A stretch of 64,000 bases of DNA from assembly GCA_946965045.2 (NCBI GenBank), contig OX337241.1, forward strand, positions 3,038,001 through 3,102,000. Reading direction: 5' to 3'. The notes under the pieces are model-generated. The model saw only the letters and a program-made list of their open reading frames with translations. It had not been told where the DNA came from and searched no databases. The stretch comes from Epithemia pelagica (lineage: Eukaryota > Protista > Bacillariophyta). Within the stretch, counting starts at the first letter, position 1; each line of letters opens with the position of its first letter. A program made the translations under genes and the position numbers. Shown here in pieces: positions 1 to 64,000 of the stretch.

Positions 1-1731
1 TGGGTAGCACTGGCTAGGGCGCTAGCAAGGCGGAGTCCTGGGTTCGTTCCCGTGTTCTCGGACGTAGTATCATCTTTGTTCTCGTGTGCTGCGTCGTAGG
101 CCCGTTTCTTATCTCCTGTCAGACCACGTCCGTTACACGTTGCGGACGTGTGGTTTTTATTGGTCGACCACTTTCCGTGCCACTTGCACCAGTACCACAT
201 TTTTCCGTTGACTTCCTTCGTCTCGGACTGACCACTCTTTGGTCCCACCGTAAGCCAGGCCTTATCGTTGTCAGTTGCCTTGTCCGTCTTCCCTTTGTTT
301 GTCTGTTTCTTCTGGTCAGTGGGGTTAGTCTTACGTTTCTGTTCCTTGAGTTTATTCACGGATGCTTCAAGTGCGATCAATTTCTGGTCGCGTGCCGAGA
401 GAGCCTGCCATTTCTTCTGTTCCACGAGCGTCTGGTACTTGGTGCGAGCAACGCTCATTAGTTGACGCGGGGTCAGTCCTGGATTGTCTCCTTCTTCATA
501 TGCGTTCTTCTTGCGACGAATGAACTCTAGAAAGTTATCGTCGTTCACGGTTTCGTAGGCCTTAAATAGATTCGGTAGAAGGTCGAGCGTCTGCTCGCCG
601 CGCGCGTTGAGAGCCCGAAGAGTCTCGTCTACATAGAAGTTAAACTTGGCGATGTCCGCGTTCACATCCATAATATAGATGTGAAGGTCAGCCAAGCGTT
701 GGCGTAGAACCATAACGGTGGCTTCAGTGTCCACATGTGCCAACGAGATCAAAACCTTGAGGAGAAGGGGTCCGGAACCACGCCCATCGATAGTGAAGTC
801 TTCGCGTCGAATATTGACCTGTGCCTTAGCGTCGTCGGTAAGTGATGCCATAATGCAAGTGTATGCCATGTATGCATTCTGTGTCTGACGATTGGCTCCA
901 TTGAAGTGTTCAACATAGGCACGGACTTGTTGCAAGGAGACGCGACCGTACTCGCTGGTGAGCAAACGAAGATTGGCGTTGGGGGCAGCGATCGCTTCTG
1001 GAATTGCAAAGATCGAAGTCCAGTTTTGTTCAACGATCCTGTCTTGGAGAGTGTCAAGGAACGTCTTGAGTCCGTCGGCTTCAAGGTCGTAGAGATCTCC
1101 GCTATCGTATAATCCGCGAATCGCTTGCTTGTAAAACTTCGCTCCTCCTGCCGTCGTGAAGTTGATCACTTGATTGGCGTTGGCATGAGCGGGTGAAAGG
1201 GCAAAATTTGCGGCCATGGTGGATGATGAATTGACAACGTTTTAGCTGTAAACAGCGCAGAGGAAGCGTGTTGTTTTCCTGCTACCGTGGGCAACAAGAA
1301 CGAGCTCAACCCGTGTAAAACAAAGTTAAGTTGTGTGCTTAGTCTTTTACTTCTACTCGTAGCGATGGCTGTGATCCGTTGGATCATCGGCCGTTGGATA
1401 AAGTAGATTGGAGATCTTTTTGCGATCTTGTTGCAATCTTGGTTTCCTATGTATCGTCGTCCAGCCCGTTCTTGCCTGTCAGAATGTTTAGACGACGACT
1501 GTTATGGGATGCCATAGGATCTCGTTTCTCTATGTATTGGACTTGTTTGGGCCGTTATTGTTGATGACGCGTTGCTCCAAATGAGACTTGGTCGGCCCAT
1601 TGGTTCGTTTGTTCTGTTTGAAATAACGATGGTACTCGTCTCTTGTCGGTCGAATCTTCTACTTCCGAATGCCGGTTCCGAATATTGGTCGCACTTCTTC
1701 ATTTACTGACCATATCTCATTATTTTGAACA
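1..1731 (-). mobile_element. 5' part of a Copia/CoDi LTR retrotransposon (gag, leader, probable 5' LTR ending near ...TTGAACA at 1731)
   Basis: Contains the gag ORF. TTTTGAACA at 1723-1731 resembles the TG...CA terminus of the other Copia in this window. The inner LTR boundary could not be fixed because the second LTR is outside the window. Confidence 0.55.
3..1217 (-). CDS. Gag of a diatom Copia (CoDi-type) LTR retrotransposon; ORF runs off the left edge of the window
   Basis: Hand translation of the minus strand from the ATG at 1217 is open to the window edge: MAANFALSPAHANANQVINF...GPLLLKVLISLAHVDTEAT...DIAKFNFYV...LNARGEQTLDLLPNLFKAYE...KMWYWCKWHGKWSTNKNHTSATC. These motifs resemble diatom CoDi gag. 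Not in the ORF track because it has no stop inside the window. Confidence 0.85.
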   Translation of the reverse strand, partial: MAANFALSPAHANANQVINFTTAGGAKFYKQAIRGLYDSGDLYDLEADGLKTFLDTLQDRIVEQNWTSIFAIPEAIAAPNANLRLLTSEYGRVSLQQVRAYVEHFNGANRQTQNAYMAYTCIMASLTDDAKAQVNIRREDFTIDGRGSGPLLLKVLISLAHVDTEATVMVLRQRLADLHIYIMDVNADIAKFNFYVDETLRALNARGEQTLDLLPNLFKAYETVNDDNFLEFIRRKKNAYEEGDNPGLTPRQLMSVARTKYQTLVEQKKWQALSARDQKLIALEASVNKLKEQKRKTNPTDQKKQTNKGKTDKATDNDKAWLTVGPKSGQSETKEVNGKMWYWCKWHGKWSTNKNHTSATCNGRGLTGDKKRAYDAAHENKDDTTSENTGTNPGLRLASALASAT

Positions 1732-2703
1732 GCTGTCAAGCTAGGTACTTTTTTCGAGCCTCCACATTTGGATGTACCTCCAATGGGGCGACTTTGTGAT
1801 CGATTCAGCAGGTCCTCATGGTATCATGTCGAGAAAGGGTCCACATAATTGGCGACCAGACTGCCATGCGGTGCCACAGCACAAAGAGATTTGCGTGGTC
1901 TTGCTGTTGGGGTTGATACTGATCCACTAATAGTCGGTCAATACTGGAGGAGGATTTTCGTTCCACGAAAGACATGTGGATGAGGAAGCATACCATCGTC
2001 CTAGTGCTCTTGTTGTTGTTGTTGTTGTTGTTTGTTGCACTTGACCTCCTGTTGCGAATCGAAAGCCAAGGTACGATTTCTGGCTTGTTGCGATGAAAGT
2101 TGTCATTGAGTATGTTCATCTTGCTAGAGTCTTCTTTAGAGTCTTTCTCGACGGGAGATGTGAGAGCAAATCACAGCAGAAAACGCTGCCAGAAGGCGCG
2201 AAAACGACGGCGACAGACACATTGTGGATTGTGGTATCTTTTCTTTTGTCGTTCGTTTCAATATGAATATTCCCTCAAACTGATGTGGAGTCCCTCTCCC
2301 CCAAAGTCTGGAGTCCCTTCCAAATCTTCACATTCCGAGCGTTGCGTGTGTACGAGTGGTCTCACATAGGAGTTGCTCTTCAGCACGAGTAGCCTTTAAG
2401 TAGCACGTATCCCCCTCGAAAACTGAGCTCCTACGCTCAATCCCAGCAATTCACCAACCTCATAGCCATATTGAAAACAAAACAAGAAGACCATGGCGGC
2501 AGTTTGATCAACCTTTACACAATCATACCTCTGTCATGCCTCCTCCTGCTACCCGCCAGTGTGCTGTTACGAGTTTCCCGACAGAAATTGGTCTATTCCT
2601 TGTCTCAGAGAGCAACCTCTTTCCATCCGTCCACTCTCATTTTGTTTCTATTTCTGTTCGAGCAATTCACTGCTCTGCCCATGTAAATCAAGACGATCCA
2701 TCA

Positions 2704-2991
2704 ATGGAAAGTACAATGAAAGTGTCATTTTGGTCTGCAAATTCAGACCAACCAGTCCACGAAGCCATTGTTTCTGTTCCACTTGAATGGTCTCCAAGAA
2801 TCTTTCTGGCAGCAATACGATTGACCGTCACCCAACGAAACAACGTTTGCCTGTATAAAGTGACCGACACTCCACCAGGCTACTGCCGGATCAATGAGGT
2901 CCATTGGCTGTATGAGAACATTACAGCAACAACCAGGAGTATTTTGGAAGAGCAACATGCTTTTGTCTTTATTTTTGGTGGTGACTCGTAA
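2704..2991 (+). CDS. Small hypothetical protein (95 aa), convergent with the RAG1-like transposase
   Basis: 3' part of track ORF 2536..2991 from the ATG at 2704. Globular-looking sequence ending FVFIFGGDS; stop is 66 bp from the transposase stop. Confidence 0.35.
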   Translation: MESTMKVSFWSANSDQPVHEAIVSVPLEWSPRIFLAAIRLTVTQRNNVCLYKVTDTPPGYCRINEVHWLYENITATTRSILEEQHAFVFIFGGDS

Positions 2992-3056
2992 TCAACACAC
3001 AAGTACAAAGCAAAAACAAGCAGCAATTAATGATGGTTTATTAGTATCTTTCATGA

Positions 3057-6000
3057 CTATCTGGTTTTTATTGTATCAATTCGGATTGATTTTAAGCAAG
3101 GAAAAGGGTCAGTTCGGAGAGGTAAAGAGAGCAGATCATTGTGATCATCGTCTCGTTTCAATTTCTTTTGCCGACTATTCTCATCCCTCCGCATATCCTC
3201 CTTTCTTTTCTGACGCTTTCTTTCTTGTACCTTTGCCACTTGGGCTCTCACTTGCGGAAGCTTTGAAATGGTTTCATCTACAATGTGGGAGAGGCTTGCT
3301 GACTGATGATTGAGAGATTTTGTCCGTGCCTCAGCTTGCAAACCAGTCTGATGAACTCTCTCGCCTTGCTCTTCTGTCAAGTCTCCTACTCCTTTGTAGT
3401 ATCTAACAGAAGCAAGCAGATGATCCTCCACAAAATGAAACTTTGGTGTGATACTCAAACCAAGAGCTCGCCACATATATGAGGATTGTTTAATTTGTTT
3501 TGCGAGCCTCTCGTAGTCGAGGCTGGTTGGGTGGTATCGCTTTATGGAACACAATGAAAAGACAGCATCAAGGTGTCCAAGTAACCTTTCATAGCCATCC
3601 AATACTGTCTTGATTGTATCTTGAGAAGCAACGACATCGCTATCATCCATACCAATCCAAACCAAGAGACACTCATTCCATAATGACGCAAAGATTTCGC
3701 GGCGGTTCCGAAGAAGAGCTCGCAAAGAATTTCCCTGTAAGTCTCCCCCATGGTATATAGCTGGCTTTATGCCATGCTTCTTCAATACATCTTCAATCCA
3801 CGCTCGTAGTGGCTGACCAGTGGCTTTGCTGTTGGCTGGTAGTTGTGCCTCTTTCTCCCACTGCTGTTTTATGAGCTTCAGTTTCTCTTTTGCTGCTTTC
3901 AGCTTGTCCTTTGCTTGTTGCTGCGCTGGTCCAGTAAGTTGGGTACTGCGATTGGCTTCGGCAATACTTGCCACAGTGTCTTGTTGTTGATACGTTGCTG
4001 TTTCAAGAGCAACGTACTGCTCAGTGTACTGTTCCGCAGCACTTTGCAATTGCGAGATGAGACTGTCATGCACCTTATTGCCCAATCCAAGGAGTAAATG
4101 GAGAATTGGTGGAGCAGTGTCCTTTACCTCTACACACAACAATGGCTGCTGATCAGTTTTGAAGCCTCGTACATTGTTTGCACTATTCAAATATGCCGCA
4201 GAGCTGCTTTTCAACACATTTCGATGTGCCGCCATGCTTTGAAGTGTCCACATACGACCATGTCTCCTGTGTACTCGTGACCATTCTGCTTTGCTCAGGT
4301 CACAGTACCAACACCAGCAAGAAGAATAGCCTTCACGACCATAGTTTGTCATGATCTGAGAGCCATCTCCACAGCTGATGCATTGGATTGGAACGTGTCT
4401 AAGCTCTGGATCCCATTCGTTAGATACGGTTTCGTCTCCCAATGTAACTAACACAGCCCTTTCACGACCCTCTGTTGCTCTTCTCTGCCACACACTAATG
4501 GACCCAGCTTCAATTATCTTGGCTATTGCTTGATTTATGTGTGGCATAAAGGTTTTTGACAGGATTTCATAAGTGTCTTTCCGACACTTCGCCCGGGCAA
4601 CAAGGAAGGGTTCAGATCTTTCGCAATGCTTGTCTCCGTCTATCCAACGAGTAATGATGCAGAGACAACCTCGTGAAGCCCCTTGGCCATGATCACAGGA
4701 CCATAATAAGTCAATGGAATGAAATTGTGGTATTTTGGATGACTGCTTCACAACAGAAATGACATAGGTCTTCAATGTTTCGACTATATCACGGCAGAAC
4801 CATTCCACGGAACGACTTCTCGATAAAGAGAGAGACGATGTTGTCGGTGGAGGAATTAGCGATCGAGACACAAGCAATTCCTTCCTAATTTTGTCTCTTC
4901 CTGCCATGACCGTTCGTCCAAAGTGGACGCGAAGATGGCTGGCAATGATCTCTGCTTGCGTTGTATTCAATCCAGCTTCGCAAAGCATTGCTGTTGTTTC
5001 AATGACAGACATCGGCTTGACAACAACAATGTTTTTGCAAGAGCTTGCAGCACTGAGCATTGCTTCGGGGTATCTGTTTCCGACAAAAGCCAAGAGAATA
5101 GCAGCGGCGTGTTCCATTGATGACAGACCATCGGCCTCTACTTCCTCTTCATTTTCTTCTTCATCAATGTGATCCTGCTCTCGTTCAATGGAACAAGAGT
5201 CAGGAACAAACTGCTTCAAAATATTGTCAAGGAATGGATGATCTCGTTCATTCTCTCGTAAACACTTCATATTGCGTGACTTTGGTATCCGACAGAGACG
5301 GATGCGAGTAGAGTTCCCCATCTGAACGTTGAAGAGATCATACTTTCTCTTTGACTGTTCGAGAGTAACTAGGTTGCGAAGTACTGTCGAGACTGACCAG
5401 GTATTAGATGGGTCAATGCCAAACTTTTGGAGCGCATGTAAGGATTTGGCCTCAGCAAGAGGCGACATCATTGTGGATGAGACTGCCATTGCTGAGCGTT
5501 CTTCTCTTTTCTTTCGAAGGTCTTGGCCAAGTTTTATTATGATGTCCGCTGCATCCTTGTCAAAACTTTTAGGTTTTCTCCACCATGAGCGACTTGCAAG
5601 CTGTTCCCTTTTGAATATCTTGGGAAGAAGAAACTGATTGATTGTTCGGAATATCATTTCGTGCTCCTCCATTTTGTGTCGGTATTCTATTGTTGCTGAT
5701 TCATCCATACCAGGATTGTCTGGAGAAAAACAAACTTCAGGCAATGGAGCTGCTGAGGAAAGAGTACTGCGAGACAGGGATGGCTGCATTTCTTGCTTAA
5801 TGGCCTGTTTGAGTTGATCAACAAATGGTTTCAGGCTGATTCGTCTTGGTGGCTGCGATAGGTGACGAGGCTCTTCATACAGTGGGAGGGCTCTTTGCCC
5901 AACTCCCAGTTTAATCCAGATACACTTTTGGTCCCTTTTTTTGGTTTCCACCTTGTCTTGGTACTCGGAATAGGTGAACAGGCGACTTGTATACGACAGT

Positions 6001-6248
6001 TCAGCCATGTTCAACAGTCGATCAAATCCATCAGCTGCATTCCGTACCAAATTTTGGCCTTTCTTCTTTTTCATTTTAGTCACTTCAAATACAATTTGCA
6101 TTTCTTTGTCATCAAGACAACACAAACAAGCAATACTCCATGGGTGGGTGGCAGGGAGAAACAAACCATAGTGGAAACAGGATCCCTTGTTGGCTTCCTT
6201 GAGTAGAAGCACAAAAGCTTCCTCGATAGAGGTCGGTGAAAAATCCAT
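3057..6248 (-). CDS. RAG1/Transib-like DDE transposase (1063 aa, uninterrupted)
   Basis: Motifs in RAG1 order: WSCDHG (D1, ~4693), SCGDG (D2, ~4366), CWYC (Zn), PPILHLLLGLGN, GGDLQGNSLRALL, TPKFHFVEDH (HxxxxH), GDLTEEQGERVH (E, ~3361). Spacings are D1-D2 109 aa, D2-C 18 aa, H-E 20 aa, against about 108/19/20 in RAG1. Confidence 0.8.
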   Translation of the reverse strand: MDFSPTSIEEAFVLLLKEANKGSCFHYGLFLPATHPWSIACLCCLDDKEMQIVFEVTKMKKKKGQNLVRNAADGFDRLLNMAELSYTSRLFTYSEYQDKVETKKRDQKCIWIKLGVGQRALPLYEEPRHLSQPPRRISLKPFVDQLKQAIKQEMQPSLSRSTLSSAAPLPEVCFSPDNPGMDESATIEYRHKMEEHEMIFRTINQFLLPKIFKREQLASRSWWRKPKSFDKDAADIIIKLGQDLRKKREERSAMAVSSTMMSPLAEAKSLHALQKFGIDPSNTWSVSTVLRNLVTLEQSKRKYDLFNVQMGNSTRIRLCRIPKSRNMKCLRENERDHPFLDNILKQFVPDSCSIEREQDHIDEEENEEEVEADGLSSMEHAAAILLAFVGNRYPEAMLSAASSCKNIVVVKPMSVIETTAMLCEAGLNTTQAEIIASHLRVHFGRTVMAGRDKIRKELLVSRSLIPPPTTSSLSLSRSRSVEWFCRDIVETLKTYVISVVKQSSKIPQFHSIDLLWSCDHGQGASRGCLCIITRWIDGDKHCERSEPFLVARAKCRKDTYEILSKTFMPHINQAIAKIIEAGSISVWQRRATEGRERAVLVTLGDETVSNEWDPELRHVPIQCISCGDGSQIMTNYGREGYSSCWCWYCDLSKAEWSRVHRRHGRMWTLQSMAAHRNVLKSSSAAYLNSANNVRGFKTDQQPLLCVEVKDTAPPILHLLLGLGNKVHDSLISQLQSAAEQYTEQYVALETATYQQQDTVASIAEANRSTQLTGPAQQQAKDKLKAAKEKLKLIKQQWEKEAQLPANSKATGQPLRAWIEDVLKKHGIKPAIYHGGDLQGNSLRALLRNRREIFASLWNECLLVWIGMDDSDVVASQDTIKTVLDGYERLLGHLDAVFSLCSIKRYHPTSLDYERLAKQIKQSSYMWRALGLSITPKFHFVEDHLLASVRYYKGVGDLTEEQGERVHQTGLQAEARTKSLNHQSASLSHIVDETISKLPQVRAQVAKVQERKRQKRKEDMRRDENSRQKKLKRDDDHNDLLSLPLRTDPFPCLKSIRIDTIKTR

Positions 6249-6768
6249 TATATCTCTTGAAGAAATGGCACAGCACCAATATAATTTTGTGGGAACCTCT
6301 CTTGGGCCGTGTTATCAGTGACACTGGCTTTGTATTGATAACAGAGATGATTCAGATGAGAAACTGGATGTTGTTCATGGTCAAGCCACTCTAATTTCCG
6401 GAACGTGGATGGAACGAAACGCGTTGATCCACGGAGGAGATTGAGTCGCACTTTGGAGCTTTACTATTTTTAGCGGAATACCGACGGGCGCGCATAAACT
6501 ACTCTTTATTCTATACTATGTGTGCGTTGAGTATAAATCTGGGGGCCATCGGAACGTGCTTGGCGTCGCGGAATCAGGCTCGCAGAGGCGCGCCGACCGA
6601 GACGAGACAATCCGTCAGTCCGATATTACGCTCCAGCGTGGGTGAGTTTTGTATTTGGGAAATAAAGTGAATGCTCACAACTGAACCCTGGATCTTGACC
6701 GCTGGGGATAAGTCCGAACCCATCATCAATCCATCAATCACATAGCATCAAAACTGATGCCTTCTTCC

Positions 6769-6780
6769 GATCCTCATAAA
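6769..6780 (+). promoter_or_regulatory. Conserved GATCCTCATAAA motif 25-40 nt upstream of the kelch ATG (also at 14638, 23610, 27496 variant, 31357, 50216)
   Basis: Same 12-mer at a similar distance before 6 of 7 complete kelch copies; TATA/initiator-like position. Confidence 0.6.
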
Positions 6781-6805
6781 TCCGCTGCAGTCATTGTTTG
6801 GAACC

Positions 6806-8005
6806 ATGCCCACGACGTTGAAAGAACAAGCATGGCATTCGGGCCTTGCCTTGTTGAACGAGACACCAGAATGGAATGAAAACGATTGGCCTCCTCTTGT
6901 GGGAGGAGCGCGAGACCGTCAAACTACGGTCGTACTTGATCATCCCGATAAGGAAAACGATAACTTTCACGACAGACAAACGGTCGTCGTGATGGGAGGT
7001 TACAGACAAGCCCCAGGTGCCACGGATTCCGTTCTTGTATTGAATCTATCGGACCCAGACAAGCAGTGGCGAGAAGGACCATCCATGGACAAGACACGTG
7101 CTGGACATTCCGCTGTTGTTTGCAATGGCGGCGTGTACGTGATGGGAGGATACAATCGACTAACTTTGGATTGTATTGAACGAATCGATGCCAATGATTT
7201 GATTCAATCATCCTTTACAACCACCACCACGCAGGATAGTTATTGGACAACATTGACATGTCGATTATCAACGGGACGAGTGGGATGTTGTGCTGTTGCC
7301 GTGCACAACCGATACATCGTTGTAATGGGTGGACGCAGCAATCGTTATTGGTCGTCGGTGGATATTGTTGATACCAGTAACCACACTACCATTGAGGGAC
7401 CATCCATGACTGTTCCTCGATCATATTTTGGCAGCGCAGTCGTTGGACACCGCATCTTTGTCGTTGGAGGCCGAAACAGTGACGAAATACTTGATTCGGT
7501 GGAGTATTTGGACTTTGTAGAGGAGAGAAAAGACGACTCTTTGATGACAGTCATTTCCTCCTCGTCCGCTTGGACCACTCACTCTGAATTGGTGCTTTCC
7601 AACCCTCGAGCTTTTTGTGCAATGGTAGCCGTGGGATTTTGTCTGGTGGTGGCGGGAGGACGAGGCAATTTAAGTGTGGAAGTCTTGGATACGCTTCGCA
7701 ACCGCGTGTGGAATCTCCGTCGACTGCAAGAACAACGATGGTGCTGCAGTATGGTGACAGTTGCCAATCAAGTTGCCGTGATCGGTGGACTGGACAATCG
7801 TACCTGTGCGACATTCCCATTAATGGACAAGAATACGTGGTGTTTTCGACGACTCTATGAGCAGCCTCAGAACGAATGGTACCAGTTCCGGGAAGGAATG
7901 GGTATCCGAGATGCTGACATTTCGCGCTTTTCCACCTCGACATCAGTTCGTAAACGCGCAAGGTCCAATGCGCACCGTGGTGATGAAGGGAAGGATGAAA
8001 ATTGA
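6806..8005 (+). CDS. Kelch-repeat (6-blade beta-propeller) protein, copy K1
   Basis: Six GG-containing kelch motifs (VVVMGG, VYVMGG, IVVMGG, IFVVGG, LVVAGG, VAVIGG) with W...M...R..H/C linkers, and a C-terminal RKRAR. Start chosen by homology (AACCATG). Confidence 0.92.
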   Translation: MPTTLKEQAWHSGLALLNETPEWNENDWPPLVGGARDRQTTVVLDHPDKENDNFHDRQTVVVMGGYRQAPGATDSVLVLNLSDPDKQWREGPSMDKTRAGHSAVVCNGGVYVMGGYNRLTLDCIERIDANDLIQSSFTTTTTQDSYWTTLTCRLSTGRVGCCAVAVHNRYIVVMGGRSNRYWSSVDIVDTSNHTTIEGPSMTVPRSYFGSAVVGHRIFVVGGRNSDEILDSVEYLDFVEERKDDSLMTVISSSSAWTTHSELVLSNPRAFCAMVAVGFCLVVAGGRGNLSVEVLDTLRNRVWNLRRLQEQRWCCSMVTVANQVAVIGGLDNRTCATFPLMDKNTWCFRRLYEQPQNEWYQFREGMGIRDADISRFSTSTSVRKRARSNAHRGDEGKDEN

Positions 8006-8399
8006 AATTTGCAACGTATTGCATGTATGTCGTAACAATAGTGGAATTATAGCATTATCATATTACTCTCAAACAGTAGTTGTAGTGTTTTCTTGATGAT
8101 ATTGCGACCTATAGAGATATCATGTACACCGTTGTACTAGTAGAAAACGAAAGTTACACTATCAGGCCTTGGATATAGATGCCCATGGTACCATGCCTCT
8201 CTGCTCGTGAATGAGTCAAGTTATCTTCCACAGTAGGGGTTCGTTTGTCCGTGTTCTTTCCACTCTTTCCTCCAGTAACCGACGCATCCGGCTCTACACT
8301 AATATCTTCCTTGAGCTCTTGTTTTTTTTTGGGAGTCATGTTTGCCACCCAAAACTTGTGCCAAGAGTTGCTGTATCCTTGTCAAGAGTCTATGCTGCA

Positions 8400-9650
8400 C
8401 TCGCTTTCTTTCCTTGTCCGTGCAGGTTTCAAAGGGCAATTCCAAGACAATGGCTTGTGCCAAGGAACCGGCATAAAAGGGCAGCATGAGCATGGTCAGC
8501 GTTTTGGTCACTTTCCATCCTTGACAATGAATGGCGGCAATCACAAAGACCAACATGCCCAACAAGACAATAATGGAAATTCAAATATTTTCCGATTCAA
8601 TTTCCACGATACTCGGTTTGCTCGGCCACGCCGTAGAGAGGATCCAGGGAATGGGCAACCCGGCCAAAATGTCAAAAATATTACTCCCAATCGAACTGCT
8701 GACGGCCATGTCTCCCGATCCGCGGCGAGCGACAATGACACTGGACTACAAGTCTGGCACTGAAGTTCCAGCCGCCAAGACGGTCAATTCCCTGATAACC
8801 GATGGAATGCCCAAGGTATTTCCAATAATCTCCGTCCACAAAACCATGAGATAGGAAAAGTCTCCAATCCAGGCAATGGACAAGAAAAAGGACAGATAAG
8901 ACCATCGACCGCCCCATCCCGGTCGTCGAACACCGGGCACGGTGACGGCCAAACAAAACACGAGCCGAAAGACCACAAGGTATTGGACCAACGCCAAACA
9001 CATCGAGACGACCGAGTCGTCCGGATCGCGCGTGGGTGGTTTCAAACTTTCCCAGACCCCCCTCCTTGTCTTCTTCCACCGCCTTTTTCTGCCGTACGTA
9101 CAAGATACCTTTCGGTACCATTTCGAAAGTTCTTCAAAGGTAATTTCCTCGCGACTTCCTTCCTTATACATGGCCGACAAGGCATTGGTCACATCTTGAT
9201 CGGTAGTGGTGGGATCCAAAATCGACCAAGAGCGCTCAAATTTCATGCTTGCCCAAGGTTCCACTCTGGTTCGTGTCCAAGGTTTCAAAGATGGAATGCA
9301 CTTGCACTCGAATCAATTCTTGCGAACTGGAATACCAGGTATTGAATTCGGCTCGACTGATTTTGTCATCGCCATCTTGATCCAATTCGTTAAAGACATC
9401 GTCCAATTCTTGTTCCGTCATGGTATTGTGAACATCCAAGACGGTCTAAAGAGTCGGCGCAATTCGTCCTTGTCAATATGACCATTGCCATTTGTATCAA
9501 TCCGATCAAAGACGTAATCGGCGTCGCTGGAAATCTTGGCGACAATGCCCATTCCACCACTGTGGACCCATGATTCGGGATAGCGCAACAACTTCAGAAG
9601 TCCGGCCCGAAAGGTTCCTTGCCATTGCAAATGCGTGTTGGTATGTCGTG
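8400..9650 (-). pseudogene. Frameshifted C-terminal part of an SLC24/NCKX-type cation/Ca2+ exchanger with an EF-hand cytosolic loop
   Basis: Fragments in different frames: FRAGLLKLL; EF-hands DTNGNGHIDKDE, DQDGDDKISRAE, DTNQSGTL; alpha-repeat IGNTLGIP..LTVLAAGTSVPDL...[17 protein letters not shown]; terminal TM segments. No N-terminal alpha-1 half was recognised. Confidence 0.8.
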
Positions 9651-10538
9651 GTGGTGGTGGTGGGTGGCGAACGTTTCATCCACCACCAATCGTTTCGTAT
9701 TGCGTTGTGGTTGCTGCAAACTTTTTTGACTGTGTCACTCCGCGCCGCTTGTTCCACCACCATCAACTGCGGATCATGGTGATCATCATCGCCATCTTGC
9801 GAATGGGTCAAATCTTGCCCAACCAGACTGTTCCGACACTGCCCGCCACTGGACAATGCGTCGCTCGTTCTTTGGCTTCCATGGCCTATTGGAATTGTAG
9901 ACAAGAGGACGAGAAGAATGGACTTGAATGGCCAAGTCGAGGGATGGGATGCATCCAAACACTGCGTATCTTCACCAATTTGAGCATACGCCTTTTCTTG
10001 TACGTTGACCACGGTCGTAAATGTCGAATCACTTGTAGCCTTGACGATAAGACTTTTTTTCTGGAGGCTTTTGATCACAGAATCACAGAAGAAGAGAGGG
10101 AGTCTAGGAGCGTCGTATTCCATCGATTTCCATGTTGGATCAGCATCTGTCAGAGCTGTGAGAGAATGCGCTCCAAAATGTAGTTCGTAGGACCAAGGGT
10201 AGAATGGTGCGTTCCATAAAAACGTTCGACGAGATGACTTGGAAATGAAAGGGATTGTCGATCTGTGAACCTATTCATCATATACAAAAAAGGATACAAA
10301 TGTCGCTCCCTCGTCGTTGTCGACCACAAAAGATACTTTTTATGGCGTGTCATGAAATCTATGTGCGATTGATTTCCCTTCACCATCGTACGCAGGACAG
10401 GCACACCTTTTCTGTCTTCACCGCGCGGTCTCCAGTCTCTACTCTCCACGCAACTTCCACGCGTTGCTCTATTTTACAAATAGGTAGACCCTCTCGTCGT
10501 GCTGTCATTTCTCGTCGACGTTGTCAAGCACCGTGACC

Positions 10539-11687
10539 ATGACAACGACACTGCAAAAGCAAGCATGGCTGTCGGGCCTTGTCCTGTTAGACGATGAGAC
10601 ACCTGAATGGAATTTCGAGGACTGGCCTCCTCTTGAGGGTGGATGGCGCTGGCATCATGCTACGGTCATAATTGATCATCCCGATAACAACAAGGAACAA
10701 ACGGTCGTCGTGTTGGGAGGTTACAGACAAGCCCCAGGTGCCACGGGTTCCGTTCTTGTATTGAATCTATCGGACCCAGACAAGCAGTGGCGAGAAGGAC
10801 CATCCATGGACAAGACACGTGCTGGACATGCCGCTGTTGTGTGCAATGGCGGCGTTTACGTAATGGGCGGATTCAATCGAGTTTGGGTGGATTCTATTGA
10901 ACGAATCGATGCCAATGATTTGCTTCGATCATCTTTGACAACCACCACCACGCATGAGAGCAGTTGGACGGCATTGACATGTCGACTTTCAACGGGCCGA
11001 GATGGATGTTGTGCTGTTGCGGTGCATGATCGATACATTGTTGTAATGGGTGGCTACAGCGATCGTCATTTGTCGTCGGTGGATATTATTGATACCAGGA
11101 ACCACACTGTCACTGAAGGACCATCCATGAATGTTCCTCGATTTTGTTGTGCCAGTGCGGTCATTGGTCACCGCATCTTTGTCGTTGGAGGTCATAACGA
11201 TGAGCATGGCTGTCTTTACACGGTGGAGTATTTGGACTATGCAACACCCTGTGACAATGATGAGACAAAAAAGGAGACTGGCTCGACGTTCATTTCTTTC
11301 TCACCCACCTGGATCACTCATTCGGAGTTGAGGCTTTCCAATTCACGAGGTTCTTGTGCAATGGTTGCCATGGGATCTTGTCTAGTGGTGGCGGGAGGAG
11401 GATGGGGCAATTCAACCGTGGAAGTGTTGGATACGAACCGCAACCGCGTTTGGAATCTCCCATCACTCGGAAATGACCGCTTTGACTGCACTATGGTGGC
11501 TGTTGCCAATCAAGTTGCCGTGATTGGTGGATGGGAGAATCCTTCCTGTACAACATTACCACTCCTGGATAGAAATTCGTGGTGTTTTCGCCGTCTCTGT
11601 GAGCAGCAATCGAACGGATGGTATCATTCTCTTGAAGGTGTGGGTATCCGAGATGCTGATATCTCACACTTCTTCACATCGACATGA
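10539..11687 (+). CDS. Kelch-repeat protein, copy K2 (stops just before the basic tail)
   Basis: Six kelch GG motifs. TGA at 11685 sits where K4 has TCA, and in-frame GCTCGTAAACGCGCA (ARKRA) follows the stop. Confidence 0.9.
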   Translation: MTTTLQKQAWLSGLVLLDDETPEWNFEDWPPLEGGWRWHHATVIIDHPDNNKEQTVVVLGGYRQAPGATGSVLVLNLSDPDKQWREGPSMDKTRAGHAAVVCNGGVYVMGGFNRVWVDSIERIDANDLLRSSLTTTTTHESSWTALTCRLSTGRDGCCAVAVHDRYIVVMGGYSDRHLSSVDIIDTRNHTVTEGPSMNVPRFCCASAVIGHRIFVVGGHNDEHGCLYTVEYLDYATPCDNDETKKETGSTFISFSPTWITHSELRLSNSRGSCAMVAMGSCLVVAGGGWGNSTVEVLDTNRNRVWNLPSLGNDRFDCTMVAVANQVAVIGGWENPSCTTLPLLDRNSWCFRRLCEQQSNGWYHSLEGVGIRDADISHFFTST

Positions 11688-11689
11688 GC

Positions 11690-14500
11690 TCGTAAACGCG
11701 CAAGGTCCAATACTCAAAGTGGTGATGAAGGGACGGATGAAGCCTAGACGTTTATTTCTCGAGTGGTTGACTTCTTTTCTACATTCGATTGCAATCCTAG
11801 AACCTAGTAAGTGGTTACTCAAAAGTAGAAAGAACATGTTGCAAGATAGAATGTGCTTGTTTGTTGTCAAAGACGTGGAAGGAACGACCAACTTTTTTGT
11901 CTCTACAAGTGGTAGTGCCACTTATGCGACCCACATCGATGTCGTACTCAACGGCAATCCGGTTTGTCCTCGCCATTCTGTGTTCATGACGATGGAATAG
12001 TGCAGAGTAGTTTTCCTGTTGGTGGCAGGGCAAATCCATACATGTTTTATGACATGACGGGTGCTGTGACTGTCAATGGTATTCGATCCTGTCGTTTCTT
12101 GGCATGGAAAGCTGTTGCTACGACACAGTTTTGCTGTGGACCACGACCATTGGTGGATCATCTCTTACCATCCAAACCTTACTTGAATAGCGCCGAGGGA
12201 GACTCTCCGCAGTAATCGGTTGCGGTATTGGTGGACTTCTTGTCTGGATTGAGTTAAGAAGTATGTGTAGTCCTTGCGGTCCTTGTTGCATCGGCATCGT
12301 ATACTCGTCTGTATGTGAACCTGGATAATGTTCTTGCTGTTCTGCTTCTGATTAAGTGCTGGTGTAAACAAGGACTCTTTGGTGTGGTTGTCGTATTATC
12401 TAGTAGAGGAATCCGCATGGGCCTTGCATGTTTCCTCGTTTCGTTTGTTGGATTGTGATAAGTCTGGAAAACCAAAAAAACTTGTACCACTCTGGCTCTT
12501 GTGGTGGTCGCTGGAGTTTGTACTTGTGGTGGTCATTGTCGCTGTTGACTCGCGTTGTTGTTTTAGGTGGTGGTTGGTTCCTCCTTCTTGGAGCCATAAA
12601 TCAATCGACGAATTAGAAGTATAGTGGTGATATTAATGTGCCATTCGTTTCGATGTGTGGGGCTGGTGGCCCTTCGTTCCAAAAAATATAAACTGGTCGA
12701 GGTAGTCGTCATTTGGTCCACCAATTGCCGATGCATCGACGGAAACCATTCATTCGCTTCAATTGGAAAATGCGAGAGGGACGACGAAACGGGATGCCTG
12801 TTGTGCATGCGACGATTGTTGTTGTTGTTGTTTCGGTCTTGTTGATGGATCGAGAATCTTTATTTTTCCATGAGCAGGACGGTTCTTCTTGCTGTTGTTG
12901 TTTGGGTTTAACTCTCGTTGTTGTTGTTACGTGCAGTCATCATCATTGTAGTGCGAGCAAATGACTGCGTGGTCTTTGGTCTTTTCCACCACGAATCACG
13001 AGTTAAGGCATCTATTGATCGTGCTCCTTGTGTCGCTTGGTTCATGGTCGAATCCGATGAATCCAATAAAAGGACGAAACGGGTGTCCGCTTCTGCTATG
13101 GTTCTTGCTAGAAATTGACAAAGGGTTGACTTGTTGTCGCCATTTCAAGCAGCAACGGGATGGCAATATTGTTCGCATTGATTCTGGAGCAGCACGAGCG
13201 GGGAACAGCCACACATTGGTGTCATTGGCAGGCGGAAACGTACCTGTCGATACTCCTCGACACACAGAAAAGCATCTCGGTCGGTGCGAGCGCATTTCTT
13301 CTTCGGAATGCGAGCCCATGGGACTATATCGTGAATGAGAAAACAGGTTGGCACAAGATTTGGCAAGGGGCATCGACCATGGTTCAGACCGGAAGTGAAA
13401 GAGGAAAACTGGAAGCACCCCGCAGTCCATACGACACCAATATTCTCTTCATTTTCTTTCTCCGCGCACCATCTATGATGTTCGAGAGCACAAATAATGC
13501 TGGTGAGATGACAGTCCTTTTGTTCTTGGATACACTCGGAGTGTTTCTTGGAATTGGCAACAGTTCTATCTGTTGTTGAAAATATCGGATCATCTTGTTG
13601 TGGAAGATCATGGTCGTGCACCGCGCCAGAAACACCTTCACGAAACAACGTCTAAGAAGGCACAGCGACTCGTTCGAAGGGTGGTCTCGGATTCGGCCAA
13701 GCATCAATTTGTGCGGTTGGGTCCTTGCATGATACATACCTGCAGTTCTCGAAACATGATCCTTGTCCATGTAGCTTCGTGACGACCCCCGTGTTGGTGG
13801 TTTATCATTGTGGTGCTGGTGGGCCGTGTTCAAAAATATAACCAACTGGTCTTATTTTGTCCTGAACCACCAATCGTCAATGCTTCGATCGAAACCATTC
13901 ATTCGTTACTATAGGCAATTACGCGAAGGAGGACAAAACCCTGGATGCCTGCTGTGCATGCGACAATTGTTGTTGTTCTTGTTGTTCGGGTCCTCTATAT
14001 GTGGATCGGAAATCCTGATTTTTCTCTTCTTGTCGTGCTCCTCAACGAACAAGCAGGACGGTAGTTCTTGTTGATGTTTGGGTGTAACTGGTTGTGGTTG
14101 TTTTTGTGTTGTCGGCATCATCGTAGCACAATCGAATGACTGTGTTACCATTGCTGCTTTCCCGCCACGAACCACGAGTTTCGACATCTGTTGGTCGTGC
14201 TCCTTGTGTGGCTTGGTTCATGGTCTCTTGTGGTCAATGAATCTGACAAAAGGACGAAACGGGTGGATTCCAATGTCCGATGATGAGAGGAGCAGTAATA
14301 GGACGAAAAGTACGACAAGCTAAAAACCTTGTGGACCCTGTTGTCCGCTTCTCTGATGGTTCTTTTTTGGAAATCGAGCATGGTTGGTTGCTGCTTCTCT
14401 ACATTCCTCGTCCGTCGTCTTGTGAAGAACGAATCATTATTGATCGAGCAAAGATGGAATGGAACCATCAAGGGGAAGGAAGAAGTCTCTGGGACTGACG
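11690..14500. repeat. Degenerate module (tail B plus minus-strand gene relics), paralogous to 32600-34050 and partly to 52400-52700
   Basis: Shared blocks include TTACTCAAAAGTAGAAAGAACATGTTGCAAGATAGAA (~11816 and ~32680), the minus-strand peptide FxTQxRQEVHQY..LL.RxSLG..QV.FGW (~12170-12280 and ~33170-33280), and CTTCTCTGATGGTTCTTTTTT.GAAATCGAGCAT (~14347 and ~33822). Confidence 0.75.
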
Positions 14501-14680
14501 CAACTGGGTCGACAGCGGTTCCATTAAACTCCTCCGCTGGGGATTACAGTATATACTCTTCTTTTTCCAGTCCACACGTCCACACCCATCCGAGCAGCCC
14601 ACTGCAATCTATTACACAGTCATCAGTGTGCTCCTTTGATCCTCATAAATGCGCTGCGGTCAACAAAAGGAAGACTGAGC

Positions 14681-15910
14681 ATGACTCTGAAAGAACAAGC
14701 ATGGCAGTCGGACCTTTTCCTTTCAGACGAGACAGCAGAATGGAATGAAAACGATTGGCCTCCTCTTCAGGGTGGATGGCGTTTTCTTCATGCTACGGTC
14801 GTACTCGATCATCTCGACAAGGAACTCCACAACGACAACAACAAGGCACAAATTGTTGTCGTGTTGGGAGGAATTCAACAACGCCGAGGCTATGTGAATT
14901 CTATTCTTTTATTGAATCTGGCAGACCCAGACAAGCAATGGCGAGAAGGGCCACCCATGAACCAGAAACGTGCTGGACATGGCGCTGTTGTGTGCAACGG
15001 AGCCGTCTACGCCATGGGAGGTCGCACAGGAGGATACCGTGATGGAGCAAATTTGGACTGCATCGAACGCATTGATGGCAACGATCTATTACAATCATCT
15101 TTAACAACAACCAGCATCACACATGAAAGCCATTGGAAAACATTGACATGTCATTTATCAACGGGCCGATGTGGATGTTGTGCTGTCGCGGTTCACAACC
15201 GATATATCGTTGTAATGGGTGGCTACAATAATCGTTATTTGTCGTCGGTGGATATTATAGATACCAGCAATGACACTGTCACTGCAGGACCAAGCATGAC
15301 TGTTCCACGACAATGGTGTGCCAGTGCGGTCATTGGCCACCGCATCTTTGTCGTTGGAGGCCATGGCGAGCATGGTTTTCTTGACACTGTGGAGTATTTG
15401 GACTATGCCAGACCGTGTGACAATCATGAGACAAAAAAGGAAACTGGTTTGACATTCATTTCCTTCTCGACCACTTGGATCACTCATTCGGAGTTGAGGC
15501 TTTCCAATGCACAAAGTTCTTGTGCAATGGTTGCCGTTGGATCTTGTCTGGTGGTTGCGGGTGGACAAGGCCATTCAACCGTGGAAGTCTTGGATACGCG
15601 CCGCAACCGCGTTTGGAATCTCCCACCATTGGATAATCACCGCGACGACTGCAGTACGGTGACTGTTGCCAATCAAGTTGCCGTGATAAGTGGCTGGGGA
15701 AGTCCTACCTGTGCGACATTACCACTACTGGACAAGCATACGTGGTGTTTTCAACGACTCTTTGACCAGCAGTTCAACATATGGTGTCTATTTCGGGAAG
15801 GAAGGAATATCCAACATGCTGATAACTCGCCTTTCCCCACCTGGACATCAGATCGTAAACGAGCAAGGCCCCACACGCACCGTGGTGATGAAGGGAAGGA
15901 TGGAACTTGA
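14681..15910 (+). CDS. Kelch-repeat protein, copy K3
   Basis: Six kelch GG motifs, start MTLKEQAWQS as in the paralogues, C-terminal RKRAR. Confidence 0.92.
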   Translation: MTLKEQAWQSDLFLSDETAEWNENDWPPLQGGWRFLHATVVLDHLDKELHNDNNKAQIVVVLGGIQQRRGYVNSILLLNLADPDKQWREGPPMNQKRAGHGAVVCNGAVYAMGGRTGGYRDGANLDCIERIDGNDLLQSSLTTTSITHESHWKTLTCHLSTGRCGCCAVAVHNRYIVVMGGYNNRYLSSVDIIDTSNDTVTAGPSMTVPRQWCASAVIGHRIFVVGGHGEHGFLDTVEYLDYARPCDNHETKKETGLTFISFSTTWITHSELRLSNAQSSCAMVAVGSCLVVAGGQGHSTVEVLDTRRNRVWNLPPLDNHRDDCSTVTVANQVAVISGWGSPTCATLPLLDKHTWCFQRLFDQQFNIWCLFREGRNIQHADNSPFPTWTSDRKRARPHTHRGDEGKDGT

Positions 15911-16600
15911 AATTTGCAACGTACTGCATGTATGTCCTAACATTAGCGGAACTATATAGCACTCAAACAGTAGTTGGATTGTTTTCTTTATGGCATTGCG
16001 AACTATAGAGATATCATGTACACCGTTGTACTAGTAGAAAATGAAAGTTACACCATCCGGCATGAAACCGCAAACAGGAGTGGAGCCAGGCCTCGGGTAG
16101 ATGTTCATGGTACCATGCCTCTCTGCTGTTGAATGGGTCGAGTTATCATGCTGTGGAAGATTATATGGCTACGTGCCCGAAACAACATGGCGCAGCGACT
16201 TATTTGGACGGTCATCTTCGTTCCGACCATGCGTTTAATTGTGTGGAGTCCGGTCCTTCTATGGCTAATGCCTGCGTAAGAGGGCAGTGCCCCGTCTTTC
16301 GATGCTCGTGGCGGTTTTGGGTGACAGGACAATTGCGAATCCTTTGGAATTTTTCGCACCGACGTGTTCGACATTTCCTCCAATACAGCAACTATTCTAT
16401 ATCATGAGGTCGGTAATTTGCTCGCAATGGACCGAACGGCAACACGGAATCGAGTCTCGTCGTTCCCACACCACAACCTTCCGAACTACGAACGCAGCCA
16501 CAAATGAAGAAGTACCTTAATTGGACGAAACTGCTGACGGCGCTATTGCCGTGGAACCGGCTGTGTTCAATTCCATCTTGGAAGTCGGAGCATTGAGGAA
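15910..16600. repeat. Tail A module, found downstream of K1, K3, K4 and K7
   Basis: GAAATTTGCAACGTA..., TAGAGATATCATGTACACCGTTGTACTAGTAGAAAA.GAAAGTTACAC and CATGGTACCATG recur at ~8005-8230, 15910-16600, 24858-25380 and 35232-35905. Confidence 0.88.
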
Positions 16601-16604
16601 GACG

Positions 16605-17085
16605 ATTCTCCCGTGTCGGATGCATGACGTAACCGTGTCGATTCAAATGACGATTTCCCCGATGACCCTTGTACATGAAATCCTCGACAAGGCCCACATA
16701 GCTCCAAACATCGGATCGAGCCGAGTAAAAGGCCACATAGACCACCAAGGCAATCTCAGTGGCACGGATCAGCCACCATTGGGTGTCATTTGTAACCATC
16801 GAGAGTTGTCGCATCTTTATGTGGAGATTTGCTGTCCGTAGATTGGAGCGATTCGAACTTGCAAACTCTCTTGCGCTCCTCGATCTATGTTGGCAACCGC
16901 CATTGTTTCCCAATGTTGGGGCTGATCCTGGGCCTCGCAATTCAATTGTCACGGATGGAAGGAGGCCACTTTCATGGTTGTTGTCCTCAATCATCGCTTC
17001 TTGAAAAGACATGTTGGTGAAATTGATTGATAAGGTCAAGTCGTCGCCGTCCTCATCTTCGCCGTCATCGTGGTCGATGCGACGG
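16605..17085. repeat. Module B, near-identical to 42455-42935 and partly to 29270-29510
   Basis: Long shared stretch TCTCCCGTGTCGGATGCATGACGTAACCGTGTCGATTCAAATGACG...GATAAGGTCAAGTCGTCGCCGTCCTCATCT. Confidence 0.88.
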
Positions 17086-17417
17086 AGTATTCCCCATGGA
17101 CGTGTGCACTATATAGCCTGTACCTACAATCTTTATCACAGTAAAAGATACTAGGTAGAAACGCTAGGAATGTTTTGTGGCGTGGAGAACAACGGGGTCG
17201 ACGACAATGGACGATGTGGAATGTGGACGGCCATATCTCAAATTCCAAGTTCCACCCCACCACCATCACAACATGCACTGCGCAACTTTACAGCAATCGA
17301 TACCGCCCCAGATGACTTTTGATGCTTACAAGAACGAGGTTGCAATGGTCAACCATGGAACAAGAGCAGTGTCAATAATAGCTCAATGGCGCATCATGGG
17401 ATCGATTTGCCGACTGA

Positions 17418-18696
17418 TTGGCTTTTTCGGACGGCACGGTGGCCAGTGTGGCCCGACAATTGCAACGTCACATCAACCAGGTCTTGTATAATGACGCCGA
17501 ACTAGAACCTGTGGCAGATAACAAGGATGAGGTGGAGTTGCAGGGCTATGCCACCACGTTGGTGTGGAAAACACCCTTTGAGTCCTTGTATCTCGACAGC
17601 AAGAAATTCAAAACAAGCACCCTGAATCCATTGGAGGCTTTGCAATGTGCCTTGGATGACTTTGAACGCGTCAATGTCGCCCTGACAGCGGGTCGACCCC
17701 TGCCAAACGACGACAAGGACAACCAACGACGACTATCGATGGAACTGCACTGGGAAGTGTCCTTGGCTTGGTAGGAAGTCGCGTGGGAACGTCGGGTCCT
17801 CTTGGTCGGATCGTCCCACTTGCAATTGGAACGACAACTCGATTCGTCATCATGGAGTATTGTGCAACAAGACGATTTCTTGTTTGGTGGACATGACACC
17901 AACAACAACAAGAACGATCAAGTGTCCCTGTTGCGCAATCACTACCTCGCCAGGCAACTCGTGCCGCGCTTTTGGGATTTGTATCACATTGGCATGACAC
18001 CGTCCGCCGAAGTGCAACCCCACGTCACGGTCCAAACGAAACGTGGTCATGAAATTCGGGAGTGGCCCGGACGATGGTACGTGACACCCACCGTGGTCGA
18101 TACCCGCATGGATCGGACGGTGCAATTGGCCCAAGTCTTGCCCAGTCATGCCTTTGGCGTGTCGGCTCTGTCGACTGTGGGACCGACCCAAGAATGGGGT
18201 GTTGTTGCAATGGCAAATTCCTCTTTCGGTCGAACTTCAGTCGCAACTCGTGTGGCCTCCCGCCACCAGCAAGGACGTTGAAGATGAGGACGAACCAGAC
18301 ACGACAGCCGAGGAGGACGAGTCGTCGTCCCCGAGTACCACGACAACTACGACGACGACAAGCATGGAACCCGCGTGTCGGTATACATGGGTGGGCCCCC
18401 GACGAGTGGCGGTCGTTCCCTTTGGTGGCACGGGGCTCCAAGATGAAGGCATTCCGGCGGAGCGACAAGCCTTGTATCAAGCCGTGATCCAAGATGGACA
18501 GTACCAACCCAAACTCACCACCGCAACAACGACTGGAACGGGTCGTCCCCAATTCACCTTTTGGAACCAGGCCTTCAAGGGCTGCTTTACGGCAAATGGA
18601 TTGGGCATGGCGGTCTATGAATGGCGACCCAATGCACTGCCCTGGCTGGCCCAAAACCATTATGTCGGGTTGGAGCTCCAAGTGCCCGAACCATAA
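17418..18696 (+). pseudogene. Interrupted SOUL haem-binding-like gene; 5' part duplicated at ~48790-49400
   Basis: Three successive frames (17418, 17802, 18148). The C-terminal part RRVAVVPFGG...ERQALY..V..DG...GRPQF...KGCFT..GLGMAVYEWRP...VGLEL resembles SOUL-family C-termini. Confidence 0.55.
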
Positions 18697-19344
18697 AACA
18701 TGTTTTTCAATAACGTCACGGAAGGATACCCCTACCAGCTATAGTATTAGTTTCGCATCCTGTGCTGATATACTCCCACAGGTAGTATAGTATTCGCATC
18801 CAAAGAATCTACGGGGCAATGCTGGAGCAATCGCAACGCCGATCTATCTCTATAACCTATTCTTATGACAAAGCCTTTGGCTCCCGAGTCCGTGAGCAAT
18901 GTTGTACCCTCCCCATTGACCATGTCAGCAATAACACTTTGATGGATCCTTTGATACCAAGTTTGGTGTGGCTTGTAGGAGTGTATTTGGCCTTTTTTTC
19001 TATGACACATTGTTGTACAATCCCGAGATAGCACAAAACAGTTCCGCAATAGACCATCTCTTTGGAACATTGTGTCACTGCACACTCGACAATACAGCTT
19101 GAGGACAATCTTGTTGCAGGTACCGGGTGTCCTAAGATAGGTTGCGGTTTTCGCTCGTCTCTTCTACAATTGACTTCAAAGTAGCATACAATGAAGGACC
19201 GCAAAGAGATTGCACACAGGAGAGCAGAAATCAGCAAAGTTTCTGTCCAAGGGAAAATGCTTTGCTATGGCTGTTTGAGTCGTTTCGAAGGTGGTCCCTC
19301 GTGATTATCAGAATCGTTCTCTCTGACCTCTGGATCCGTGGATC

Positions 19345-22300
19345 TCATGTGACAAAAGCTCTCTTGTTGGTGGTGGAGGACAGAGCCAATTGCAACGAAC
19401 GAAAGGCAAGATCCGCAATCAACTTGACGTGACTGACCAATTGTGGGTATCGGGATTCTGTTTCATGGAGTGAAAATATCACCCAGAGAACCGTTTGGTT
19501 AGACGATGGGACAATATCAGTACTGACTTTATGAACGCGCACATTCCTTACCATATACATGTTCGCCAGCAATGCTACAAATTTGCATGGTTGGTAGTTG
19601 GGTTGGGAACAGACCACAGAAATCATCAAGCCACTTCTTGGTGCTTCTAGTAATAGGTCTATCAGTGAGGCCTGTTGGCGTGCCTGGAAATGACGCACCA
19701 CTCGCTGTAGCGGGAGAAGACGGGAGGACCCAATGACATCCAGGAAAGGCATCCACAATCACTCCACTGACACCTGACCATGAGCAAACCCTCTCGTTCC
19801 GCGCCAAAGCACACAATAGTTCAGCAATACACCATTTCTTTTGAACATAGTGTGTCGATGCCACACAAACCACAACTCGCGCTGTAAGAGCGTTCGTCAA
19901 CATGGTAACAAGCGGATCAGACTGTTGTCCGGCATGCATTGTTTTTTCCGCCACAAAGATTTTGAGTGTGTTACCACAACCAGCCGCGTTTTGCAGCTCA
20001 CGCTCCAACCTGGTTACATAGTCAAACTCACGCTCTTTCCGAACTTCCCCCGCAAAAGAAATGAAAATGTCGTGTTCCGGTTTTTGGTTTGCAGACGGTA
20101 GAATTTTTAGCATCATCTTTGCCACCTCGATTCCAAAAGTTATAATCTGTTGAAGTTTCTCCAATCTATGCGGATTCAAATGTTTCAGGTCCTCCATCCC
20201 TGGTACCATCTGAAGTCGGATCTTGTTGATTCTTCCAAGCGCGTCAGATACTTTTAGGAGCTGTTTCCCAAGTTCGGCAAAGTCCATCGAAGACATCGTA
20301 TCTAATTTGACGATCAATGATGTACCATGTTGAATGGCCAACGTGAGAAATGTATCCAAACACTGCTGTTTGTTACCAATTTGTGCAACAATCTCTCCCT
20401 GTCCGCTGCTGCCCATGGTAGCCGACGACAACTCATACTTGGTCTTGATGATAATACTGTCGTCCTGGATGCTTCCGATGTTCGTGGCCTCAGAGCAACC
20501 GGCTGTCAACAACAACGGGCGGTTAGGCGACCTGTATTGAATAGATTCCCAAAATGGATTAGCATGTGTAATCCCTACGACAGCCTGTGCTCCAAGCTGT
20601 GGTTGATCGTTGTGCCGCATATCCAATGTATGCCAATTGGAGATCTTTTGCAAGGCTTCCGAAAGCTGCTTAAAATCATGATCAGACATGTTCGCATTTC
20701 CAACATCTATCAAACGCCACCCCGAGTGTTGCTGTAGTGCGGTGGACAGTGAAATCACTCCATCGTCTCCAACATCAGTATGTGCCAATCGCAAGTGTCG
20801 CCATGTCTTTGATGTCCCCAGAGCTAGTGATAAAGCTTTGAGACCAATATCGGACATGTTGGTGAACCCGAGATCAAGAGTATGCCACGATTGACGCGCA
20901 ATACCCCAAACCAAGTCGATCACTCCTTCACCAGTGACCATTGGCATGTTGGAAACGGAAAAACTTGACCACGTGGTGTTAAGAGACAACGCCATTCCCA
21001 TTACATGTGCTCCCCGTTGGCCGATCTTGATATGGGACAGATCTATACAGCGCCACTTTGGATTGCTGTTCATCCCATTGACCAGCGATTGTACGCCAAT
21101 ATCATCAAGATCTGAATTGGCCAGGTCCAAGATTTGCCAGTTTGTGTTCCTTTGCAACATCTCCGCAATGGCATTGGCTCCGTCCTTCCCAATATCCAGA
21201 TGACTCAACGAGAAACGAACCCAATGGGCGTTGCCCTGTCGTCTGGATGCAAGAGCGGCCGTTGATACGGAAGCACTGGTGCTGTCAATGTTCGCTGCCG
21301 TTGTACCATCACCTTGGATTGACTGGATCATTCCAAGGGCTGCGGGAAAGGTCAACCGTGGCGTGTGGTGCAGTGAAATGGTCCGAGGAATGGTAAACCG
21401 TCGACCGACACGGAGTGCCCGATTTGAAGCCAGCATGCACAAATCCATCGATTGCCAGCATTGTCCCAAATACTCTGCCATTTCCAGGGCATCGGTTGCT
21501 TTGACGTGATTGGTAAGGAATAAATTCGTAATGGTTTCTACCCTCACTCCAATTTCGTGTGGATGGTCCTGAAGCAGAAATGGTAGGTGCTCCATGGGGT
21601 TGGTGTAGCCATTCGTGATCGGAAACCAAAGTACCAGAGACTTCCAATTCTTCTCCAATCGTTGGAGGATGCCCGGAACAACCTTGAGCCACGGCTCAAG
21701 TTCACTATCCCATACATGTAAAACAAACCGTTCCCAGCTTGGTGACGTTTTTAGTAGATTGGCCAACATTTCAACCCCTTGGTCGGGAGTGCTTTTAGGG
21801 AGTCTCAAAATAAAATATTTCCAACACTTTTGTTCACGGAGAGCCTCGGTAACTATCTCGACATGTTTTGTCTTGTCCAAATCCAGATCAAACACTCGCC
21901 ATGCAGTGAGTGGGCAACGGATCCCAGTCCTCCATCAAAATCAAAATGAGATGGACATCTATAGCGAAATGTTTCCCAGCATTGATTGCAACGCAAGGCA
22001 TATGACAATGCTTCCAATTCACAGTCGTCGATCAGAGCTGGCTTATCAAGTAGTGAGCCCTCAAGCTGAAATGATTTCCATGTCTTATTTTCACTCAAGG
22101 CTCCGCACAAGGCTTTGACTCCATTCATAGAGGAAACCAGTACGCGCCAGAAGCTGAATGTCTTCCAGTGGGAGTTTTGCTGGAGTGCTTCTGCCAGAGT
22201 TCTTATTGCTTCATCTTGAAGATTTGTACCAAGCACCAGCGACTGCCAAACATGATTATGGCTCAAAGCGCCAGCCAGTGCTTTCAATTCACTCGATCCC

Positions 22301-22932
22301 CAATCGCATATCCTCAACTCTACCCAGGACGGATTTGCATTGAGGGCATTCGCCAACTCAACCGCCGTTTCGTCGTCCAGGGCTTTGACGCGAACCAATC
22401 GTAGCTCTGGATTTTGTGTGGTAGTTTGGACGAATGCCCGGGCGAGCGCTTCAATACCCACGTCACCGATACTCGTATCTTCGAGCGCCAGATTAGACCA
22501 ATCCACATTAGCACGTCCTCTGCGCCTGACGTCTGTATCCAAATCGAGAATGGCTTGTGCAGTGCGGTCAGTGGCTTTGGTGTTGGTCAACCTTGGCAAC
22601 GAACCGTACCCAAAGTGCTCCACCATTTTTTGTTTCATTTCGGGGCTGATTCGAGTGCCTTGCAATTCCCATGGATTACATTTGTCTAGATCTTTGTCCC
22701 TAAAGCTAGCGTGCTCCCCCATTCGTCGTTTCATCTTGGGGCTGATCCGGGTACCTCGCGATTCATATGGATTGTGTTCGTCTAGATCTTCGTCGTTTTG
22801 GTAAGAGTGATCCATGCAACAACAAAAGATTGTCCGCACCATTCCACATAGTCTCTCGAAAGTAATCGCCGCTTCTGCTTCCTCCTTGTTTCGCTGAATC
22901 GTGGTTTCGGGAAGAGACATGGTGCGGTCCAT
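19345..22932 (-). CDS. RNI/NLRC3-like LRR protein with a C-terminal TIR domain; one frameshift (~21895) and one probable intron (19458-19551)
   Basis: About 28-aa repeats of the form W..LDL......G...LA.AL..N..W in both track ORFs (21853..22932 and 19529..21895). TIR motifs HDIFISFAG (~20050-20076) and STHYVQKKWCIAEL (~19817-19850). A GTAAGG...CTAAC...CAG intron of 94 nt joins in frame to ESRYPQ...RAFVT*. Confidence 0.8.
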
Positions 22933-23646
22933 TGGCTCTCGTTGAGGTCGAACGTCGTCGTCGCTGTCGTCGTTTTAATGGGGTGGTATGATCCGGCACA
23001 ATTCCTCCTCGGCGGGGATCATGTGAGTGGATACGCAATGTTTTCTATTTTGAGGTGTATGCGAAGCGCGAGGATTCTCGGTGGGTCGCAACCCCTTGCA
23101 AGTGATTACGGATTCTCAGAAAGACAGAGTCACTTCTGTGTCCTCCCATACAGAATCGGATACAGTAATACCTACATGTGACACCACACAAGACAGAAAA
23201 TGAGACAACCCACGGTCACTGTTCGACGACCAGACGACGTCGGCCACTCTCTCTCGTCGTTTGTGGTCGACGACAATGGACGTAATGGACCGACTGACGG
23301 TGTGTGTTCGCGTCCATCTCTCTCAAGGGAAGCTTTTCAACCCCATCAGATGAATTGCGTACAACGACAGGCACCCGTGTCATGTTGTGGACTCCGACGA
23401 TCAATCAGCAGTACTAGCAGGATGGAACAACAAGAGCAATGTCAACAAGAACAGGTCGGTCGAAGCAACTGTCACGATTTGTCTCGTGACGAAAGCTCCT
23501 ACCCCTCTTTGGTCCATCCATTTCGTCAAGTCAGTCGTGCTTCCAGTCCGCATCAATCAGAATCACAACTGTAGAGCAAACCTACGTGCCTCTTACAATA
23601 CAGTGCGTCGATCCTCATAAATTCTGCAGTTGAAACCTTTGCAACC

Positions 23647-24858
23647 ATGACCACAACACTGAAAGAACAAGCATGGCAGTCGGGCCTTGTCCTTCTAGAT
23701 CCCACAGTAGACTGGAATGAAAGAGACTGGCCTCCTCTTGCGGGTGGATGGCGAGAGGGTCATGCTTCGGTCGTACTTGATCATCCCGATAAAGACAATA
23801 ACAACAACAAGAGACAGACGGTCGTTGTAATGGGAGGACATCAACAATACAAAGGCTATGTCAATTCCGTTCTGGAATTGAATCTATCAGACCCAAACAA
23901 GCAGTGGCGAGAAGGGCCACCCATGAACAAGAGACGTAATAGACATGCCGCTGTTGTGTGCAACGGAGGCGTCTACGTTATCGGGGGATACAATGGAAGA
24001 TTATATTTAGATTGTATCGAAAGAATTGATGCCAATAATTTGCTTCGATCATCCTTAACAACCACCACGACGCAGGATACTCATTGGACAACATTAACTT
24101 GTCGGTTATCAAAGAGGCGATGGGGATGTTGTGCTGTCGCGGTTCACAACCGATACATCGTTGTAATGGGTGGATACAGCGATCGTTATTTGTCGTCGGT
24201 GGATATTATAGATACAAACAGCCACACTGTCATTGCCGGACCAAGAATGATTGTTCCACGACAATGGTTTGCCAGTGCGGTCATTGGTCACCGCATCTTT
24301 GTCGTTGGAGGTCATAACTATAATGGCCATCTTGACTCGTTGGAGTATTTGGACTATGCAACACCCCTTGACAGTGATGAGACAAAAAAGGAGACTGGCT
24401 CAACATTCATTTCTTTCTCGTCCACTTGGATCACTCATCCTGATTTGGTGCTTTCCAACCCTAGAGATTCTTGTGCAGTGGTAGCCGTGGGATCCTGTCT
24501 GGTGGTGGCGGGAGGAGACACTCCAACTGTGGAAGTCTTGGATACGCTCCGCAACCGCGTGTGGAATCTCCCACCATTCGGAAATGACCACAATGGCTGC
24601 AATATGGTGGCTGTTGCCAATCAAGTTGCCATGCTTGGAGGATGGTACAATCCATCCTGTGCGACATTACCACTTCTGGATAGGAATTCGTGGTGTTTTC
24701 GTCGACTCTGTGAGCAGCAATCGAACGGATGGTATCATTCTCTTGAAGGTATGGGTATTCGAGATGATGATATCTCACCCTTCTCTACGTCGACATCAGC
24801 TCGTAAACATGCAAGGCCCAATACGCACCGTGGTGATGAAGGGAAGGATGGAACTTGA
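23647..24858 (+). CDS. Kelch-repeat protein, copy K4
   Basis: Six kelch GG motifs and a basic tail RKHAR. Confidence 0.92.
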   Translation: MTTTLKEQAWQSGLVLLDPTVDWNERDWPPLAGGWREGHASVVLDHPDKDNNNNKRQTVVVMGGHQQYKGYVNSVLELNLSDPNKQWREGPPMNKRRNRHAAVVCNGGVYVIGGYNGRLYLDCIERIDANNLLRSSLTTTTTQDTHWTTLTCRLSKRRWGCCAVAVHNRYIVVMGGYSDRYLSSVDIIDTNSHTVIAGPRMIVPRQWFASAVIGHRIFVVGGHNYNGHLDSLEYLDYATPLDSDETKKETGSTFISFSSTWITHPDLVLSNPRDSCAVVAVGSCLVVAGGDTPTVEVLDTLRNRVWNLPPFGNDHNGCNMVAVANQVAMLGGWYNPSCATLPLLDRNSWCFRRLCEQQSNGWYHSLEGMGIRDDDISPFSTSTSARKHARPNTHRGDEGKDGT

Positions 24859-25676
24859 AATTTGCAACGTATAGCATGTATGTCCTAACATTGGCGGAAC
24901 TATAGCATTCTCATTTTATTCTCAAACAGTTGTTGCATTGTTTTCTTCTTGGCATTGCGACCTATAGAGATACCATGTACTTCGTTGTACTACCTAGTAG
25001 AGAACGAAAGTTACAACATCCGGCATGACACCGCAAACAGGAGTGGAGCCAGGCCTTGGGTAGATGTCTATGGTACCATGTCTCTCTGCTGTTGAATGGG
25101 TCGAGTTATCTTCCTGTGGAAGATTATGGTTGCGTACGTGAAACACTAAGCTCAGCGACTCGTTTGGACGGTCGTCTTCGTTCCGACCATGCGTTCAATT
25201 GTCCTTTTATGGCCCATGCCTGTGTGAGAGGACAGTACGCCGTCTCTTGACGCTTGTGGTTTCGGGTGACAGGACATTTGCGAATCCTTTGGAATTTGTG
25301 ACACTGTCGTGTTCGATATTTTCTCCAAATACAGCAACGATACTTTATCATTAGGTCGGCAATTTGATTGCATCGATCCAGCAATCAGTCTCTCCGTAGT
25401 GGCTCGTTGACAGTCCATGGTTATCGGTCCATGGGGATCAACAAGAGCAATCGCAGTGTGCAAAGTTATGTCTTGCCCCTCAATGCCAGTTCCGCCGAAA
25501 CCTTGTTGCACGATTAGCACCAACAAAACCACGACCCGCGCAGATCATGTCTTGGCTGTCGTCTAACAGCAGTGTTGGACCTCGATCACTACCACATTTG
25601 CGTCTCGTACCGAACTCAGCAGTACCAACAACAAAACCACGACCACGAATGGCGCCGATCATGTCTTGGCTGTAGC

Positions 25677-26000
25677 CTAATAGAACTTGTTGTTGTTCTT
25701 CTTCTTCTTGTTCGTTGGATTCTGGTTGGCGTTGGCTTGAATATTCATATGTAGACTTGAAAGGGCGATGCGACCCTTTCCCATAATCAATTCTTCTCTA
25801 CTCCAATCGGACGCGTCGGGAGGGAGTTGAATAGCGTGCCATACTTCAATCCGTAGTACTGCTCTCCTCGTCACCGGCGCAACTACCCTCTTGGTCCGAC
25901 TTTGAGCATTCGTTGCAAACATGATGTTTCCATTCATAGCTGTCGTCATATCCTCGTAAGTACCGACCAAAGGAGAATACATGGTTGTACTCCTAGTAGT
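25677..26000 (-). pseudogene. Possible C2-domain-like fragment
   Basis: LRIEVW...D......ELIMGKGRIALSSL resembles the last strands of a C2 domain. No intact gene context. Confidence 0.3.
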
Positions 26001-26436
26001 GCCTAGAGGGATGTAGACAACCGGCAACCTCCCACCACAGGGTCGGGTCGACTCGTCCTGATGCGCATATGCTGGAACCACACAAGACGAAGGAACGTGT
26101 CGGTCGCGTTCTTGTGGGCCAGAATGGACAGCAGTGTGGGCGACAACCAGGAAGGTACTGCTTGCCACCCGACCTGTTTCAAGCAGTTGTTGTGACACTG
26201 TACATTGTCGAACGTGTGTATTGTATGCTTGTGTGTTGGAGTTCCGGACCAACACTTTTTGTGCGCAGGAGGAGTATTCGACGGGCAAGATGTGGCATCC
26301 CTATAGTATTTTAGTGGCTGTCCCTGGACAGCCTGAAACCAACAATCGCTCCACATGTGGCGCAAGAATAGCCCCAGCATCGTCGTCCCATCCCAACCAC
26401 ACCAGGAACCCATGTCCTTGACACTGTGGATCGTCT

Positions 26437-26487
26437 ACTCGCACTACCAACGGTTGAAACTCCCACTCGCACTACCAACGGTTGAAA
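26437..26487. repeat. 28-bp-period tandem duplication
   Basis: ACTCGCACTACCAACGGTTGAAA starts at 26437 and at 26465. Confidence 0.9.
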
Positions 26488-27535
26488 ATCTTCTCAAGAC
26501 GCGTTTGTTTGCGGTCCTCCCAGAGATGTAGTCTCCCACGGTTGCCGCCAATCGGGATGGATGCGGTGCGCAAGAGTCGTCGACACTCTTGTCCCACCAA
26601 TAAGAGCAGTCTCGCAAGGCTCGTTTCACAGACCAAGCTCGTTCGGGTGTTGGTTGGCGCATACACAAATCACAAATCCGTGGGCACCGAAAATATCCCA
26701 AAGATATTAGCTTTCCGCACGTTTAGGAGGAGCCTCTTTCAAGAAATGATACCAAATGGTCTTGTTGAAGTCATGAATTGTATCACTCTCCGTTTGTCGA
26801 ATTCCAATTCCTGATTGTGTGGATTGGAGGATCCCATGAGTTTGGGAGGAGGCGTAATGATGGATTCCACCATTAGGGATGACAGATACTCGTCACGTGA
26901 CACTGTGTCATGAGACACCAAGCTTCCATGGCTTGTATGGGTAAGCCGACTACCAAAGGAGGACGAGTAGTGGTAGTTGGTGATAAGGAGGATGTTTTTG
27001 TTGTTGCCGAATAGGAAATAGAGGTGGTTGCCCTTTTGTCGTGCGTCAATCAGGATCTCAGCCGTTTTGCTGCTCATAGACGACCGGAAACAAGACGAGC
27101 AAACATAGAAGGATAACCACGCGAACGTTTCATGACACGGAATGGATTCGAATCCCTTGCAGAGACCACGTTGTGTTGGTAGTGTTGTTGCTCCTGCCGT
27201 CCTTCATTCTCTCTTTCGAAGAGAACAGCACCACTCCCATAGCTCGAATTCGGTACACTTGGTCAATGAAGAAAATATGATGATCATGCGCCGTCTTGTC
27301 CATCTTTCTTGTTTTGCTGGATCTATGAATTCGAATCTGCTGTTTTGCTCTGTCATGCATTATATGTGCGACCCACTCTTCCATTGCGTACCCACGACAG
27401 ACATTCTGGCTCAAATGCTTCCACGCGTAGTTCAGAAAATTTTGAGTTGATGTTCCATCAGTCCGCATCCATCAGCATCAAAACTGATGCCTTTCGATCC
27501 TCCTCATAAATTCGCTGCTGTCATTGTGTGGAACC

Positions 27536-28684
27536 ATGACCACGGCACTGAAAGAACAAGCATGGCAGTCGGGCCTTGTCCTTTCAGACGGGACAGCAGA
27601 ATGGAATGAGAACAACTGGCCTCCTCTTATGGGTGGATGGCGTTATCGTCATGCTACGGTTGTACTAAATCATCCCGATACGGACGGCAACGACAACAGC
27701 AACAACAACAAGAGACAAACGGTCATCGTGTTGGGAGGACATCAACAAGGTCAAGGCTATGCCAAGTCCGTGCTTGCATTGAATTTGGCAGACCCAAACA
27801 AACAGTGGCGAGAAGGGCCATCCATGACCAAGGCACGTTATGGACATGCTGCTGTTGTGTGCAATAGAGGTGTCTACGTGATGGGAGGATACACTACATA
27901 TTCAAGTTTGGATTGTATCGAACAAATTAATTCCACAGATTTGCTCCAACCATCTTCGACATCAAGCAGTTCGGAGAAGAGCCATTGGACGACATTGAAT
28001 TGTCGATTATCAACGGGACGAGTGGGATGTTGTGCTGTCGCGGTTCACAACCGATACATCGTTGTAATGGGTGGCTACAATGATCGTTATTTGCCGTCGG
28101 TGGATATTATTGATACCAGGCACCACACTGTCACTGCGGGACCAAGCATGAATATTCCTCGATCATATTGTGCTAGTGTGGTCATTGGTCACCGCATCTT
28201 TGTCGTTGGAGGCCAAAACGAGAGTGGCTATCTTGACTCGGTGGAGTATTTGGACTTCGCAAGGCCATGTGACAATAGGGAGACAAAGAAGGACACTACT
28301 GCTTCAGTGATCTCTTTCTCGTCCACCTGGATCACTCATTCTGATTTGATGCTTTCTAATGCACGAAGTTCTTGTGCAGTGGTTGCCGTGGGATCCTGTC
28401 TGGTTGTGGCCGGAGGATCGAACAATTCAAACGTGGAAGTCTTGGGGGGTACGCACCACAACCGCGTGTGGAATCTTCCACCATTCGGAAATGACCGCGA
28501 TGGCTGCAGTATGGTGACTGTAGCCAATGAAGTTGCCGTGATTGGTGGATGGTTCAATCCTACCTGTGCAACATTACCACTAATCGACAAGAATACGTGG
28601 TGTTTTCGTTGTCTCTGTGAACAGCAGCCCAACGATGGGGTTCCATTTCCGGGAAAGAATGGGCACTTTGCCCTCTCACCTTGA
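27536..28684 (+). CDS. Kelch-repeat protein, copy K5 (altered, shortened C-terminus)
   Basis: Six kelch GG motifs. After WCFRCLCEQQPN the frame departs from that of the paralogues and ends without the basic tail. Confidence 0.88.
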   Translation: MTTALKEQAWQSGLVLSDGTAEWNENNWPPLMGGWRYRHATVVLNHPDTDGNDNSNNNKRQTVIVLGGHQQGQGYAKSVLALNLADPNKQWREGPSMTKARYGHAAVVCNRGVYVMGGYTTYSSLDCIEQINSTDLLQPSSTSSSSEKSHWTTLNCRLSTGRVGCCAVAVHNRYIVVMGGYNDRYLPSVDIIDTRHHTVTAGPSMNIPRSYCASVVIGHRIFVVGGQNESGYLDSVEYLDFARPCDNRETKKDTTASVISFSSTWITHSDLMLSNARSSCAVVAVGSCLVVAGGSNNSNVEVLGGTHHNRVWNLPPFGNDRDGCSMVTVANEVAVIGGWFNPTCATLPLIDKNTWCFRCLCEQQPNDGVPFPGKNGHFALSP

Positions 28685-31392
28685 CATCAAAATCTGAATG
28701 AACAATGACCAATAGGTACCGTAGTGATAGATGCAAGGATGAAACATGAAATGGGCAACATATTGCATTGATGTCCTGCAAAACGGGATAGTTGATGTAT
28801 TGTAATCTCTTAGTTCTTAAACTACTGCTCTGCTGTTTGCATGGCATTCCAAACCATTGAGATATTCATGTACATCGGTGTAGTAGAAAAGAGATTATGT
28901 GATACAGCGTATACGACCGGGAACGTGATTTCTCGAAACGACGAAAGCCATGGATTCTCGAGAGCCTTTTGCTTTGTGTGGAGTGTTTCTGTCGTTGTGG
29001 CCCTTGTTTTGCCAGCCCCTACGGATTATGCACATGCAGCGGTCGCTTCTTTTGGCTGGACTCCAAACTTCCATAAGAGTCACAAACTAATCACTGTGCC
29101 TGTAGGAATGGAATTTGTTCTATTCTCTTACGGTCAAGAGCAATCGCACGACAATCTTCGTACACCCCTTTCAATCACGGTATGGGGATCCAAACGACCC
29201 ACCCGCTCCACTTCATGTTCCTTAAAATCTTGTTTCAAATCTTTTGGAATGCATCCCAAGTACTAACATCACCATTGGGTGTCAATGGCAAGAATGACTC
29301 GTCCCCATCGAGACTTGTCGTATCTCTTTACGGATCTATGCTCTCAGTAGATTGGAGCGATTCGAACTTGAGGGTCCATGCAAACTCTCTCGCGAATGAC
29401 TTGCGCTCCTTGATCTGTGACTTGAGTGCTCCACCACCATTCGTTGTTTCAAGTTGGGGCTGATCCTGGTGCCTCGCCATTCAATTGCACGGATTGGTTG
29501 AGATAAGGACAAGACGTCGTCGTTCGTCCGTCGTCGATGGCCCCAGCGGGGGTGAGGAACCGGGTCGCATGTGTGTCGTGCTTTTGGTGTTCAAACTACT
29601 CATTCACTAATACTCATGACTCACTCCCGCTGAGGGCTAATTCTGGATGTGCATGAAAAAGTGTGTACCTACAATCTTTTGCACAGTAAAAGATATTAGA
29701 AACGCTAGGAATGTTTCGTGGAGAACAATGGATCAACCGACATGATGCGACGAATCACCATGATGTGTACGAGACGAAACAGAAATAAATGCTCCTTTCC
29801 TCCGATGGTCCTGCAAATCGCAACCCATCACCACCAACGCTACAGACTCCAGCATATAATTGAGTGCTACTCTAACAGCAATGGCCGCCTGCAGAGAACC
29901 CCTCAAGCCTCAAGTGCCACCAATGGCTCGTCAGGGACGCTATTACTGACTGTCGAATCCAAGCAGGGTGAATCAAGAAACTCCCCTTGTCATGAAATGT
30001 ATCCATTACAGGAGTCACATTGCATAGATTCCTTGCAACAATACTCATGTCTCCGTCCGTCCATGGCCAGTGTATTGTCGTCGTTATTCTCACCAACAAG
30101 GTGCTGACACGGTCATCGACGGACCCACCGCGAGCGTCTCTACCCACCACTTGGCATTTGTTGGGAAGCAACAAGACTTGAGCCTCACTTGCTTGGCATT
30201 GTTGTGATGGATGCTGCCAATGCCAAGCAGATCATGACGATATAATGTACTCCATCACCCATTGCAAGTGGCAACAGGAGCAACAACCACAACGAGACTG
30301 ACACAAATGGCAAGGACAATCCGGAACCTTCATTGCTGTTCCGGGCATTCTCCTTTCATGCTTCAAGGCCAGTAACGTGGTGGTCCTTTTTGACACCCTT
30401 CTTGTTCTTTCAAAAGAATGCTATAGCAACGACGCTTCTCTCGAACGTTTTGTGGTGTCGTCACAACGACGCCACTAGCTCCACAACGTCATGGTGGCCA
30501 GGCCAACTTGGTTCGAACCCACCAACACAACCTTGTTGCTTGGGTCGTGGCTATGAGAAAATGGTGCCATTGTCCTACAGAGTTGTGAGTATGGCCGAGG
30601 AGGAGTCACTTGCTCGATCGGTATGTAGTTCCCAAGGGCGTTTGGCAAAGCTTGAGTACGGGGAGAAAATAGACGAGGGAATGACGACAGTGACAGCTAT
30701 CAGTGTAGTTGCACTGATGAGAGCAACAGTCGGGGCAGTGAGGATGACCACCAAGTGCTTTAGGATCCATCTTCCAGAACAGCACGAACAAGGTCTCTGC
30801 AGAGAAGTCGACCGACAACCAGAGAGCAACATCAGGAACCAGAAAGGAACACAAGCGATCCACCAGGCCAAAACAATCATGATGGAAGGGTATCCTCTTT
30901 TGGTTTACAGGCCGAGGCTGCAATGATTGAAAGTCTTGTTTCGTGGAATCCCCTTCGCCATCCCGATGGTCCTCTAGATGAAGGGTAGTTGTGGTTATCC
31001 AAAGTAAAGGCTCAAAGAAGTAGAATTGCAGAGAGATCCTCAAGTCATGAGAGCTCACGAAGAGCCTATGGATTTGACACAGGGAAAGAGAGAAATAGAT
31101 GGAAGCCATACTTATATCAGGGGTTGTCTGTCTCGCCATGAAGTTTCTTTCGATATCCAAAAACTTTTCCACGATATTCCAAACAAGAATGCGTGGTCTT
31201 CTTCATTGCGTGTCTACGGTCACGATTTGTCTCGTGGCGAAAGCTATACCCATCTTTGTTCCATCCATTTCGTCAAGTCAGTCGTGCTTCCAGTCTGCAC
31301 CCATCAGAATCACAGGAGCAAAGCAAAACCACTAACCACTTACAATGCAGTGTCTCGATCCTCATAAATTCTGCAGGTAATATTTTGGAACC

Positions 31393-32613
31393 ATGAGCAT
31401 GACACTGAAAGAACAAGCATGGCAGTCGGGCCTTTTCTTATCGAAAGAGACATCACAATGGAATGAAAACAATTGGCCTTCTCTCGAGGGTGGATGGCGT
31501 AACGAACATGCTACGGTCGTACTTGATCACCCCGATGAAGACGACAATAACAAGAACAACAACATGCGACAAACGGTCGTCGTCTTGGGAGGATGGCAAC
31601 AATACAAAGGCTATGTCAATTCCGTTCTGCAATTGAATCTATCAGACCCAAACATGCAGTGGCGAGAAGGGCCACCCATGAACAAGAGACGTAATAGACA
31701 TGCCGCTGTTGTGTGCAACGGGGGTGTCTACGTAATGGGAGGATGCAATCAAGGTTCGATGGATTTTATCGAACGAATTGACGTAAAGAATTTGCTCCGA
31801 TCATCTTTGACAACAACCAGGACGCAGGAGAGCCCTTGGAAAACATTGACATGTCGCTTATCAACAAGACGATCAGGATTTTGTGCTGTCGCGGTCCTTA
31901 ATCGATACATTGTTGTAATGGGTGGCTACAACGGTCAATATTTGTCATCGGTGGATATTATTGATACCAACAATCACATTGTCACTGCTGGACCATCCAT
32001 GAACGTTGTACGATCATTTTTTGCCAGTGCGGTTATTTGTCACCGCATTTTTGTCGTTGGAGGCTATAGCGAGAGTGGCTATCTTGACTCGGTGGAGTAT
32101 TTGGACGACGCAACACCCTGTGACAGTGATGAGACAAAAAAGGAAACTGGCTCGACATTCATATCTTCGTCGTCTGCTTGGATCACTCATTCTGAGTTGG
32201 TGGCTTCCAATGCACGAAGGTTTTGTGCAATGGTTGCCGTGGGATCTTGTCTGGTAATGGCGGGAGGAGAATACGATCCTACCGTGAAAGTTTTGGATAC
32301 GCGCCACAACCGAGTGTGGAATCTCCCACCATTAGATTATCACCGCTTAGGCTGCAGTCTAGTGACTGTTGCCAATCAAATTGCCGTGATTGGTGGATCT
32401 CAGAACTCTACCTGTGCGACATTACCACTACTGGACAAGCATACTTGGTGTTTTCGTCGACTCTGTGAGCAGCAATCGAACGGATGGTATCACTCTCTTG
32501 AAGGTATAGGTATCCGAGATGCTGATATCTCACCCTTCTTGACATTGGCATCAGCACGTAAACGCGCAAGGTCCAATTCTCAAAGTGGTGATGAAGGGAA
32601 GGATGAAGCCTAG
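31393..32613 (+). CDS. Kelch-repeat protein, copy K6
   Basis: Six kelch GG motifs, C-terminal RKRAR, followed by tail B. Confidence 0.92.
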   Translation: MSMTLKEQAWQSGLFLSKETSQWNENNWPSLEGGWRNEHATVVLDHPDEDDNNKNNNMRQTVVVLGGWQQYKGYVNSVLQLNLSDPNMQWREGPPMNKRRNRHAAVVCNGGVYVMGGCNQGSMDFIERIDVKNLLRSSLTTTRTQESPWKTLTCRLSTRRSGFCAVAVLNRYIVVMGGYNGQYLSSVDIIDTNNHIVTAGPSMNVVRSFFASAVICHRIFVVGGYSESGYLDSVEYLDDATPCDSDETKKETGSTFISSSSAWITHSELVASNARRFCAMVAVGSCLVMAGGEYDPTVKVLDTRHNRVWNLPPLDYHRLGCSLVTVANQIAVIGGSQNSTCATLPLLDKHTWCFRRLCEQQSNGWYHSLEGIGIRDADISPFLTLASARKRARSNSQSGDEGKDEA

Positions 32614-34786
32614 ATGTTTGTTTTCAAGTCAATGACTTGTTTTCTTCATTCGATTTCAATACTAGAACCTTGTAGGTAGTTACTCAAAAGTAGAAAGAAC
32701 ATGTTGCAAGATAGAAGGTGCTTGCTTGATTTCAAAGCTGTGGAAAGAAGGACCAAATTTTTTTGTCTCTACAAGTGGTAGTGCCACCACCGTGCTTGTG
32801 CGGTCGTGAGACTAGAATCTGGTGCTGTGTCGTGGCATCGTGGCACTTTACACGACACAAAGTCGTCGTCCATGGATCGGTAGCCGTCAAGGACGCCGGA
32901 AGCCGACAGTGGTGCACTCCAGAAACGACGAGTTTCGCATCGATTTCGTCGTCAAGGGCAATACGGTTTGTCGCCATTTTGTGTCCACTACGATTGAGTA
33001 GTGAAGAGTACTCTTAGTGTTCGTGACCGGGCAAATTCAGGCATGTTTTTTTTTTGACATTGTGGTTGCCGTGTCTGTCAAGGGTGTTCCATCCTGTCTT
33101 TCTTGGCTTGGGATGCTGTTGCTACGACACAATTTTGCTGTGGACCACGACCATTGATGGATCATTTGTTACCATCCAAACAATACTTGAAGAACACCGA
33201 GGGAGAGTCTCGGCAGTAATTGGTTGTGATATTGGTGGACTTCTTGTCTGGTTTGAGTAAAGAAGCATGTGTAGTCCTGGCGGTTCTTGCCGCATCGGCT
33301 TGTTCCTCTTGTGGTTGATTTCTCCTTGTCGGAGCGACAAATCACTCGACGCGGGAAAGGTAGTGGTGGTGCTACTGTGTCAGTCGTTTCAGTCTGGGGT
33401 GCTGGTGGACCGTGTTCCAAAATAACCAACTTGTCGTGGTTGTCGTTACTTGGTCCACACCAATTGCCGATGATCGATCGAAACCAATCATTCAGTACTA
33501 TTGGATATTGCGAGAAGGAGGACAAAACGGGATGCCTGTTGTGCATCCTACGATTGTTCCTGTTGGTGGATCGGGAATCATGATTTTTCTTTTCTTGTCA
33601 TGCTCCTTGATGAAAGAGCAGGATGGTTGTCGTCATCATATCGTAGTACTATCAAGTGACTGCATTGTCTTTGCTCCTTTCCTCCACGAACCATGAGTTT
33701 CGACATATGGTCGTGCTCCATGTTTTGGCTTGGTTCATGGTCGTGGTCGATGAATCCGACAAAAGGACGAAAAGGAAGAGTAAAAGCACGAATGGAGAAA
33801 CCTTGTGGACCCTGTAGCCCGCTTCTCTGATGGTTCTTTTTTAGAAATCGAGCATAGTTGGTTGCTGCTGCTCTACATTCCTCGTCGTCATGTGAAGAAC
33901 GAATCATTGTTGATTGAGCAAAGACGGAATGGAACTGTCGTTGAGAAGCAAGGGGAAGCAACCAGTCTCTCGACTGGCACTACCAGGTCGACAGTTGTTC
34001 AATGGAACTTGCTGTGGGTGCCTCTTGTCGTCTGTTGTTGGTTCAAAAAACATCGCGGTACCCTATTCTGGCCTTTGGAGGAACGGGAAGCAACACTGCA
34101 AGAAGCGCCAGAAACGTTCTTGCAATTGGACTGTTAATCTTGGTCATCCGTTCGTCGGAGCTACTATCTTCATTTTTGTCAGTGTCCTTCTCTTCGTCCT
34201 GTTTGCCGTGTTCCGACTGGCTAGCATGTATGATGGTACTGCATCGTTTGTTTTGGGGGATCTGATGTCTAGTCATTCGAGATCTGCAATGGGAACCGCC
34301 AATTTGCTCATTCTTGAGAATTTGCGATTCTTGTCGCCGTCTTGTCCTATGAGCTCAGTCACTCTATCTTGTCGATGAACGGTCTTCTCTTCAGGCTCGA
34401 TACTAACATATATACTCTTGTTTGTGCTCTTACTGCCTTGTTTCCTCGAATGCAGGCGTCTGCTGCTGTTGCAACAAGGAAAGCGACTCAAAATGGGATA
34501 CATGACATGTTCCTTCTGGTCCATCTGGTCGTCAGATTCTCGTTTTGGCGTAGTTGTGCATGTGGCCTTGGTTCCGTCACAAAGCGATGCTCATTCGAAT
34601 CATTGGATCAAGAAGTCAAGAAGACCACTCTCTGTTGTTGTCATTGTGAACAGTCTGCATGACCACGGGAACAATGGCGCTCCATAAAAGGCTTTGGACG
34701 AGAGATGACTTGGAAACAAGCGATATCGACCTAGTGGATGTTGGATTGGTCATCTGTGGACCTCTTCATCATTCGAGGACGACGGT

Positions 34787-35232
34787 CATCGTCCACCTGG
34801 ACCACTCATTCCGAGTTGAGGCTTTCCAATGCACGAAGTTCTTGTGCAATGGTTGCTGTGGGATCTTGTCTGGTGGTGGCGGGAGGACGAGGCAATTCAA
34901 CCGTGGAAGTATTGGACACGCACCGCAACCGCGTGTGGAATCTCCCACCATTCGGATATGACTGTGTTGGCTGCAATATGGTGACTGTTGCCAATCAAGT
35001 TGCCGTGATTAGCGGATATCGCAATCTTACCTGTGCAACAATGCCATTTATGGACAAGAATTCGTGGTGTTTTCGTCGACTCTGTGAGCAGCAGCCCAAC
35101 AAATGGTGTCTTTTTCGGGAAGGAAGGAATATCCAACATGCTAATATTTCACCCTTCTCCACCTCGACATCAGCTCATAAACGAGCAAGGCCCGATACAC
35201 TCCGTGGTGATGAAGGGAAGGATGGAACTTGA
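34787..35232 (+). pseudogene. 5'-truncated kelch gene K7 (last two blades and tail only)
   Basis: Homology to the other copies starts at TCGTCCACCTGGACCACTCATTC (~34787). Upstream sequence matches the K2 upstream flank, not kelch coding sequence. Confidence 0.85.
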
Positions 35233-36195
35233 AATTTGCAACGTATTGCATGTATGTCCTACCATTAGCGGAACTGTAGCATTATCATTTTACTCTCAAA
35301 CAGTAGTTGGATTGTTTTCTTTTTGACATTGCGACCTATTAGAGATATCATGTACACCGTTGTACTAGTAGAAAACGAAAGTTACACTATCCTGCATGAC
35401 ACCGCAAACAGGAGTGGAGCCAGGCCTTGGATATAAATGCCCATGGTACCATGCCTCTCTGCTGGTGAATGAGTCGAGTTATCTTGCTGTGGAAGATTAT
35501 GGTTGCGTGCCTGAAACACATGGCGCAGCGACTTATTTGGACGGTCATCTTCGTTCCGACCATGCGTTCAATTGTGGGGTTCGGTCCTTCTATGGCTTAT
35601 GCCTGCGTGAGAGGACAGTACCCCGTCTTTCGATGCTCGTGGCGGTTTTGGGTGACAGGACAATTACGAATTCTTTGTTCGATATTTTCTCCAATACAGC
35701 AACTATGCATTATCATGAGGTCGGTAATTTGCTCGCAATGGACCGAACGGCAACACGGAATCGAGTCTCGTCGTTGCCACACCACAACCTTCCGAACTAC
35801 GAACGCAGCCACAAATGAAGAAGTACCTCAATTGGACGAAACTGCTGACGGCGCTATTGCCGTGGAACCGGCTGTGTTCAATTTCATCTTGGAAGTCGGA
35901 GCATTGACGGCGGCGTCGACAACGACAACGAATCAGGAAACCTCCACCACCGCTATTCCCTGTCGCACTGTTGCTCGTTCGAATGCTAATGCCTGGAAAC
36001 AAGCTGCTCCCCATCGCGATGTCTTGCCCCTCAATGACAGTTCGCCAAACCTTGTTGCACGATTATAACACTGTCGAGCAGCAGTGTTGGACTTCGATCA
36101 CTACCGCATTTGAGCCTAGTACCGAATTCAGCAGTACCAACAACAAAACCACGACCACGAATGGCGCCGATCATGTCTTGGCTGTCGTCTGATAG

Positions 36196-36408
36196 TGTTG
36201 AAACCTGTAATGAACCGTGCTGTAAAGGCAACAATTCCTATAACAAATTACGTATTCTCCTTAGAATGAGCTCTGTTGTTTGTTTCGTTGCTCTTCCGTC
36301 CACGTCGTTTTACCTCAACCCATTCGTCATCACTTGCAGATGGATCTTCGCCTTGCTCAGTCGCTGTTTTCGTTTGTTCTGCGACTCCTCGCGGGACATC
36401 CTTCAACA
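36196..36408 (-). repeat. 3' LTR (213 bp)
   Basis: Direct repeat of 42119-42331 with TG...CA ends. Confidence 0.97.
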
Positions 36409-38453
36409 CACTCCTTCGTGACGAATGGTATTCACTATGAGGAGCGATATTCATAATGAGGTCCCGCAGTTGATAGAACAAACGACCCTGCAGCGGCTTG
36501 GTAAAAAAATCTGCAACCATTTGTTCAGTTGGGCAAAATTCAATTCGCAACTCTTTCTTGTTGATTCTATCGGTAACAAAGAAATAGCGGACATCAATAT
36601 GTTTGGTTCTTTTCGAGCTTGAGAGTCGCCCATTTTTGGCTAGGAGGATGCTGCTTTGGTTGTCCTGGTGGAGTACAACATCCTTCACAGCAATCCCCTG
36701 CGCTGCCATGAAATTGCGGGTCCATAACATCATGGATCCCTATCAGTTCACATTCGGTGGAGCTTCGTGCCACCAGTTTTTGTTTTGCCGAAAAGCCGAT
36801 GACGGCTCCTTTACCGAGAGTCATGAACCCACCGGTATGACCCTTTGTGTTAGGATGGACTGCGTATGACGCGTCCACCCACCATTTCACTATCCACTCG
36901 GGTTTTCCTTCAAGACGCAATACAAGGTTCATTGTGGTTTGTAGATATTTCAGAACGCGGCCCAATTTCCTGTGATCATCTTCGTCTGGTTTAGAGACTC
37001 GCGTCGAAAGGAAGGATATGGCTGTTCGGATGTCTGGCCTCCCACGGTGAGCCAAGTAAGCCAATTGCATAGTGATACTATGAAACCGATCGGCATCCTC
37101 CTCGCTCAATTTTGTTGCATGCTCATTGACATGGTACAGATGATTCGCTGCTGGTGTTTGTGCTCTGCCTTTGAATGACGACGGCATGCCGTCAAGGATG
37201 GTCTTGATATACGGTCGCATATCTACTTGCAATACTCCATCCTCTGAATAGTCGAGGAACATGCCCAGGTAGTCGTGTCGCTTGCCTCGCGACACTGATA
37301 TATCACCCAAACTACCAAACTCTGCCTGTAGGTCCGCCACAAATGCTTCCACGACTTTCTGATCAACATGTGAGATATTGAGGTCATCGATGTGCCAGGT
37401 TACTGTGCATTGTTTGCCATTGATCACCTTGTTGGCAACGCATGAATCATATGGGTTGATAGTGTAGCCCCAACTTTTTAGAACTCCGCTCAATTTGATC
37501 CAAAACAATCGGGCAGCTCGTAGTGTCCCGTAGAGTGCCTTGAGCATCTCTACGTAGATCACTGGTTTGTTGTGTTCATACACGAGGTATTTTGTGTACA
37601 TATCTGGGTCGACTTCCAACAGCAATTCTGCCATCAGTCCCTCAATCCTCATGTGCACGTTAGGGTCCATATCCGAGTGCATGAATGCACCCGGAATGTC
37701 CGCTACTATCACATGTCTCCGTTCCACTGCATCCACCACCGCTGTAATGAAAACAGCCTCGGTGGCCACGGTTGGCGATGCTGCGTCTTCTTTGTCGATG
37801 AAATCACGCTGCTTTCGCCCATCGGCGCACCCGCGCCCCTTGATTTTCCCACAACGTTTCCGTTTGAGAAACATCAAATAATTCAGTGCTTTTTTGATTT
37901 GTTCCCATGAGAGATCCGTTTTATGTACCCCTCGCAGAATACCGCGCTCGTGAAGCTGCCGAATCTCTTTTTTAACTGCTTCCCGCCCCTTGTCACCAAA
38001 TAGTTTGATGCCCATACGCATTGACATTTGGGGCGTGGCCAAGTTTGTTTCGGCCTCGATGAGATATAGCACTCCACGCAGCAAATATCCATCGTACCAT
38101 CCTGCTGGTAGTGCATCGACTGATGCAAAGGTGTGCCCATACCTATGGGCATAGCTTCGCTCTCTATTTGGCCGTAGATCGTATCGATTTTCGTTGGTTG
38201 TTGTTGTGGATGAGCTTGATTCATCGCTAGAATCAGGACCAAACACGATCTCCATTTCCTCATCGTCGTTCTCGTGTGTGGTTGCATTTGGTGCGTCATG
38301 CACGTCCTCCTCTATTCCCATATCCACCTCGTCCAACATACCCCCGTCCGCTGCGACATGCTCTTCAACATAATCAGCATCGTCCTCGTCATCCTCCTCC
38401 ACATCAACTCCATCGACGCCAAATTCGTTTATACCCACTCCTTGGTTTTCCAC
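36248..38453 (-). pseudogene. Copia reverse transcriptase + RNase H, frameshifted at ~36730
   Basis: KGRGCADG, ADIPGAF, KALYG, TWHIDDL (RT); WVDASYAVH, STECELIGIHD, HQDNQS, KHIDVRYFF (RNase H). The frame ends inside the 3' LTR. Confidence 0.93.
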
Positions 38454-39820
38454 TCCTTGGTTTCCACTCCTTGATTTCTCGGTGGGACAAGGATATCCAT
38501 GAGTTGGTTTTCGTTTTGATTCAGTCCTAATTCGTGAAAAGGACCCGGTGGATTGTTCGCATCGTTTTCATAGTGATCTGTGTCGTCCAATGGACTGTGG
38601 TTTGGGTCATCATCGGCATCCAATTCGCCATCCACATATGCGTCGTCATAGCGGAGGACATCATCGTCCTCGTCAGGAGGCTCATCATACACGCTTCCTT
38701 CGTCGTCGTATAATGGATTGTCCTCTTCCATTGCCAGAATGCGATTGTCCCGATTACCAAATGCCAGTCCTGGTTGCATTTGTTGTGCAGCCGCTAACTG
38801 AGCGACACGCTGAATGACTTCCTTTGGCATAAGGAGGCGTGTTGCGTGGTTTCGTGTGATGATTCTTCCGCTTTCCAGACTCATAAAGTAGTAGCTACCT
38901 TGACGGTTGCCGGTTGGCCGCAAGGCCAGGGCACCAATTGTCTGTGCTTCCATATTGTTGGAGTGCTGTTCATGACATTGAACGTACTCCCCAAACTCGA
39001 AGCGACAATGGCGGTGATAGTCCACGGTTTCTCCGGTGACAAGTTCTCTTGGACTTCTTGTCGTCGACAGCTGGTTGTTCTGGTTGGGAAGTCCATTCAG
39101 CCAGAACGTCGCAAATTTCGCCAGTTCAATCAACATGACCTTTGGCAGGGCCTCGAATGGTAGAGTGGTATATACACTCCGGATTCGTTCCTTGATGGTG
39201 CGAATGTGGCGCTCTATGTCACCGACATGCTCGTCTCGAGCTGTTGTATTCAGTTTTATTCCGAGCTCCCCTGTTCCCGCTTCCATGCCGTCACTCGCAA
39301 AGGCGCCGTCAGCTAGGAGAAACCGAGGGCGCAGACCTCCTCGTCGAAATACAGCGATGGTCTTCTTGATGGACCGAAGTAGGGTTCCTTCTTCTTTGTC
39401 TGCGATTGCGTCCATGGTGGAGACTCGAAATATGCGAGATGTTGTGGCGAGAAAGGACACATCATTGATATGCATTACGTCCATGGCAATGGTGACGTCT
39501 TTATGTTTTTCTTGGATGGGTGGTGGTATTGTGTCTGTTGTGTCCACCTTGGGTGGTCGTCTCCTGGTGGTCTTCCCTTTCAGGGAACCGAGGTCTTGTC
39601 CATAGATATGCTCTGCCCGCCTCACATCATCACTTGTATAAGGGGCGTTGGGTAAGAGCTTATGATTCAGAATATAGATAAGGTCTCTAGTTGACGGTCG
39701 GCCAATTTTGGCTTGTAGTGCCCGTACCTCTCTAGCTCTACGGATCTCAGATTCAGTATAAAGCGCTTCGTTGTTATTAACCGTGGTTAAGAAGCTACCA
39801 TGTATCGAAGAGAGATTCAT
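38429..39820 (-). pseudogene. Copia integrase region
   Basis: GQDLGSLKGKTTRR; AMDVMHI (D), LADGAF (D), HVGDIERHIRTIKE (E). Bounded by a premature TAA at 39821 and a frameshift at ~38455. Confidence 0.92.
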
Positions 39821-41338
39821 TTAGAAGAGGCCTTCAGGACTTTGCACAAACTTGTGCTTCAAGCGCCCCGTGGCTGGGTCAAGTAGTTGAAATTGATTGC
39901 CCTCATGGCTGTCGTATGTAATGCAGTATCTGTTTTGAGCGGTGTGGAAAGATAAAATGTTGGCAGGCCCTTTGGGGTCATACCATACCAAGCCATATCC
40001 TGGCAATATCGCTTGTTGGTTCAGGATTCGTTCTCCGGCATGGCTGCTGATGGTGATTGGTGTCGTTGCTTGATGGATGTTGTGGAGAATGCTTGCATTG
40101 TGGATGATGTCCACTGTGGATTGATTGTCGAGCAGGATCCAGTCAGGGGATATGTTAGACTGTAAGGCAGAAAAAGAACAGTGTTGAGAAGATGCGTTTT
40201 GGTTCAACATGGATTGGTGGTAGACTGTACCGTTTGAGTTGTCTCTGTTTCTGTTGTTGGAGTCGGTTCCCTGAGCTGACTGTTGCCCATTTTGCGATTG
40301 GCTCTGACCCGTAGTGGTCATTGTGGATCCTGTTAACGTGGAGGCATCATCGCCTTGCGTACTGGCACTCTCGCGCGTGTGATAGGCCACAACTGTGGCG
40401 TTGTTATCGTTGCTTTGTGTCTGGTGGCGACTATGCGTCTGCATTCTGTTATCTATGATGGCACGCGCATCGGCCAGTGTCTTTGGGTAACAGTTGCGTT
40501 TGTCCATGTCCAAGTAAGCGTTTTGTAGATGCGATTCATATTCGCGAGCGCCACATGTTCTGATGAAACGGATGGCCAGACACCTCTGTTGAGCTTCTTC
40601 TTCGTCAGCCGTTGTTGGTGACCCAGCACGACTGTTGTCAGCCGCTACTTGCTCCAGTAGATCCTTGTCGTATAACACCACGTTCAGTTCCTCCAGGACT
40701 TGCGCTTTTGCGCGAAACAACTCGTAGTAGTTGTGCAAACTTTGGTTTTTACCCCTGCGCATCGTGTAGAACTCTCCCTTGAGCTTATCACGACCGACGA
40801 GAGGATAAATGCGCCCGGAATCATATGTAAAGGTAGTCTGTTTGATCAATTTCAACAAAGCTATACCGTCGCGCTTCTTCCGAATGTTATCATATTGCGT
40901 CTTCGCCTGTAGTTTGTCTTTTATCAACTGGGTACACTGCCCCAGGATGAGACTAAACATGGCGGCGCGGAAATTCTGATACTCCATCAACTGCTCAGCT
41001 CGCATTTTATACTTCATCTTCCACTCTTCTACGGTAATGGTGTCTTTGTCATCTTTCGGTAGTTCTACCTGGTCAGGTTCATCCAGTGACAATTCCTCCA
41101 CTGACTGCTGGAACTCCAGATTATATCGGTTGAATGTTGAGCCAATGTAACCGACCAGATACTCTACATTGCGCAGGTACCGCTTGGACTGCGGATCTTC
41201 GGAGTAGTCGAAGATACAGTCTTTTAATGTGGGTTCTTGTCCTTGAAACTTGTTCGAGTTTCCTTGTTGTCCTCTGCCACCACGTCCTCGACCACGACCA
41301 CCACGTCCTTGTCCGCTTCTTCCTCCGCGTCCGGTCAT
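39821..41338 (-). CDS. Copia gag-protease (RGG-rich N-terminus; protease WILLDNQST)
   Basis: Track ORF of 505 aa with CoDi-type protease motif LLDNQSTVD. It ends at a TAA in frame with the integrase. Confidence 0.88.
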   Translation of the reverse strand: MTGRGGRSGQGRGGRGRGRGGRGQQGNSNKFQGQEPTLKDCIFDYSEDPQSKRYLRNVEYLVGYIGSTFNRYNLEFQQSVEELSLDEPDQVELPKDDKDTITVEEWKMKYKMRAEQLMEYQNFRAAMFSLILGQCTQLIKDKLQAKTQYDNIRKKRDGIALLKLIKQTTFTYDSGRIYPLVGRDKLKGEFYTMRRGKNQSLHNYYELFRAKAQVLEELNVVLYDKDLLEQVAADNSRAGSPTTADEEEAQQRCLAIRFIRTCGAREYESHLQNAYLDMDKRNCYPKTLADARAIIDNRMQTHSRHQTQSNDNNATVVAYHTRESASTQGDDASTLTGSTMTTTGQSQSQNGQQSAQGTDSNNRNRDNSNGTVYHQSMLNQNASSQHCSFSALQSNISPDWILLDNQSTVDIIHNASILHNIHQATTPITISSHAGERILNQQAILPGYGLVWYDPKGPANILSFHTAQNRYCITYDSHEGNQFQLLDPATGRLKHKFVQSPEGLF

Positions 41339-42060
41339 GCCGCCGCTTGACGACTCAGCTTGATCGGGCCGTGGTCCTTGCGGGGGGTGTACTCATGGTG
41401 TTCTTGACGCGGTGCTAGGTTTTGTCGTTGTCTACGGTGTTCCTCTTGGTCGTGGGTGAAAGGATTGTATACCTGGATGGTGTATACAGTTCTTCGACCG
41501 TTCGCCTTTCCTCGCGACAACACTACTCCTTTCAGATGAGACCGTTTTTGCACCCGAGCCAACTTGAGGGGATTCAGAACCCAGACGGCACTACCGATAG
41601 CCAGAACCGGTGGAATGGATGATGCGTTGGCTGGCAAAACGGGGATATTGTAAATAATCTCCACTCGTCCGTTCTCGTCTCGTACCACTTCTTCGGCGTC
41701 GAGAAAACCAGATGCGTCCCGCGACGATTCCTCGTCTCCACTGGTATTGTCCGGCACGACGGCGGCTGCCACTGCAGTTCGATGCTCCTCGGTTTGTACG
41801 TCCACAATTAACGCGCGACGTCTTGTCTGAAAATCGGATACGATCCGTTCTCGTGATGCTGTCAGCACCGTGTTATCGTATTCGACCTCCGCCTGATGTT
41901 GTTGTTCCAACTCGGTTCGGTGTTCACGAAAGGTCGCCTCGCGCAACCGCACGTTGTGCTGGTGCCGACGATGCACCTCTGCAAGGCGTTCTTGTTCTTC
42001 AATGGAAAGGGCGGTGAGTTGGTTCAACAACGTAGTCAAACGACTGGGATTCTCCGACAT
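41335..42060 (-). CDS. Extra ORF (241 aa) upstream of gag inside the Copia element
   Basis: Open frame between the PBS and gag, with a coiled-coil-like N-half and a beta-rich basic C-half. Its TGA overlaps the gag ATG (ATGA). Confidence 0.65.
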   Translation of the reverse strand: MSENPSRLTTLLNQLTALSIEEQERLAEVHRRHQHNVRLREATFREHRTELEQQHQAEVEYDNTVLTASRERIVSDFQTRRRALIVDVQTEEHRTAVAAAVVPDNTSGDEESSRDASGFLDAEEVVRDENGRVEIIYNIPVLPANASSIPPVLAIGSAVWVLNPLKLARVQKRSHLKGVVLSRGKANGRRTVYTIQVYNPFTHDQEEHRRQRQNLAPRQEHHEYTPRKDHGPIKLSRQAAA

Positions 42061-42104
42061 GCAGTGTACTTCACCTCAAAATGAGAATCAAGAGGTAGTT
42101 CTGT

Positions 42105-42118
42105 TTCTAAGGAGAATA
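42105..42118 (-). other. Candidate self-priming primer-binding site
   Basis: The 14 nt abutting the 5' LTR (plus strand TTCTAAGGAGAATA) are the exact reverse complement of LTR 42176-42189 (TATTCTCCTTAGAA). No TGG-starting tRNA-type PBS is present. Confidence 0.7.
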
Positions 42119-42331
42119 TGTTGAAGCCTGTAACGAACCGTGCTGTAAAGGCAACAATTCCTATAACAAATTACGTATTCTCCTTAGAATGAGCTCTGTT
42201 GTTTGTTTCGTTGCTCTTCCGTCCACGTCGTTTTACCTCAACCCATTCGTCGTCACTTGCAGATGGATCTTCGCCTTGCTCAGTCGCTGTTTTCGTTTGT
42301 TCTGCGACTCCTCGCGGGACATCCTTCAACA
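42119..42331 (-). repeat. 5' LTR (213 bp)
   Basis: Direct repeat of 36196-36408 with TG...CA ends. Confidence 0.97.
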
Positions 42332-42963
42332 GATAGAACTTGTTCTTGTTCTTCTTCGTTGGATTCTGGTTCTTGGTGGTGCGAATCTTCGTCTGGTCGA
42401 TGTGGAAGGGCGATGGGACCCTCTCCCATAATCGATTCTTCACCTGTTGATTCTCCCGTGTCGGATGCATGACGTAACCGTGTCGATTCAAATGACGAGT
42501 TCCCCGATGACCCTTGTACATGAAATCCTCGACAAGGCCCACATAGCTCCAAACATCGGATCGAGCCGAGTAAAAGGCCACATAGACCACCAAGGTAATC
42601 GCAGTGCCACGGAGCAGCCACCATTGGGTGTCATTTGTAACCATCGAGAGTTGTCGCATCTTTATGTGGAGATTTGCTCTCAGTAGATTGGAGCGATTCG
42701 AACTTGAGGGTCCATGCAAACTCTCTTGCGCTCCTCGATCTATGTTGGCAACCGCCATTGTTTCCCAATGTTGGGACTGATCCTGGGCCTCGCCAATTGT
42801 CACGGATTGAAGGAGGCCACTTCATGGTTGTTGTCCTCAATCATCGCTTCTTGAAGAGACATGTTGGTGAAATTGATTGATAAGGTCAAGTCGTCGCCGT
42901 CCTCATCTTGCCGTCATCGTGGTCGATGCGACGGAGTAGTCCCCAGCGGGGGTGAGGAGTCGG

Positions 42964-43720
42964 GGATACTCGGTATTTTTTGTGGACCACATACAAATAT
43001 AGACAAACTTCCACAAACTACGATGTCGTATAGACTTTTTGTTGTATAGCTCTACTTATTAAGACCGTTATAAGACGGTATACTACAATACCCCCAATGC
43101 GGAGTTGAGCGATGTGGATAAATGTTGTCAATTGTTGATAATTGTTGAGCGTGCCATGTTCCTAAATAGACAAATAGAAAATTCTAAGTAGAATTGTTTT
43201 TCTGCTGCTCCCCCAAAGCCCCCAAAAAATTAGTCCCGAATGCATCGCATGCAGTCACAGTTGACTGCATAGCACATGGCACGAAATTTCTTTGCCATGT
43301 GCAACATGATGAGTTTGACATGATGAATGCTTATGTGTTCTTTTCTCGATCGTCGTGCATCGTGCAAGTTGACCATGGCCGACGGTACGGTGGAAATGGC
43401 GGTTCAGACTGGTTGTTTCGACAGCCTTGTCTGGACGAATCCACAAATCCACAAATCCACAAATCCACAAATCCACAAATCCACAAATCCACAAATCCAC
43501 AAATCCACAAATCCACAAATCCACAAATCCACAAATCCACAAATCCACAAATCCACAAATCCACAAATCCACAAATCCACAAATCCACAAATCCACAAAT
43601 CCACAAATCCACAAATCCACAAATCCACAAATCCACAAATCCACAAATCCACAAATCCACAAACGACGCAACAACACAAACGACGCAACAATCAAACAAC
43701 TGCTACTATGGGTTAATGTT
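42964..43720 (+). repeat. Left terminal inverted repeat (757 bp)
   Basis: Reverse complement of 48015-48721, apart from repeat copy number, two small indels and scattered substitutions. Confidence 0.95.
43441..43663 (+). repeat. (CCACAAAT)n microsatellite, about 28 units, inside the left TIR
   Basis: Perfect 8-bp tandem repeat, 223 bp. Confidence 0.98.
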
Positions 43721-43747
43721 CTACGGAGTCATCGGCCAGTCAGGACG

Positions 43748-44347
43748 TTAAGTTGTTTCACTTTTCTCTTTTGTCTGTCTCGCTTTTTCTCGGACCTTCT
43801 TTCTCCTTTTCTCTGCAGCTTCTTCCTTGAGAACTCGTTTCTGCTCCAGGTACACGAGAAACTTCTGGCGACGCTGTTCTTGATAGACGCGTTGTCGAAA
43901 GATGTCTGGTCGAAACTTGAGGTAGGCCTGCCGCGAATGGTGCAGCGCCGACATTGTCATCGTCTGCGGCTTCCCACATTCGACATCTTGCTCCAAAAAA
44001 GTCTTTGCTTCGGACATGTCGAAGACTGGTTCCGCACGATGGTTGACGAAGGCACGCGGATACAACTGACGGTCGTGGACGAGAGCCGCTTCTTCGTGCT
44101 GACGCTGAGCATGGTCGCGTCGCACCTGTTTCCGGTGGCCTGCGAGTCGGGCCTTGAATTGGTCAAAGACCACACCCTCAACAATAAACACAGGTTCCAA
44201 GGCGTAGATCTCCCAAGCTTCCTGGGCTGTGATATCAAGTGGAAGAACGCCGCTTTCCAAGTCCAGCAACAAGATGGATCGACTTTCGGAGTTTCTCCAG
44301 TCGATCCACCCGTCTTTGGATGATTGGGCCATGGTTAAAAACAACAA
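43748..44347 (-). CDS. Transposon ORF-A (199 aa); two internal helical repeats and a basic tail, possible DNA-binding protein
   Basis: WRNSESRSILLLDLESG...FKARL and FDMSEAKTFLEQDVECG...FRQRV look like two copies of one module. KRRKKVREK tail. Confidence 0.65.
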   Translation of the reverse strand: MLFLTMAQSSKDGWIDWRNSESRSILLLDLESGVLPLDITAQEAWEIYALEPVFIVEGVVFDQFKARLAGHRKQVRRDHAQRQHEEAALVHDRQLYPRAFVNHRAEPVFDMSEAKTFLEQDVECGKPQTMTMSALHHSRQAYLKFRPDIFRQRVYQEQRRQKFLVYLEQKRVLKEEAAEKRRKKVREKARQTKEKSETT

Positions 44348-44644
44348 TCAAACACGGTACTTGCTGCTCTGTTCTCTCAGTGCTGGTCGCACGTCCCAAT
44401 GCTTGCGACTTTGTTGAGCCCAGAAGGGGCTCAAGAAAGAAAACACAACAAGAAAGGAGAACTCGACTCGGCTTCACATTCTTTTCGTTTCCGAACACAA
44501 CAATCACGACCTGGTCACGAGTCACAGCATTGCTGTCGCCAGACAGCACCTAATGCCATCAATATCCGCCAGCATAACCCATTTACATAGCAAAAGAATT
44601 CAAACTAGTAACATATTCTATACAGGAGTGGTTATCCAAATAAG

Positions 44645-46228
44645 ATGCATTGTCTTGCTCGACTCTCTCCTTGGAAACTCGCATGCAACAGACAAAATCT
44701 CACAATGTCAAAAAAAAACTCCAAAGCAAACAACAAAGTAAGGATTCACCTGTCGGGTCTTCAGACTCTTGAGCTTTTAAGAGACGTTGAGAAGCTCAAC
44801 AAGAGTCGACAGAGCCTCCGTTTTGTCTCGATCTGCGACAGGTACCCCAATACATACGGGGAAAGTGGTTCGTTGCTCCGCAGAGCATTTCAGACCAAGT
44901 GGAGCTACTTCAAGAAGCTTCCTATTGACCAGTACGTTTCTCGCCTCAAGGAACTGAAGGTCCAACCTTCTGATAAGACCTACCAAGAACTTGGCGAGTC
45001 GCAGAAGTCAGCGACCGAGGAAGAGAAGAAGGAACCCGAGACCAAGCCAGAGAAGAAGGAACCCAACGGGGAAGACGCAAGCGACTGCACCCCACCCGAC
45101 TCCGACGAGGAGTACACTGTTGACAGCGCAGAAGGCTTTGGCCTCAACGCCATCACCGACGCCATAATCCCTCCTACTCGTGCTCTCTCGAAGCAACCGA
45201 CCAAGAAAGTTGTTGCGTTTGCTGAGGCGCGCCGCTCAACCCCGACTCCAACACATTCTGTTCCATTGGAAACAGCCCCCCCTTCGAAGATTGTTGATTC
45301 ATCCACGAGGACACCGTTGATTGTTGATAACAAGAAGATGAGTGTTCCTGATTTGACTTCAAGCTTTTCGTCCCTCGAGGTAACCAATTCTTCTTCCCGA
45401 GTTCTTGAGGGAACCAAGGAGAATCCATTCGTCATCTATGTGGATCTGGATCACCCCGAGAGGAACAGGGAGTTCGAGGTCTTGTATGTGATCGACATGG
45501 TTTACAACGAGCACACCTGGAACAGCGTTTACATTCACCGATCGATTTCGCCAGGTAGCTCGGACTACACCACTTGGGAAGCACAGATCCCCAAGCCCGA
45601 AGAGTACACGCATATCCCTGGCCCCAAGGTGTTGATCAAGGGAGTTTCCAGGGACTTCTGGCTGAGGAATGTGCGACGATACCATTCTCACCCCAGAATG
45701 GGTCCTCGATGCAAGGCGTTTATCCAGGAGCACAACAAGACATACTTCGCTGTCAAGGGCAGCAAAGAGCGAGAGATGGCTTACTGGATTCTTGTTTTCC
45801 CGTCGAAAATAGTTCTGGACAACTCCGTCCTTGCTGGTGAGGAGTATGAAATACCAACAGAGATGATCCCTCTCACAATTAATCATGAGGAGGAGGACGG
45901 CGACAAAGTGCAATTCGAGGGTGGCCCAACTGGTGATCATGCTGCCAGTGTTGCTCGAGGTGAGGCAGCAGCAACGATGGCGGAGTCCGATTCTACGACT
46001 GCAAGCATTGTGGAGTTGGAGTCACAAGCGGAGAATGAAGACGAAGACGAGGATCTCCCGAATGGTATGCTTGGGATGATTGTCTTTTGGCGCATCGTCG
46101 TCAAGGGATCGTCGAGGCGTGCAAAGAACAAGCAACGCAAACAGGGAGTCAAGGATTTGTTTCTCCTCAGGGCAATGGTAAGACGACTCGGAAGAAAAAG
46201 TTTTGAGTCTTGGTACGAGTACCAGTAG
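44645..46228 (+). CDS. Transposon ORF-B (about 510-527 aa); N-terminal helical domain, possibly the Myb/SANT-like partner of the transposase
   Basis: Long open frame inside the TIRs, with a basic helical N-terminus, a low-complexity linker and a globular C-half. The SANT assignment is inference from PIF/Harbinger architecture only. Confidence 0.7.
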   Translation: MHCLARLSPWKLACNRQNLTMSKKNSKANNKVRIHLSGLQTLELLRDVEKLNKSRQSLRFVSICDRYPNTYGESGSLLRRAFQTKWSYFKKLPIDQYVSRLKELKVQPSDKTYQELGESQKSATEEEKKEPETKPEKKEPNGEDASDCTPPDSDEEYTVDSAEGFGLNAITDAIIPPTRALSKQPTKKVVAFAEARRSTPTPTHSVPLETAPPSKIVDSSTRTPLIVDNKKMSVPDLTSSFSSLEVTNSSSRVLEGTKENPFVIYVDLDHPERNREFEVLYVIDMVYNEHTWNSVYIHRSISPGSSDYTTWEAQIPKPEEYTHIPGPKVLIKGVSRDFWLRNVRRYHSHPRMGPRCKAFIQEHNKTYFAVKGSKEREMAYWILVFPSKIVLDNSVLAGEEYEIPTEMIPLTINHEEEDGDKVQFEGGPTGDHAASVARGEAAATMAESDSTTASIVELESQAENEDEDEDLPNGMLGMIVFWRIVVKGSSRRAKNKQRKQGVKDLFLLRAMVRRLGRKSFESWYEYQ

Positions 46229-46367
46229 AGTACATCACATGAAAAACTTCTTTGTGTTGTCGACAGCGACTCAGAGGCAATTGTTTCTTGGCCACTGTAC
46301 ACAGCATAAACATGCATATGAATATTGGTAGTGAGTAATCAGGTAGTAGTTTGTCGTTAAGATTTCA

Positions 46368-47339
46368 CTATTGTATTAGAACTATCAATCTTGTAGAGCA
46401 CCTACTCCTTCTCCTAGACTTGGAAACCTCAGCGCCATTATCCATTTGGTATTGCACAATGACGCATACAGCCTCGAAGGCGATTTTGTGTTTCTCTTTG
46501 CCATGACGAAAGGTGTCTTCCATCGCTCGGAAGTTTTTAATCCGTCCGTTGACACTTTCATGGCGACAGCGCGCACGGCTCTTGAAGCTCTTGAGCTCGG
46601 CACTGTCTCCGTGATACGGTAGGGAAAGCATTGACTGCTCGTGCTTGTCGTCTGAGCGGTATCCACGGTCAGCAATTACCTTTTTTCCTGGACCAATCTT
46701 CTGCTTGAGCCCTGCACGAAATACCGTTAAGTCATGTACAGCAGCTTTGAAGGGGCCATTTGTCCATACAATTTTTGGTTGAAACACAGCAACACCCAGT
46801 TCATACTTCACACCGCCATGATTGAACTTTGGGGAATAGGCCCCCTTGTCACGGTGATGGATGGGATGCTTGGGCTCCCACGTTTTGAAGTCCACTCCAT
46901 CCACAGTAAGGCAAAAAATTTCCGAGAAATCTGGCCAGGTGATTTTAATCGTCTTCATCGCCTGTATCTTCTCAATCCAACGCCACAGCCTCTTACCTTG
47001 GCAGTAGGACGCGCATACATTGAATACCGAGGCAAGAAGTTCGGCATTCTTGGGATAGACCCAAAGAAAGTAGATAGCCATAAGGAATTGCCGTAGGCCA
47101 CTCGTTGTCATCTCCTTCTCTAATAGCAAGCATTCGCCATTGACCGACGCATGTGCAAGGTCAAACCATAGAGAAGCAACAACTAAAGTAGACGAACCAT
47201 AATGCTTATGGAAAAGGTCGCTGTACTTCGTGCTCTCTCGTGCACAAGGAGGAGGATGGATGCCAAGGAAGTTCAATCCTTGCATCATCATTTCGTGAGG
47301 CGTTAGAAGCATCTTTGAATTACTATAAGAAATGTACAA
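46368..47339 (-). CDS. DDE_Tnp_4-type (PIF/Harbinger/ISL2EU-related) transposase
   Basis: TVDGVDF, YSPKFNHGGVKYE, GPFKAAVHDLTVFR, VIADRGY, RARCRHESVNGRIK give the catalytic D, D, E pattern. Confidence 0.9.
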   Translation of the reverse strand: MYISYSNSKMLLTPHEMMMQGLNFLGIHPPPCARESTKYSDLFHKHYGSSTLVVASLWFDLAHASVNGECLLLEKEMTTSGLRQFLMAIYFLWVYPKNAELLASVFNVCASYCQGKRLWRWIEKIQAMKTIKITWPDFSEIFCLTVDGVDFKTWEPKHPIHHRDKGAYSPKFNHGGVKYELGVAVFQPKIVWTNGPFKAAVHDLTVFRAGLKQKIGPGKKVIADRGYRSDDKHEQSMLSLPYHGDSAELKSFKSRARCRHESVNGRIKNFRAMEDTFRHGKEKHKIAFEAVCVIVQYQMDNGAEVSKSRRRSRCSTRLIVLIQ

Positions 47340-47465
47340 GTAGATGAAGCCTGTGTTCTGACTACTTTATTTTAGCGATAACAAGTAGACGAACTCGTTT
47401 TTGTAAACGCGAACACGAGTGGTCACAATTTTCCCGTTCTCTTTGATTGTTGGATACTACGCACC

Positions 47466-47945
47466 ATGGCGGACGAAGAATTTGAGATTGGCTGCCGCAT
47501 TGCCTTCACAGGAGGCACTTACGTTGGCATGAAGGGCTGGAGGAATGCCAGCAAGCAGGATACTGCAAAGATGGCGTACGTCGCTATCGAGAAGGAAAAT
47601 GGGCGGAAAAAGTGGACGAGGGTCCGCAAAGTGAACGTGAAGGAGATCCCCGACAACGAAGAGCCCCCCGACAACCTCGAAGATGCCATCCTCGACCAGC
47701 AAAAGGACGTCGAGGCACTTCTCCGCAAGCTTTGTAAGAAAATTGTGATGTGTGGGGTGACCGATTCATCCAGGATGACCCAGATCTTCCAGCTGTATCT
47801 CCACGACGCAATCCTGACCCAGAATACCCTTGGTCCTGCAGCAGATTGGAAGTGGGTTGTATTCGAACCCGTCGAGAATCAGTCCAATGCGACTGCTGCA
47901 CCGACTGCAGTACGTGCTGACCCTGTGGGGGGACAAACCATGTGA
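47466..47945 (+). CDS. Transposon ORF-D (159 aa); KOW/SH3-like N-terminus plus a helical domain
   Basis: FEIGCRIAFTGGTYVGMKGW...AYVAIE...WTRVRKVNV resembles a KOW motif. Open frame with strong coding-like codon bias. Confidence 0.6.
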   Translation: MADEEFEIGCRIAFTGGTYVGMKGWRNASKQDTAKMAYVAIEKENGRKKWTRVRKVNVKEIPDNEEPPDNLEDAILDQQKDVEALLRKLCKKIVMCGVTDSSRMTQIFQLYLHDAILTQNTLGPAADWKWVVFEPVENQSNATAAPTAVRADPVGGQTM

Positions 47946-48014
47946 GCGTGAAAGACCGCAACAACCAAGAATCAAGACAGTCCTCGCCCTTCGGCTCATT
48001 TACTTACCTTAGTC

Positions 48015-48721
48015 AACATTAACCCATAGTAGCAGAGATAAGATGTTTGATTGTTGCGTCGTTTGTGTTGTTGCGTCGTTTGTGGATTTGTGGATTTGTG
48101 GATTTGTGGATTTGTGGATTTGTGGATTTGTGGATTTGTGGATTTGTGGATTTGTGGATTTGTGGATTTGTGGATTTGTGGATTTGTGGATTTGTGGATT
48201 TGTGGATTTGTGGATTTGTGGATTTGTGGATTTGTGGATTTGTGGATTTGTGGATTCGTCCAGACAAGGCTGTCGAAACAACCAGTCTGAACCGCCATTT
48301 CCACCGTACCGTCGGCCATGGTCAACTTGCACGATGCACGACAATCGAGAAAAGAACACATAAGCATTCATCACGTCAAACTCATCATGTTGCACATGGC
48401 GAAGAAATTTCGTGCCATGTGCTATGCAGTCAACTGTGACTGCATGCGATGCATTCGGGACTAATTTTTTGGGGGCTTTGGGGGAGCAGCAGAAAAACAA
48501 TTCTACTTAGAATTTTCTATTTGTCTATTTAGGAACATGGCACGCTCAACAATTATCAACAATTGACAACATTTATCCACATCGCTCAACTCCGCATTGG
48601 GGGTATTGTAGTATACCGTCTTATAACGGTCTTAATAAGTAGAGCTATACCACAAAAAGTCTATTCGACATAGTAGTTTGTGGTAGTTTGTCTATATTGG
48701 TATGTGGTCCACCGAGTATCC
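48015..48721 (-). repeat. Right terminal inverted repeat (707 bp)
   Basis: Reverse complement of 42964-43720. Confidence 0.95.
48079..48253 (-). repeat. (ATTTGTGG)n microsatellite, about 22 units, inside the right TIR
   Basis: Perfect 8-bp tandem repeat, 175 bp, inverted relative to 43441-43663. Confidence 0.98.
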
Positions 48722-48789
48722 CGGGTCGCATATGTGTCGTGATTTTGGTGTTGTTACTAATCATTCACGAATTCTCATGACTACCTCTC

Positions 48790-49400
48790 GCCTGTACCTA
48801 CAATCTTTATGAAGGTAAAAGATACTAATAGGTAGTAGGTAGAAACGCTAGGAATGTTTTGTGGCGCGGGGTCGACGACAATGGACGATGTGGAATGTGG
48901 ACGGCCATATCTCAAGTTCCAACCAACCATCCACCATCACAACATGCACTGCGCAACTTTACAGCAATCGATACCGCCCCAGATGACTTTTGATGCTTAC
49001 AAGAACGAGGTTGCAATGGTCAACCGTGGAACAAGAGCAGTGTCAACAACAGCTCAATGGCGCATCATGGGATCGATTTGCCGACTGATTGGCTTTTTCG
49101 AACGACACGGTGGCCAGTGTGGCCCGAAAATTGTAACGTCACATCAATCAAATCTTGTATGAGGACGCCGAATTAGAGATGGAACCTGTGACAGACAACA
49201 ATGAGGTCGAGTTGCAGGGCTATATGCCACCACGTTGGTGTGGAAAACACCCTTTGAGTCGTTGTACCTCCAATCTAAGAAACCCAAAACAACCAACATG
49301 AATCCATTGGAGGCGTTGGGACAGTGTTCCTTGTACGACTTTGAACGTGTCGATGTGGCCCTTACGGAGGGTCGACCACTCCCCAACGACACGTATAAGA
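48790..49400 (+). pseudogene. Partial, degenerate duplicate of the SOUL-like gene 5' region
   Basis: Matches 17115-17720, for example GACGATGTGGAATGTGGACGGCCATATCTCAA and LVWKTPFESLYL. Confidence 0.8.
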
Positions 49401-50252
49401 AGATCCACGGCCTGTACACAGTGTCCTTGCTTCTCGTTGACTCGGTATGCGTAAGGAACCAACAACCAGACAGACTTGAGCCTTCATTGCATGGTTAACA
49501 TCAACAACAATAAAACATCACCTTCGTCACTGTTACGGGCATTCTCCGCTTGCGCTTCAAGGCCTGCAGCAACTGGATTGTCCTTTTTTCGTCATGTTTC
49601 TTCTTGTTCTTGGAAAAGAATACTACAAGGACTCTACTTGTCTCGACCAGAAACGTTCCACTTGGTACCCACCAACAAATTGCTGTTCTACTACAATAGG
49701 AGATTGGAAACAAATCTTGGTTGCAGGCAAGGAGCATCCTGCCATTCTTGCTGTACGAGTCGAGAGGATGACGGAGGAGCACATGCCCTATTGTTGTAAT
49801 AAGCTAGTTCCCAAGGGCATTTGTCAGGGCTCGGACAATGGCGGAAAAGAGAGACGTATTGCTGGGGTTCTTTGCGAAAGGCACCACACGAAACACTGTG
49901 AACTACTAGGACGACGCATCCCGAACAGTACAGGGCGACGAAACTGGCCTTTGCCAGTACCACGAGACAACGACAGGCACCCGTCATGATGTCCATCAAT
50001 CAGCAGTACTAGCAGGATGGAACAACAAAAGAGCAGTGTCAACAAGAAGAGGTCGGTCGAAAGCAACCTTCACGATTTGTCTCGTGACGAAAGCTCGTAC
50101 CACTCTTTGGTCCATCCATTTCGTGCAGTCAGTCGTGCTTCCCGTCCGCACCCATCAGCATCGGCATCACAACAACAGAGCAAACCTACACGTGCCTCTT
50201 ACAAGACAGTGCCTCGATCCTCATAAATTCTGTAGCCAAAACATTAAGAACC

Positions 50253-51419
50253 ATGTCCATGACATTGAAAGAACAAGCATGGCAGTCGGGCCTTGTCTTA
50301 TCGGACGACACAGCAGAATGGAATTTCGAGGACTGGCCTCCTCTTGAGGGTGGATGGCGTACGCTTCATACATCGGTCGTACTAAATCATCCCGTTAAGA
50401 GCAACTATAACAACGACAAGGCACAAACAGTCGTGGTGATGGGAGGATGCGACAAAGGTTGGAATACTACCAATTCCATTCTTGCATTGAATCTTGCAGA
50501 ACCGAACATACAGTGGCGAGAAGGACAACCTATGAACCAGAAACGTAACGGACATGCCGCCGTTGTGTGCAACGGAAGCGTCTACGTGATGGGAGGATAC
50601 TCTGAAGGTTCATGTTTAAATTGTATCGAACGAATTGACGTACAGGATTTGCTGCAATCACCATTTACAACCACCACCACTCAGGATAGTCATTGGACGA
50701 CATTGACATGTCGATTATCAACGAAACGAAAAGGATGTTGTGCTGTTGCGGTTCACAACCGAAACATCGTTGTAATGGGTGGCTATGGCGGTGGTGGAAC
50801 GTTGTCGTCGGTGGATATTATTGATACCAGCAACCACACTGTCGCTGCTGGACCAAGCATGGCTGTTCCTCGACAATTTTGTTCCAGTGCGGTCATTGGA
50901 CACCGCATCTTTGTCGTTGGAGGTCATAAGGATAATGGCAATCTTGACTCAGTGGAGTATTTGGACTATGCAACACCCTGTGACAATGATGCGACAAAGA
51001 AGGAGATAGGCTTGACATTCATTTCTTTCTCACCCACCTGGACCACTCAGTCTGGGTTGAGGCTTTCCAATGCACGAAGATATTGTGCAGTGGTTGCCGT
51101 GGGATCTTGTCTGGTTGTGGCGGGAGGATGGGGTTCAACCGTGGAAGTCTTGGATATTCACCGCAACCGCATGTGGAATCTCCCACCATTCACTAACTAC
51201 CGCAATGGCTGCAGTCTAGTGACTGTTGCCAATCAAGTTGCCGTGATTGGTGGATGGGACAATCCTACCTGTGCGACATTACCACTTCTGGATAGAAATT
51301 CATGGTGTTTTCGACGACTCTGTAAGCAGCCTCGGAACGAATGGTATTACTATCTAGAAATATCGGGCAACGGAGATGTCAATGTAACATCCAGGACCAT
51401 CTCGACATCCACTCTATAA
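50253..51419 (+). CDS. Kelch-repeat protein, copy K8 (different C-terminal tail)
   Basis: Six kelch GG motifs. After WCFRRLCKQPRNEWY the tail is unrelated to the paralogues and has no RKRAR. Confidence 0.9.
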   Translation: MSMTLKEQAWQSGLVLSDDTAEWNFEDWPPLEGGWRTLHTSVVLNHPVKSNYNNDKAQTVVVMGGCDKGWNTTNSILALNLAEPNIQWREGQPMNQKRNGHAAVVCNGSVYVMGGYSEGSCLNCIERIDVQDLLQSPFTTTTTQDSHWTTLTCRLSTKRKGCCAVAVHNRNIVVMGGYGGGGTLSSVDIIDTSNHTVAAGPSMAVPRQFCSSAVIGHRIFVVGGHKDNGNLDSVEYLDYATPCDNDATKKEIGLTFISFSPTWTTQSGLRLSNARRYCAVVAVGSCLVVAGGWGSTVEVLDIHRNRMWNLPPFTNYRNGCSLVTVANQVAVIGGWDNPTCATLPLLDRNSWCFRRLCKQPRNEWYYYLEISGNGDVNVTSRTISTSTL

Positions 51420-52180
51420 CGATTGAAGACCAATACATGATGGAGGATGGCACTTGAGAAATGTGCAACAAGTTGAACGGCCATGAGCTTGGCACGATAT
51501 AATGGTCATTATACTCTCGTACAAAACAGGAGATCGTGTCCATCCTAAGTTACGTTGTGAATCATACAAGTTAATGAAAAGCTCTATATCACTATAACCA
51601 TACACAAGTGGCTTGCTCTGTCGAAAAAGACATTACTCTAGACTGCTTTCAAAGAGCAACTCCTAGTATGGTTTGAAGACACTCACCTTGTATAGAAGAT
51701 GACCGCACATGAATTTCCTTCTGAAGTCATGGCGTTTGTGGCAGTCGGATCCATGCACCACCATGGTCACTTATCCGTGTCGTAGATAATGAGATGTTAC
51801 AGCGTCCGCCATGGCACTGCTGTCCTCTGCAAACCTTTGGATATCTGGCAACCACTCTTGGGTGGATGGCCATGGTTCCGTTCCCTCTCTGTACTGTTGA
51901 AAACTTTCTGGTCTTGATCAGAATGAATCTTCTTTCAATGGAAGATCACGGTCTTTCATGGTCTCGTTTCATCTTTTAGGCAAAAAAGGAGCGGCCTGAA
52001 GTGTGTCTGTTCAAGTGATGGCACATAAGGAACGAGAGTGTCGCTGGGACCATGACCTGATAGTTGTGGGACAGTCGGTGGGGCCATGGATTCGTAGCAA
52101 TGGCTGGATCCGACAGCAGCCAACACAGTTTGTCTTCGTTTTGTTTTCGTTGCGATGGCAGCAGTGCAAAGTATACTTCC

Positions 52181-52326
52181 CCTGTTGCAGGCAGGACAGG
52201 TTTATCGTGGGTCGTCGTCGATTCCTCTTCCTTGGTGTCAATGTCTCGTTGTGAAGGAGCCACCTGTTGCAGGCAAGACAGGTTTATCGTGGGTCGTCGT
52301 CGATTCCTCATTCATGGTGTCACTGT
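52181..52326. repeat. About 82-bp tandem duplication
   Basis: CCTGTTGCAGGCA.GACAGGTTTATCGTGGGTCGTCGTCGATTCCTC starts at 52181 and at 52263. Confidence 0.9.
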
Positions 52327-53775
52327 CGTTGTGGAGCAACCAATCCGTCGACGCGGTACAAATATTGGTGGTGCTACGATTCCCAAGACTATGCTTCTGG
52401 TGGACCTTGTTCCGACAAGGCAACTGTGTTTTGGAAGTCGTCATTTGATGGTGATGCATCGATCGACCTGTTGTGCAAGAGACGATTGTTCTTGTTGTTG
52501 GTGTTTGGCTGCTGTTGGTGGATCAGGGATTGTGATTTTTCACTTCTTGTCGTCATCCTTGATGAAAGAGATAGACGATTCGTATAGTTGGTGTTGTTTG
52601 GATGGATCAAGGCGATTCTTGTTGTCACTGTTGTCCACTTCTGATGGTTCTTCGTGGTGGAAATCGAGCATGGATGGTTTCTGCTTCTATACTTTGGTTT
52701 TGTTATTGGTTACACCACTCCACCACGACAATCTTTGTACCTCGAGCTAATCGGCAGAATCAGCAAGAAGCGACAACAAGCACAAGAGGGGCTATATGAC
52801 AAACTCCCCGAACAAAACCTTGCCACGAGCAGGACAGGAATGTTGATTGATTGTCAAGTCTGGCTTCTCTTATTTGTCGTGAAATCCTCATCAAGTTTGG
52901 CTCTATTTTGGCTGTAGGTCCTTTTGCCGGAACCTCTGACACATAAAACTCTTGTACGTTCTCGACCCCAGGTGGATCCAAGCGACCAATCGAGACGACA
53001 ACATCACCCATTGGCACATGTAGCACCGGTCCTGAAACCCATCTTGGCGAACGGAGGCCATTGAACCAGTGCGATATGCGGCCGTCTTTCACAATAATTG
53101 GACGACATGCGCGAGCATTCCTAACAAGAACCGGCGAAGACGGCACGAGATGGTTTTGGCTCTCCCAAAAATGATGATTGATGGAGTCGTTTGCGGTCCA
53201 ACCACATCCACGTGACATTCTCGAAAGCGATCCAAAGAAGACGACTGCAGGCGTCTGCTGCTAATGCAACACGGGAAGCAAGTCAGAATGGGATGAATGG
53301 CATCATTTTCCTTCTGGTCCATCATGTCGTCGGATTCTCGTCTCTGTGTGATTGTACTTGTGGCCTTGCTTCTTTCACTATACCCGATGAGTGATGCCCA
53401 TTCGAATCATTGGATCAAGAAGGCAAGAAGACCACTCTCTTGCAACATCTCTCTGTTGAAGTTGTTGTCGTTGTGAACAGACTGTATAGGACCAAAGGAA
53501 GAATTGTGTGGAAATTAGGGATTGTCAATCTGTGGACCTATTCATCATACAAAAGGACCTCTTCATCACAAATGCTGTCACTCTCTCCCTTTCGTCGTCG
53601 ACCAAAAGATACTTTTTGGGGCTTGTCATTTCGATTTATTGCTAACCGAATACCAAATAAACAAAATTTCAAACCGAATAATTTATAAATCGGTCGATAC
53701 TAACTGCTTGAAAGTTAAGTCCGTTCACATCTAACCGTTTAATCGTCTTCGTTATATTTTTATCCTTTTGTGGTT

Positions 53776-54948
53776 TTATTTTCTCTCGTCACATCGTCGA
53801 CGTTTACCATCGTCAGAAGCATCAGCAACACTACTTTCCTTTTTATCATTTTTCTCGGCATTCTCTTTTTCCGCATCATTGTTAAGATGTAGTCGTCGCT
53901 TGAGTGGTTTTTCACTGATTGATCCACCAACATGGATAGAACACACTCCCGATGACGAACTCGCATGTTTTCCGAAAAGGGAATTGAGATACAACAAGTC
54001 TTCATGTTTCTCAAAACTCAGAATCCCTCCATGGCAGGACATAACAAGACTCTGACGAGATACAACCGAATTAGCCACTGTATGGATATATTGAATGCAT
54101 TCATTCGGAAAATAATACCCAACCTTCAACGACACTTCTCGTTGAATAGAAGTAGTTGATAGACCGCCCAGTTTGTTCAATTCCTTGTCCATTTTTTTTT
54201 GTAGATTGTATAATCCAATCCAAATACTACGATGTAGACATCGTCTTGGAACCACAAGATTCGATGGATGGTCATACCCAGGATGGGTATTTGGGAAACC
54301 CATAGTAACCGTAGGTGGGAGTTCCTCGAGGCGATGTCTTGTAGGCTTCACATAAGAATTGATCGTGTTATGCAAAAATCTGACGACATACACGTTGCAC
54401 ATTCCTTCTGCCCATGCATTACCACTTCTCTCCAACTCACGTAGAGTAAAAACAAAAACCGGAAATAGCAACTTTACTTTGTAGTCTGGTTTTTCCCCAT
54501 CAATCCACAGAACTTCTCTTGATTCGTAAACTTCATCGTTCTTAGATCCACACCCGTTCTGTATCTTGTTGCGCGTGTGTGATGGAAGATTTGGATACCA
54601 CTTCAAGCGATTACTGCGAAACAATGGAAGAAACAGCCGGATTCTGATAGTGGTTTTTTCTGAATCTGGATCATCATCTTCATCTTTCACCCGTTCCTCC
54701 AACCGCGCGATAGTTATTTCCTTCGAATCCTCGTCGTCCTCTCGCAATTGAATGGCCATAAACGAGCCAATCCGGATATTATCCATTAATGTCCAATCGA
54801 AATACGGGACGTCGTTCACATAAACGGTATTTCCATACCCTGGCGACGAAGACGAAGACAAAGACGAAGACGACGAGGACGACACAGACATATTTTTGGA
54901 TTTCTGCTCACCACACAGTTTTACACCTACACATCCTTTATATACCAT
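53776..54948 (-). CDS. Hypothetical protein (about 370-390 aa) with a possible BAH-like domain; probable transposon-associated gene
   Basis: Long ORF, likely start MSVSSSS at 54891. IGSFMAI...IRIRLF...EVYESREVLWI...FPVFVF is reminiscent of BAH strand order. Confidence 0.55.
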   Translation of the reverse strand: MVYKGCVGVKLCGEQKSKNMSVSSSSSSSLSSSSSPGYGNTVYVNDVPYFDWTLMDNIRIGSFMAIQLREDDEDSKEITIARLEERVKDEDDDPDSEKTTIRIRLFLPLFRSNRLKWYPNLPSHTRNKIQNGCGSKNDEVYESREVLWIDGEKPDYKVKLLFPVFVFTLRELERSGNAWAEGMCNVYVVRFLHNTINSYVKPTRHRLEELPPTVTMGFPNTHPGYDHPSNLVVPRRCLHRSIWIGLYNLQKKMDKELNKLGGLSTTSIQREVSLKVGYYFPNECIQYIHTVANSVVSRQSLVMSCHGGILSFEKHEDLLYLNSLFGKHASSSSGVCSIHVGGSISEKPLKRRLHLNNDAEKENAEKNDKKESSVADASDDGKRRRCDERK

Positions 54949-55684
54949 GTGTGTGGTCCTCTCTCTCTATAACCCGCGTTCTCATGCTCATCCGGCGTGC
55001 ATATATCGTTAGTCTGCAATATTGTATGATATTCCAAACCACTGACATCCAATGATTGTTTTGATTTTGTCTATGTATTTTACTAACAGACATGCGTATG
55101 GTCTAAGTTGACTCATACGCCTGACAACACATGTCCTAAGAAACACAATAATACTTATATATCGTTTCAAACCATGGGGTTATATATATATATCAATATT
55201 CAACTCTTTCAATGACCCTTATGTAATTTTACACCATACACCCATATTCCCCTATACGATAGGCCAGTTATGCAATATTTGTATAATATTCATATTCATA
55301 CTCCTTCGTTTGAAACGATTTTACGTAGAGCAGTTTTCATGCTCCCACTCAAATCAAATAACACAACTTCTAGGTAGTAAGACGAATATTGTTAAATTAA
55401 ATCAGTATAACAAATATTACAAAAGAAGTCATTCACGGTTTTGAACTCATTTGGTCTTGCAACAACAATCAAAAGTAAGCCGACCCTTCTTTCCTTTCGT
55501 GCATATTTCGCCTCACTTTTTTCAAGGACCTCGTCTCGTCTCTCTCATCTCTCTCTCGTTTCCTTTTTTTCACATGCTTATTTTTAAGATCACATTCTGT
55601 ATCGTTTGTTTCAAGTTATATCCTTTTCTTCTACTAAACAGTCGTTGAAGCATTCCATTCAACAGTCATACAACAGTCCATCTG

Positions 55685-57130
55685 ATGGCGGACGATTTTG
55701 CAAATAACTGGGGTGCGTCGTATGTTCTACCCGATTTACGCCGGCAGTCAACGAAACGTAAAGCAGTTGATTCGTATATATCATCCGACAAGAGATCAGA
55801 GATCGAACTTCGTGCGATTATCAAGAACACTACACATGGATATTTCAATTTAGAGAAACTTACTCCCAATGGATCGGACGCCAATTTGTTCGCTATTACA
55901 AGCTTATGCAACGGGGACACTCATGGTGTCCTCATTGGCTGTGGAAGTTATGTCGCTGGAGATTTGGGTCCTTTACAACCCTGGTCTACAGCCGACTTCT
56001 GCGTCAATGAAGGCCCATCTTACATTCATGAACCCACAAGCAATGATATCTCTGTCTCAGCACGGTCGAGGACCATCGCCCTACCCTACTGCATTGAAGG
56101 TGTCATGGGAGAACGAGGACAAATTTCCTACGAGGATTTATGTCTCCAAGGTCTTCACAAGAGATGTATTTACCAAGAAGCAATCGGCCAGCGCGTGACT
56201 GTTCTTTTCCTCGAGCTACTGTTGGCCTCGAATGGTTGCACATTGAGCAATCGATTTCTAAAAAGAGTCGGTCTGTTGTCGAAGCATCATGATTTTCATA
56301 TCATCGTTGATGAAATACTCACCGGTGCTCGAATGGACACAATGCTTTTAACAATGAATGGACCAAAGGAATTTATTGACCGCGTGGCTTTCGTCACACT
56401 CGGTAAATGGTGTAAATGCGGTGTGGTTTTGTCTGGATATCACTATGACTCACATCTACAATCATCTAAAAACCGGATGGACCCACGTGGAGTAACAACA
56501 GGTCTCAATTGCTCTAATCCCTTGCCTTATTTTCGCAAAGTCCAGGAACTTCTTCCAACAATTCCAGATCGACGAACAAGATGCATCTCTAAGTTTACGT
56601 CCATGAGCTCCCATGAAACCTGGGGCATTGGTCTTATCATCTTCATCCCTCGCCGTTGCCTCGGTACCAGAGCTGGAACGAAAAACAGGTTGCTACCATT
56701 ACTGAATAACACGCCGCCAGATAACATCAAGTCGATACCGGAACCAACATGGAGCAGAGCTAGTGTAAGTCGCCGCACTCTTTCTTGTGTACTAAAATGG
56801 ACAAATCAAGTCTCGTTCATTTCAAGTAACTTCTCTCTGGATTCAAAGATACTGTGTCTTTATCACATGATTTGCTTTCTTGTTGAGCACCATGTACCTG
56901 GTGGTTGGATCACATCGTCTGAATTACACGAGCAAGTGACAAAGGCAAGTGACGAACATGAACAAGAAAGTCTACGATTCACAACCTCTATCCTCCGTGC
57001 TATCGAGAGATGTGGGTATCTCAGGAAACAAATGAAAACCCACCGTCGACTACATGGATGGTCCATTATATCTGACCGTCTCAACTATCCATGGCAAGTT
57101 ACTCCCATTGAACATTCCCCGAACGAATGA
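55685..57130 (+). CDS. Divergent class-III PLP-dependent aminotransferase-like protein with a C-terminal extension
   Basis: PNGSDANLFAI, LFLELL, FLKRVGLLSKHHDFHIIVDEILTGAR and FVTLGKW parallel the class-III motifs SGSEAN, IVEP, FDEVQTG and the PLP-lysine. Confidence 0.72.
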   Translation: MADDFANNWGASYVLPDLRRQSTKRKAVDSYISSDKRSEIELRAIIKNTTHGYFNLEKLTPNGSDANLFAITSLCNGDTHGVLIGCGSYVAGDLGPLQPWSTADFCVNEGPSYIHEPTSNDISVSARSRTIALPYCIEGVMGERGQISYEDLCLQGLHKRCIYQEAIGQRVTVLFLELLLASNGCTLSNRFLKRVGLLSKHHDFHIIVDEILTGARMDTMLLTMNGPKEFIDRVAFVTLGKWCKCGVVLSGYHYDSHLQSSKNRMDPRGVTTGLNCSNPLPYFRKVQELLPTIPDRRTRCISKFTSMSSHETWGIGLIIFIPRRCLGTRAGTKNRLLPLLNNTPPDNIKSIPEPTWSRASVSRRTLSCVLKWTNQVSFISSNFSLDSKILCLYHMICFLVEHHVPGGWITSSELHEQVTKASDEHEQESLRFTTSILRAIERCGYLRKQMKTHRRLHGWSIISDRLNYPWQVTPIEHSPNE

Positions 57131-57235
57131 TTCTCGCAACGTCTCCATACGAAGTATATATATCTATAGTAATATATAAGCCAATATAGTTCAACTATTG
57201 TCCACATTATTCGTGATAGCTTCGATGGGGACCAG

Positions 57236-60200
57236 TCAATATGATCCATCATTCCACCTTTCTCTCCATAGATTCCCAACGGTGTAGTATGAGTTAATAA
57301 AATTCCCAGTCGTTGACGATGTCAGTGGTATAAGGAGCAATACTTCTTGCACAAAATCCTTCTTCATCTCAGCAACAGACTGGAATAGACGTGTTTCGCT
57401 TGTCCCCAACACCGGTGCCACCCAACACATTGTTTGTGTCCATTCTCCTATTTCATCTTGGAAGCGTAATCGGCACAATTTTACCAGGCGCCTGGTATTA
57501 CCAGTTTCTTCACCAATGGGTCTATATGCTATGTAAGCATTGTTATCACGCCCAAGTACACCACAAAGAATACCATTCTCAGATAAATGGTCCTCCATTT
57601 CGGAACGGCTTTTGAAGATCCTTATCATCGAATCACTTTCCCTATTCATTCGAGACTTCTCCTTTGATGCATCTGCTTGGTTCAGCATCCACTGTAGTGT
57701 GTCGTATTGGTATAGTTTTCGCATTGTTATGGTGGTCCAATCAGCTGTGCTCCTCTTAATGGATAACAATGGTTTGACTTGTTGAATCTTTCTCTCGCCC
57801 TCCCACCCCCCTTCCCAGTGTAGTATCGCTGGACCCATCTCGGAATGAGCTGTAGCGCACGATAGGATACCCAAAGAATTGGACTTGGTAAAATTGGGAT
57901 TTTTCTTCTGTCGATCAGACTCGAAGAGAATGAGATCTACCTCCGCCATATGATCCATATACAAGTGGATATAATCTTCCAAGTTACCGATGGTCTTGCA
58001 ATTTGTCATTATCCGTCCCAAGCACATGGCCATGCTGGTTATAAACCGGCTAAGTGAGCGCCATTCGTCCTTGTACCCTGGAGTGCGGAACCATCGACTG
58101 TCACATATACTTGGAAGCGACATCAGAAACCTCCAAATTCTTGCACCGAGTAAATAATTCTCGGACACCCAAACTCCAGTACCCCAAGAGGACGTGGATA
58201 GTGGCTGCGCACAAAAGAACTTCGTCGCCCGCAGCGACCTGATGCCCTCCAGCACTTTGTTCACTTGCTTACCAAAAGGAGCAAGACGATTGTATTTCCC
58301 AAGCCATTTCGACACCATCTCCAAATTACTTTTCGCGTGACCCAAAAAGAGCATGTGCATTGGAGCGAAATGGCATTTGGCCAGTGCTCCAATCTCCTTC
58401 CAACTTGTTGGGAAGCATATATCTTCTTCGGAAGTCGTGCATTGTTGGTATATTGACTCTATCATGCGGTTTGTAAGTGCGCAAGTCTTTAAGAACGCAT
58501 TGAAATTTCCTTTCGTCCAGAATTTTTTCCTCGAACCATTGCTCTGTATTGTCTGATGGGTCACGTTGTGACATGCGAACAGAACAGCTTGTTTGAGCCA
58601 ACTAACCGTAAGCTTAACGGATCGAAGAAGGATTCTTTTGGTCGGTTTCTTTCTTGACTTCTTCCGACGTTTCTTTCGAACCTGGCCAACGACGTCATTG
58701 CTGCTATCCACCACGGTAACAACATCATCGGTCACCTCGGAAGAAGGATCTGTCTCGCTCACTGGTATGTCCTCGATACGGTGCCACAAATCGCGGAGAA
58801 TTGGGGGCTTAGGAGCATTTGGCGATTGATCATAGACCTGCGGGTAATCGGCTGGTGCTACGAAAACGAAGTTCGGGTCTTCGATTCTCCAGTCAGAGCA
58901 TGACTCGCATATATCACGAGCCGTGTTACCAACTTGGAATCCGCATTGCAGACGCTGGAGTCGTTTTTTCTTACACTCTGTACACGATGGTAAATGGTTT
59001 ATTTGGCAAGTACCATCTACATTGGTAGCATACCCCCAAAAAGCCGAATACGAACCATTGTGGTCTCCGATACGGAATATAGTTGTCCGTTCAGGTCGAT
59101 CGACAGAGATCAACAGCTTCCCCACCATAACATGGATAACTTTCTTCAATCCACCATGATATAGTCGGAGACCTGTCGACGATAATGTATCCAATTCTTC
59201 GGTCATTATCTCTTCAATCTTGTTGTGGTCTTCTCCTTTACTCGATAGACCAATGTAGTAAGTTGTTGATCCACGCACATTCGTTGATTGATGAGGAGGA
59301 CATAGTGTATATGTATTACACCAAACTTGATTCCGCGATGATTTCGTGTTGTTTGGATCGAAATCATCGCGCCATTCGCGAAGCCATAGATACAATGTAA
59401 ATTGATCTGAACCGTTAGCACTTCTTTTTTGTTCTTCTTTCATGGAGAACAACAGTGACTTGGCACATTGTGTGCTAGAAACACTCGGAACAGCGTCGTC
59501 TGGAGCAATTTGCAATTTCGCCATGAAATCAAAATCATCGTACTCGGTAGCTTTACCTATCTCGTTGGCCAATAAATCGTACAGAGAAACATATGAGTGA
59601 CTGCCATCCGGCGTTGTTTTGGGAATTGGGTGTGGCAGATTGGGAAGAATCGCATTCTTTCCTGTTAAAAAGAACCGATCAAAATCTTCAGTTGTTGATG
59701 GAAGTCTGATGTTTTGGAAAATGGATAGCTGGCTATGGCCACTATTTCCTGCCGTGGTCAAAATTTCAGCAAATATCTTCTTCTGTTGTTCTGTTAGTTG
59801 TACCAACAGAGACGAAATCTTTAGACAAAATATTGATTCCTCTGTAGAAACTTGTGCGGAACTCAGACCAAAAGAATTGGCAGTCAACCAGCGTATACCA
59901 CTGCCTTTCTCTTTTGCTTCTTGAATGAGATACTTTGGCGTAGTCGATTTTTGGTCAAACCCCATTTGGAATAGTTCCATTTCAGTCGGAATTTGGTCTG
60001 TTGCATCCAGTATCGGTTGTGGAGATGAAATTTGACACATTTGGTCGGAATCAAAACAGTCTAAGCCATTTTGGTCATCAACAGACGGTGAAGATTGATG
60101 AATAGACTCTTGCTCCACCTTCTTTTGATGGAATGACGTCTGTGAGTGTCGTTGGACGTATTTCCACTGGGCAATGTACCCCGAAGACTTCCCAGTCCTC

Positions 60201-60469
60201 TCTTGACTTTGGATACAAAGTCGACAACAAAAGAAATTGGTCGACGAAACCCGGCAATTGGCAATGGAATTGGAACAAGAACCTTCATAAAGATATGTCT
60301 CCATACCGGGAGGAGATGTTTTTTCTGGGAGACAGACAACTTCCATGGAGCATTCCCTACAAAGAACGGTGATCGATCGGCTTTCATTGGGTTGGTCATT
60401 ACTCATTGCACTATAGCGATGGAACAGGGTGGGGACAAAGGAAATCCTGCAATGGCGAATCACTGTCAA
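57236..60469 (-). CDS. CMC/CACTA (EnSpm/Plavaka-like) transposase with an N-terminal Zn finger (1077 aa, intact)
   Basis: WRDDFDPNNTKSSRNQVW, ISVDRPER, APMHMLFLGHAK and H..MGPAILHWEGGWEGERKIQQVKP match the CMC D / DxP / MH / GP..W..E pattern. N-terminal CxxC...H...H. Confidence 0.75.
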   Translation of the reverse strand: MTVIRHCRISFVPTLFHRYSAMSNDQPNESRSITVLCRECSMEVVCLPEKTSPPGMETYLYEGSCSNSIANCRVSSTNFFCCRLCIQSQERTGKSSGYIAQWKYVQRHSQTSFHQKKVEQESIHQSSPSVDDQNGLDCFDSDQMCQISSPQPILDATDQIPTEMELFQMGFDQKSTTPKYLIQEAKEKGSGIRWLTANSFGLSSAQVSTEESIFCLKISSLLVQLTEQQKKIFAEILTTAGNSGHSQLSIFQNIRLPSTTEDFDRFFLTGKNAILPNLPHPIPKTTPDGSHSYVSLYDLLANEIGKATEYDDFDFMAKLQIAPDDAVPSVSSTQCAKSLLFSMKEEQKRSANGSDQFTLYLWLREWRDDFDPNNTKSSRNQVWCNTYTLCPPHQSTNVRGSTTYYIGLSSKGEDHNKIEEIMTEELDTLSSTGLRLYHGGLKKVIHVMVGKLLISVDRPERTTIFRIGDHNGSYSAFWGYATNVDGTCQINHLPSCTECKKKRLQRLQCGFQVGNTARDICESCSDWRIEDPNFVFVAPADYPQVYDQSPNAPKPPILRDLWHRIEDIPVSETDPSSEVTDDVVTVVDSSNDVVGQVRKKRRKKSRKKPTKRILLRSVKLTVSWLKQAVLFACHNVTHQTIQSNGSRKKFWTKGNFNAFLKTCALTNRMIESIYQQCTTSEEDICFPTSWKEIGALAKCHFAPMHMLFLGHAKSNLEMVSKWLGKYNRLAPFGKQVNKVLEGIRSLRATKFFCAQPLSTSSWGTGVWVSENYLLGARIWRFLMSLPSICDSRWFRTPGYKDEWRSLSRFITSMAMCLGRIMTNCKTIGNLEDYIHLYMDHMAEVDLILFESDRQKKNPNFTKSNSLGILSCATAHSEMGPAILHWEGGWEGERKIQQVKPLLSIKRSTADWTTITMRKLYQYDTLQWMLNQADASKEKSRMNRESDSMIRIFKSRSEMEDHLSENGILCGVLGRDNNAYIAYRPIGEETGNTRRLVKLCRLRFQDEIGEWTQTMCWVAPVLGTSETRLFQSVAEMKKDFVQEVLLLIPLTSSTTGNFINSYYTVGNLWRERWNDGSY

Positions 60470-61040
60470 TGAATGTACTTCCGAGATCTTTTGGATGTCT
60501 CGTCGTTCATTGTCGGTATTATGAGTTTAATATCTCGGAACCACAATCCCCCACACGACGCGATGACTCTCATCCCCCAAAACGATATGTGACATGATTG
60601 ATACTTATTACTTTCATCTCACGGTATCCAAAATCATGTCTGATAGGTACTCAAAATTTGAAAATACATAGGCATATGGCTTAGTTCATTAACAGACGGT
60701 ACTCTGATTCAGGATACGGTAATCGACCAATTAACTAAAGTGACATACTTTAGTCTCGTGAAACAATGGTACTTAGACAGCCAAGTACCGTTCGTGACTC
60801 TGAGAAACCGTTGCTCGTTCTTTGTTTCGAATGAAAATCAAACACGATGGTATGTGGTTCTCGTCCTTTTTTCTGTGCGGCATGTGTGATGTTTTCTTGA
60901 TTCTTTGGCAACACCCTTTTTTCTACTTCGTCTCATTGCCATGGACGTATCGCTTTGATTCGAAATATACCATCCGCATTACAAAAGCTAGGTTTGCCAA
61001 TTGATAGTATGGTAAGTTGGATGCATATCCTTAGGTTATA

Positions 61041-63864
61041 GTGGTATTGTCGAAAGACTCAACGAATGTTTCTGTATTTTCTGTGCAGTCTCTTATTTCT
61101 CATATCAATGGAGGTGTGTCATCTCTTAATCGTCAGACAGAGGCAACGAGTATTCCATTGAATAACGCCATACCACAAGACAGTACCGGCAATCAACTTG
61201 GTAATCAAGAAGCAAGACAAACTGAACCTAATCCTATTCGCAATATGGAGACTCCGAATGTCCAAGATTCACACACGTCGACAGGATCAACTTCCCCACG
61301 TGTATTGTTGGAATATCCAAGAAATTTTTTCCATCAGGAGACAGGTGTGGGTCCATCAACTTCGGAAGAAGCAGCACTGTTGTGGATATACAGGAAAGGA
61401 AGGCGAACTGACGGATTGGCCGATACTGAACCTCCAGATGGAAACTTAATGCTGCAAGAAATAAAAGAAATCAGAGACAGTCTCCGTGCGCATATACAGA
61501 GAACTTATGAAAATGGTCTTCGTGATCGTGCAAAAGAGTTGGATATCCAGATGCCCGGAAAAGCAGCTTTTCCGGTGCACTTGTCTGATTTCCGCAAAAT
61601 TCTAAATGAACTTCCATGTACTTTGGCTAATCAACGAATGGTTTTTGAGTTGGTACTGCAGTTTCACAAGGATCGACATTGGTTGGCCCATGCTATTGAT
61701 CGGTGGTTTGACAAAGAAGGAATGACATTGGCCCCGCTGCATAAGCCAAAGTTTGTGAACGGAAAAAGAACCCGCATCTGTCCAACGGATAGAGGTGGCT
61801 TCTCGGCGGTTGCAAGATCTGCAAAATCTGCCATTGTTGGAGGGCTTATGGCTCCAATGTTGCGTAATGCTGGATGGAGTGTTTCCTTGACGAAAAATCA
61901 AGGAAAGAAGCACAATTATGAGACAAAGGTACAATATAACCAGTCGCAGTCGTTCTACGTGGTCACCCAAGAAAAAAAGGTACGTCGTCAGAATTGGGAT
62001 TCTATACGTTATTCCAAGAATGCTATGCCTAATTTGTTGTATGTCTGTCAAGGAAACAAACACGGACTCGAATGTAATCGAAGTCGATAGTGCTACGCCC
62101 GATTTTGAACGGGCCAGTCAAATTTTTACGGAAACGATTGGAGTACGAATTGACGAAGCGTGCGTTAGAAAGTTGTGGGCGAGTTGCTTTGTCCCGAAGC
62201 AACTGAATGCTATCAAAGTAAATATGACGGGCAAAGAGTTAGTCGTTCAACGTAATCCGGCCGAAATATCGGATCTTACTGAAAAAGGAAACGAAGAATC
62301 AGGGGATGTATCCCGCATTCCAGTACGGCATCCAATTCAAGATGATCGAGCAACGAGGGTAATCAGGAGTGAGAATGTCAATAAGGAAACACAACTTATT
62401 GAAATGGCTCGTAAAAATTCGACGCCAAAGGAGATAAGTCCTTCGAATGGCGGGGCGATTTCAACAAACGCATCAGTTCCATTGGGTGTGGCTGCCTGTG
62501 AGATAGAGGAAAATCACAATGAGGAGATAGCCGAGCACGAGTCAATTGATTCAGAGAGTATAGATGTGTCACAACCTTTGTTCGAAGACGTAGCAAATGC
62601 AATCAACAGAGATAACACAGTTGCCATGCAGAAGATGTCGGAAACACGTAAGGACTTTGAGCAAGAATCAGGTGATTCGATTGTTATGGCAATGGGAACG
62701 ACAGATGGTCATGCCGGTAAAGACAGAGAGAGGAATTCTGATACACAAGATAATACAAATCTTTCGAAGACAGCTCGATCTAATGGTAAAAATGTACAAG
62801 ATCAAGAATCGTTGGTTACGCAGGTACAGGAGAGCGGGGATTGTGCTCTAACGACACAAAACAGAAACAGCCAGGGGCAAACAACACTCCTTTCGAAAGA
62901 AGTACAGGAGAGCGGGGGTTGTGCTCTAACGACACAAAACAGAAACAGCCAGGGGCAAACAACACTCCTTTCGAAAGAGAGTGCCCATAGACAGGATTCA
63001 CTGGATACGCAGAGGAATGAGAGCAGTGACGTTGCTCTACGGAATAAAAAGGAAAAACTTCAGGTACAGGCCATGCTCGTGGATGGGCAATCTCAGTTAG
63101 ATGAAAGATTGAACACTGTTCTTCCGTTGGAACATGAAAATGTCCAGGAACAAACAAGAACCGAGAATACTCGCGACTCGTCGAAAGGTGCAAGAGAGGT
63201 AGACGTGGGCAAGGTGCGTATATTGTGACAAGGTTTTCTTTGTTTGTGAACAATCGTGGTGAACTGATCTTTGGTGTGTTTGGTAGCAGGGCAAAAGTTC
63301 CCCTCCAAAAAAGAGAAAGGTACGGTTGTATTTTTGTCTTTGTTGAGAGAATGAATCAGTTCTCTCATTATAGTTTCTTCTTTGTGTGAAAACTTCTGAG
63401 TACAGGGTACGGATTGTGAACAGAGAAAACGACAGTCCACTAAACGACCCTCCCCACCGAAACGAGTCTCCCCACGGAAACAAGCCAAGAAGCATCAGTG
63501 TGCAGGAAGTCCGAAAGAGGGAGAGCAATGTGTACAATGTCCAAAAGAAAATCATGATCTGGGCCTTCTGATTCGGCAAGACACGTCGACATATTTCAAA
63601 GAAGACTATTACAATCGAAATACAAATTGGCCGTCGACATGTGTAAAATGTAACCAAAGGTTCGGAGGCCTTGGTAAAAAGGTAAATCAAACAAATCCGG
63701 TAATGGCTTGCAAAAACGCATGTGTGACGGGTCATCCATGTAAACATGCATATTGTAACGAATGTTACGTGAATTTGATGAGAGAGAAAATGAAACAAGA
63801 CGACATGGAAGCAGGAGCAGGTACGAGATCAATGAGGACACGTAATAAATCAAGAGTGGTATGA
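61041..63864 (+). CDS. Spliced hypothetical gene with a C-terminal Cys/His Zn-finger; exons 61041-61979, 62053-63213, 63287-63319, 63406-63864
   Basis: Three phase-0 GT-AG introns (61980-62052, 63214-63286, 63320-63405) join the track ORFs in frame to a last exon containing CVKC...PVMACKNAC...CKHAYCNEC, which is absent from the track. Confidence 0.72.
62824..62978 (+). repeat. 78-bp in-frame tandem duplication (26 aa) in the Zn-finger gene
   Basis: GTACAGGAGAGCGGGG.TTGTGCTCTAACGACAC...CTTTCGAAAGA starts at 62824 and at 62902. Confidence 0.95.
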
Positions 63865-64000
63865 GGAAAAAGGTGTGGCGTGATGGTATAAAGAGATATA
63901 TGAGAGTTGGTACTACCAAATATAAATTTATAATAGTTCTTTCGTCAACCTCTCCTGTTTGTGATGTGTCTGTCTCTATGTATAAATATAGATCTCGTCT

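Follow-up and report, generated by a model that had tools for sequence, protein, structure and literature searches.

An array of stand-alone Kelch propeller genes in the diatom Epithemia pelagica with diversifying selection on the predicted binding face

The window analyzed here, a 64,000-nucleotide stretch of Epithemia pelagica contig OX337241.1 (assembly GCA_946965045.2, positions 3,038,001 to 3,102,000 of the forward strand), contains an array of Kelch genes that is part of a very large family of stand-alone six-blade Kelch propellers, traced so far to a single assembly and most likely an intracellular repertoire of binding proteins. Amino acid replacement outpaces synonymous change at approximately 5 to 7% of the codons, and purifying selection acts on the strands, the bottom loops and the constant end segments. 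Two features expected of a diversifying repertoire were observed: codons with omega above 1 on the binding surface, and clustered paralogues that exchange segments.

Gene copies, neighboring elements and predicted fold

The window has seven intact genes without introns, each encoding a Kelch-only protein of about 400 amino acids, and one 5'-truncated copy; amino acid identity among the intact copies is 62 to 71%. The features of the locus, in window positions, are as follows.

6769-6783, 5' leader motif upstream of K1
6806..8005, + strand, K1: intact, Kelch-only, 400 amino acids from the conserved ATG (ORF; Pfam Kelch_1, E 3.7e-29)
10539..11687, + strand, K2: intact propeller; a stop shortens the C-terminal tail
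14681..15910, + strand, K3: intact
19529..22932, - strand, LRR-TIR gene: two overlapping ORFs, between K3 and K4
23610..23624, + strand, family-specific 5' leader motif GATCCTCATAAATTC upstream of K4
23647..24858, + strand, K4: intact
24859..27535, no strand, K4-K5 spacer: 97-100% identical to spacers on three other contigs
27536..28684, + strand, K5: intact propeller; short divergent tail
31393..32613, + strand, K6: intact
34789..35229, + strand, K8: 5'-truncated C-terminal fragment (about amino acids 258-403), blades 5-6 and tail only (tblastn, blastn)
36196..42331, - strand, Copia-type LTR retrotransposon within the K8 unit: two LTRs, 98.6% identical
42982..48712, no strand, PIF/Harbinger-like transposon within the K8 unit: 634-bp terminal inverted repeats, 98.7% identical
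50253..51419, + strand, K7: intact propeller; a stop shortens the tail

Open reading frames of about 400 codons were retained in seven of the eight copies at a dS of about 0.38. The leader motif GATCCTCATAAATTC was also present 23 to 37 nt 5' of the starts of K1, K3, K5, K6 and K7 (6 matches, against 0.13 expected by chance), and K2 carries a second type of 5' leader. The start codon context of the copies is ACC ATG, and the leader motifs are kept. In K3, the usual ATG is gone and the start is the next in-frame ATG, two codons downstream. The C-terminal tail was lost in three of the seven intact window copies, some of which may be decaying; in K2, in-frame similarity to the other copies runs past the stop, to 11738. 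As detected by blastn, K8 lies in a second copy of 15467-17711, a block that comprises the 3' half of K3 and DNA downstream of it. Similarity between units was limited to coding sequence and short flanks, with no conserved extra exon. Sequencing runs matching 23300-29200 (four from the organism and two metagenomes) looked like DNA, with the spacers covered; contigs of runs covering the locus reached 509 kb, and summed run depth over the coding sequences was very high owing to paralogues.

The 788-aa ORF of the LRR-TIR gene matched Pfam LRR_6 (E 1.2e-6) and TIR (E 1.7e-5; 25.2 bits, cut-off 21.3). LRR/TIR neighbors were present at one of seven other array loci examined, and that locus is a duplicate of the present region. 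The spacers between copies held no conserved ORF, and no co-varying partner gene was found beside the copies. A literature search on TIR/LRR in diatoms returned general immune papers only.

Membership of the Kelch superfamily was evident from Pfam models that recognize the repeats by their GG doublet, conserved Tyr/Trp and inter-blade Arg. All seven copies matched Kelch_1 (E 1e-29 to 1e-36; 98-124 bits, cut-off 20.1), and PF24681 (KLHDC2/KLHL20) matched the copies at E 1e-20 to 1e-28. An AlphaFold2 model of K4, the reference copy for residue numbering and structure, had six blades of four strands each with a core pLDDT of 80 to 94; pLDDT was below 50 at both ends, and either terminal strand could close blade 6. 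Foldseek retrieved KLHL12, KLHL20, KLHL3, Keap1 and designed six-blade Kelch proteins with target-normalized TM-scores of 0.75 to 0.82, and E values to six-blade Kelch structures of 1e-16 to 1e-19; the alignments shown in the PDB search were to designed Kelch proteins. ESM Atlas searches returned only generic Kelch or lipase clusters. Together, the model and the structural matches show that the window genes encode a six-blade Kelch propeller.

The protein begins with some 36 conserved residues, continues with six Kelch blades and ends in a conserved post-propeller segment (WCFRRLCEQQ.NGW) and a disordered tail in which a basic KRAR motif is frequent; omega was 0.26 to 0.46 in the constant N-terminal and post-propeller segments. 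A preliminary description of this DNA had recognized neither BTB nor F-box, and the Pfam searches agreed: only Kelch-type families were matched in the seven copies, with no BTB or BACK and about 36 residues preceding blade 1, and no F-box was detected in these copies or in eight distant relatives. No signal peptide, membrane anchor or other domain was found, and longer relatives (505-849 aa) had Kelch matches with no additional domain. By pattern search, the BC-box [STPA]LxxxCxxx[AILV] occurred in 1 of 113 paralogues, at residue 156, outside the tail.

Selection on the D-A and B-C loops

Top and bottom faces were assigned by strand order in the AlphaFold model. Keap1 binds its substrates through a surface built by the B-C and D-A loops. 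The substrate-binding surface of KLHL20 is likewise formed by B-C and D-A loops (PMC6720452). A codon alignment of 29 copies, comprising the 7 window copies and 22 copies drawn from seven further contigs of this assembly, was analyzed with our own implementation of codon models, with branch lengths fixed from the nucleotide tree. Maximum-likelihood omega was 1.02 in the top loops (D-A and B-C), 0.59 in the bottom loops and 0.33 in the strands, and equality of top and bottom was rejected (LRT 71, p 3e-17). Pooled Nei-Gojobori estimates were 0.89, 0.41 and 0.29, respectively, and scaffold omega was 0.17 to 0.33.

Site models placed 5 to 7% of codons at an omega of about 3.4 to 4.0. In the M1a versus M2a comparison, 6.9% of sites were at omega 3.7 (LRT 256), and the comparison of M7 with M8 proposed in the preliminary description gave 7.2% of sites at omega 3.35 (LRT 270). 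All 16 sites with P>0.95 for omega>1 lay in D-A or B-C loops (16/117 top-loop codons versus 0/240 elsewhere; Fisher p 9e-9). These positions were equivalent across blades, falling one to two residues after the inter-blade Arg, at the residue after GG and in the middle of the B-C loops. Recombination inflates such site tests, and a null simulation with hidden recombination (single replicate) gave an LRT of 17.6 and one site; the observed LRT was more than 10 times this null. When seven per-blade trees were used, the LRT was 208 and 14 of 15 sites were on the top face.

Consistent with the site models, 18 motif-defined positions measured against their own synonymous rate had an omega of 2.30 in the 29 copies (p 3e-6) and 3.27 in the 7 window copies (p 0.0015), compared with 0.32 for a bottom-face control. 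In cross-validation, sites picked on the non-window copies had a dN of 1.08 versus a dS of 0.68 in the window copies, with a ratio to gene-wide dS of 2.8 (2.1-3.7). The site models, partition estimates and cross-validation thus all bear out the proposal that diversifying selection is concentrated on the D-A and B-C loops of a propeller that is constrained elsewhere. Substitutions were not evenly spread over the structure, and dN/dS at loop sites was not confined to values at or below 1.

At the level of individual residues, the scaffold strings described as nearly fixed were invariant or had one or two deviating copies. The quartets that vary behind each inter-blade Arg were recovered as listed, with the addition of RSYC in K5, and the loops after GG varied exactly as reported, including the K3 indel, which makes the blade 2 B-C loop of this copy four residues longer than usual. 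The broader statement that variation is concentrated on the ligand-binding face was upheld for the most variable positions but not for the mean. Mean entropy per column did not differ between top and bottom loops (1.21 vs 1.06 bits; Mann-Whitney p 0.41), whereas columns above 2.5 bits were found only on the top face (14 of 117 sites, against 0 of 81 on the bottom face and 0 of 133 in the strands). Top-face confinement therefore applies to the hypervariable subset and not to mean variability. Blades 1 and 5 also hold hypervariable positions (K4 residues 37, 38 and 291). Hypervariable sites contained 10.9% Tyr, 6.5% Trp and 10.6% Arg, compared with 0.4%, 0% and 5.2% in bottom loops, and a 16-residue signature of the face was unique in 109 of 113 paralogues.

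Recombination and extent of the family

Every segment of the gene rejected the trees of the other segments in the AU test (p far below 0.001). The 3' half of K4 was 100% identical in nucleotide sequence to copies on two other contigs, and its 5' half was 85 to 86% identical to its nearest relatives. The coding sequences flanking the K4-K5 spacer were 75 to 90% identical between contigs, while the spacer itself was 97-100% identical; the spacers on the three other contigs may represent haplotigs. From these comparisons, the copies are mosaics, and their diversity is assembled largely by recombination between paralogues.

The best 120 protein clusters were 64 to 84% identical and lay on at least 20 contigs. 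All 20 clusters of relatives that were traced to their source (43-76% identity) came from the same ENA assembly, elsewhere in which many fragmentary family ORFs were also present. No description of such a family was found in a literature search on kelch family expansion and tandem arrays in diatoms.

Candidate functions and related systems

A repertoire of intracellular binding proteins is the reading that we favor. Recombination or gene conversion within arrays and between contigs reassorts blade segments, which gives almost every copy a face of its own. This variable face would bind ligands, which we infer to be fast-evolving and to come from a pathogen, a virus or a selfish element; a downstream link might be provided by the constant end segments or by the neighboring LRR-TIR protein. 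Analogy and the LRR-TIR gene inside the array suggest that the family may have an immune or effector-like role. A more specific and tentative proposal is germline innate recognition, in which hundreds of Kelch propellers, in place of LRR or Ig domains, would sense viral or bacterial proteins through diverse Tyr/Trp/Arg-rich top faces and signal via their end segments to partners such as LRR-TIR, with diversity kept by positive selection and recombination between paralogues.

The variation could instead reflect relaxed constraint on surface loops combined with recombination artefacts, with no selection for change and no recognition role. Recombination is rampant and inflated the M1a/M2a comparison in the null simulation, bottom loops and tails are fairly free as well (omega ~0.6), and top and bottom loops are similar in mean entropy. 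However, relaxation cannot raise omega above 1 and so fails to explain estimates of 2.3 to 4.0 (p from 0.003 to 1e-59), and the observed LRT exceeds the recombination null more than tenfold. The least constrained parts, the disordered insertions CD2 and CD4 and the low-complexity loop AB1, had an omega of 0.47 to 0.67 and no selected site, and the enrichment of Tyr, Trp and Arg is unlike that of free loops; we regard this explanation as very improbable. That the array is dead, a non-functional leftover of a duplication burst, was already disfavored and is scarcely credible: one truncated copy, three short-tailed copies, two transposon insertions and the fragmentary ORFs elsewhere in the assembly fit such a history, but seven of eight frames remain open at the dS given above, omega in the scaffold is low, and the copies have kept their leader motifs and start context.

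Other functions of a living family must also be weighed. The copies could be ubiquitin-ligase substrate receptors for regulation within the cell itself, with an unrecognized adaptor motif, many endogenous substrates and variation due to subfunctionalization, not an arms race. The nearest structures and Pfam models are indeed ligase substrate receptors (KLHL12, KLHL20, KLHL3, Keap1 and PF24681), and a partner shared by all copies could bind the constant N-terminal and post-propeller segments. This role is unlikely, given the lack of BTB, BACK and F-box, a BC-box pattern found once and at an unrelated place, traced relatives all from a single assembly, and an omega of 3 to 4 with near-unique faces in more than 100 paralogues, which endogenous substrates would not sustain. 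Somewhat unlikelier still is that the family distinguishes self from non-self or recognizes mates, or that it is itself a selfish driver, for example a poison-antidote element; its partner would then be another gene of this species that also evolves fast. Incompatibility and drive loci, too, typically show tandem arrays, gene conversion and a positively selected binding face, and the family has been traced to one assembly so far; but no co-varying partner gene adjoins the copies, the spacers lack a conserved ORF, several hundred copies are far above what is usual for such systems, and the proteins have neither the signal peptide nor the membrane anchor that recognition at the cell surface would call for.

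The binding-repertoire reading can be compared with several known systems. Like BTB-BACK-Kelch proteins (KLHL, Keap1), the window family has a six-blade propeller, and its selected sites fall where the B-C/D-A substrate surface of those proteins lies (PMC6720452). Unlike them, it has no BTB or BACK and comprises more than 100 paralogues in tandem arrays, with omega above 1 on a binding face that is conserved in KLHL proteins. The Kelch-only CRL2 receptors KLHDC2, KLHDC3 and KLHDC10 also have a propeller without an N-terminal adaptor domain and share the PF24681 match. These receptors carry a C-terminal BC-box/Cul2-box; in contrast, the window family has no BC-box pattern in the tail, and KLHDC genes are single-copy and conserved.

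Lineage-specific F-box and MATH-BTB families of nematodes and plants were reportedly proposed by Thomas in 2006 to target pathogen proteins. In Caenorhabditis F-box genes (PMC8665587), and likewise in plant F-box-Kelch genes (Schumann 2011, as cited in PMC8665587), dN/dS exceeds 1 in the part that binds substrates, and the adaptor part is conserved. These expansions are, like the window family, large, tandemly duplicated and subject to rapid turnover. However, the window family has no F-box or BTB module and for this reason no known ligase link; its variable module is a whole stand-alone propeller, and its host is a protist. Plant NLR LRRs, TRIM5 B30.2 and MHC similarly combine a fixed scaffold with a binding surface at omega above 1 and clustered genes whose diversity is shuffled by gene conversion or unequal crossing-over, whereas the window family, a candidate for such a role, uses the Kelch fold and has no signaling domain in the same chain.

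The recognition of viruses, parasites and bacteria by diatoms and other microalgae is poorly understood, and the family supplies concrete candidates for its study. For protein engineering, the paralogues are of interest as a naturally occurring collection of Kelch binding faces built on one constant framework. If the proposed role is true, the Kelch propeller would join the scaffolds of germline recognition repertoires as a new type.

Layout and extent of the Kelch array

The window consists of eukaryotic DNA with long intronless open reading frames and a GC content of 43-51%. Seven intact Kelch genes (K1-K7), encoding proteins of 386-424 aa, lie on the + strand, with pairwise identities of 62-71% in protein and 75-88% in DNA. 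The scaffold motifs and variable residue quartets quoted in the preliminary description were each found as described in the window copies. The array also contains the following features.

8746-9288, - strand, ORF between K1 and K2 with a fragmentary Na_Ca_ex (sodium/calcium exchanger) match (E 7e-6, profile positions 1-52 only)
19529-22932, strand opposite to the Kelch genes, LRR-TIR gene breaking up the Kelch array
34789-35229, K8, an eighth, 5'-truncated Kelch copy (by tblastn)
36196-42331, copia-type LTR element, in a unit with the truncated K8
42982-48712, Harbinger-like transposon, in a unit with the truncated K8

The ORF at 8746-9288 is probably a gene fragment. Both mobile elements are nested inside a duplicate of the region downstream of K3, and the LTRs of the copia element (36196-36408 and 42119-42331) are 98.6% identical to each other, so that its insertion into the array is recent.

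Among 5.8 billion proteins searched, 823 matches were obtained, of which the best 120 were all 64-84% identical and were located on at least 20 long contigs. More distant Kelch-only relatives (40-57% identity) were recovered among 50%-identity representatives, and the relatives that were traced (20 clusters, 43-76% identity) all came from one ENA assembly, ERZ21939226. Retrieval of seven other array loci yielded 22 additional full-length copies, which were combined with the seven window copies in a 29-copy alignment. Between 6 and 11% of sampled 31-letter words of 23300-29200 were present in two metagenome runs, one from a biofilm and one from marine sediment, a hint that the organism, or a close relative, lives in benthic marine settings. 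No paper on such a Kelch family in diatoms was found in the literature.

All seven intact copies had Pfam matches to Kelch-type families only (Kelch_1 E 1e-29 to 1e-36). DNA similarity among the repeat units extends beyond the coding sequence by only approximately 40-280 bp on the 5' side and 200-500 bp on the 3' side; thus, there is no conserved extra exon able to encode a BTB or F-box domain, in agreement with the earlier observation that neither is recognizable. No further domains were found in longer relatives, neither a hydrophobic N-terminus nor a BC-box pattern was present, and the window proteins do not qualify as BTB-Kelch, F-box-Kelch or KLHDC2-type receptors. Of 113 members, 67 carry a basic K[RH][AL]R motif in the tail. 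Stops fall inside an otherwise alignable C-terminal tail in K2 (11685-11687) and K7 (51417-51419), and the K5 tail (28630-28684) is short and divergent, so that three of the seven copies lack the KRAR...GDEGKD tail.

Predicted fold and the variable face

An AlphaFold2 model of K4, computed from an alignment of 113 paralogues, predicted six blades of four strands each (core pLDDT 80-94), with residues 1-21, insertions 136-142 and 241-252, and residues 344-403 disordered. Foldseek matched the model to KLHL12, KLHL20, KLHL3, Keap1, NS1-BP and designed six-blade Kelch proteins (E 1e-16 to 1e-19; target-normalised TM-score 0.75-0.82). The N-terminal DWPPL (K4 residues 22-31, 23710-23739) and C-terminal WCFRRL (residues 349-354, 24691-24708) segments are almost invariant and both fit the Kelch D-strand pattern; the model placed neither with confidence, and either may be the strand that closes blade 6. 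Some paralogues have gained an extra blade via unequal exchange between blades. Two paralogues from further contigs of the same assembly, 442 and 589 aa long, carry an internal duplication of a blade segment, indicating that blade number varies via unequal exchange inside genes.

Residues were classed from the strand order of the model as strand, top loop (D-A and B-C), bottom loop (A-B and C-D) or tail. The B-C and D-A loops shape the substrate-binding surface of KLHL20 (PMC6720452). Among the 113 paralogues, sites exceeding 2.5 bits of Shannon entropy per alignment column comprised 14 of 117 top-loop positions, with as many as 15 different residues, compared with 0 of 81 in bottom loops and 0 of 133 in strands. 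Mean entropy did not differ between top and bottom loops (p 0.41); the concentration thus lies in the hypervariable subset and does not apply to the loops generally. The 113 paralogues carried 109 distinct 16-residue signatures. Tyr, Trp and Arg made up 10.9%, 6.5% and 10.6% of residues at hypervariable sites versus 0.4%, 0% and 5.2% in bottom loops, and a composition rich in these residues is typical of protein-binding hot spots.

Selection on loop codons

Gene-wide divergence in the 29-copy codon alignment was 0.20 for dN and 0.38 for dS. Pooled Nei-Gojobori estimates of omega were 0.89 for top loops, 0.41 for bottom loops, 0.29 for strands and 0.61 for tails. The corresponding values under a maximum-likelihood partition model (our own GY94/F3x4 code, with a separate tree for each of four gene segments) were 1.02, 0.59, 0.33 and 0.60, and equal omega for top and bottom loops was rejected (LRT 71, p 3e-17). 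Site models detected a class of codons above unity, both in M1a versus M2a (LRT 256; omega 3.7 for 6.9% of codons) and in M7 versus M8 (LRT 270; omega 3.35 for 7.2%). The 16 codons with a posterior above 0.95 (K4 residues 37, 38, 96, 98, 115, 119, 120, 159, 206, 207, 223, 228, 291, 312, 316 and 334) all fall in D-A or B-C loops (Fisher p 9e-9 versus all other sites; p 2e-4 for top versus bottom loops alone). Their placement is equivalent from blade to blade: one or two residues past the inter-blade Arg, the first residue after the GG doublet, and the middle of the B-C loop.

The four gene segments have mutually incompatible trees, each being rejected by the data of the other segments (delta lnL 100-700; AU test p far below 0.001). 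Analysis on seven per-blade trees gave an LRT of 208, with 14 of 15 selected sites on the top face. One replicate simulated under the M1a null, with recombination hidden within the analysis segments, gave an LRT of 17.6, an omega of 1.8 and one site; recombination thus inflates the test, yet this value is an order of magnitude below that observed. When 18 motif-defined positions (the first two residues after the Arg and the first after GG) were measured against their own synonymous rate, omega was 2.30 (p 3e-6), compared with 0.32 for a bottom-face control. In the seven window copies alone, these positions gave an omega of 3.27 (p 0.0015), and sites picked on non-window copies only gave 3.31 in the window copies (p 0.0026). 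The disordered insertions and low-complexity loop, expected to be the least constrained parts, had an omega of 0.47-0.67. In the window copies, dS was 0.68 at selected codons versus 0.38 in the remaining gene, which could reflect old lineages under balancing selection or multi-nucleotide changes.

Exchange among copies, leaders and possible roles

In K4, the 3' half matches copies on two other contigs at every nucleotide (100% identity), whereas the closest relatives of the 5' half reach 85-86%. The K4-K5 spacer (24859-27535) shares 97-100% identity with spacers on three further contigs, but the coding sequences on either side match at 75-90%, with identity declining gradually into the coding sequence; this difference places breakpoints inside genes. 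The near-identical spacers could result from recent block duplication followed by gene conversion, or from uncollapsed haplotypes.

Reading frames are open in seven of the eight copies. The leader motif GATCCTCATAAATTC is common to six copies, where it precedes the start by 23-37 nt (6 matches versus 0.13 expected). In the 60 nt upstream of each of the 29 copies, two leader types were seen, both with ACC ATG at the end: CYCATAAATTC...GGAACC ATG in approximately 18 copies, and GCTGCCATTTCT.GTCGAC.TTG.AAAGCGCCGTGACC ATG in K2 and approximately nine others. Open frames and conserved leaders may be taken as signs of function apart from selection. At another array locus (L003:5340-6165), a 5' leader module near-identical to that of K6, GATCCTCATAAATTC included, lies ahead of an ORF that is not a Kelch gene, has a weak match to PLDc_2 (phospholipase D/nuclease) and sits within the Kelch array. 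A leader module common to Kelch genes and this ORF suggests a shared promoter module.

By analogy with KLHL/Keap1 adaptors, the window proteins would work like the Kelch domain of those proteins. An immune role may likewise be read from analogy and from the LRR-TIR gene embedded in the array; TIR/LRR neighbours occur at only one of the seven other array loci, and that locus is a duplicate of the window region. The family follows the same evolutionary pattern as nematode and plant F-box or MATH-BTB expansions (PMC8665587) and as NLR, TRIM5 and MHC-type families, but differs from all of these in its scaffold, which is a stand-alone Kelch propeller.

What the first reader, a model, noticed from the sequence alone, without database searches (positions are those of the whole stretch)
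19345..22932. Soluble LRR-TIR protein with an intact catalytic-type glutamate embedded in the kelch array
Seen: more than 20 RNI-like LRRs with an unusual Trp before each strand, then a helical linker and a C-terminal TIR (HDIFISFAG...ARVVVCVASTHYVQKKWCIAEL). There is no recognisable P-loop/NACHT/NB-ARC, signal peptide or clear TM segment between the LRRs and the TIR. Established: the E in WCxxEL is the catalytic residue of NAD+-cleaving TIRs (plant TNLs, SARM1, bacterial Thoeris). Inference: a cytosolic sensor-NADase with an LRR-TIR architecture different from both TLRs and NLRs, in an alga.
Basis: partly seen in the sequence, partly recalled or inferred. Interest (0 to 1): 0.85.

Follow-up and report, generated by a model that had tools for sequence, protein, structure and literature searches.

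The report
Frameshifted copy of diatom LRR-TIR gene
This stretch is a transcribed but frameshifted copy of a real, little-known diatom gene family whose intact members join about 21 leucine-rich repeats to a C-terminal TIR domain with the glutamate of NAD-cleaving immune TIRs, so the family is interesting but this particular copy is probably broken.

Summary
The TIR passes Pfam's cut-off and models as a TIR. Its WxxxE Trp and Glu are the only invariant columns across 28 relatives. There is no P-loop or TM segment.

The locus is not one reading frame. Against intact paralogs it lacks 13 nt at 21898-21902. ORF1 (22932-21853) therefore stops after 359 codons, and the LRR-linker-TIR part follows in the -1 frame. 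Spliced RNA contigs span this site unchanged. They show only one intron (19458-19551), which joins the TIR to its last helix (stop at 19345).

At least four paralogs in the same assembly are uninterrupted (1006-1151 aa). Another copy carries an independent frameshift, and one more has fragmented upstream ORFs. Related LRR-TIR proteins occur in the diatom Epithemia clementina as 'hypothetical proteins'. An exhaustive search of 1.84 billion proteins found only 35 relatives.

Best reading: a young, expressed pseudogene, or truncated allele, of a NOD-less cytosolic LRR-TIR family. The sensor-NADase role is inferred, not shown.

The scan had already flagged this family, next to kelch arrays, on other pieces of this genome.

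The parts
19345..22932 (-). Whole coding region of the LRR-linker-TIR gene copy (ATG 22932-22930, TGA 19347-19345). It is interrupted by one frameshift and one intron.
   Evidence: ORFs and frames. Start, stop and splice dinucleotides checked.
21853..22932 (-). ORF1, 359 codons. It holds an acidic N-terminal leader with a duplicated ~32-aa motif and then the first ~8 LRRs. The last 14 codons are out of frame and end at TAG 21855-21853.
   Evidence: It is 64% identical to the N-terminus of intact paralog P0004 up to ...SLHG.
21898..21902 (-). Junction of a 13-nt deletion relative to intact paralogs. Its placement is ambiguous within a TGGC microhomology. It causes the ORF1/ORF2 frame change.
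   Evidence: DNA alignment with L001, L002 and L005. RNA contig 6 of run X1 (21682-21935) spans it with no differences.
20486..21934 (-). The -1 frame opens here (after TGA 21937-21935). It encodes the remaining LRRs of block 1, a conserved irregular middle region (WKSLVLWF...EMAEYLGQCWQSMDL), and LRR block 2 of nine regular 28-residue repeats (about 20486-21265).
   Evidence: LRR_6 hit. Strand-helix periodicity in the paralog model.
20081..20368 (-). Helical linker of about 95 aa between the LRRs and the TIR.
   Evidence: Three long helices at the equivalent place in the model of P0004, residues 806-894. It is the most variable region among the paralogs.
19552..20080 (-). TIR domain, exon 1 part (beta-A to beta-E). 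The WxxxE motif has Trp at 19834-19832 and Glu at 19822-19820.
   Evidence: Pfam TIR/TIR_2, PDB profile hits to plant TIRs, AF2 model, Foldseek, and invariant W93/E97.
19458..19551 (-). The only intron: 94 nt, GT..AG.
   Evidence: Spliced contig in run X1 with zero coverage of the intron. The donor and acceptor are conserved in paralogs L001 and L002. Dinucleotides checked.
19345..19457 (-). Last exon, encoding the final TIR helix (ESRYPQLVSHVKLIADLAFRSL...) and the stop codon.
   Evidence: The spliced reading frame is continuous and gives a 213-aa TIR. The paralogs have an equivalent exon.
23647..24858 (+). Kelch-propeller gene lying head-to-head with the LRR-TIR gene (714 nt between the two ATGs). 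It is one of seven kelch genes on the + strand of the window.
   Evidence: Pfam Kelch_1 E 1e-29. The same head-to-head arrangement occurs at paralog loci L001, L002 and L005.

Best explanation
The locus is a transcribed, correctly spliced but frameshifted member of a multigene family in a diatom-type genome. It is a young pseudogene or a truncated allele.

Intact members encode a soluble protein of about 1000-1150 aa with:
- an acidic N-terminal leader;
- about 21 ribonuclease-inhibitor-type LRRs in two blocks, each strand starting with Trp;
- a three-helix linker;
- a C-terminal TIR with an invariant WxxxE motif.

Inferred mechanism for intact members: the cytosolic LRR solenoid binds a ligand or keeps the protein autoinhibited. 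Activation brings the TIR domains together, probably through the helical linker. The assembled TIRs then cleave NAD+ through the conserved Glu, giving NAD+ depletion or nucleotide signals and a defence or cell-death response.

In the window copy, a 13-nt deletion at 21898-21902 ends translation after 359 codons. The expected product is an LRR-only fragment, and the still-undecayed TIR part is probably not translated.

Shown: the domain content, the frameshift, the splicing, the expression, the paralogs and orthologues, and the residue conservation. Inferred: ligand sensing, oligomerisation, NADase activity and an immune role.
For: The frameshift and the transcript:
- The 13-nt deletion is seen against three paralogs.
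- RNA contigs of run X1 cover 19552-23300 and run on past it, colinear with the genome and with 0 differences. Their only joint is the GT..AG intron 19458-19551.
- There is no canonical slippery heptamer in the overlap of the two frames.

The family:
- There are eleven family ORFs in one assembly. P0003, P0004, P0009 and P0011 are uninterrupted across the site.
- An independent 5-nt insertion breaks L005, and L006 has fragmented upstream ORFs.
- The same architecture occurs in Epithemia clementina proteins KAL7561740.1, KAL7558674.1 and KAL7575651.1.
- Pairwise dN/dS is 0.19-0.34 in the TIR for pairs that leave out the window copy, and 0.30-0.51 for pairs that include it.

The domains:
- TIR: Pfam 25.2 bits against a cut-off of 21.3; plant TIR structures are the best PDB sequence hits, with the Glu aligned; the model has pLDDT 77.5 and the top 50 Foldseek hits are all TIR domains.
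- W93 and E97 are the only invariant columns in 28 relatives.
- LRR: LRR_6 hit and a 28-residue period.
- No Walker A and no TM segment.
Against: Against the pseudogene reading:
- The downstream 2.4 kb has no further stop or frameshift and keeps every family-invariant residue.
- The mRNA is present at contig depths of about 28-47.
- So the copy could still be used, for example through the other haplotype, through internal initiation at the conserved Met of VEMLANLL, or as an LRR-only product.
- Logan contigs can drop rare variants, so an intact second allele is not excluded.

Against the mechanism:
- No NADase assay exists.
- The C-terminal half of the TIR is divergent, and Pfam profiles match only the first about 80 positions.
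- TIR_2 falls just below its cut-off (26.6 against 28 bits).
- LRR strand positions are not hypervariable among the paralogs.
- The full-length model has low confidence (pLDDT 55).
Confidence: 0.8

Rival explanations
1. The gene is intact and makes a full-length LRR-TIR protein. The apparent frameshift is then an assembly error, an unrecognised intron, or a programmed -1 ribosomal frameshift.
For: Both frames are open across an ~80-nt overlap, and the change is -1. The downstream part is undecayed. The gene is expressed.
Against: - Independent RNA contigs reproduce the genome sequence across the site with no joint.
- Paralogs show that exactly 13 nt, flanked by TGGC microhomology, are missing.
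- There is no X_XXY_YYZ heptamer in the overlap.
- A 13-nt loss is not a typical long-read homopolymer error.
Confidence: 0.07
2. The split is tolerated or even used. ORF1 would give an LRR-only protein that acts as a regulator or decoy. A shorter LRR-linker-TIR protein would be made from an internal transcript or start at the Met of VEMLANLL.
For: - A second paralog (L005) is split by an independent frameshift only ~70 nt away. It gives a 343-aa ORF followed by a 769-aa ORF that starts at that same Met.
- RNA contig depth is about 1.5 times higher downstream of the break (28.5 against 41-47).
- No further decay is seen.
Against: - Two cases may be coincidence.
- The depth difference fits 3' bias or k-mers shared with paralogs.
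- The Met is conserved in intact paralogs as an ordinary internal residue.
- No transcript start was seen inside the gene (table 6: none).
Confidence: 0.12
3. At family level, the TIR is a protein-interaction scaffold, as in the TLR/MyD88 type, or has another nucleotide chemistry, rather than being an NAD+-cleaving enzyme.
For: Foldseek ranks scaffold TIRs (Hydra TRR-2, MAL, MyD88) as high as the enzymatic ones. The beta-D to alpha-E half is divergent.
Against: - Trp and Glu of WxxxE are the only invariant columns across 28 diverged relatives.
- The best sequence matches are the NADase-type plant TIRs and PdTIR, with the Glu aligned.
- From established knowledge, scaffold TIRs of TLRs and adaptors generally lack this Glu.
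Confidence: 0.2

Closest known systems
Epithemia clementina hypothetical proteins KAL7561740.1, KAL7558674.1/KAL7560427.1 and KAL7575651.1 (diatom)
   Same: They have the same order of parts: RI-type Trp-marked LRRs, a conserved middle region, a second LRR block, a helical linker and a C-terminal TIR with QKKWPxAEL. They are 45-47% identical over the TIR.
   Different: They are not next to kelch genes. One has a hydrophobic C-terminal tail and one a long C-terminal extension. They are uninterrupted, unlike the window copy.
Plant TIR-NB-ARC-LRR receptors (TNLs such as L6, RPS4, RPP1, ROQ1) and TIR-only proteins (AtTIR, RUN1 TIR)
   Same: These are the best sequence matches among solved structures. 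The SxWCxxEL-type motif matches, with the catalytic Glu aligned, and the TIR fold is shared. Both combine a TIR with an LRR domain in a cytosolic protein.
   Different: There is no NB-ARC oligomerisation module. The domain order is reversed, with LRRs first and the TIR last. The LRRs are RI-type with a 28-residue period, not the plant-specific type.
Animal Toll-like receptors
   Same: The order is the same: N-terminal LRRs, then a C-terminal TIR.
   Different: There is no signal peptide-like N-terminus and no TM helix. The LRRs are of the intracellular RI type. The TIR carries the enzyme-type Glu, which TLR TIRs generally lack (established knowledge).
SARM1 (ARM-SAM-TIR NADase)
   Same: An N-terminal solenoid repeat domain, a central helical module and a C-terminal TIR with a catalytic Glu. 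This is the best analogy for how a NOD-less TIR enzyme could be held off and then switched on. SARM1 TIRs are among the fold hits.
   Different: There is no ARM or SAM domain by Pfam. The repeats are LRRs. The oligomeric state is unknown.
TIR-only proteins of the haptophyte Gephyrocapsa huxleyi linked to virus resistance (PMC12489294)
   Same: They are microalgal TIR proteins with a conserved putative catalytic Glu, proposed to act in antiviral defence.
   Different: That paper states that those proteins carry no NBS or LRR domains. Here the TIR is fused to about 21 LRRs.

Membership tests
TIR domain superfamily (Pfam PF01582 / PF13676) | Profile score above the curated cut-off | tested here: met
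   PF01582 scores 25.2 bits against a cut-off of 21.3 (E 1.7e-5). PF13676 scores 26.6 against 28, just below. Only profile positions 1-84 match.
TIR domain superfamily (Pfam PF01582 / PF13676) | Flavodoxin-like alpha/beta TIR fold | tested here: met
   The AF2 model has pLDDT 77.5 and pTM 0.74. The top 50 Foldseek PDB matches are all TIR domains, with probability 0.95-1.00. The last helix, encoded by exon 2, was not in the model.
NAD+-cleaving (enzymatic) TIRs | Catalytic Glu on alpha-C in a WxxxE-type motif | tested here: met
   The Glu of KKWCIAEL aligns with the Glu of AtTIR SWCLDEL and L6 KWCLMEL. W93 and E97 are the only invariant columns in 28 relatives.
NAD+-cleaving (enzymatic) TIRs | Glu-dependent NAD+ hydrolysis or cyclisation | not testable with these tools
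   This needs recombinant protein and an NADase assay.
RI-like (LRR_6) leucine-rich repeat proteins | Repeats of 28-29 residues with an LxxLxL strand and a following helix | tested here: met
   LRR_6 scores E 1.2e-6. There are 20 W-x-x-L-x-L motifs, mostly 28 residues apart. The repeat consensus is, and the strand-helix alternation is in the model. Trp replaces the first Leu.
Toll-like receptors | Signal peptide, extracellular LRRs and one TM helix before the TIR | tested here: not met
   The maximum 19-residue Kyte-Doolittle value is 1.65, and it lies inside TIR strand C. The N-terminus is acidic.
NLR / STAND receptors (TNL, NACHT-LRR) | Central NB-ARC or NACHT P-loop NTPase | tested here: not met
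   No NB-ARC, NACHT or AAA Pfam hit at E<=1. No GxxxxGK[ST] in ORF1, ORF2 or P0003.
SARM1-like | ARM repeats and tandem SAM domains before the TIR | tested here: not met
   No ARM or SAM Pfam hits.
Intact protein-coding gene | One uninterrupted reading frame in the mature mRNA | tested here: not met
   A 13-nt deletion relative to paralogs. The spliced RNA contigs keep it.

The most novel reading that the evidence does not exclude
Diatoms have a NOD-less class of cytosolic innate-immune receptors: RI-type LRR sensor, helical oligomerisation linker and C-terminal NADase TIR. The class evolves by birth and death inside kelch-gene arrays. Frameshifted but expressed copies such as this one would supply LRR-only fragments that modulate the intact receptors.
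Probability: 0.2. Interest if true: 0.8.

Novelty: new variant of a known kind. Interest (0 to 1): 0.5.

Why it matters
TIR NADases are a shared immune currency of bacteria, plants and animals. How protists use them is almost unknown. In the open literature searched here, I found no paper describing an LRR-TIR protein in algae or stramenopiles. A 2010 survey found diatom LRR receptors without attached functional domains (PMC2939053). A 2025 paper states that TIR-based antiviral systems had not been described in microalgae, and the TIR proteins it reports lack LRRs (PMC12489294).

A soluble LRR-linker-TIR family in diatoms would be a compact, testable model of how a TIR enzyme can be coupled to a repeat sensor without a STAND NTPase. 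It could also bear on diatom-virus and diatom-parasite interactions.

This locus adds one point: the family turns over. At least this copy and L005 carry independent frameshifts, L006 looks further fragmented, and at least one broken copy is still transcribed. The experiment should be done on an intact paralog, not on this copy.

Tried and rejected
- **Intron at the ORF1/ORF2 junction or after WCIAEL...ARNER.** Rejected. RNA contigs are colinear there, and the TIR simply continues in frame up to the single real intron.
- **Programmed -1 frameshift.** There is no canonical slippery heptamer.
- **Hidden NTPase or TM segment.** No Walker A, no NB-ARC or NACHT hit, no TM-grade hydropathy.
- **Hypervariable concave LRR face.** In LRR block 2, per-position entropy is highest on the helix and loop positions (offsets -8, -5, -4, -1, +8 to +13), not on the strand x positions. 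This is inconclusive as a binding-surface test. Mean dN/dS is below 1 in all regions.
- **Specialised 'partner' kelch lineage.** The four kelch genes that lie head-to-head with LRR-TIR genes do not form a clade. The tree is an unresolved star.
- **Kelch linkage in Epithemia.** It is absent there.
- **Window ORF 57236-60469.** It is similar in size but unrelated.
- **PADLOC.** Only a weak TIR-level hit, to PDC-S66.
- **Protein atlas search.** It returned TIR clusters at scores of 0.85 or lower, which are leads only.
- **Full-length AF2 model.** At pLDDT 55 it was used only for the secondary-structure pattern, not for a fold search.
- **Last TIR helix.** The spliced 213-aa TIR could not be handed to the structure tool by reference, so that helix was not modelled.
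Full report
**Observation.** On the minus strand, two long ORFs overlap in different frames: 22932-21853 (359 aa) and 21895-19529 (788 aa, open from 21934). A third small ORF reaches 19345. Pfam finds LRR_6 (E 1.2e-6) and TIR in the second ORF at residues 608-700. PF01582 scores 25.2 bits against a cut-off of 21.3, and PF13676 scores 26.6 against 28. No NB-ARC, NACHT, ARM or SAM domain is found.

There are 20 W-x-x-hydrophobic-x-hydrophobic motifs, 6 in ORF1 and 14 in ORF2, mostly exactly 28 residues apart. The repeat consensus is W-x-x-L-D-L-S-x-x-x-I-x-D-x-G-x-x-x-L-x-x-A-L-x-x-N-x-x. This is the ribonuclease-inhibitor type, with Trp in place of the first Leu of LxxLxL. No Walker A motif is present.

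**Gene structure from RNA.** Four public runs hold this sequence. Run X1 behaves as spliced RNA. One contig joins 19457 to 19552, skipping 94 nt with GT..AG on the minus strand, and X1 has no coverage inside that interval. They are colinear with the genome, with zero differences and no other joint.

The intron joins ...AGEHVY to ESRYPQLVSHVKLIADLAFRSL...FVT*. This gives a continuous 213-aa TIR ending at TGA 19347-19345. The donor and acceptor are conserved in paralogs. No intron exists at the ORF1/ORF2 junction.

**The frameshift.** Paralogs read straight through the junction...GGLGSVTRTLHGNSVWRVFDMDLEK... in P0003, P0004, P0009 and P0011. A DNA alignment shows that the window lacks 13 nt (TGGCAACTCAGTC in L001). 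The gap is flanked by a TGGC microhomology at 21898-21902. X1 contig 6 (21682-21935) spans the site, so the mRNA carries the deletion.

ORF1 therefore runs 14 codons out of frame to TAG 21855-21853. No canonical -1 slippery heptamer lies in the overlap. No indel allele at this place was listed for runs X2-X4, although contigs can drop rare variants.

**The family.** A search restricted to the linker and TIR part found ten further ORFs from the same ENA assembly (ERZ21939226), 63-77% identical. Four are uninterrupted from the N-terminal leader to the intron (1006-1151 aa).

One copy (L005/P0002) is split by an independent 5-nt insertion about 70 nt downstream of the window's lesion. Another (L006/P0005) has several short ORFs upstream. 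Pairwise dS between copies is 0.2-1.4. dN/dS is 0.19-0.34 in the TIR for pairs without the window copy and 0.30-0.51 for pairs with it. The other regions give 0.32-0.63. This indicates overall purifying selection on the family and perhaps slight relaxation here.

The window copy keeps every residue that is invariant in the family. The lesion therefore looks young.

**Wider distribution.** An exhaustive HMMER search with the family's TIR profile against 1.84 billion representative proteins gave only 35 hits at E<=0.001. The long hits have LRR_6 plus a C-terminal TIR. Those that carry names are Epithemia clementina 'hypothetical proteins'. Their sequences show the same LRR, middle region, LRR, linker and TIR order. 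A metagenomic relative carries ankyrin repeats instead of LRRs. The remaining hits come from unnamed contigs.

The organism itself was not identified.

**The TIR.** In a 28-sequence alignment (25-80% identity to the window), the only invariant columns are the Trp and Glu of QKKW[CP]xAEL. A profile search of PDB sequences ranks AtTIR, L6, PdTIR and RPS4 first. The E-values are weak (0.02-0.8), but the Glu aligns with the Glu of SWCLDEL and KWCLMEL. From established knowledge, that Glu is the catalytic residue of plant TIR NADases, and WxxxE is the motif of bacterial NADase TIRs.

The AF2 model of residues 596-782 has pLDDT 77.5 and pTM 0.74. All of the top 50 Foldseek PDB matches are TIR domains, of both the scaffold and the enzymatic kinds. 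Enzymatic activity remains untested.

**Overall architecture.** A full-length model of intact paralog P0004 has low confidence (pLDDT 55), so only its secondary structure is used here. It shows 12-13 strand-helix units, a poorly modelled middle region, nine more units, a disordered stretch, three long helices (806-894), and then the TIR.

**Context.** Seven kelch-propeller genes lie on the + strand. The LRR-TIR gene lies on the opposite strand, head-to-head with the kelch gene at 23647. The same arrangement is seen at L001, L002 and L005.

The adjacent kelch genes do not form a clade, in an unresolved tree. The Epithemia genes have no kelch neighbours. The linkage is therefore real in this genome, but its meaning is open.

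Earlier notes of this scan had already flagged kelch arrays with LRR-TIR genes on other pieces of this genome. I used those notes as leads only.

**Mechanism.** For intact members the best-supported model is a cytosolic repeat-domain sensor fused to an enzyme-type TIR. The helical linker would replace the NB-ARC/NACHT or SAM module as the assembly element, so SARM1 is the nearest functional analogy. I put this at roughly 45%. The family is not a TLR, because it has no signal peptide or TM segment, and not an NLR, because it has no NTPase.

For the window copy, the expected product is a 359-aa LRR-only fragment. I put 'broken or truncated copy' at about 0.8, a functional split gene at about 0.12, and an intact gene at about 0.07.

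**Literature.** Searches for diatom, alga or stramenopile together with LRR-TIR or TIR domain found no description of this architecture. PMC2939053 reported diatom LRR receptors without attached domains. PMC12489294 reports TIR-only proteins in a haptophyte and says TIR-based antiviral systems were not yet described in microalgae. Subscription journals are not covered by these searches.

**Verdict.** The family is a new variant of a known kind, a TIR-based receptor-like protein with an undescribed domain order in diatoms. This locus is a frameshifted copy of it, and the scan has already seen the family elsewhere in this genome. That lowers the value of this particular finding.

Noticed in passing
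L005:4900-5000 (paralog P0002, ENA ctg1288l): This paralog is split by an independent 5-nt TATAT insertion about 70 nt downstream of the window's 13-nt deletion. It gives a 343-aa LRR ORF followed by a 769-aa LRR-TIR ORF. Two separate frameshifts in the same repeat may be chance or may hint at tolerated truncation.
   Followed up: partly
window 22640-22830 (-): The N-terminal leader of ORF1 holds a tandem duplication of a ~32-aa motif (NPYESRGTRISPKMKRRMGEH / NPWELQGTRISPEMKQKMVEH), which is single in paralog P0004. DNA-like runs X2 and X3 show a 6-nt insertion at 22699, and one X3 contig skips 22667-22859.
   Followed up: no
window 6794-8005, 10521-11687, 14636-15910, 23647-24858, 27524-28684, 31393-32613, 50253-51419 (+): There are seven stand-alone kelch-propeller genes about 4 kb apart, all on the + strand. 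The ones that lie head-to-head with LRR-TIR genes at four loci do not form a clade.
   Followed up: partly
P0016, P0047 and P0021 (relatives outside this genome): Epithemia protein P0016 ends in a strongly hydrophobic tail (KD19 2.43), possibly a tail anchor. P0047 has a C-terminal extension of about 200 aa. Metagenomic P0021 couples the same TIR subfamily to ankyrin repeats instead of LRRs.
   Followed up: no
window 57236-60469 (-): A 1077-aa ORF with no Pfam family at E<=0.001 and no similarity to the LRR-TIR family.
   Followed up: partly
window 19831-19829 (-): The window copy and its closest paralogs have W-C-I-A-E, as in the plant TIR motif WCxxEL. The other subclade and Epithemia have W-P-[IM]-A-E. 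From memory, that Cys has been linked to a second, nuclease/synthetase activity of plant TIRs. This was not checked here.
   Followed up: no
window 21265-21895 compared with P0006: The middle region of the window copy (WDSELEPWLKVVPGILQRLEKNWKSLVLWFPITNGYTNPMEHL...) is nearly identical to P0006, whereas its TIR is closest to P0002, P0003 and P0004. This mosaic suggests recombination or gene conversion among paralogs.
   Followed up: no
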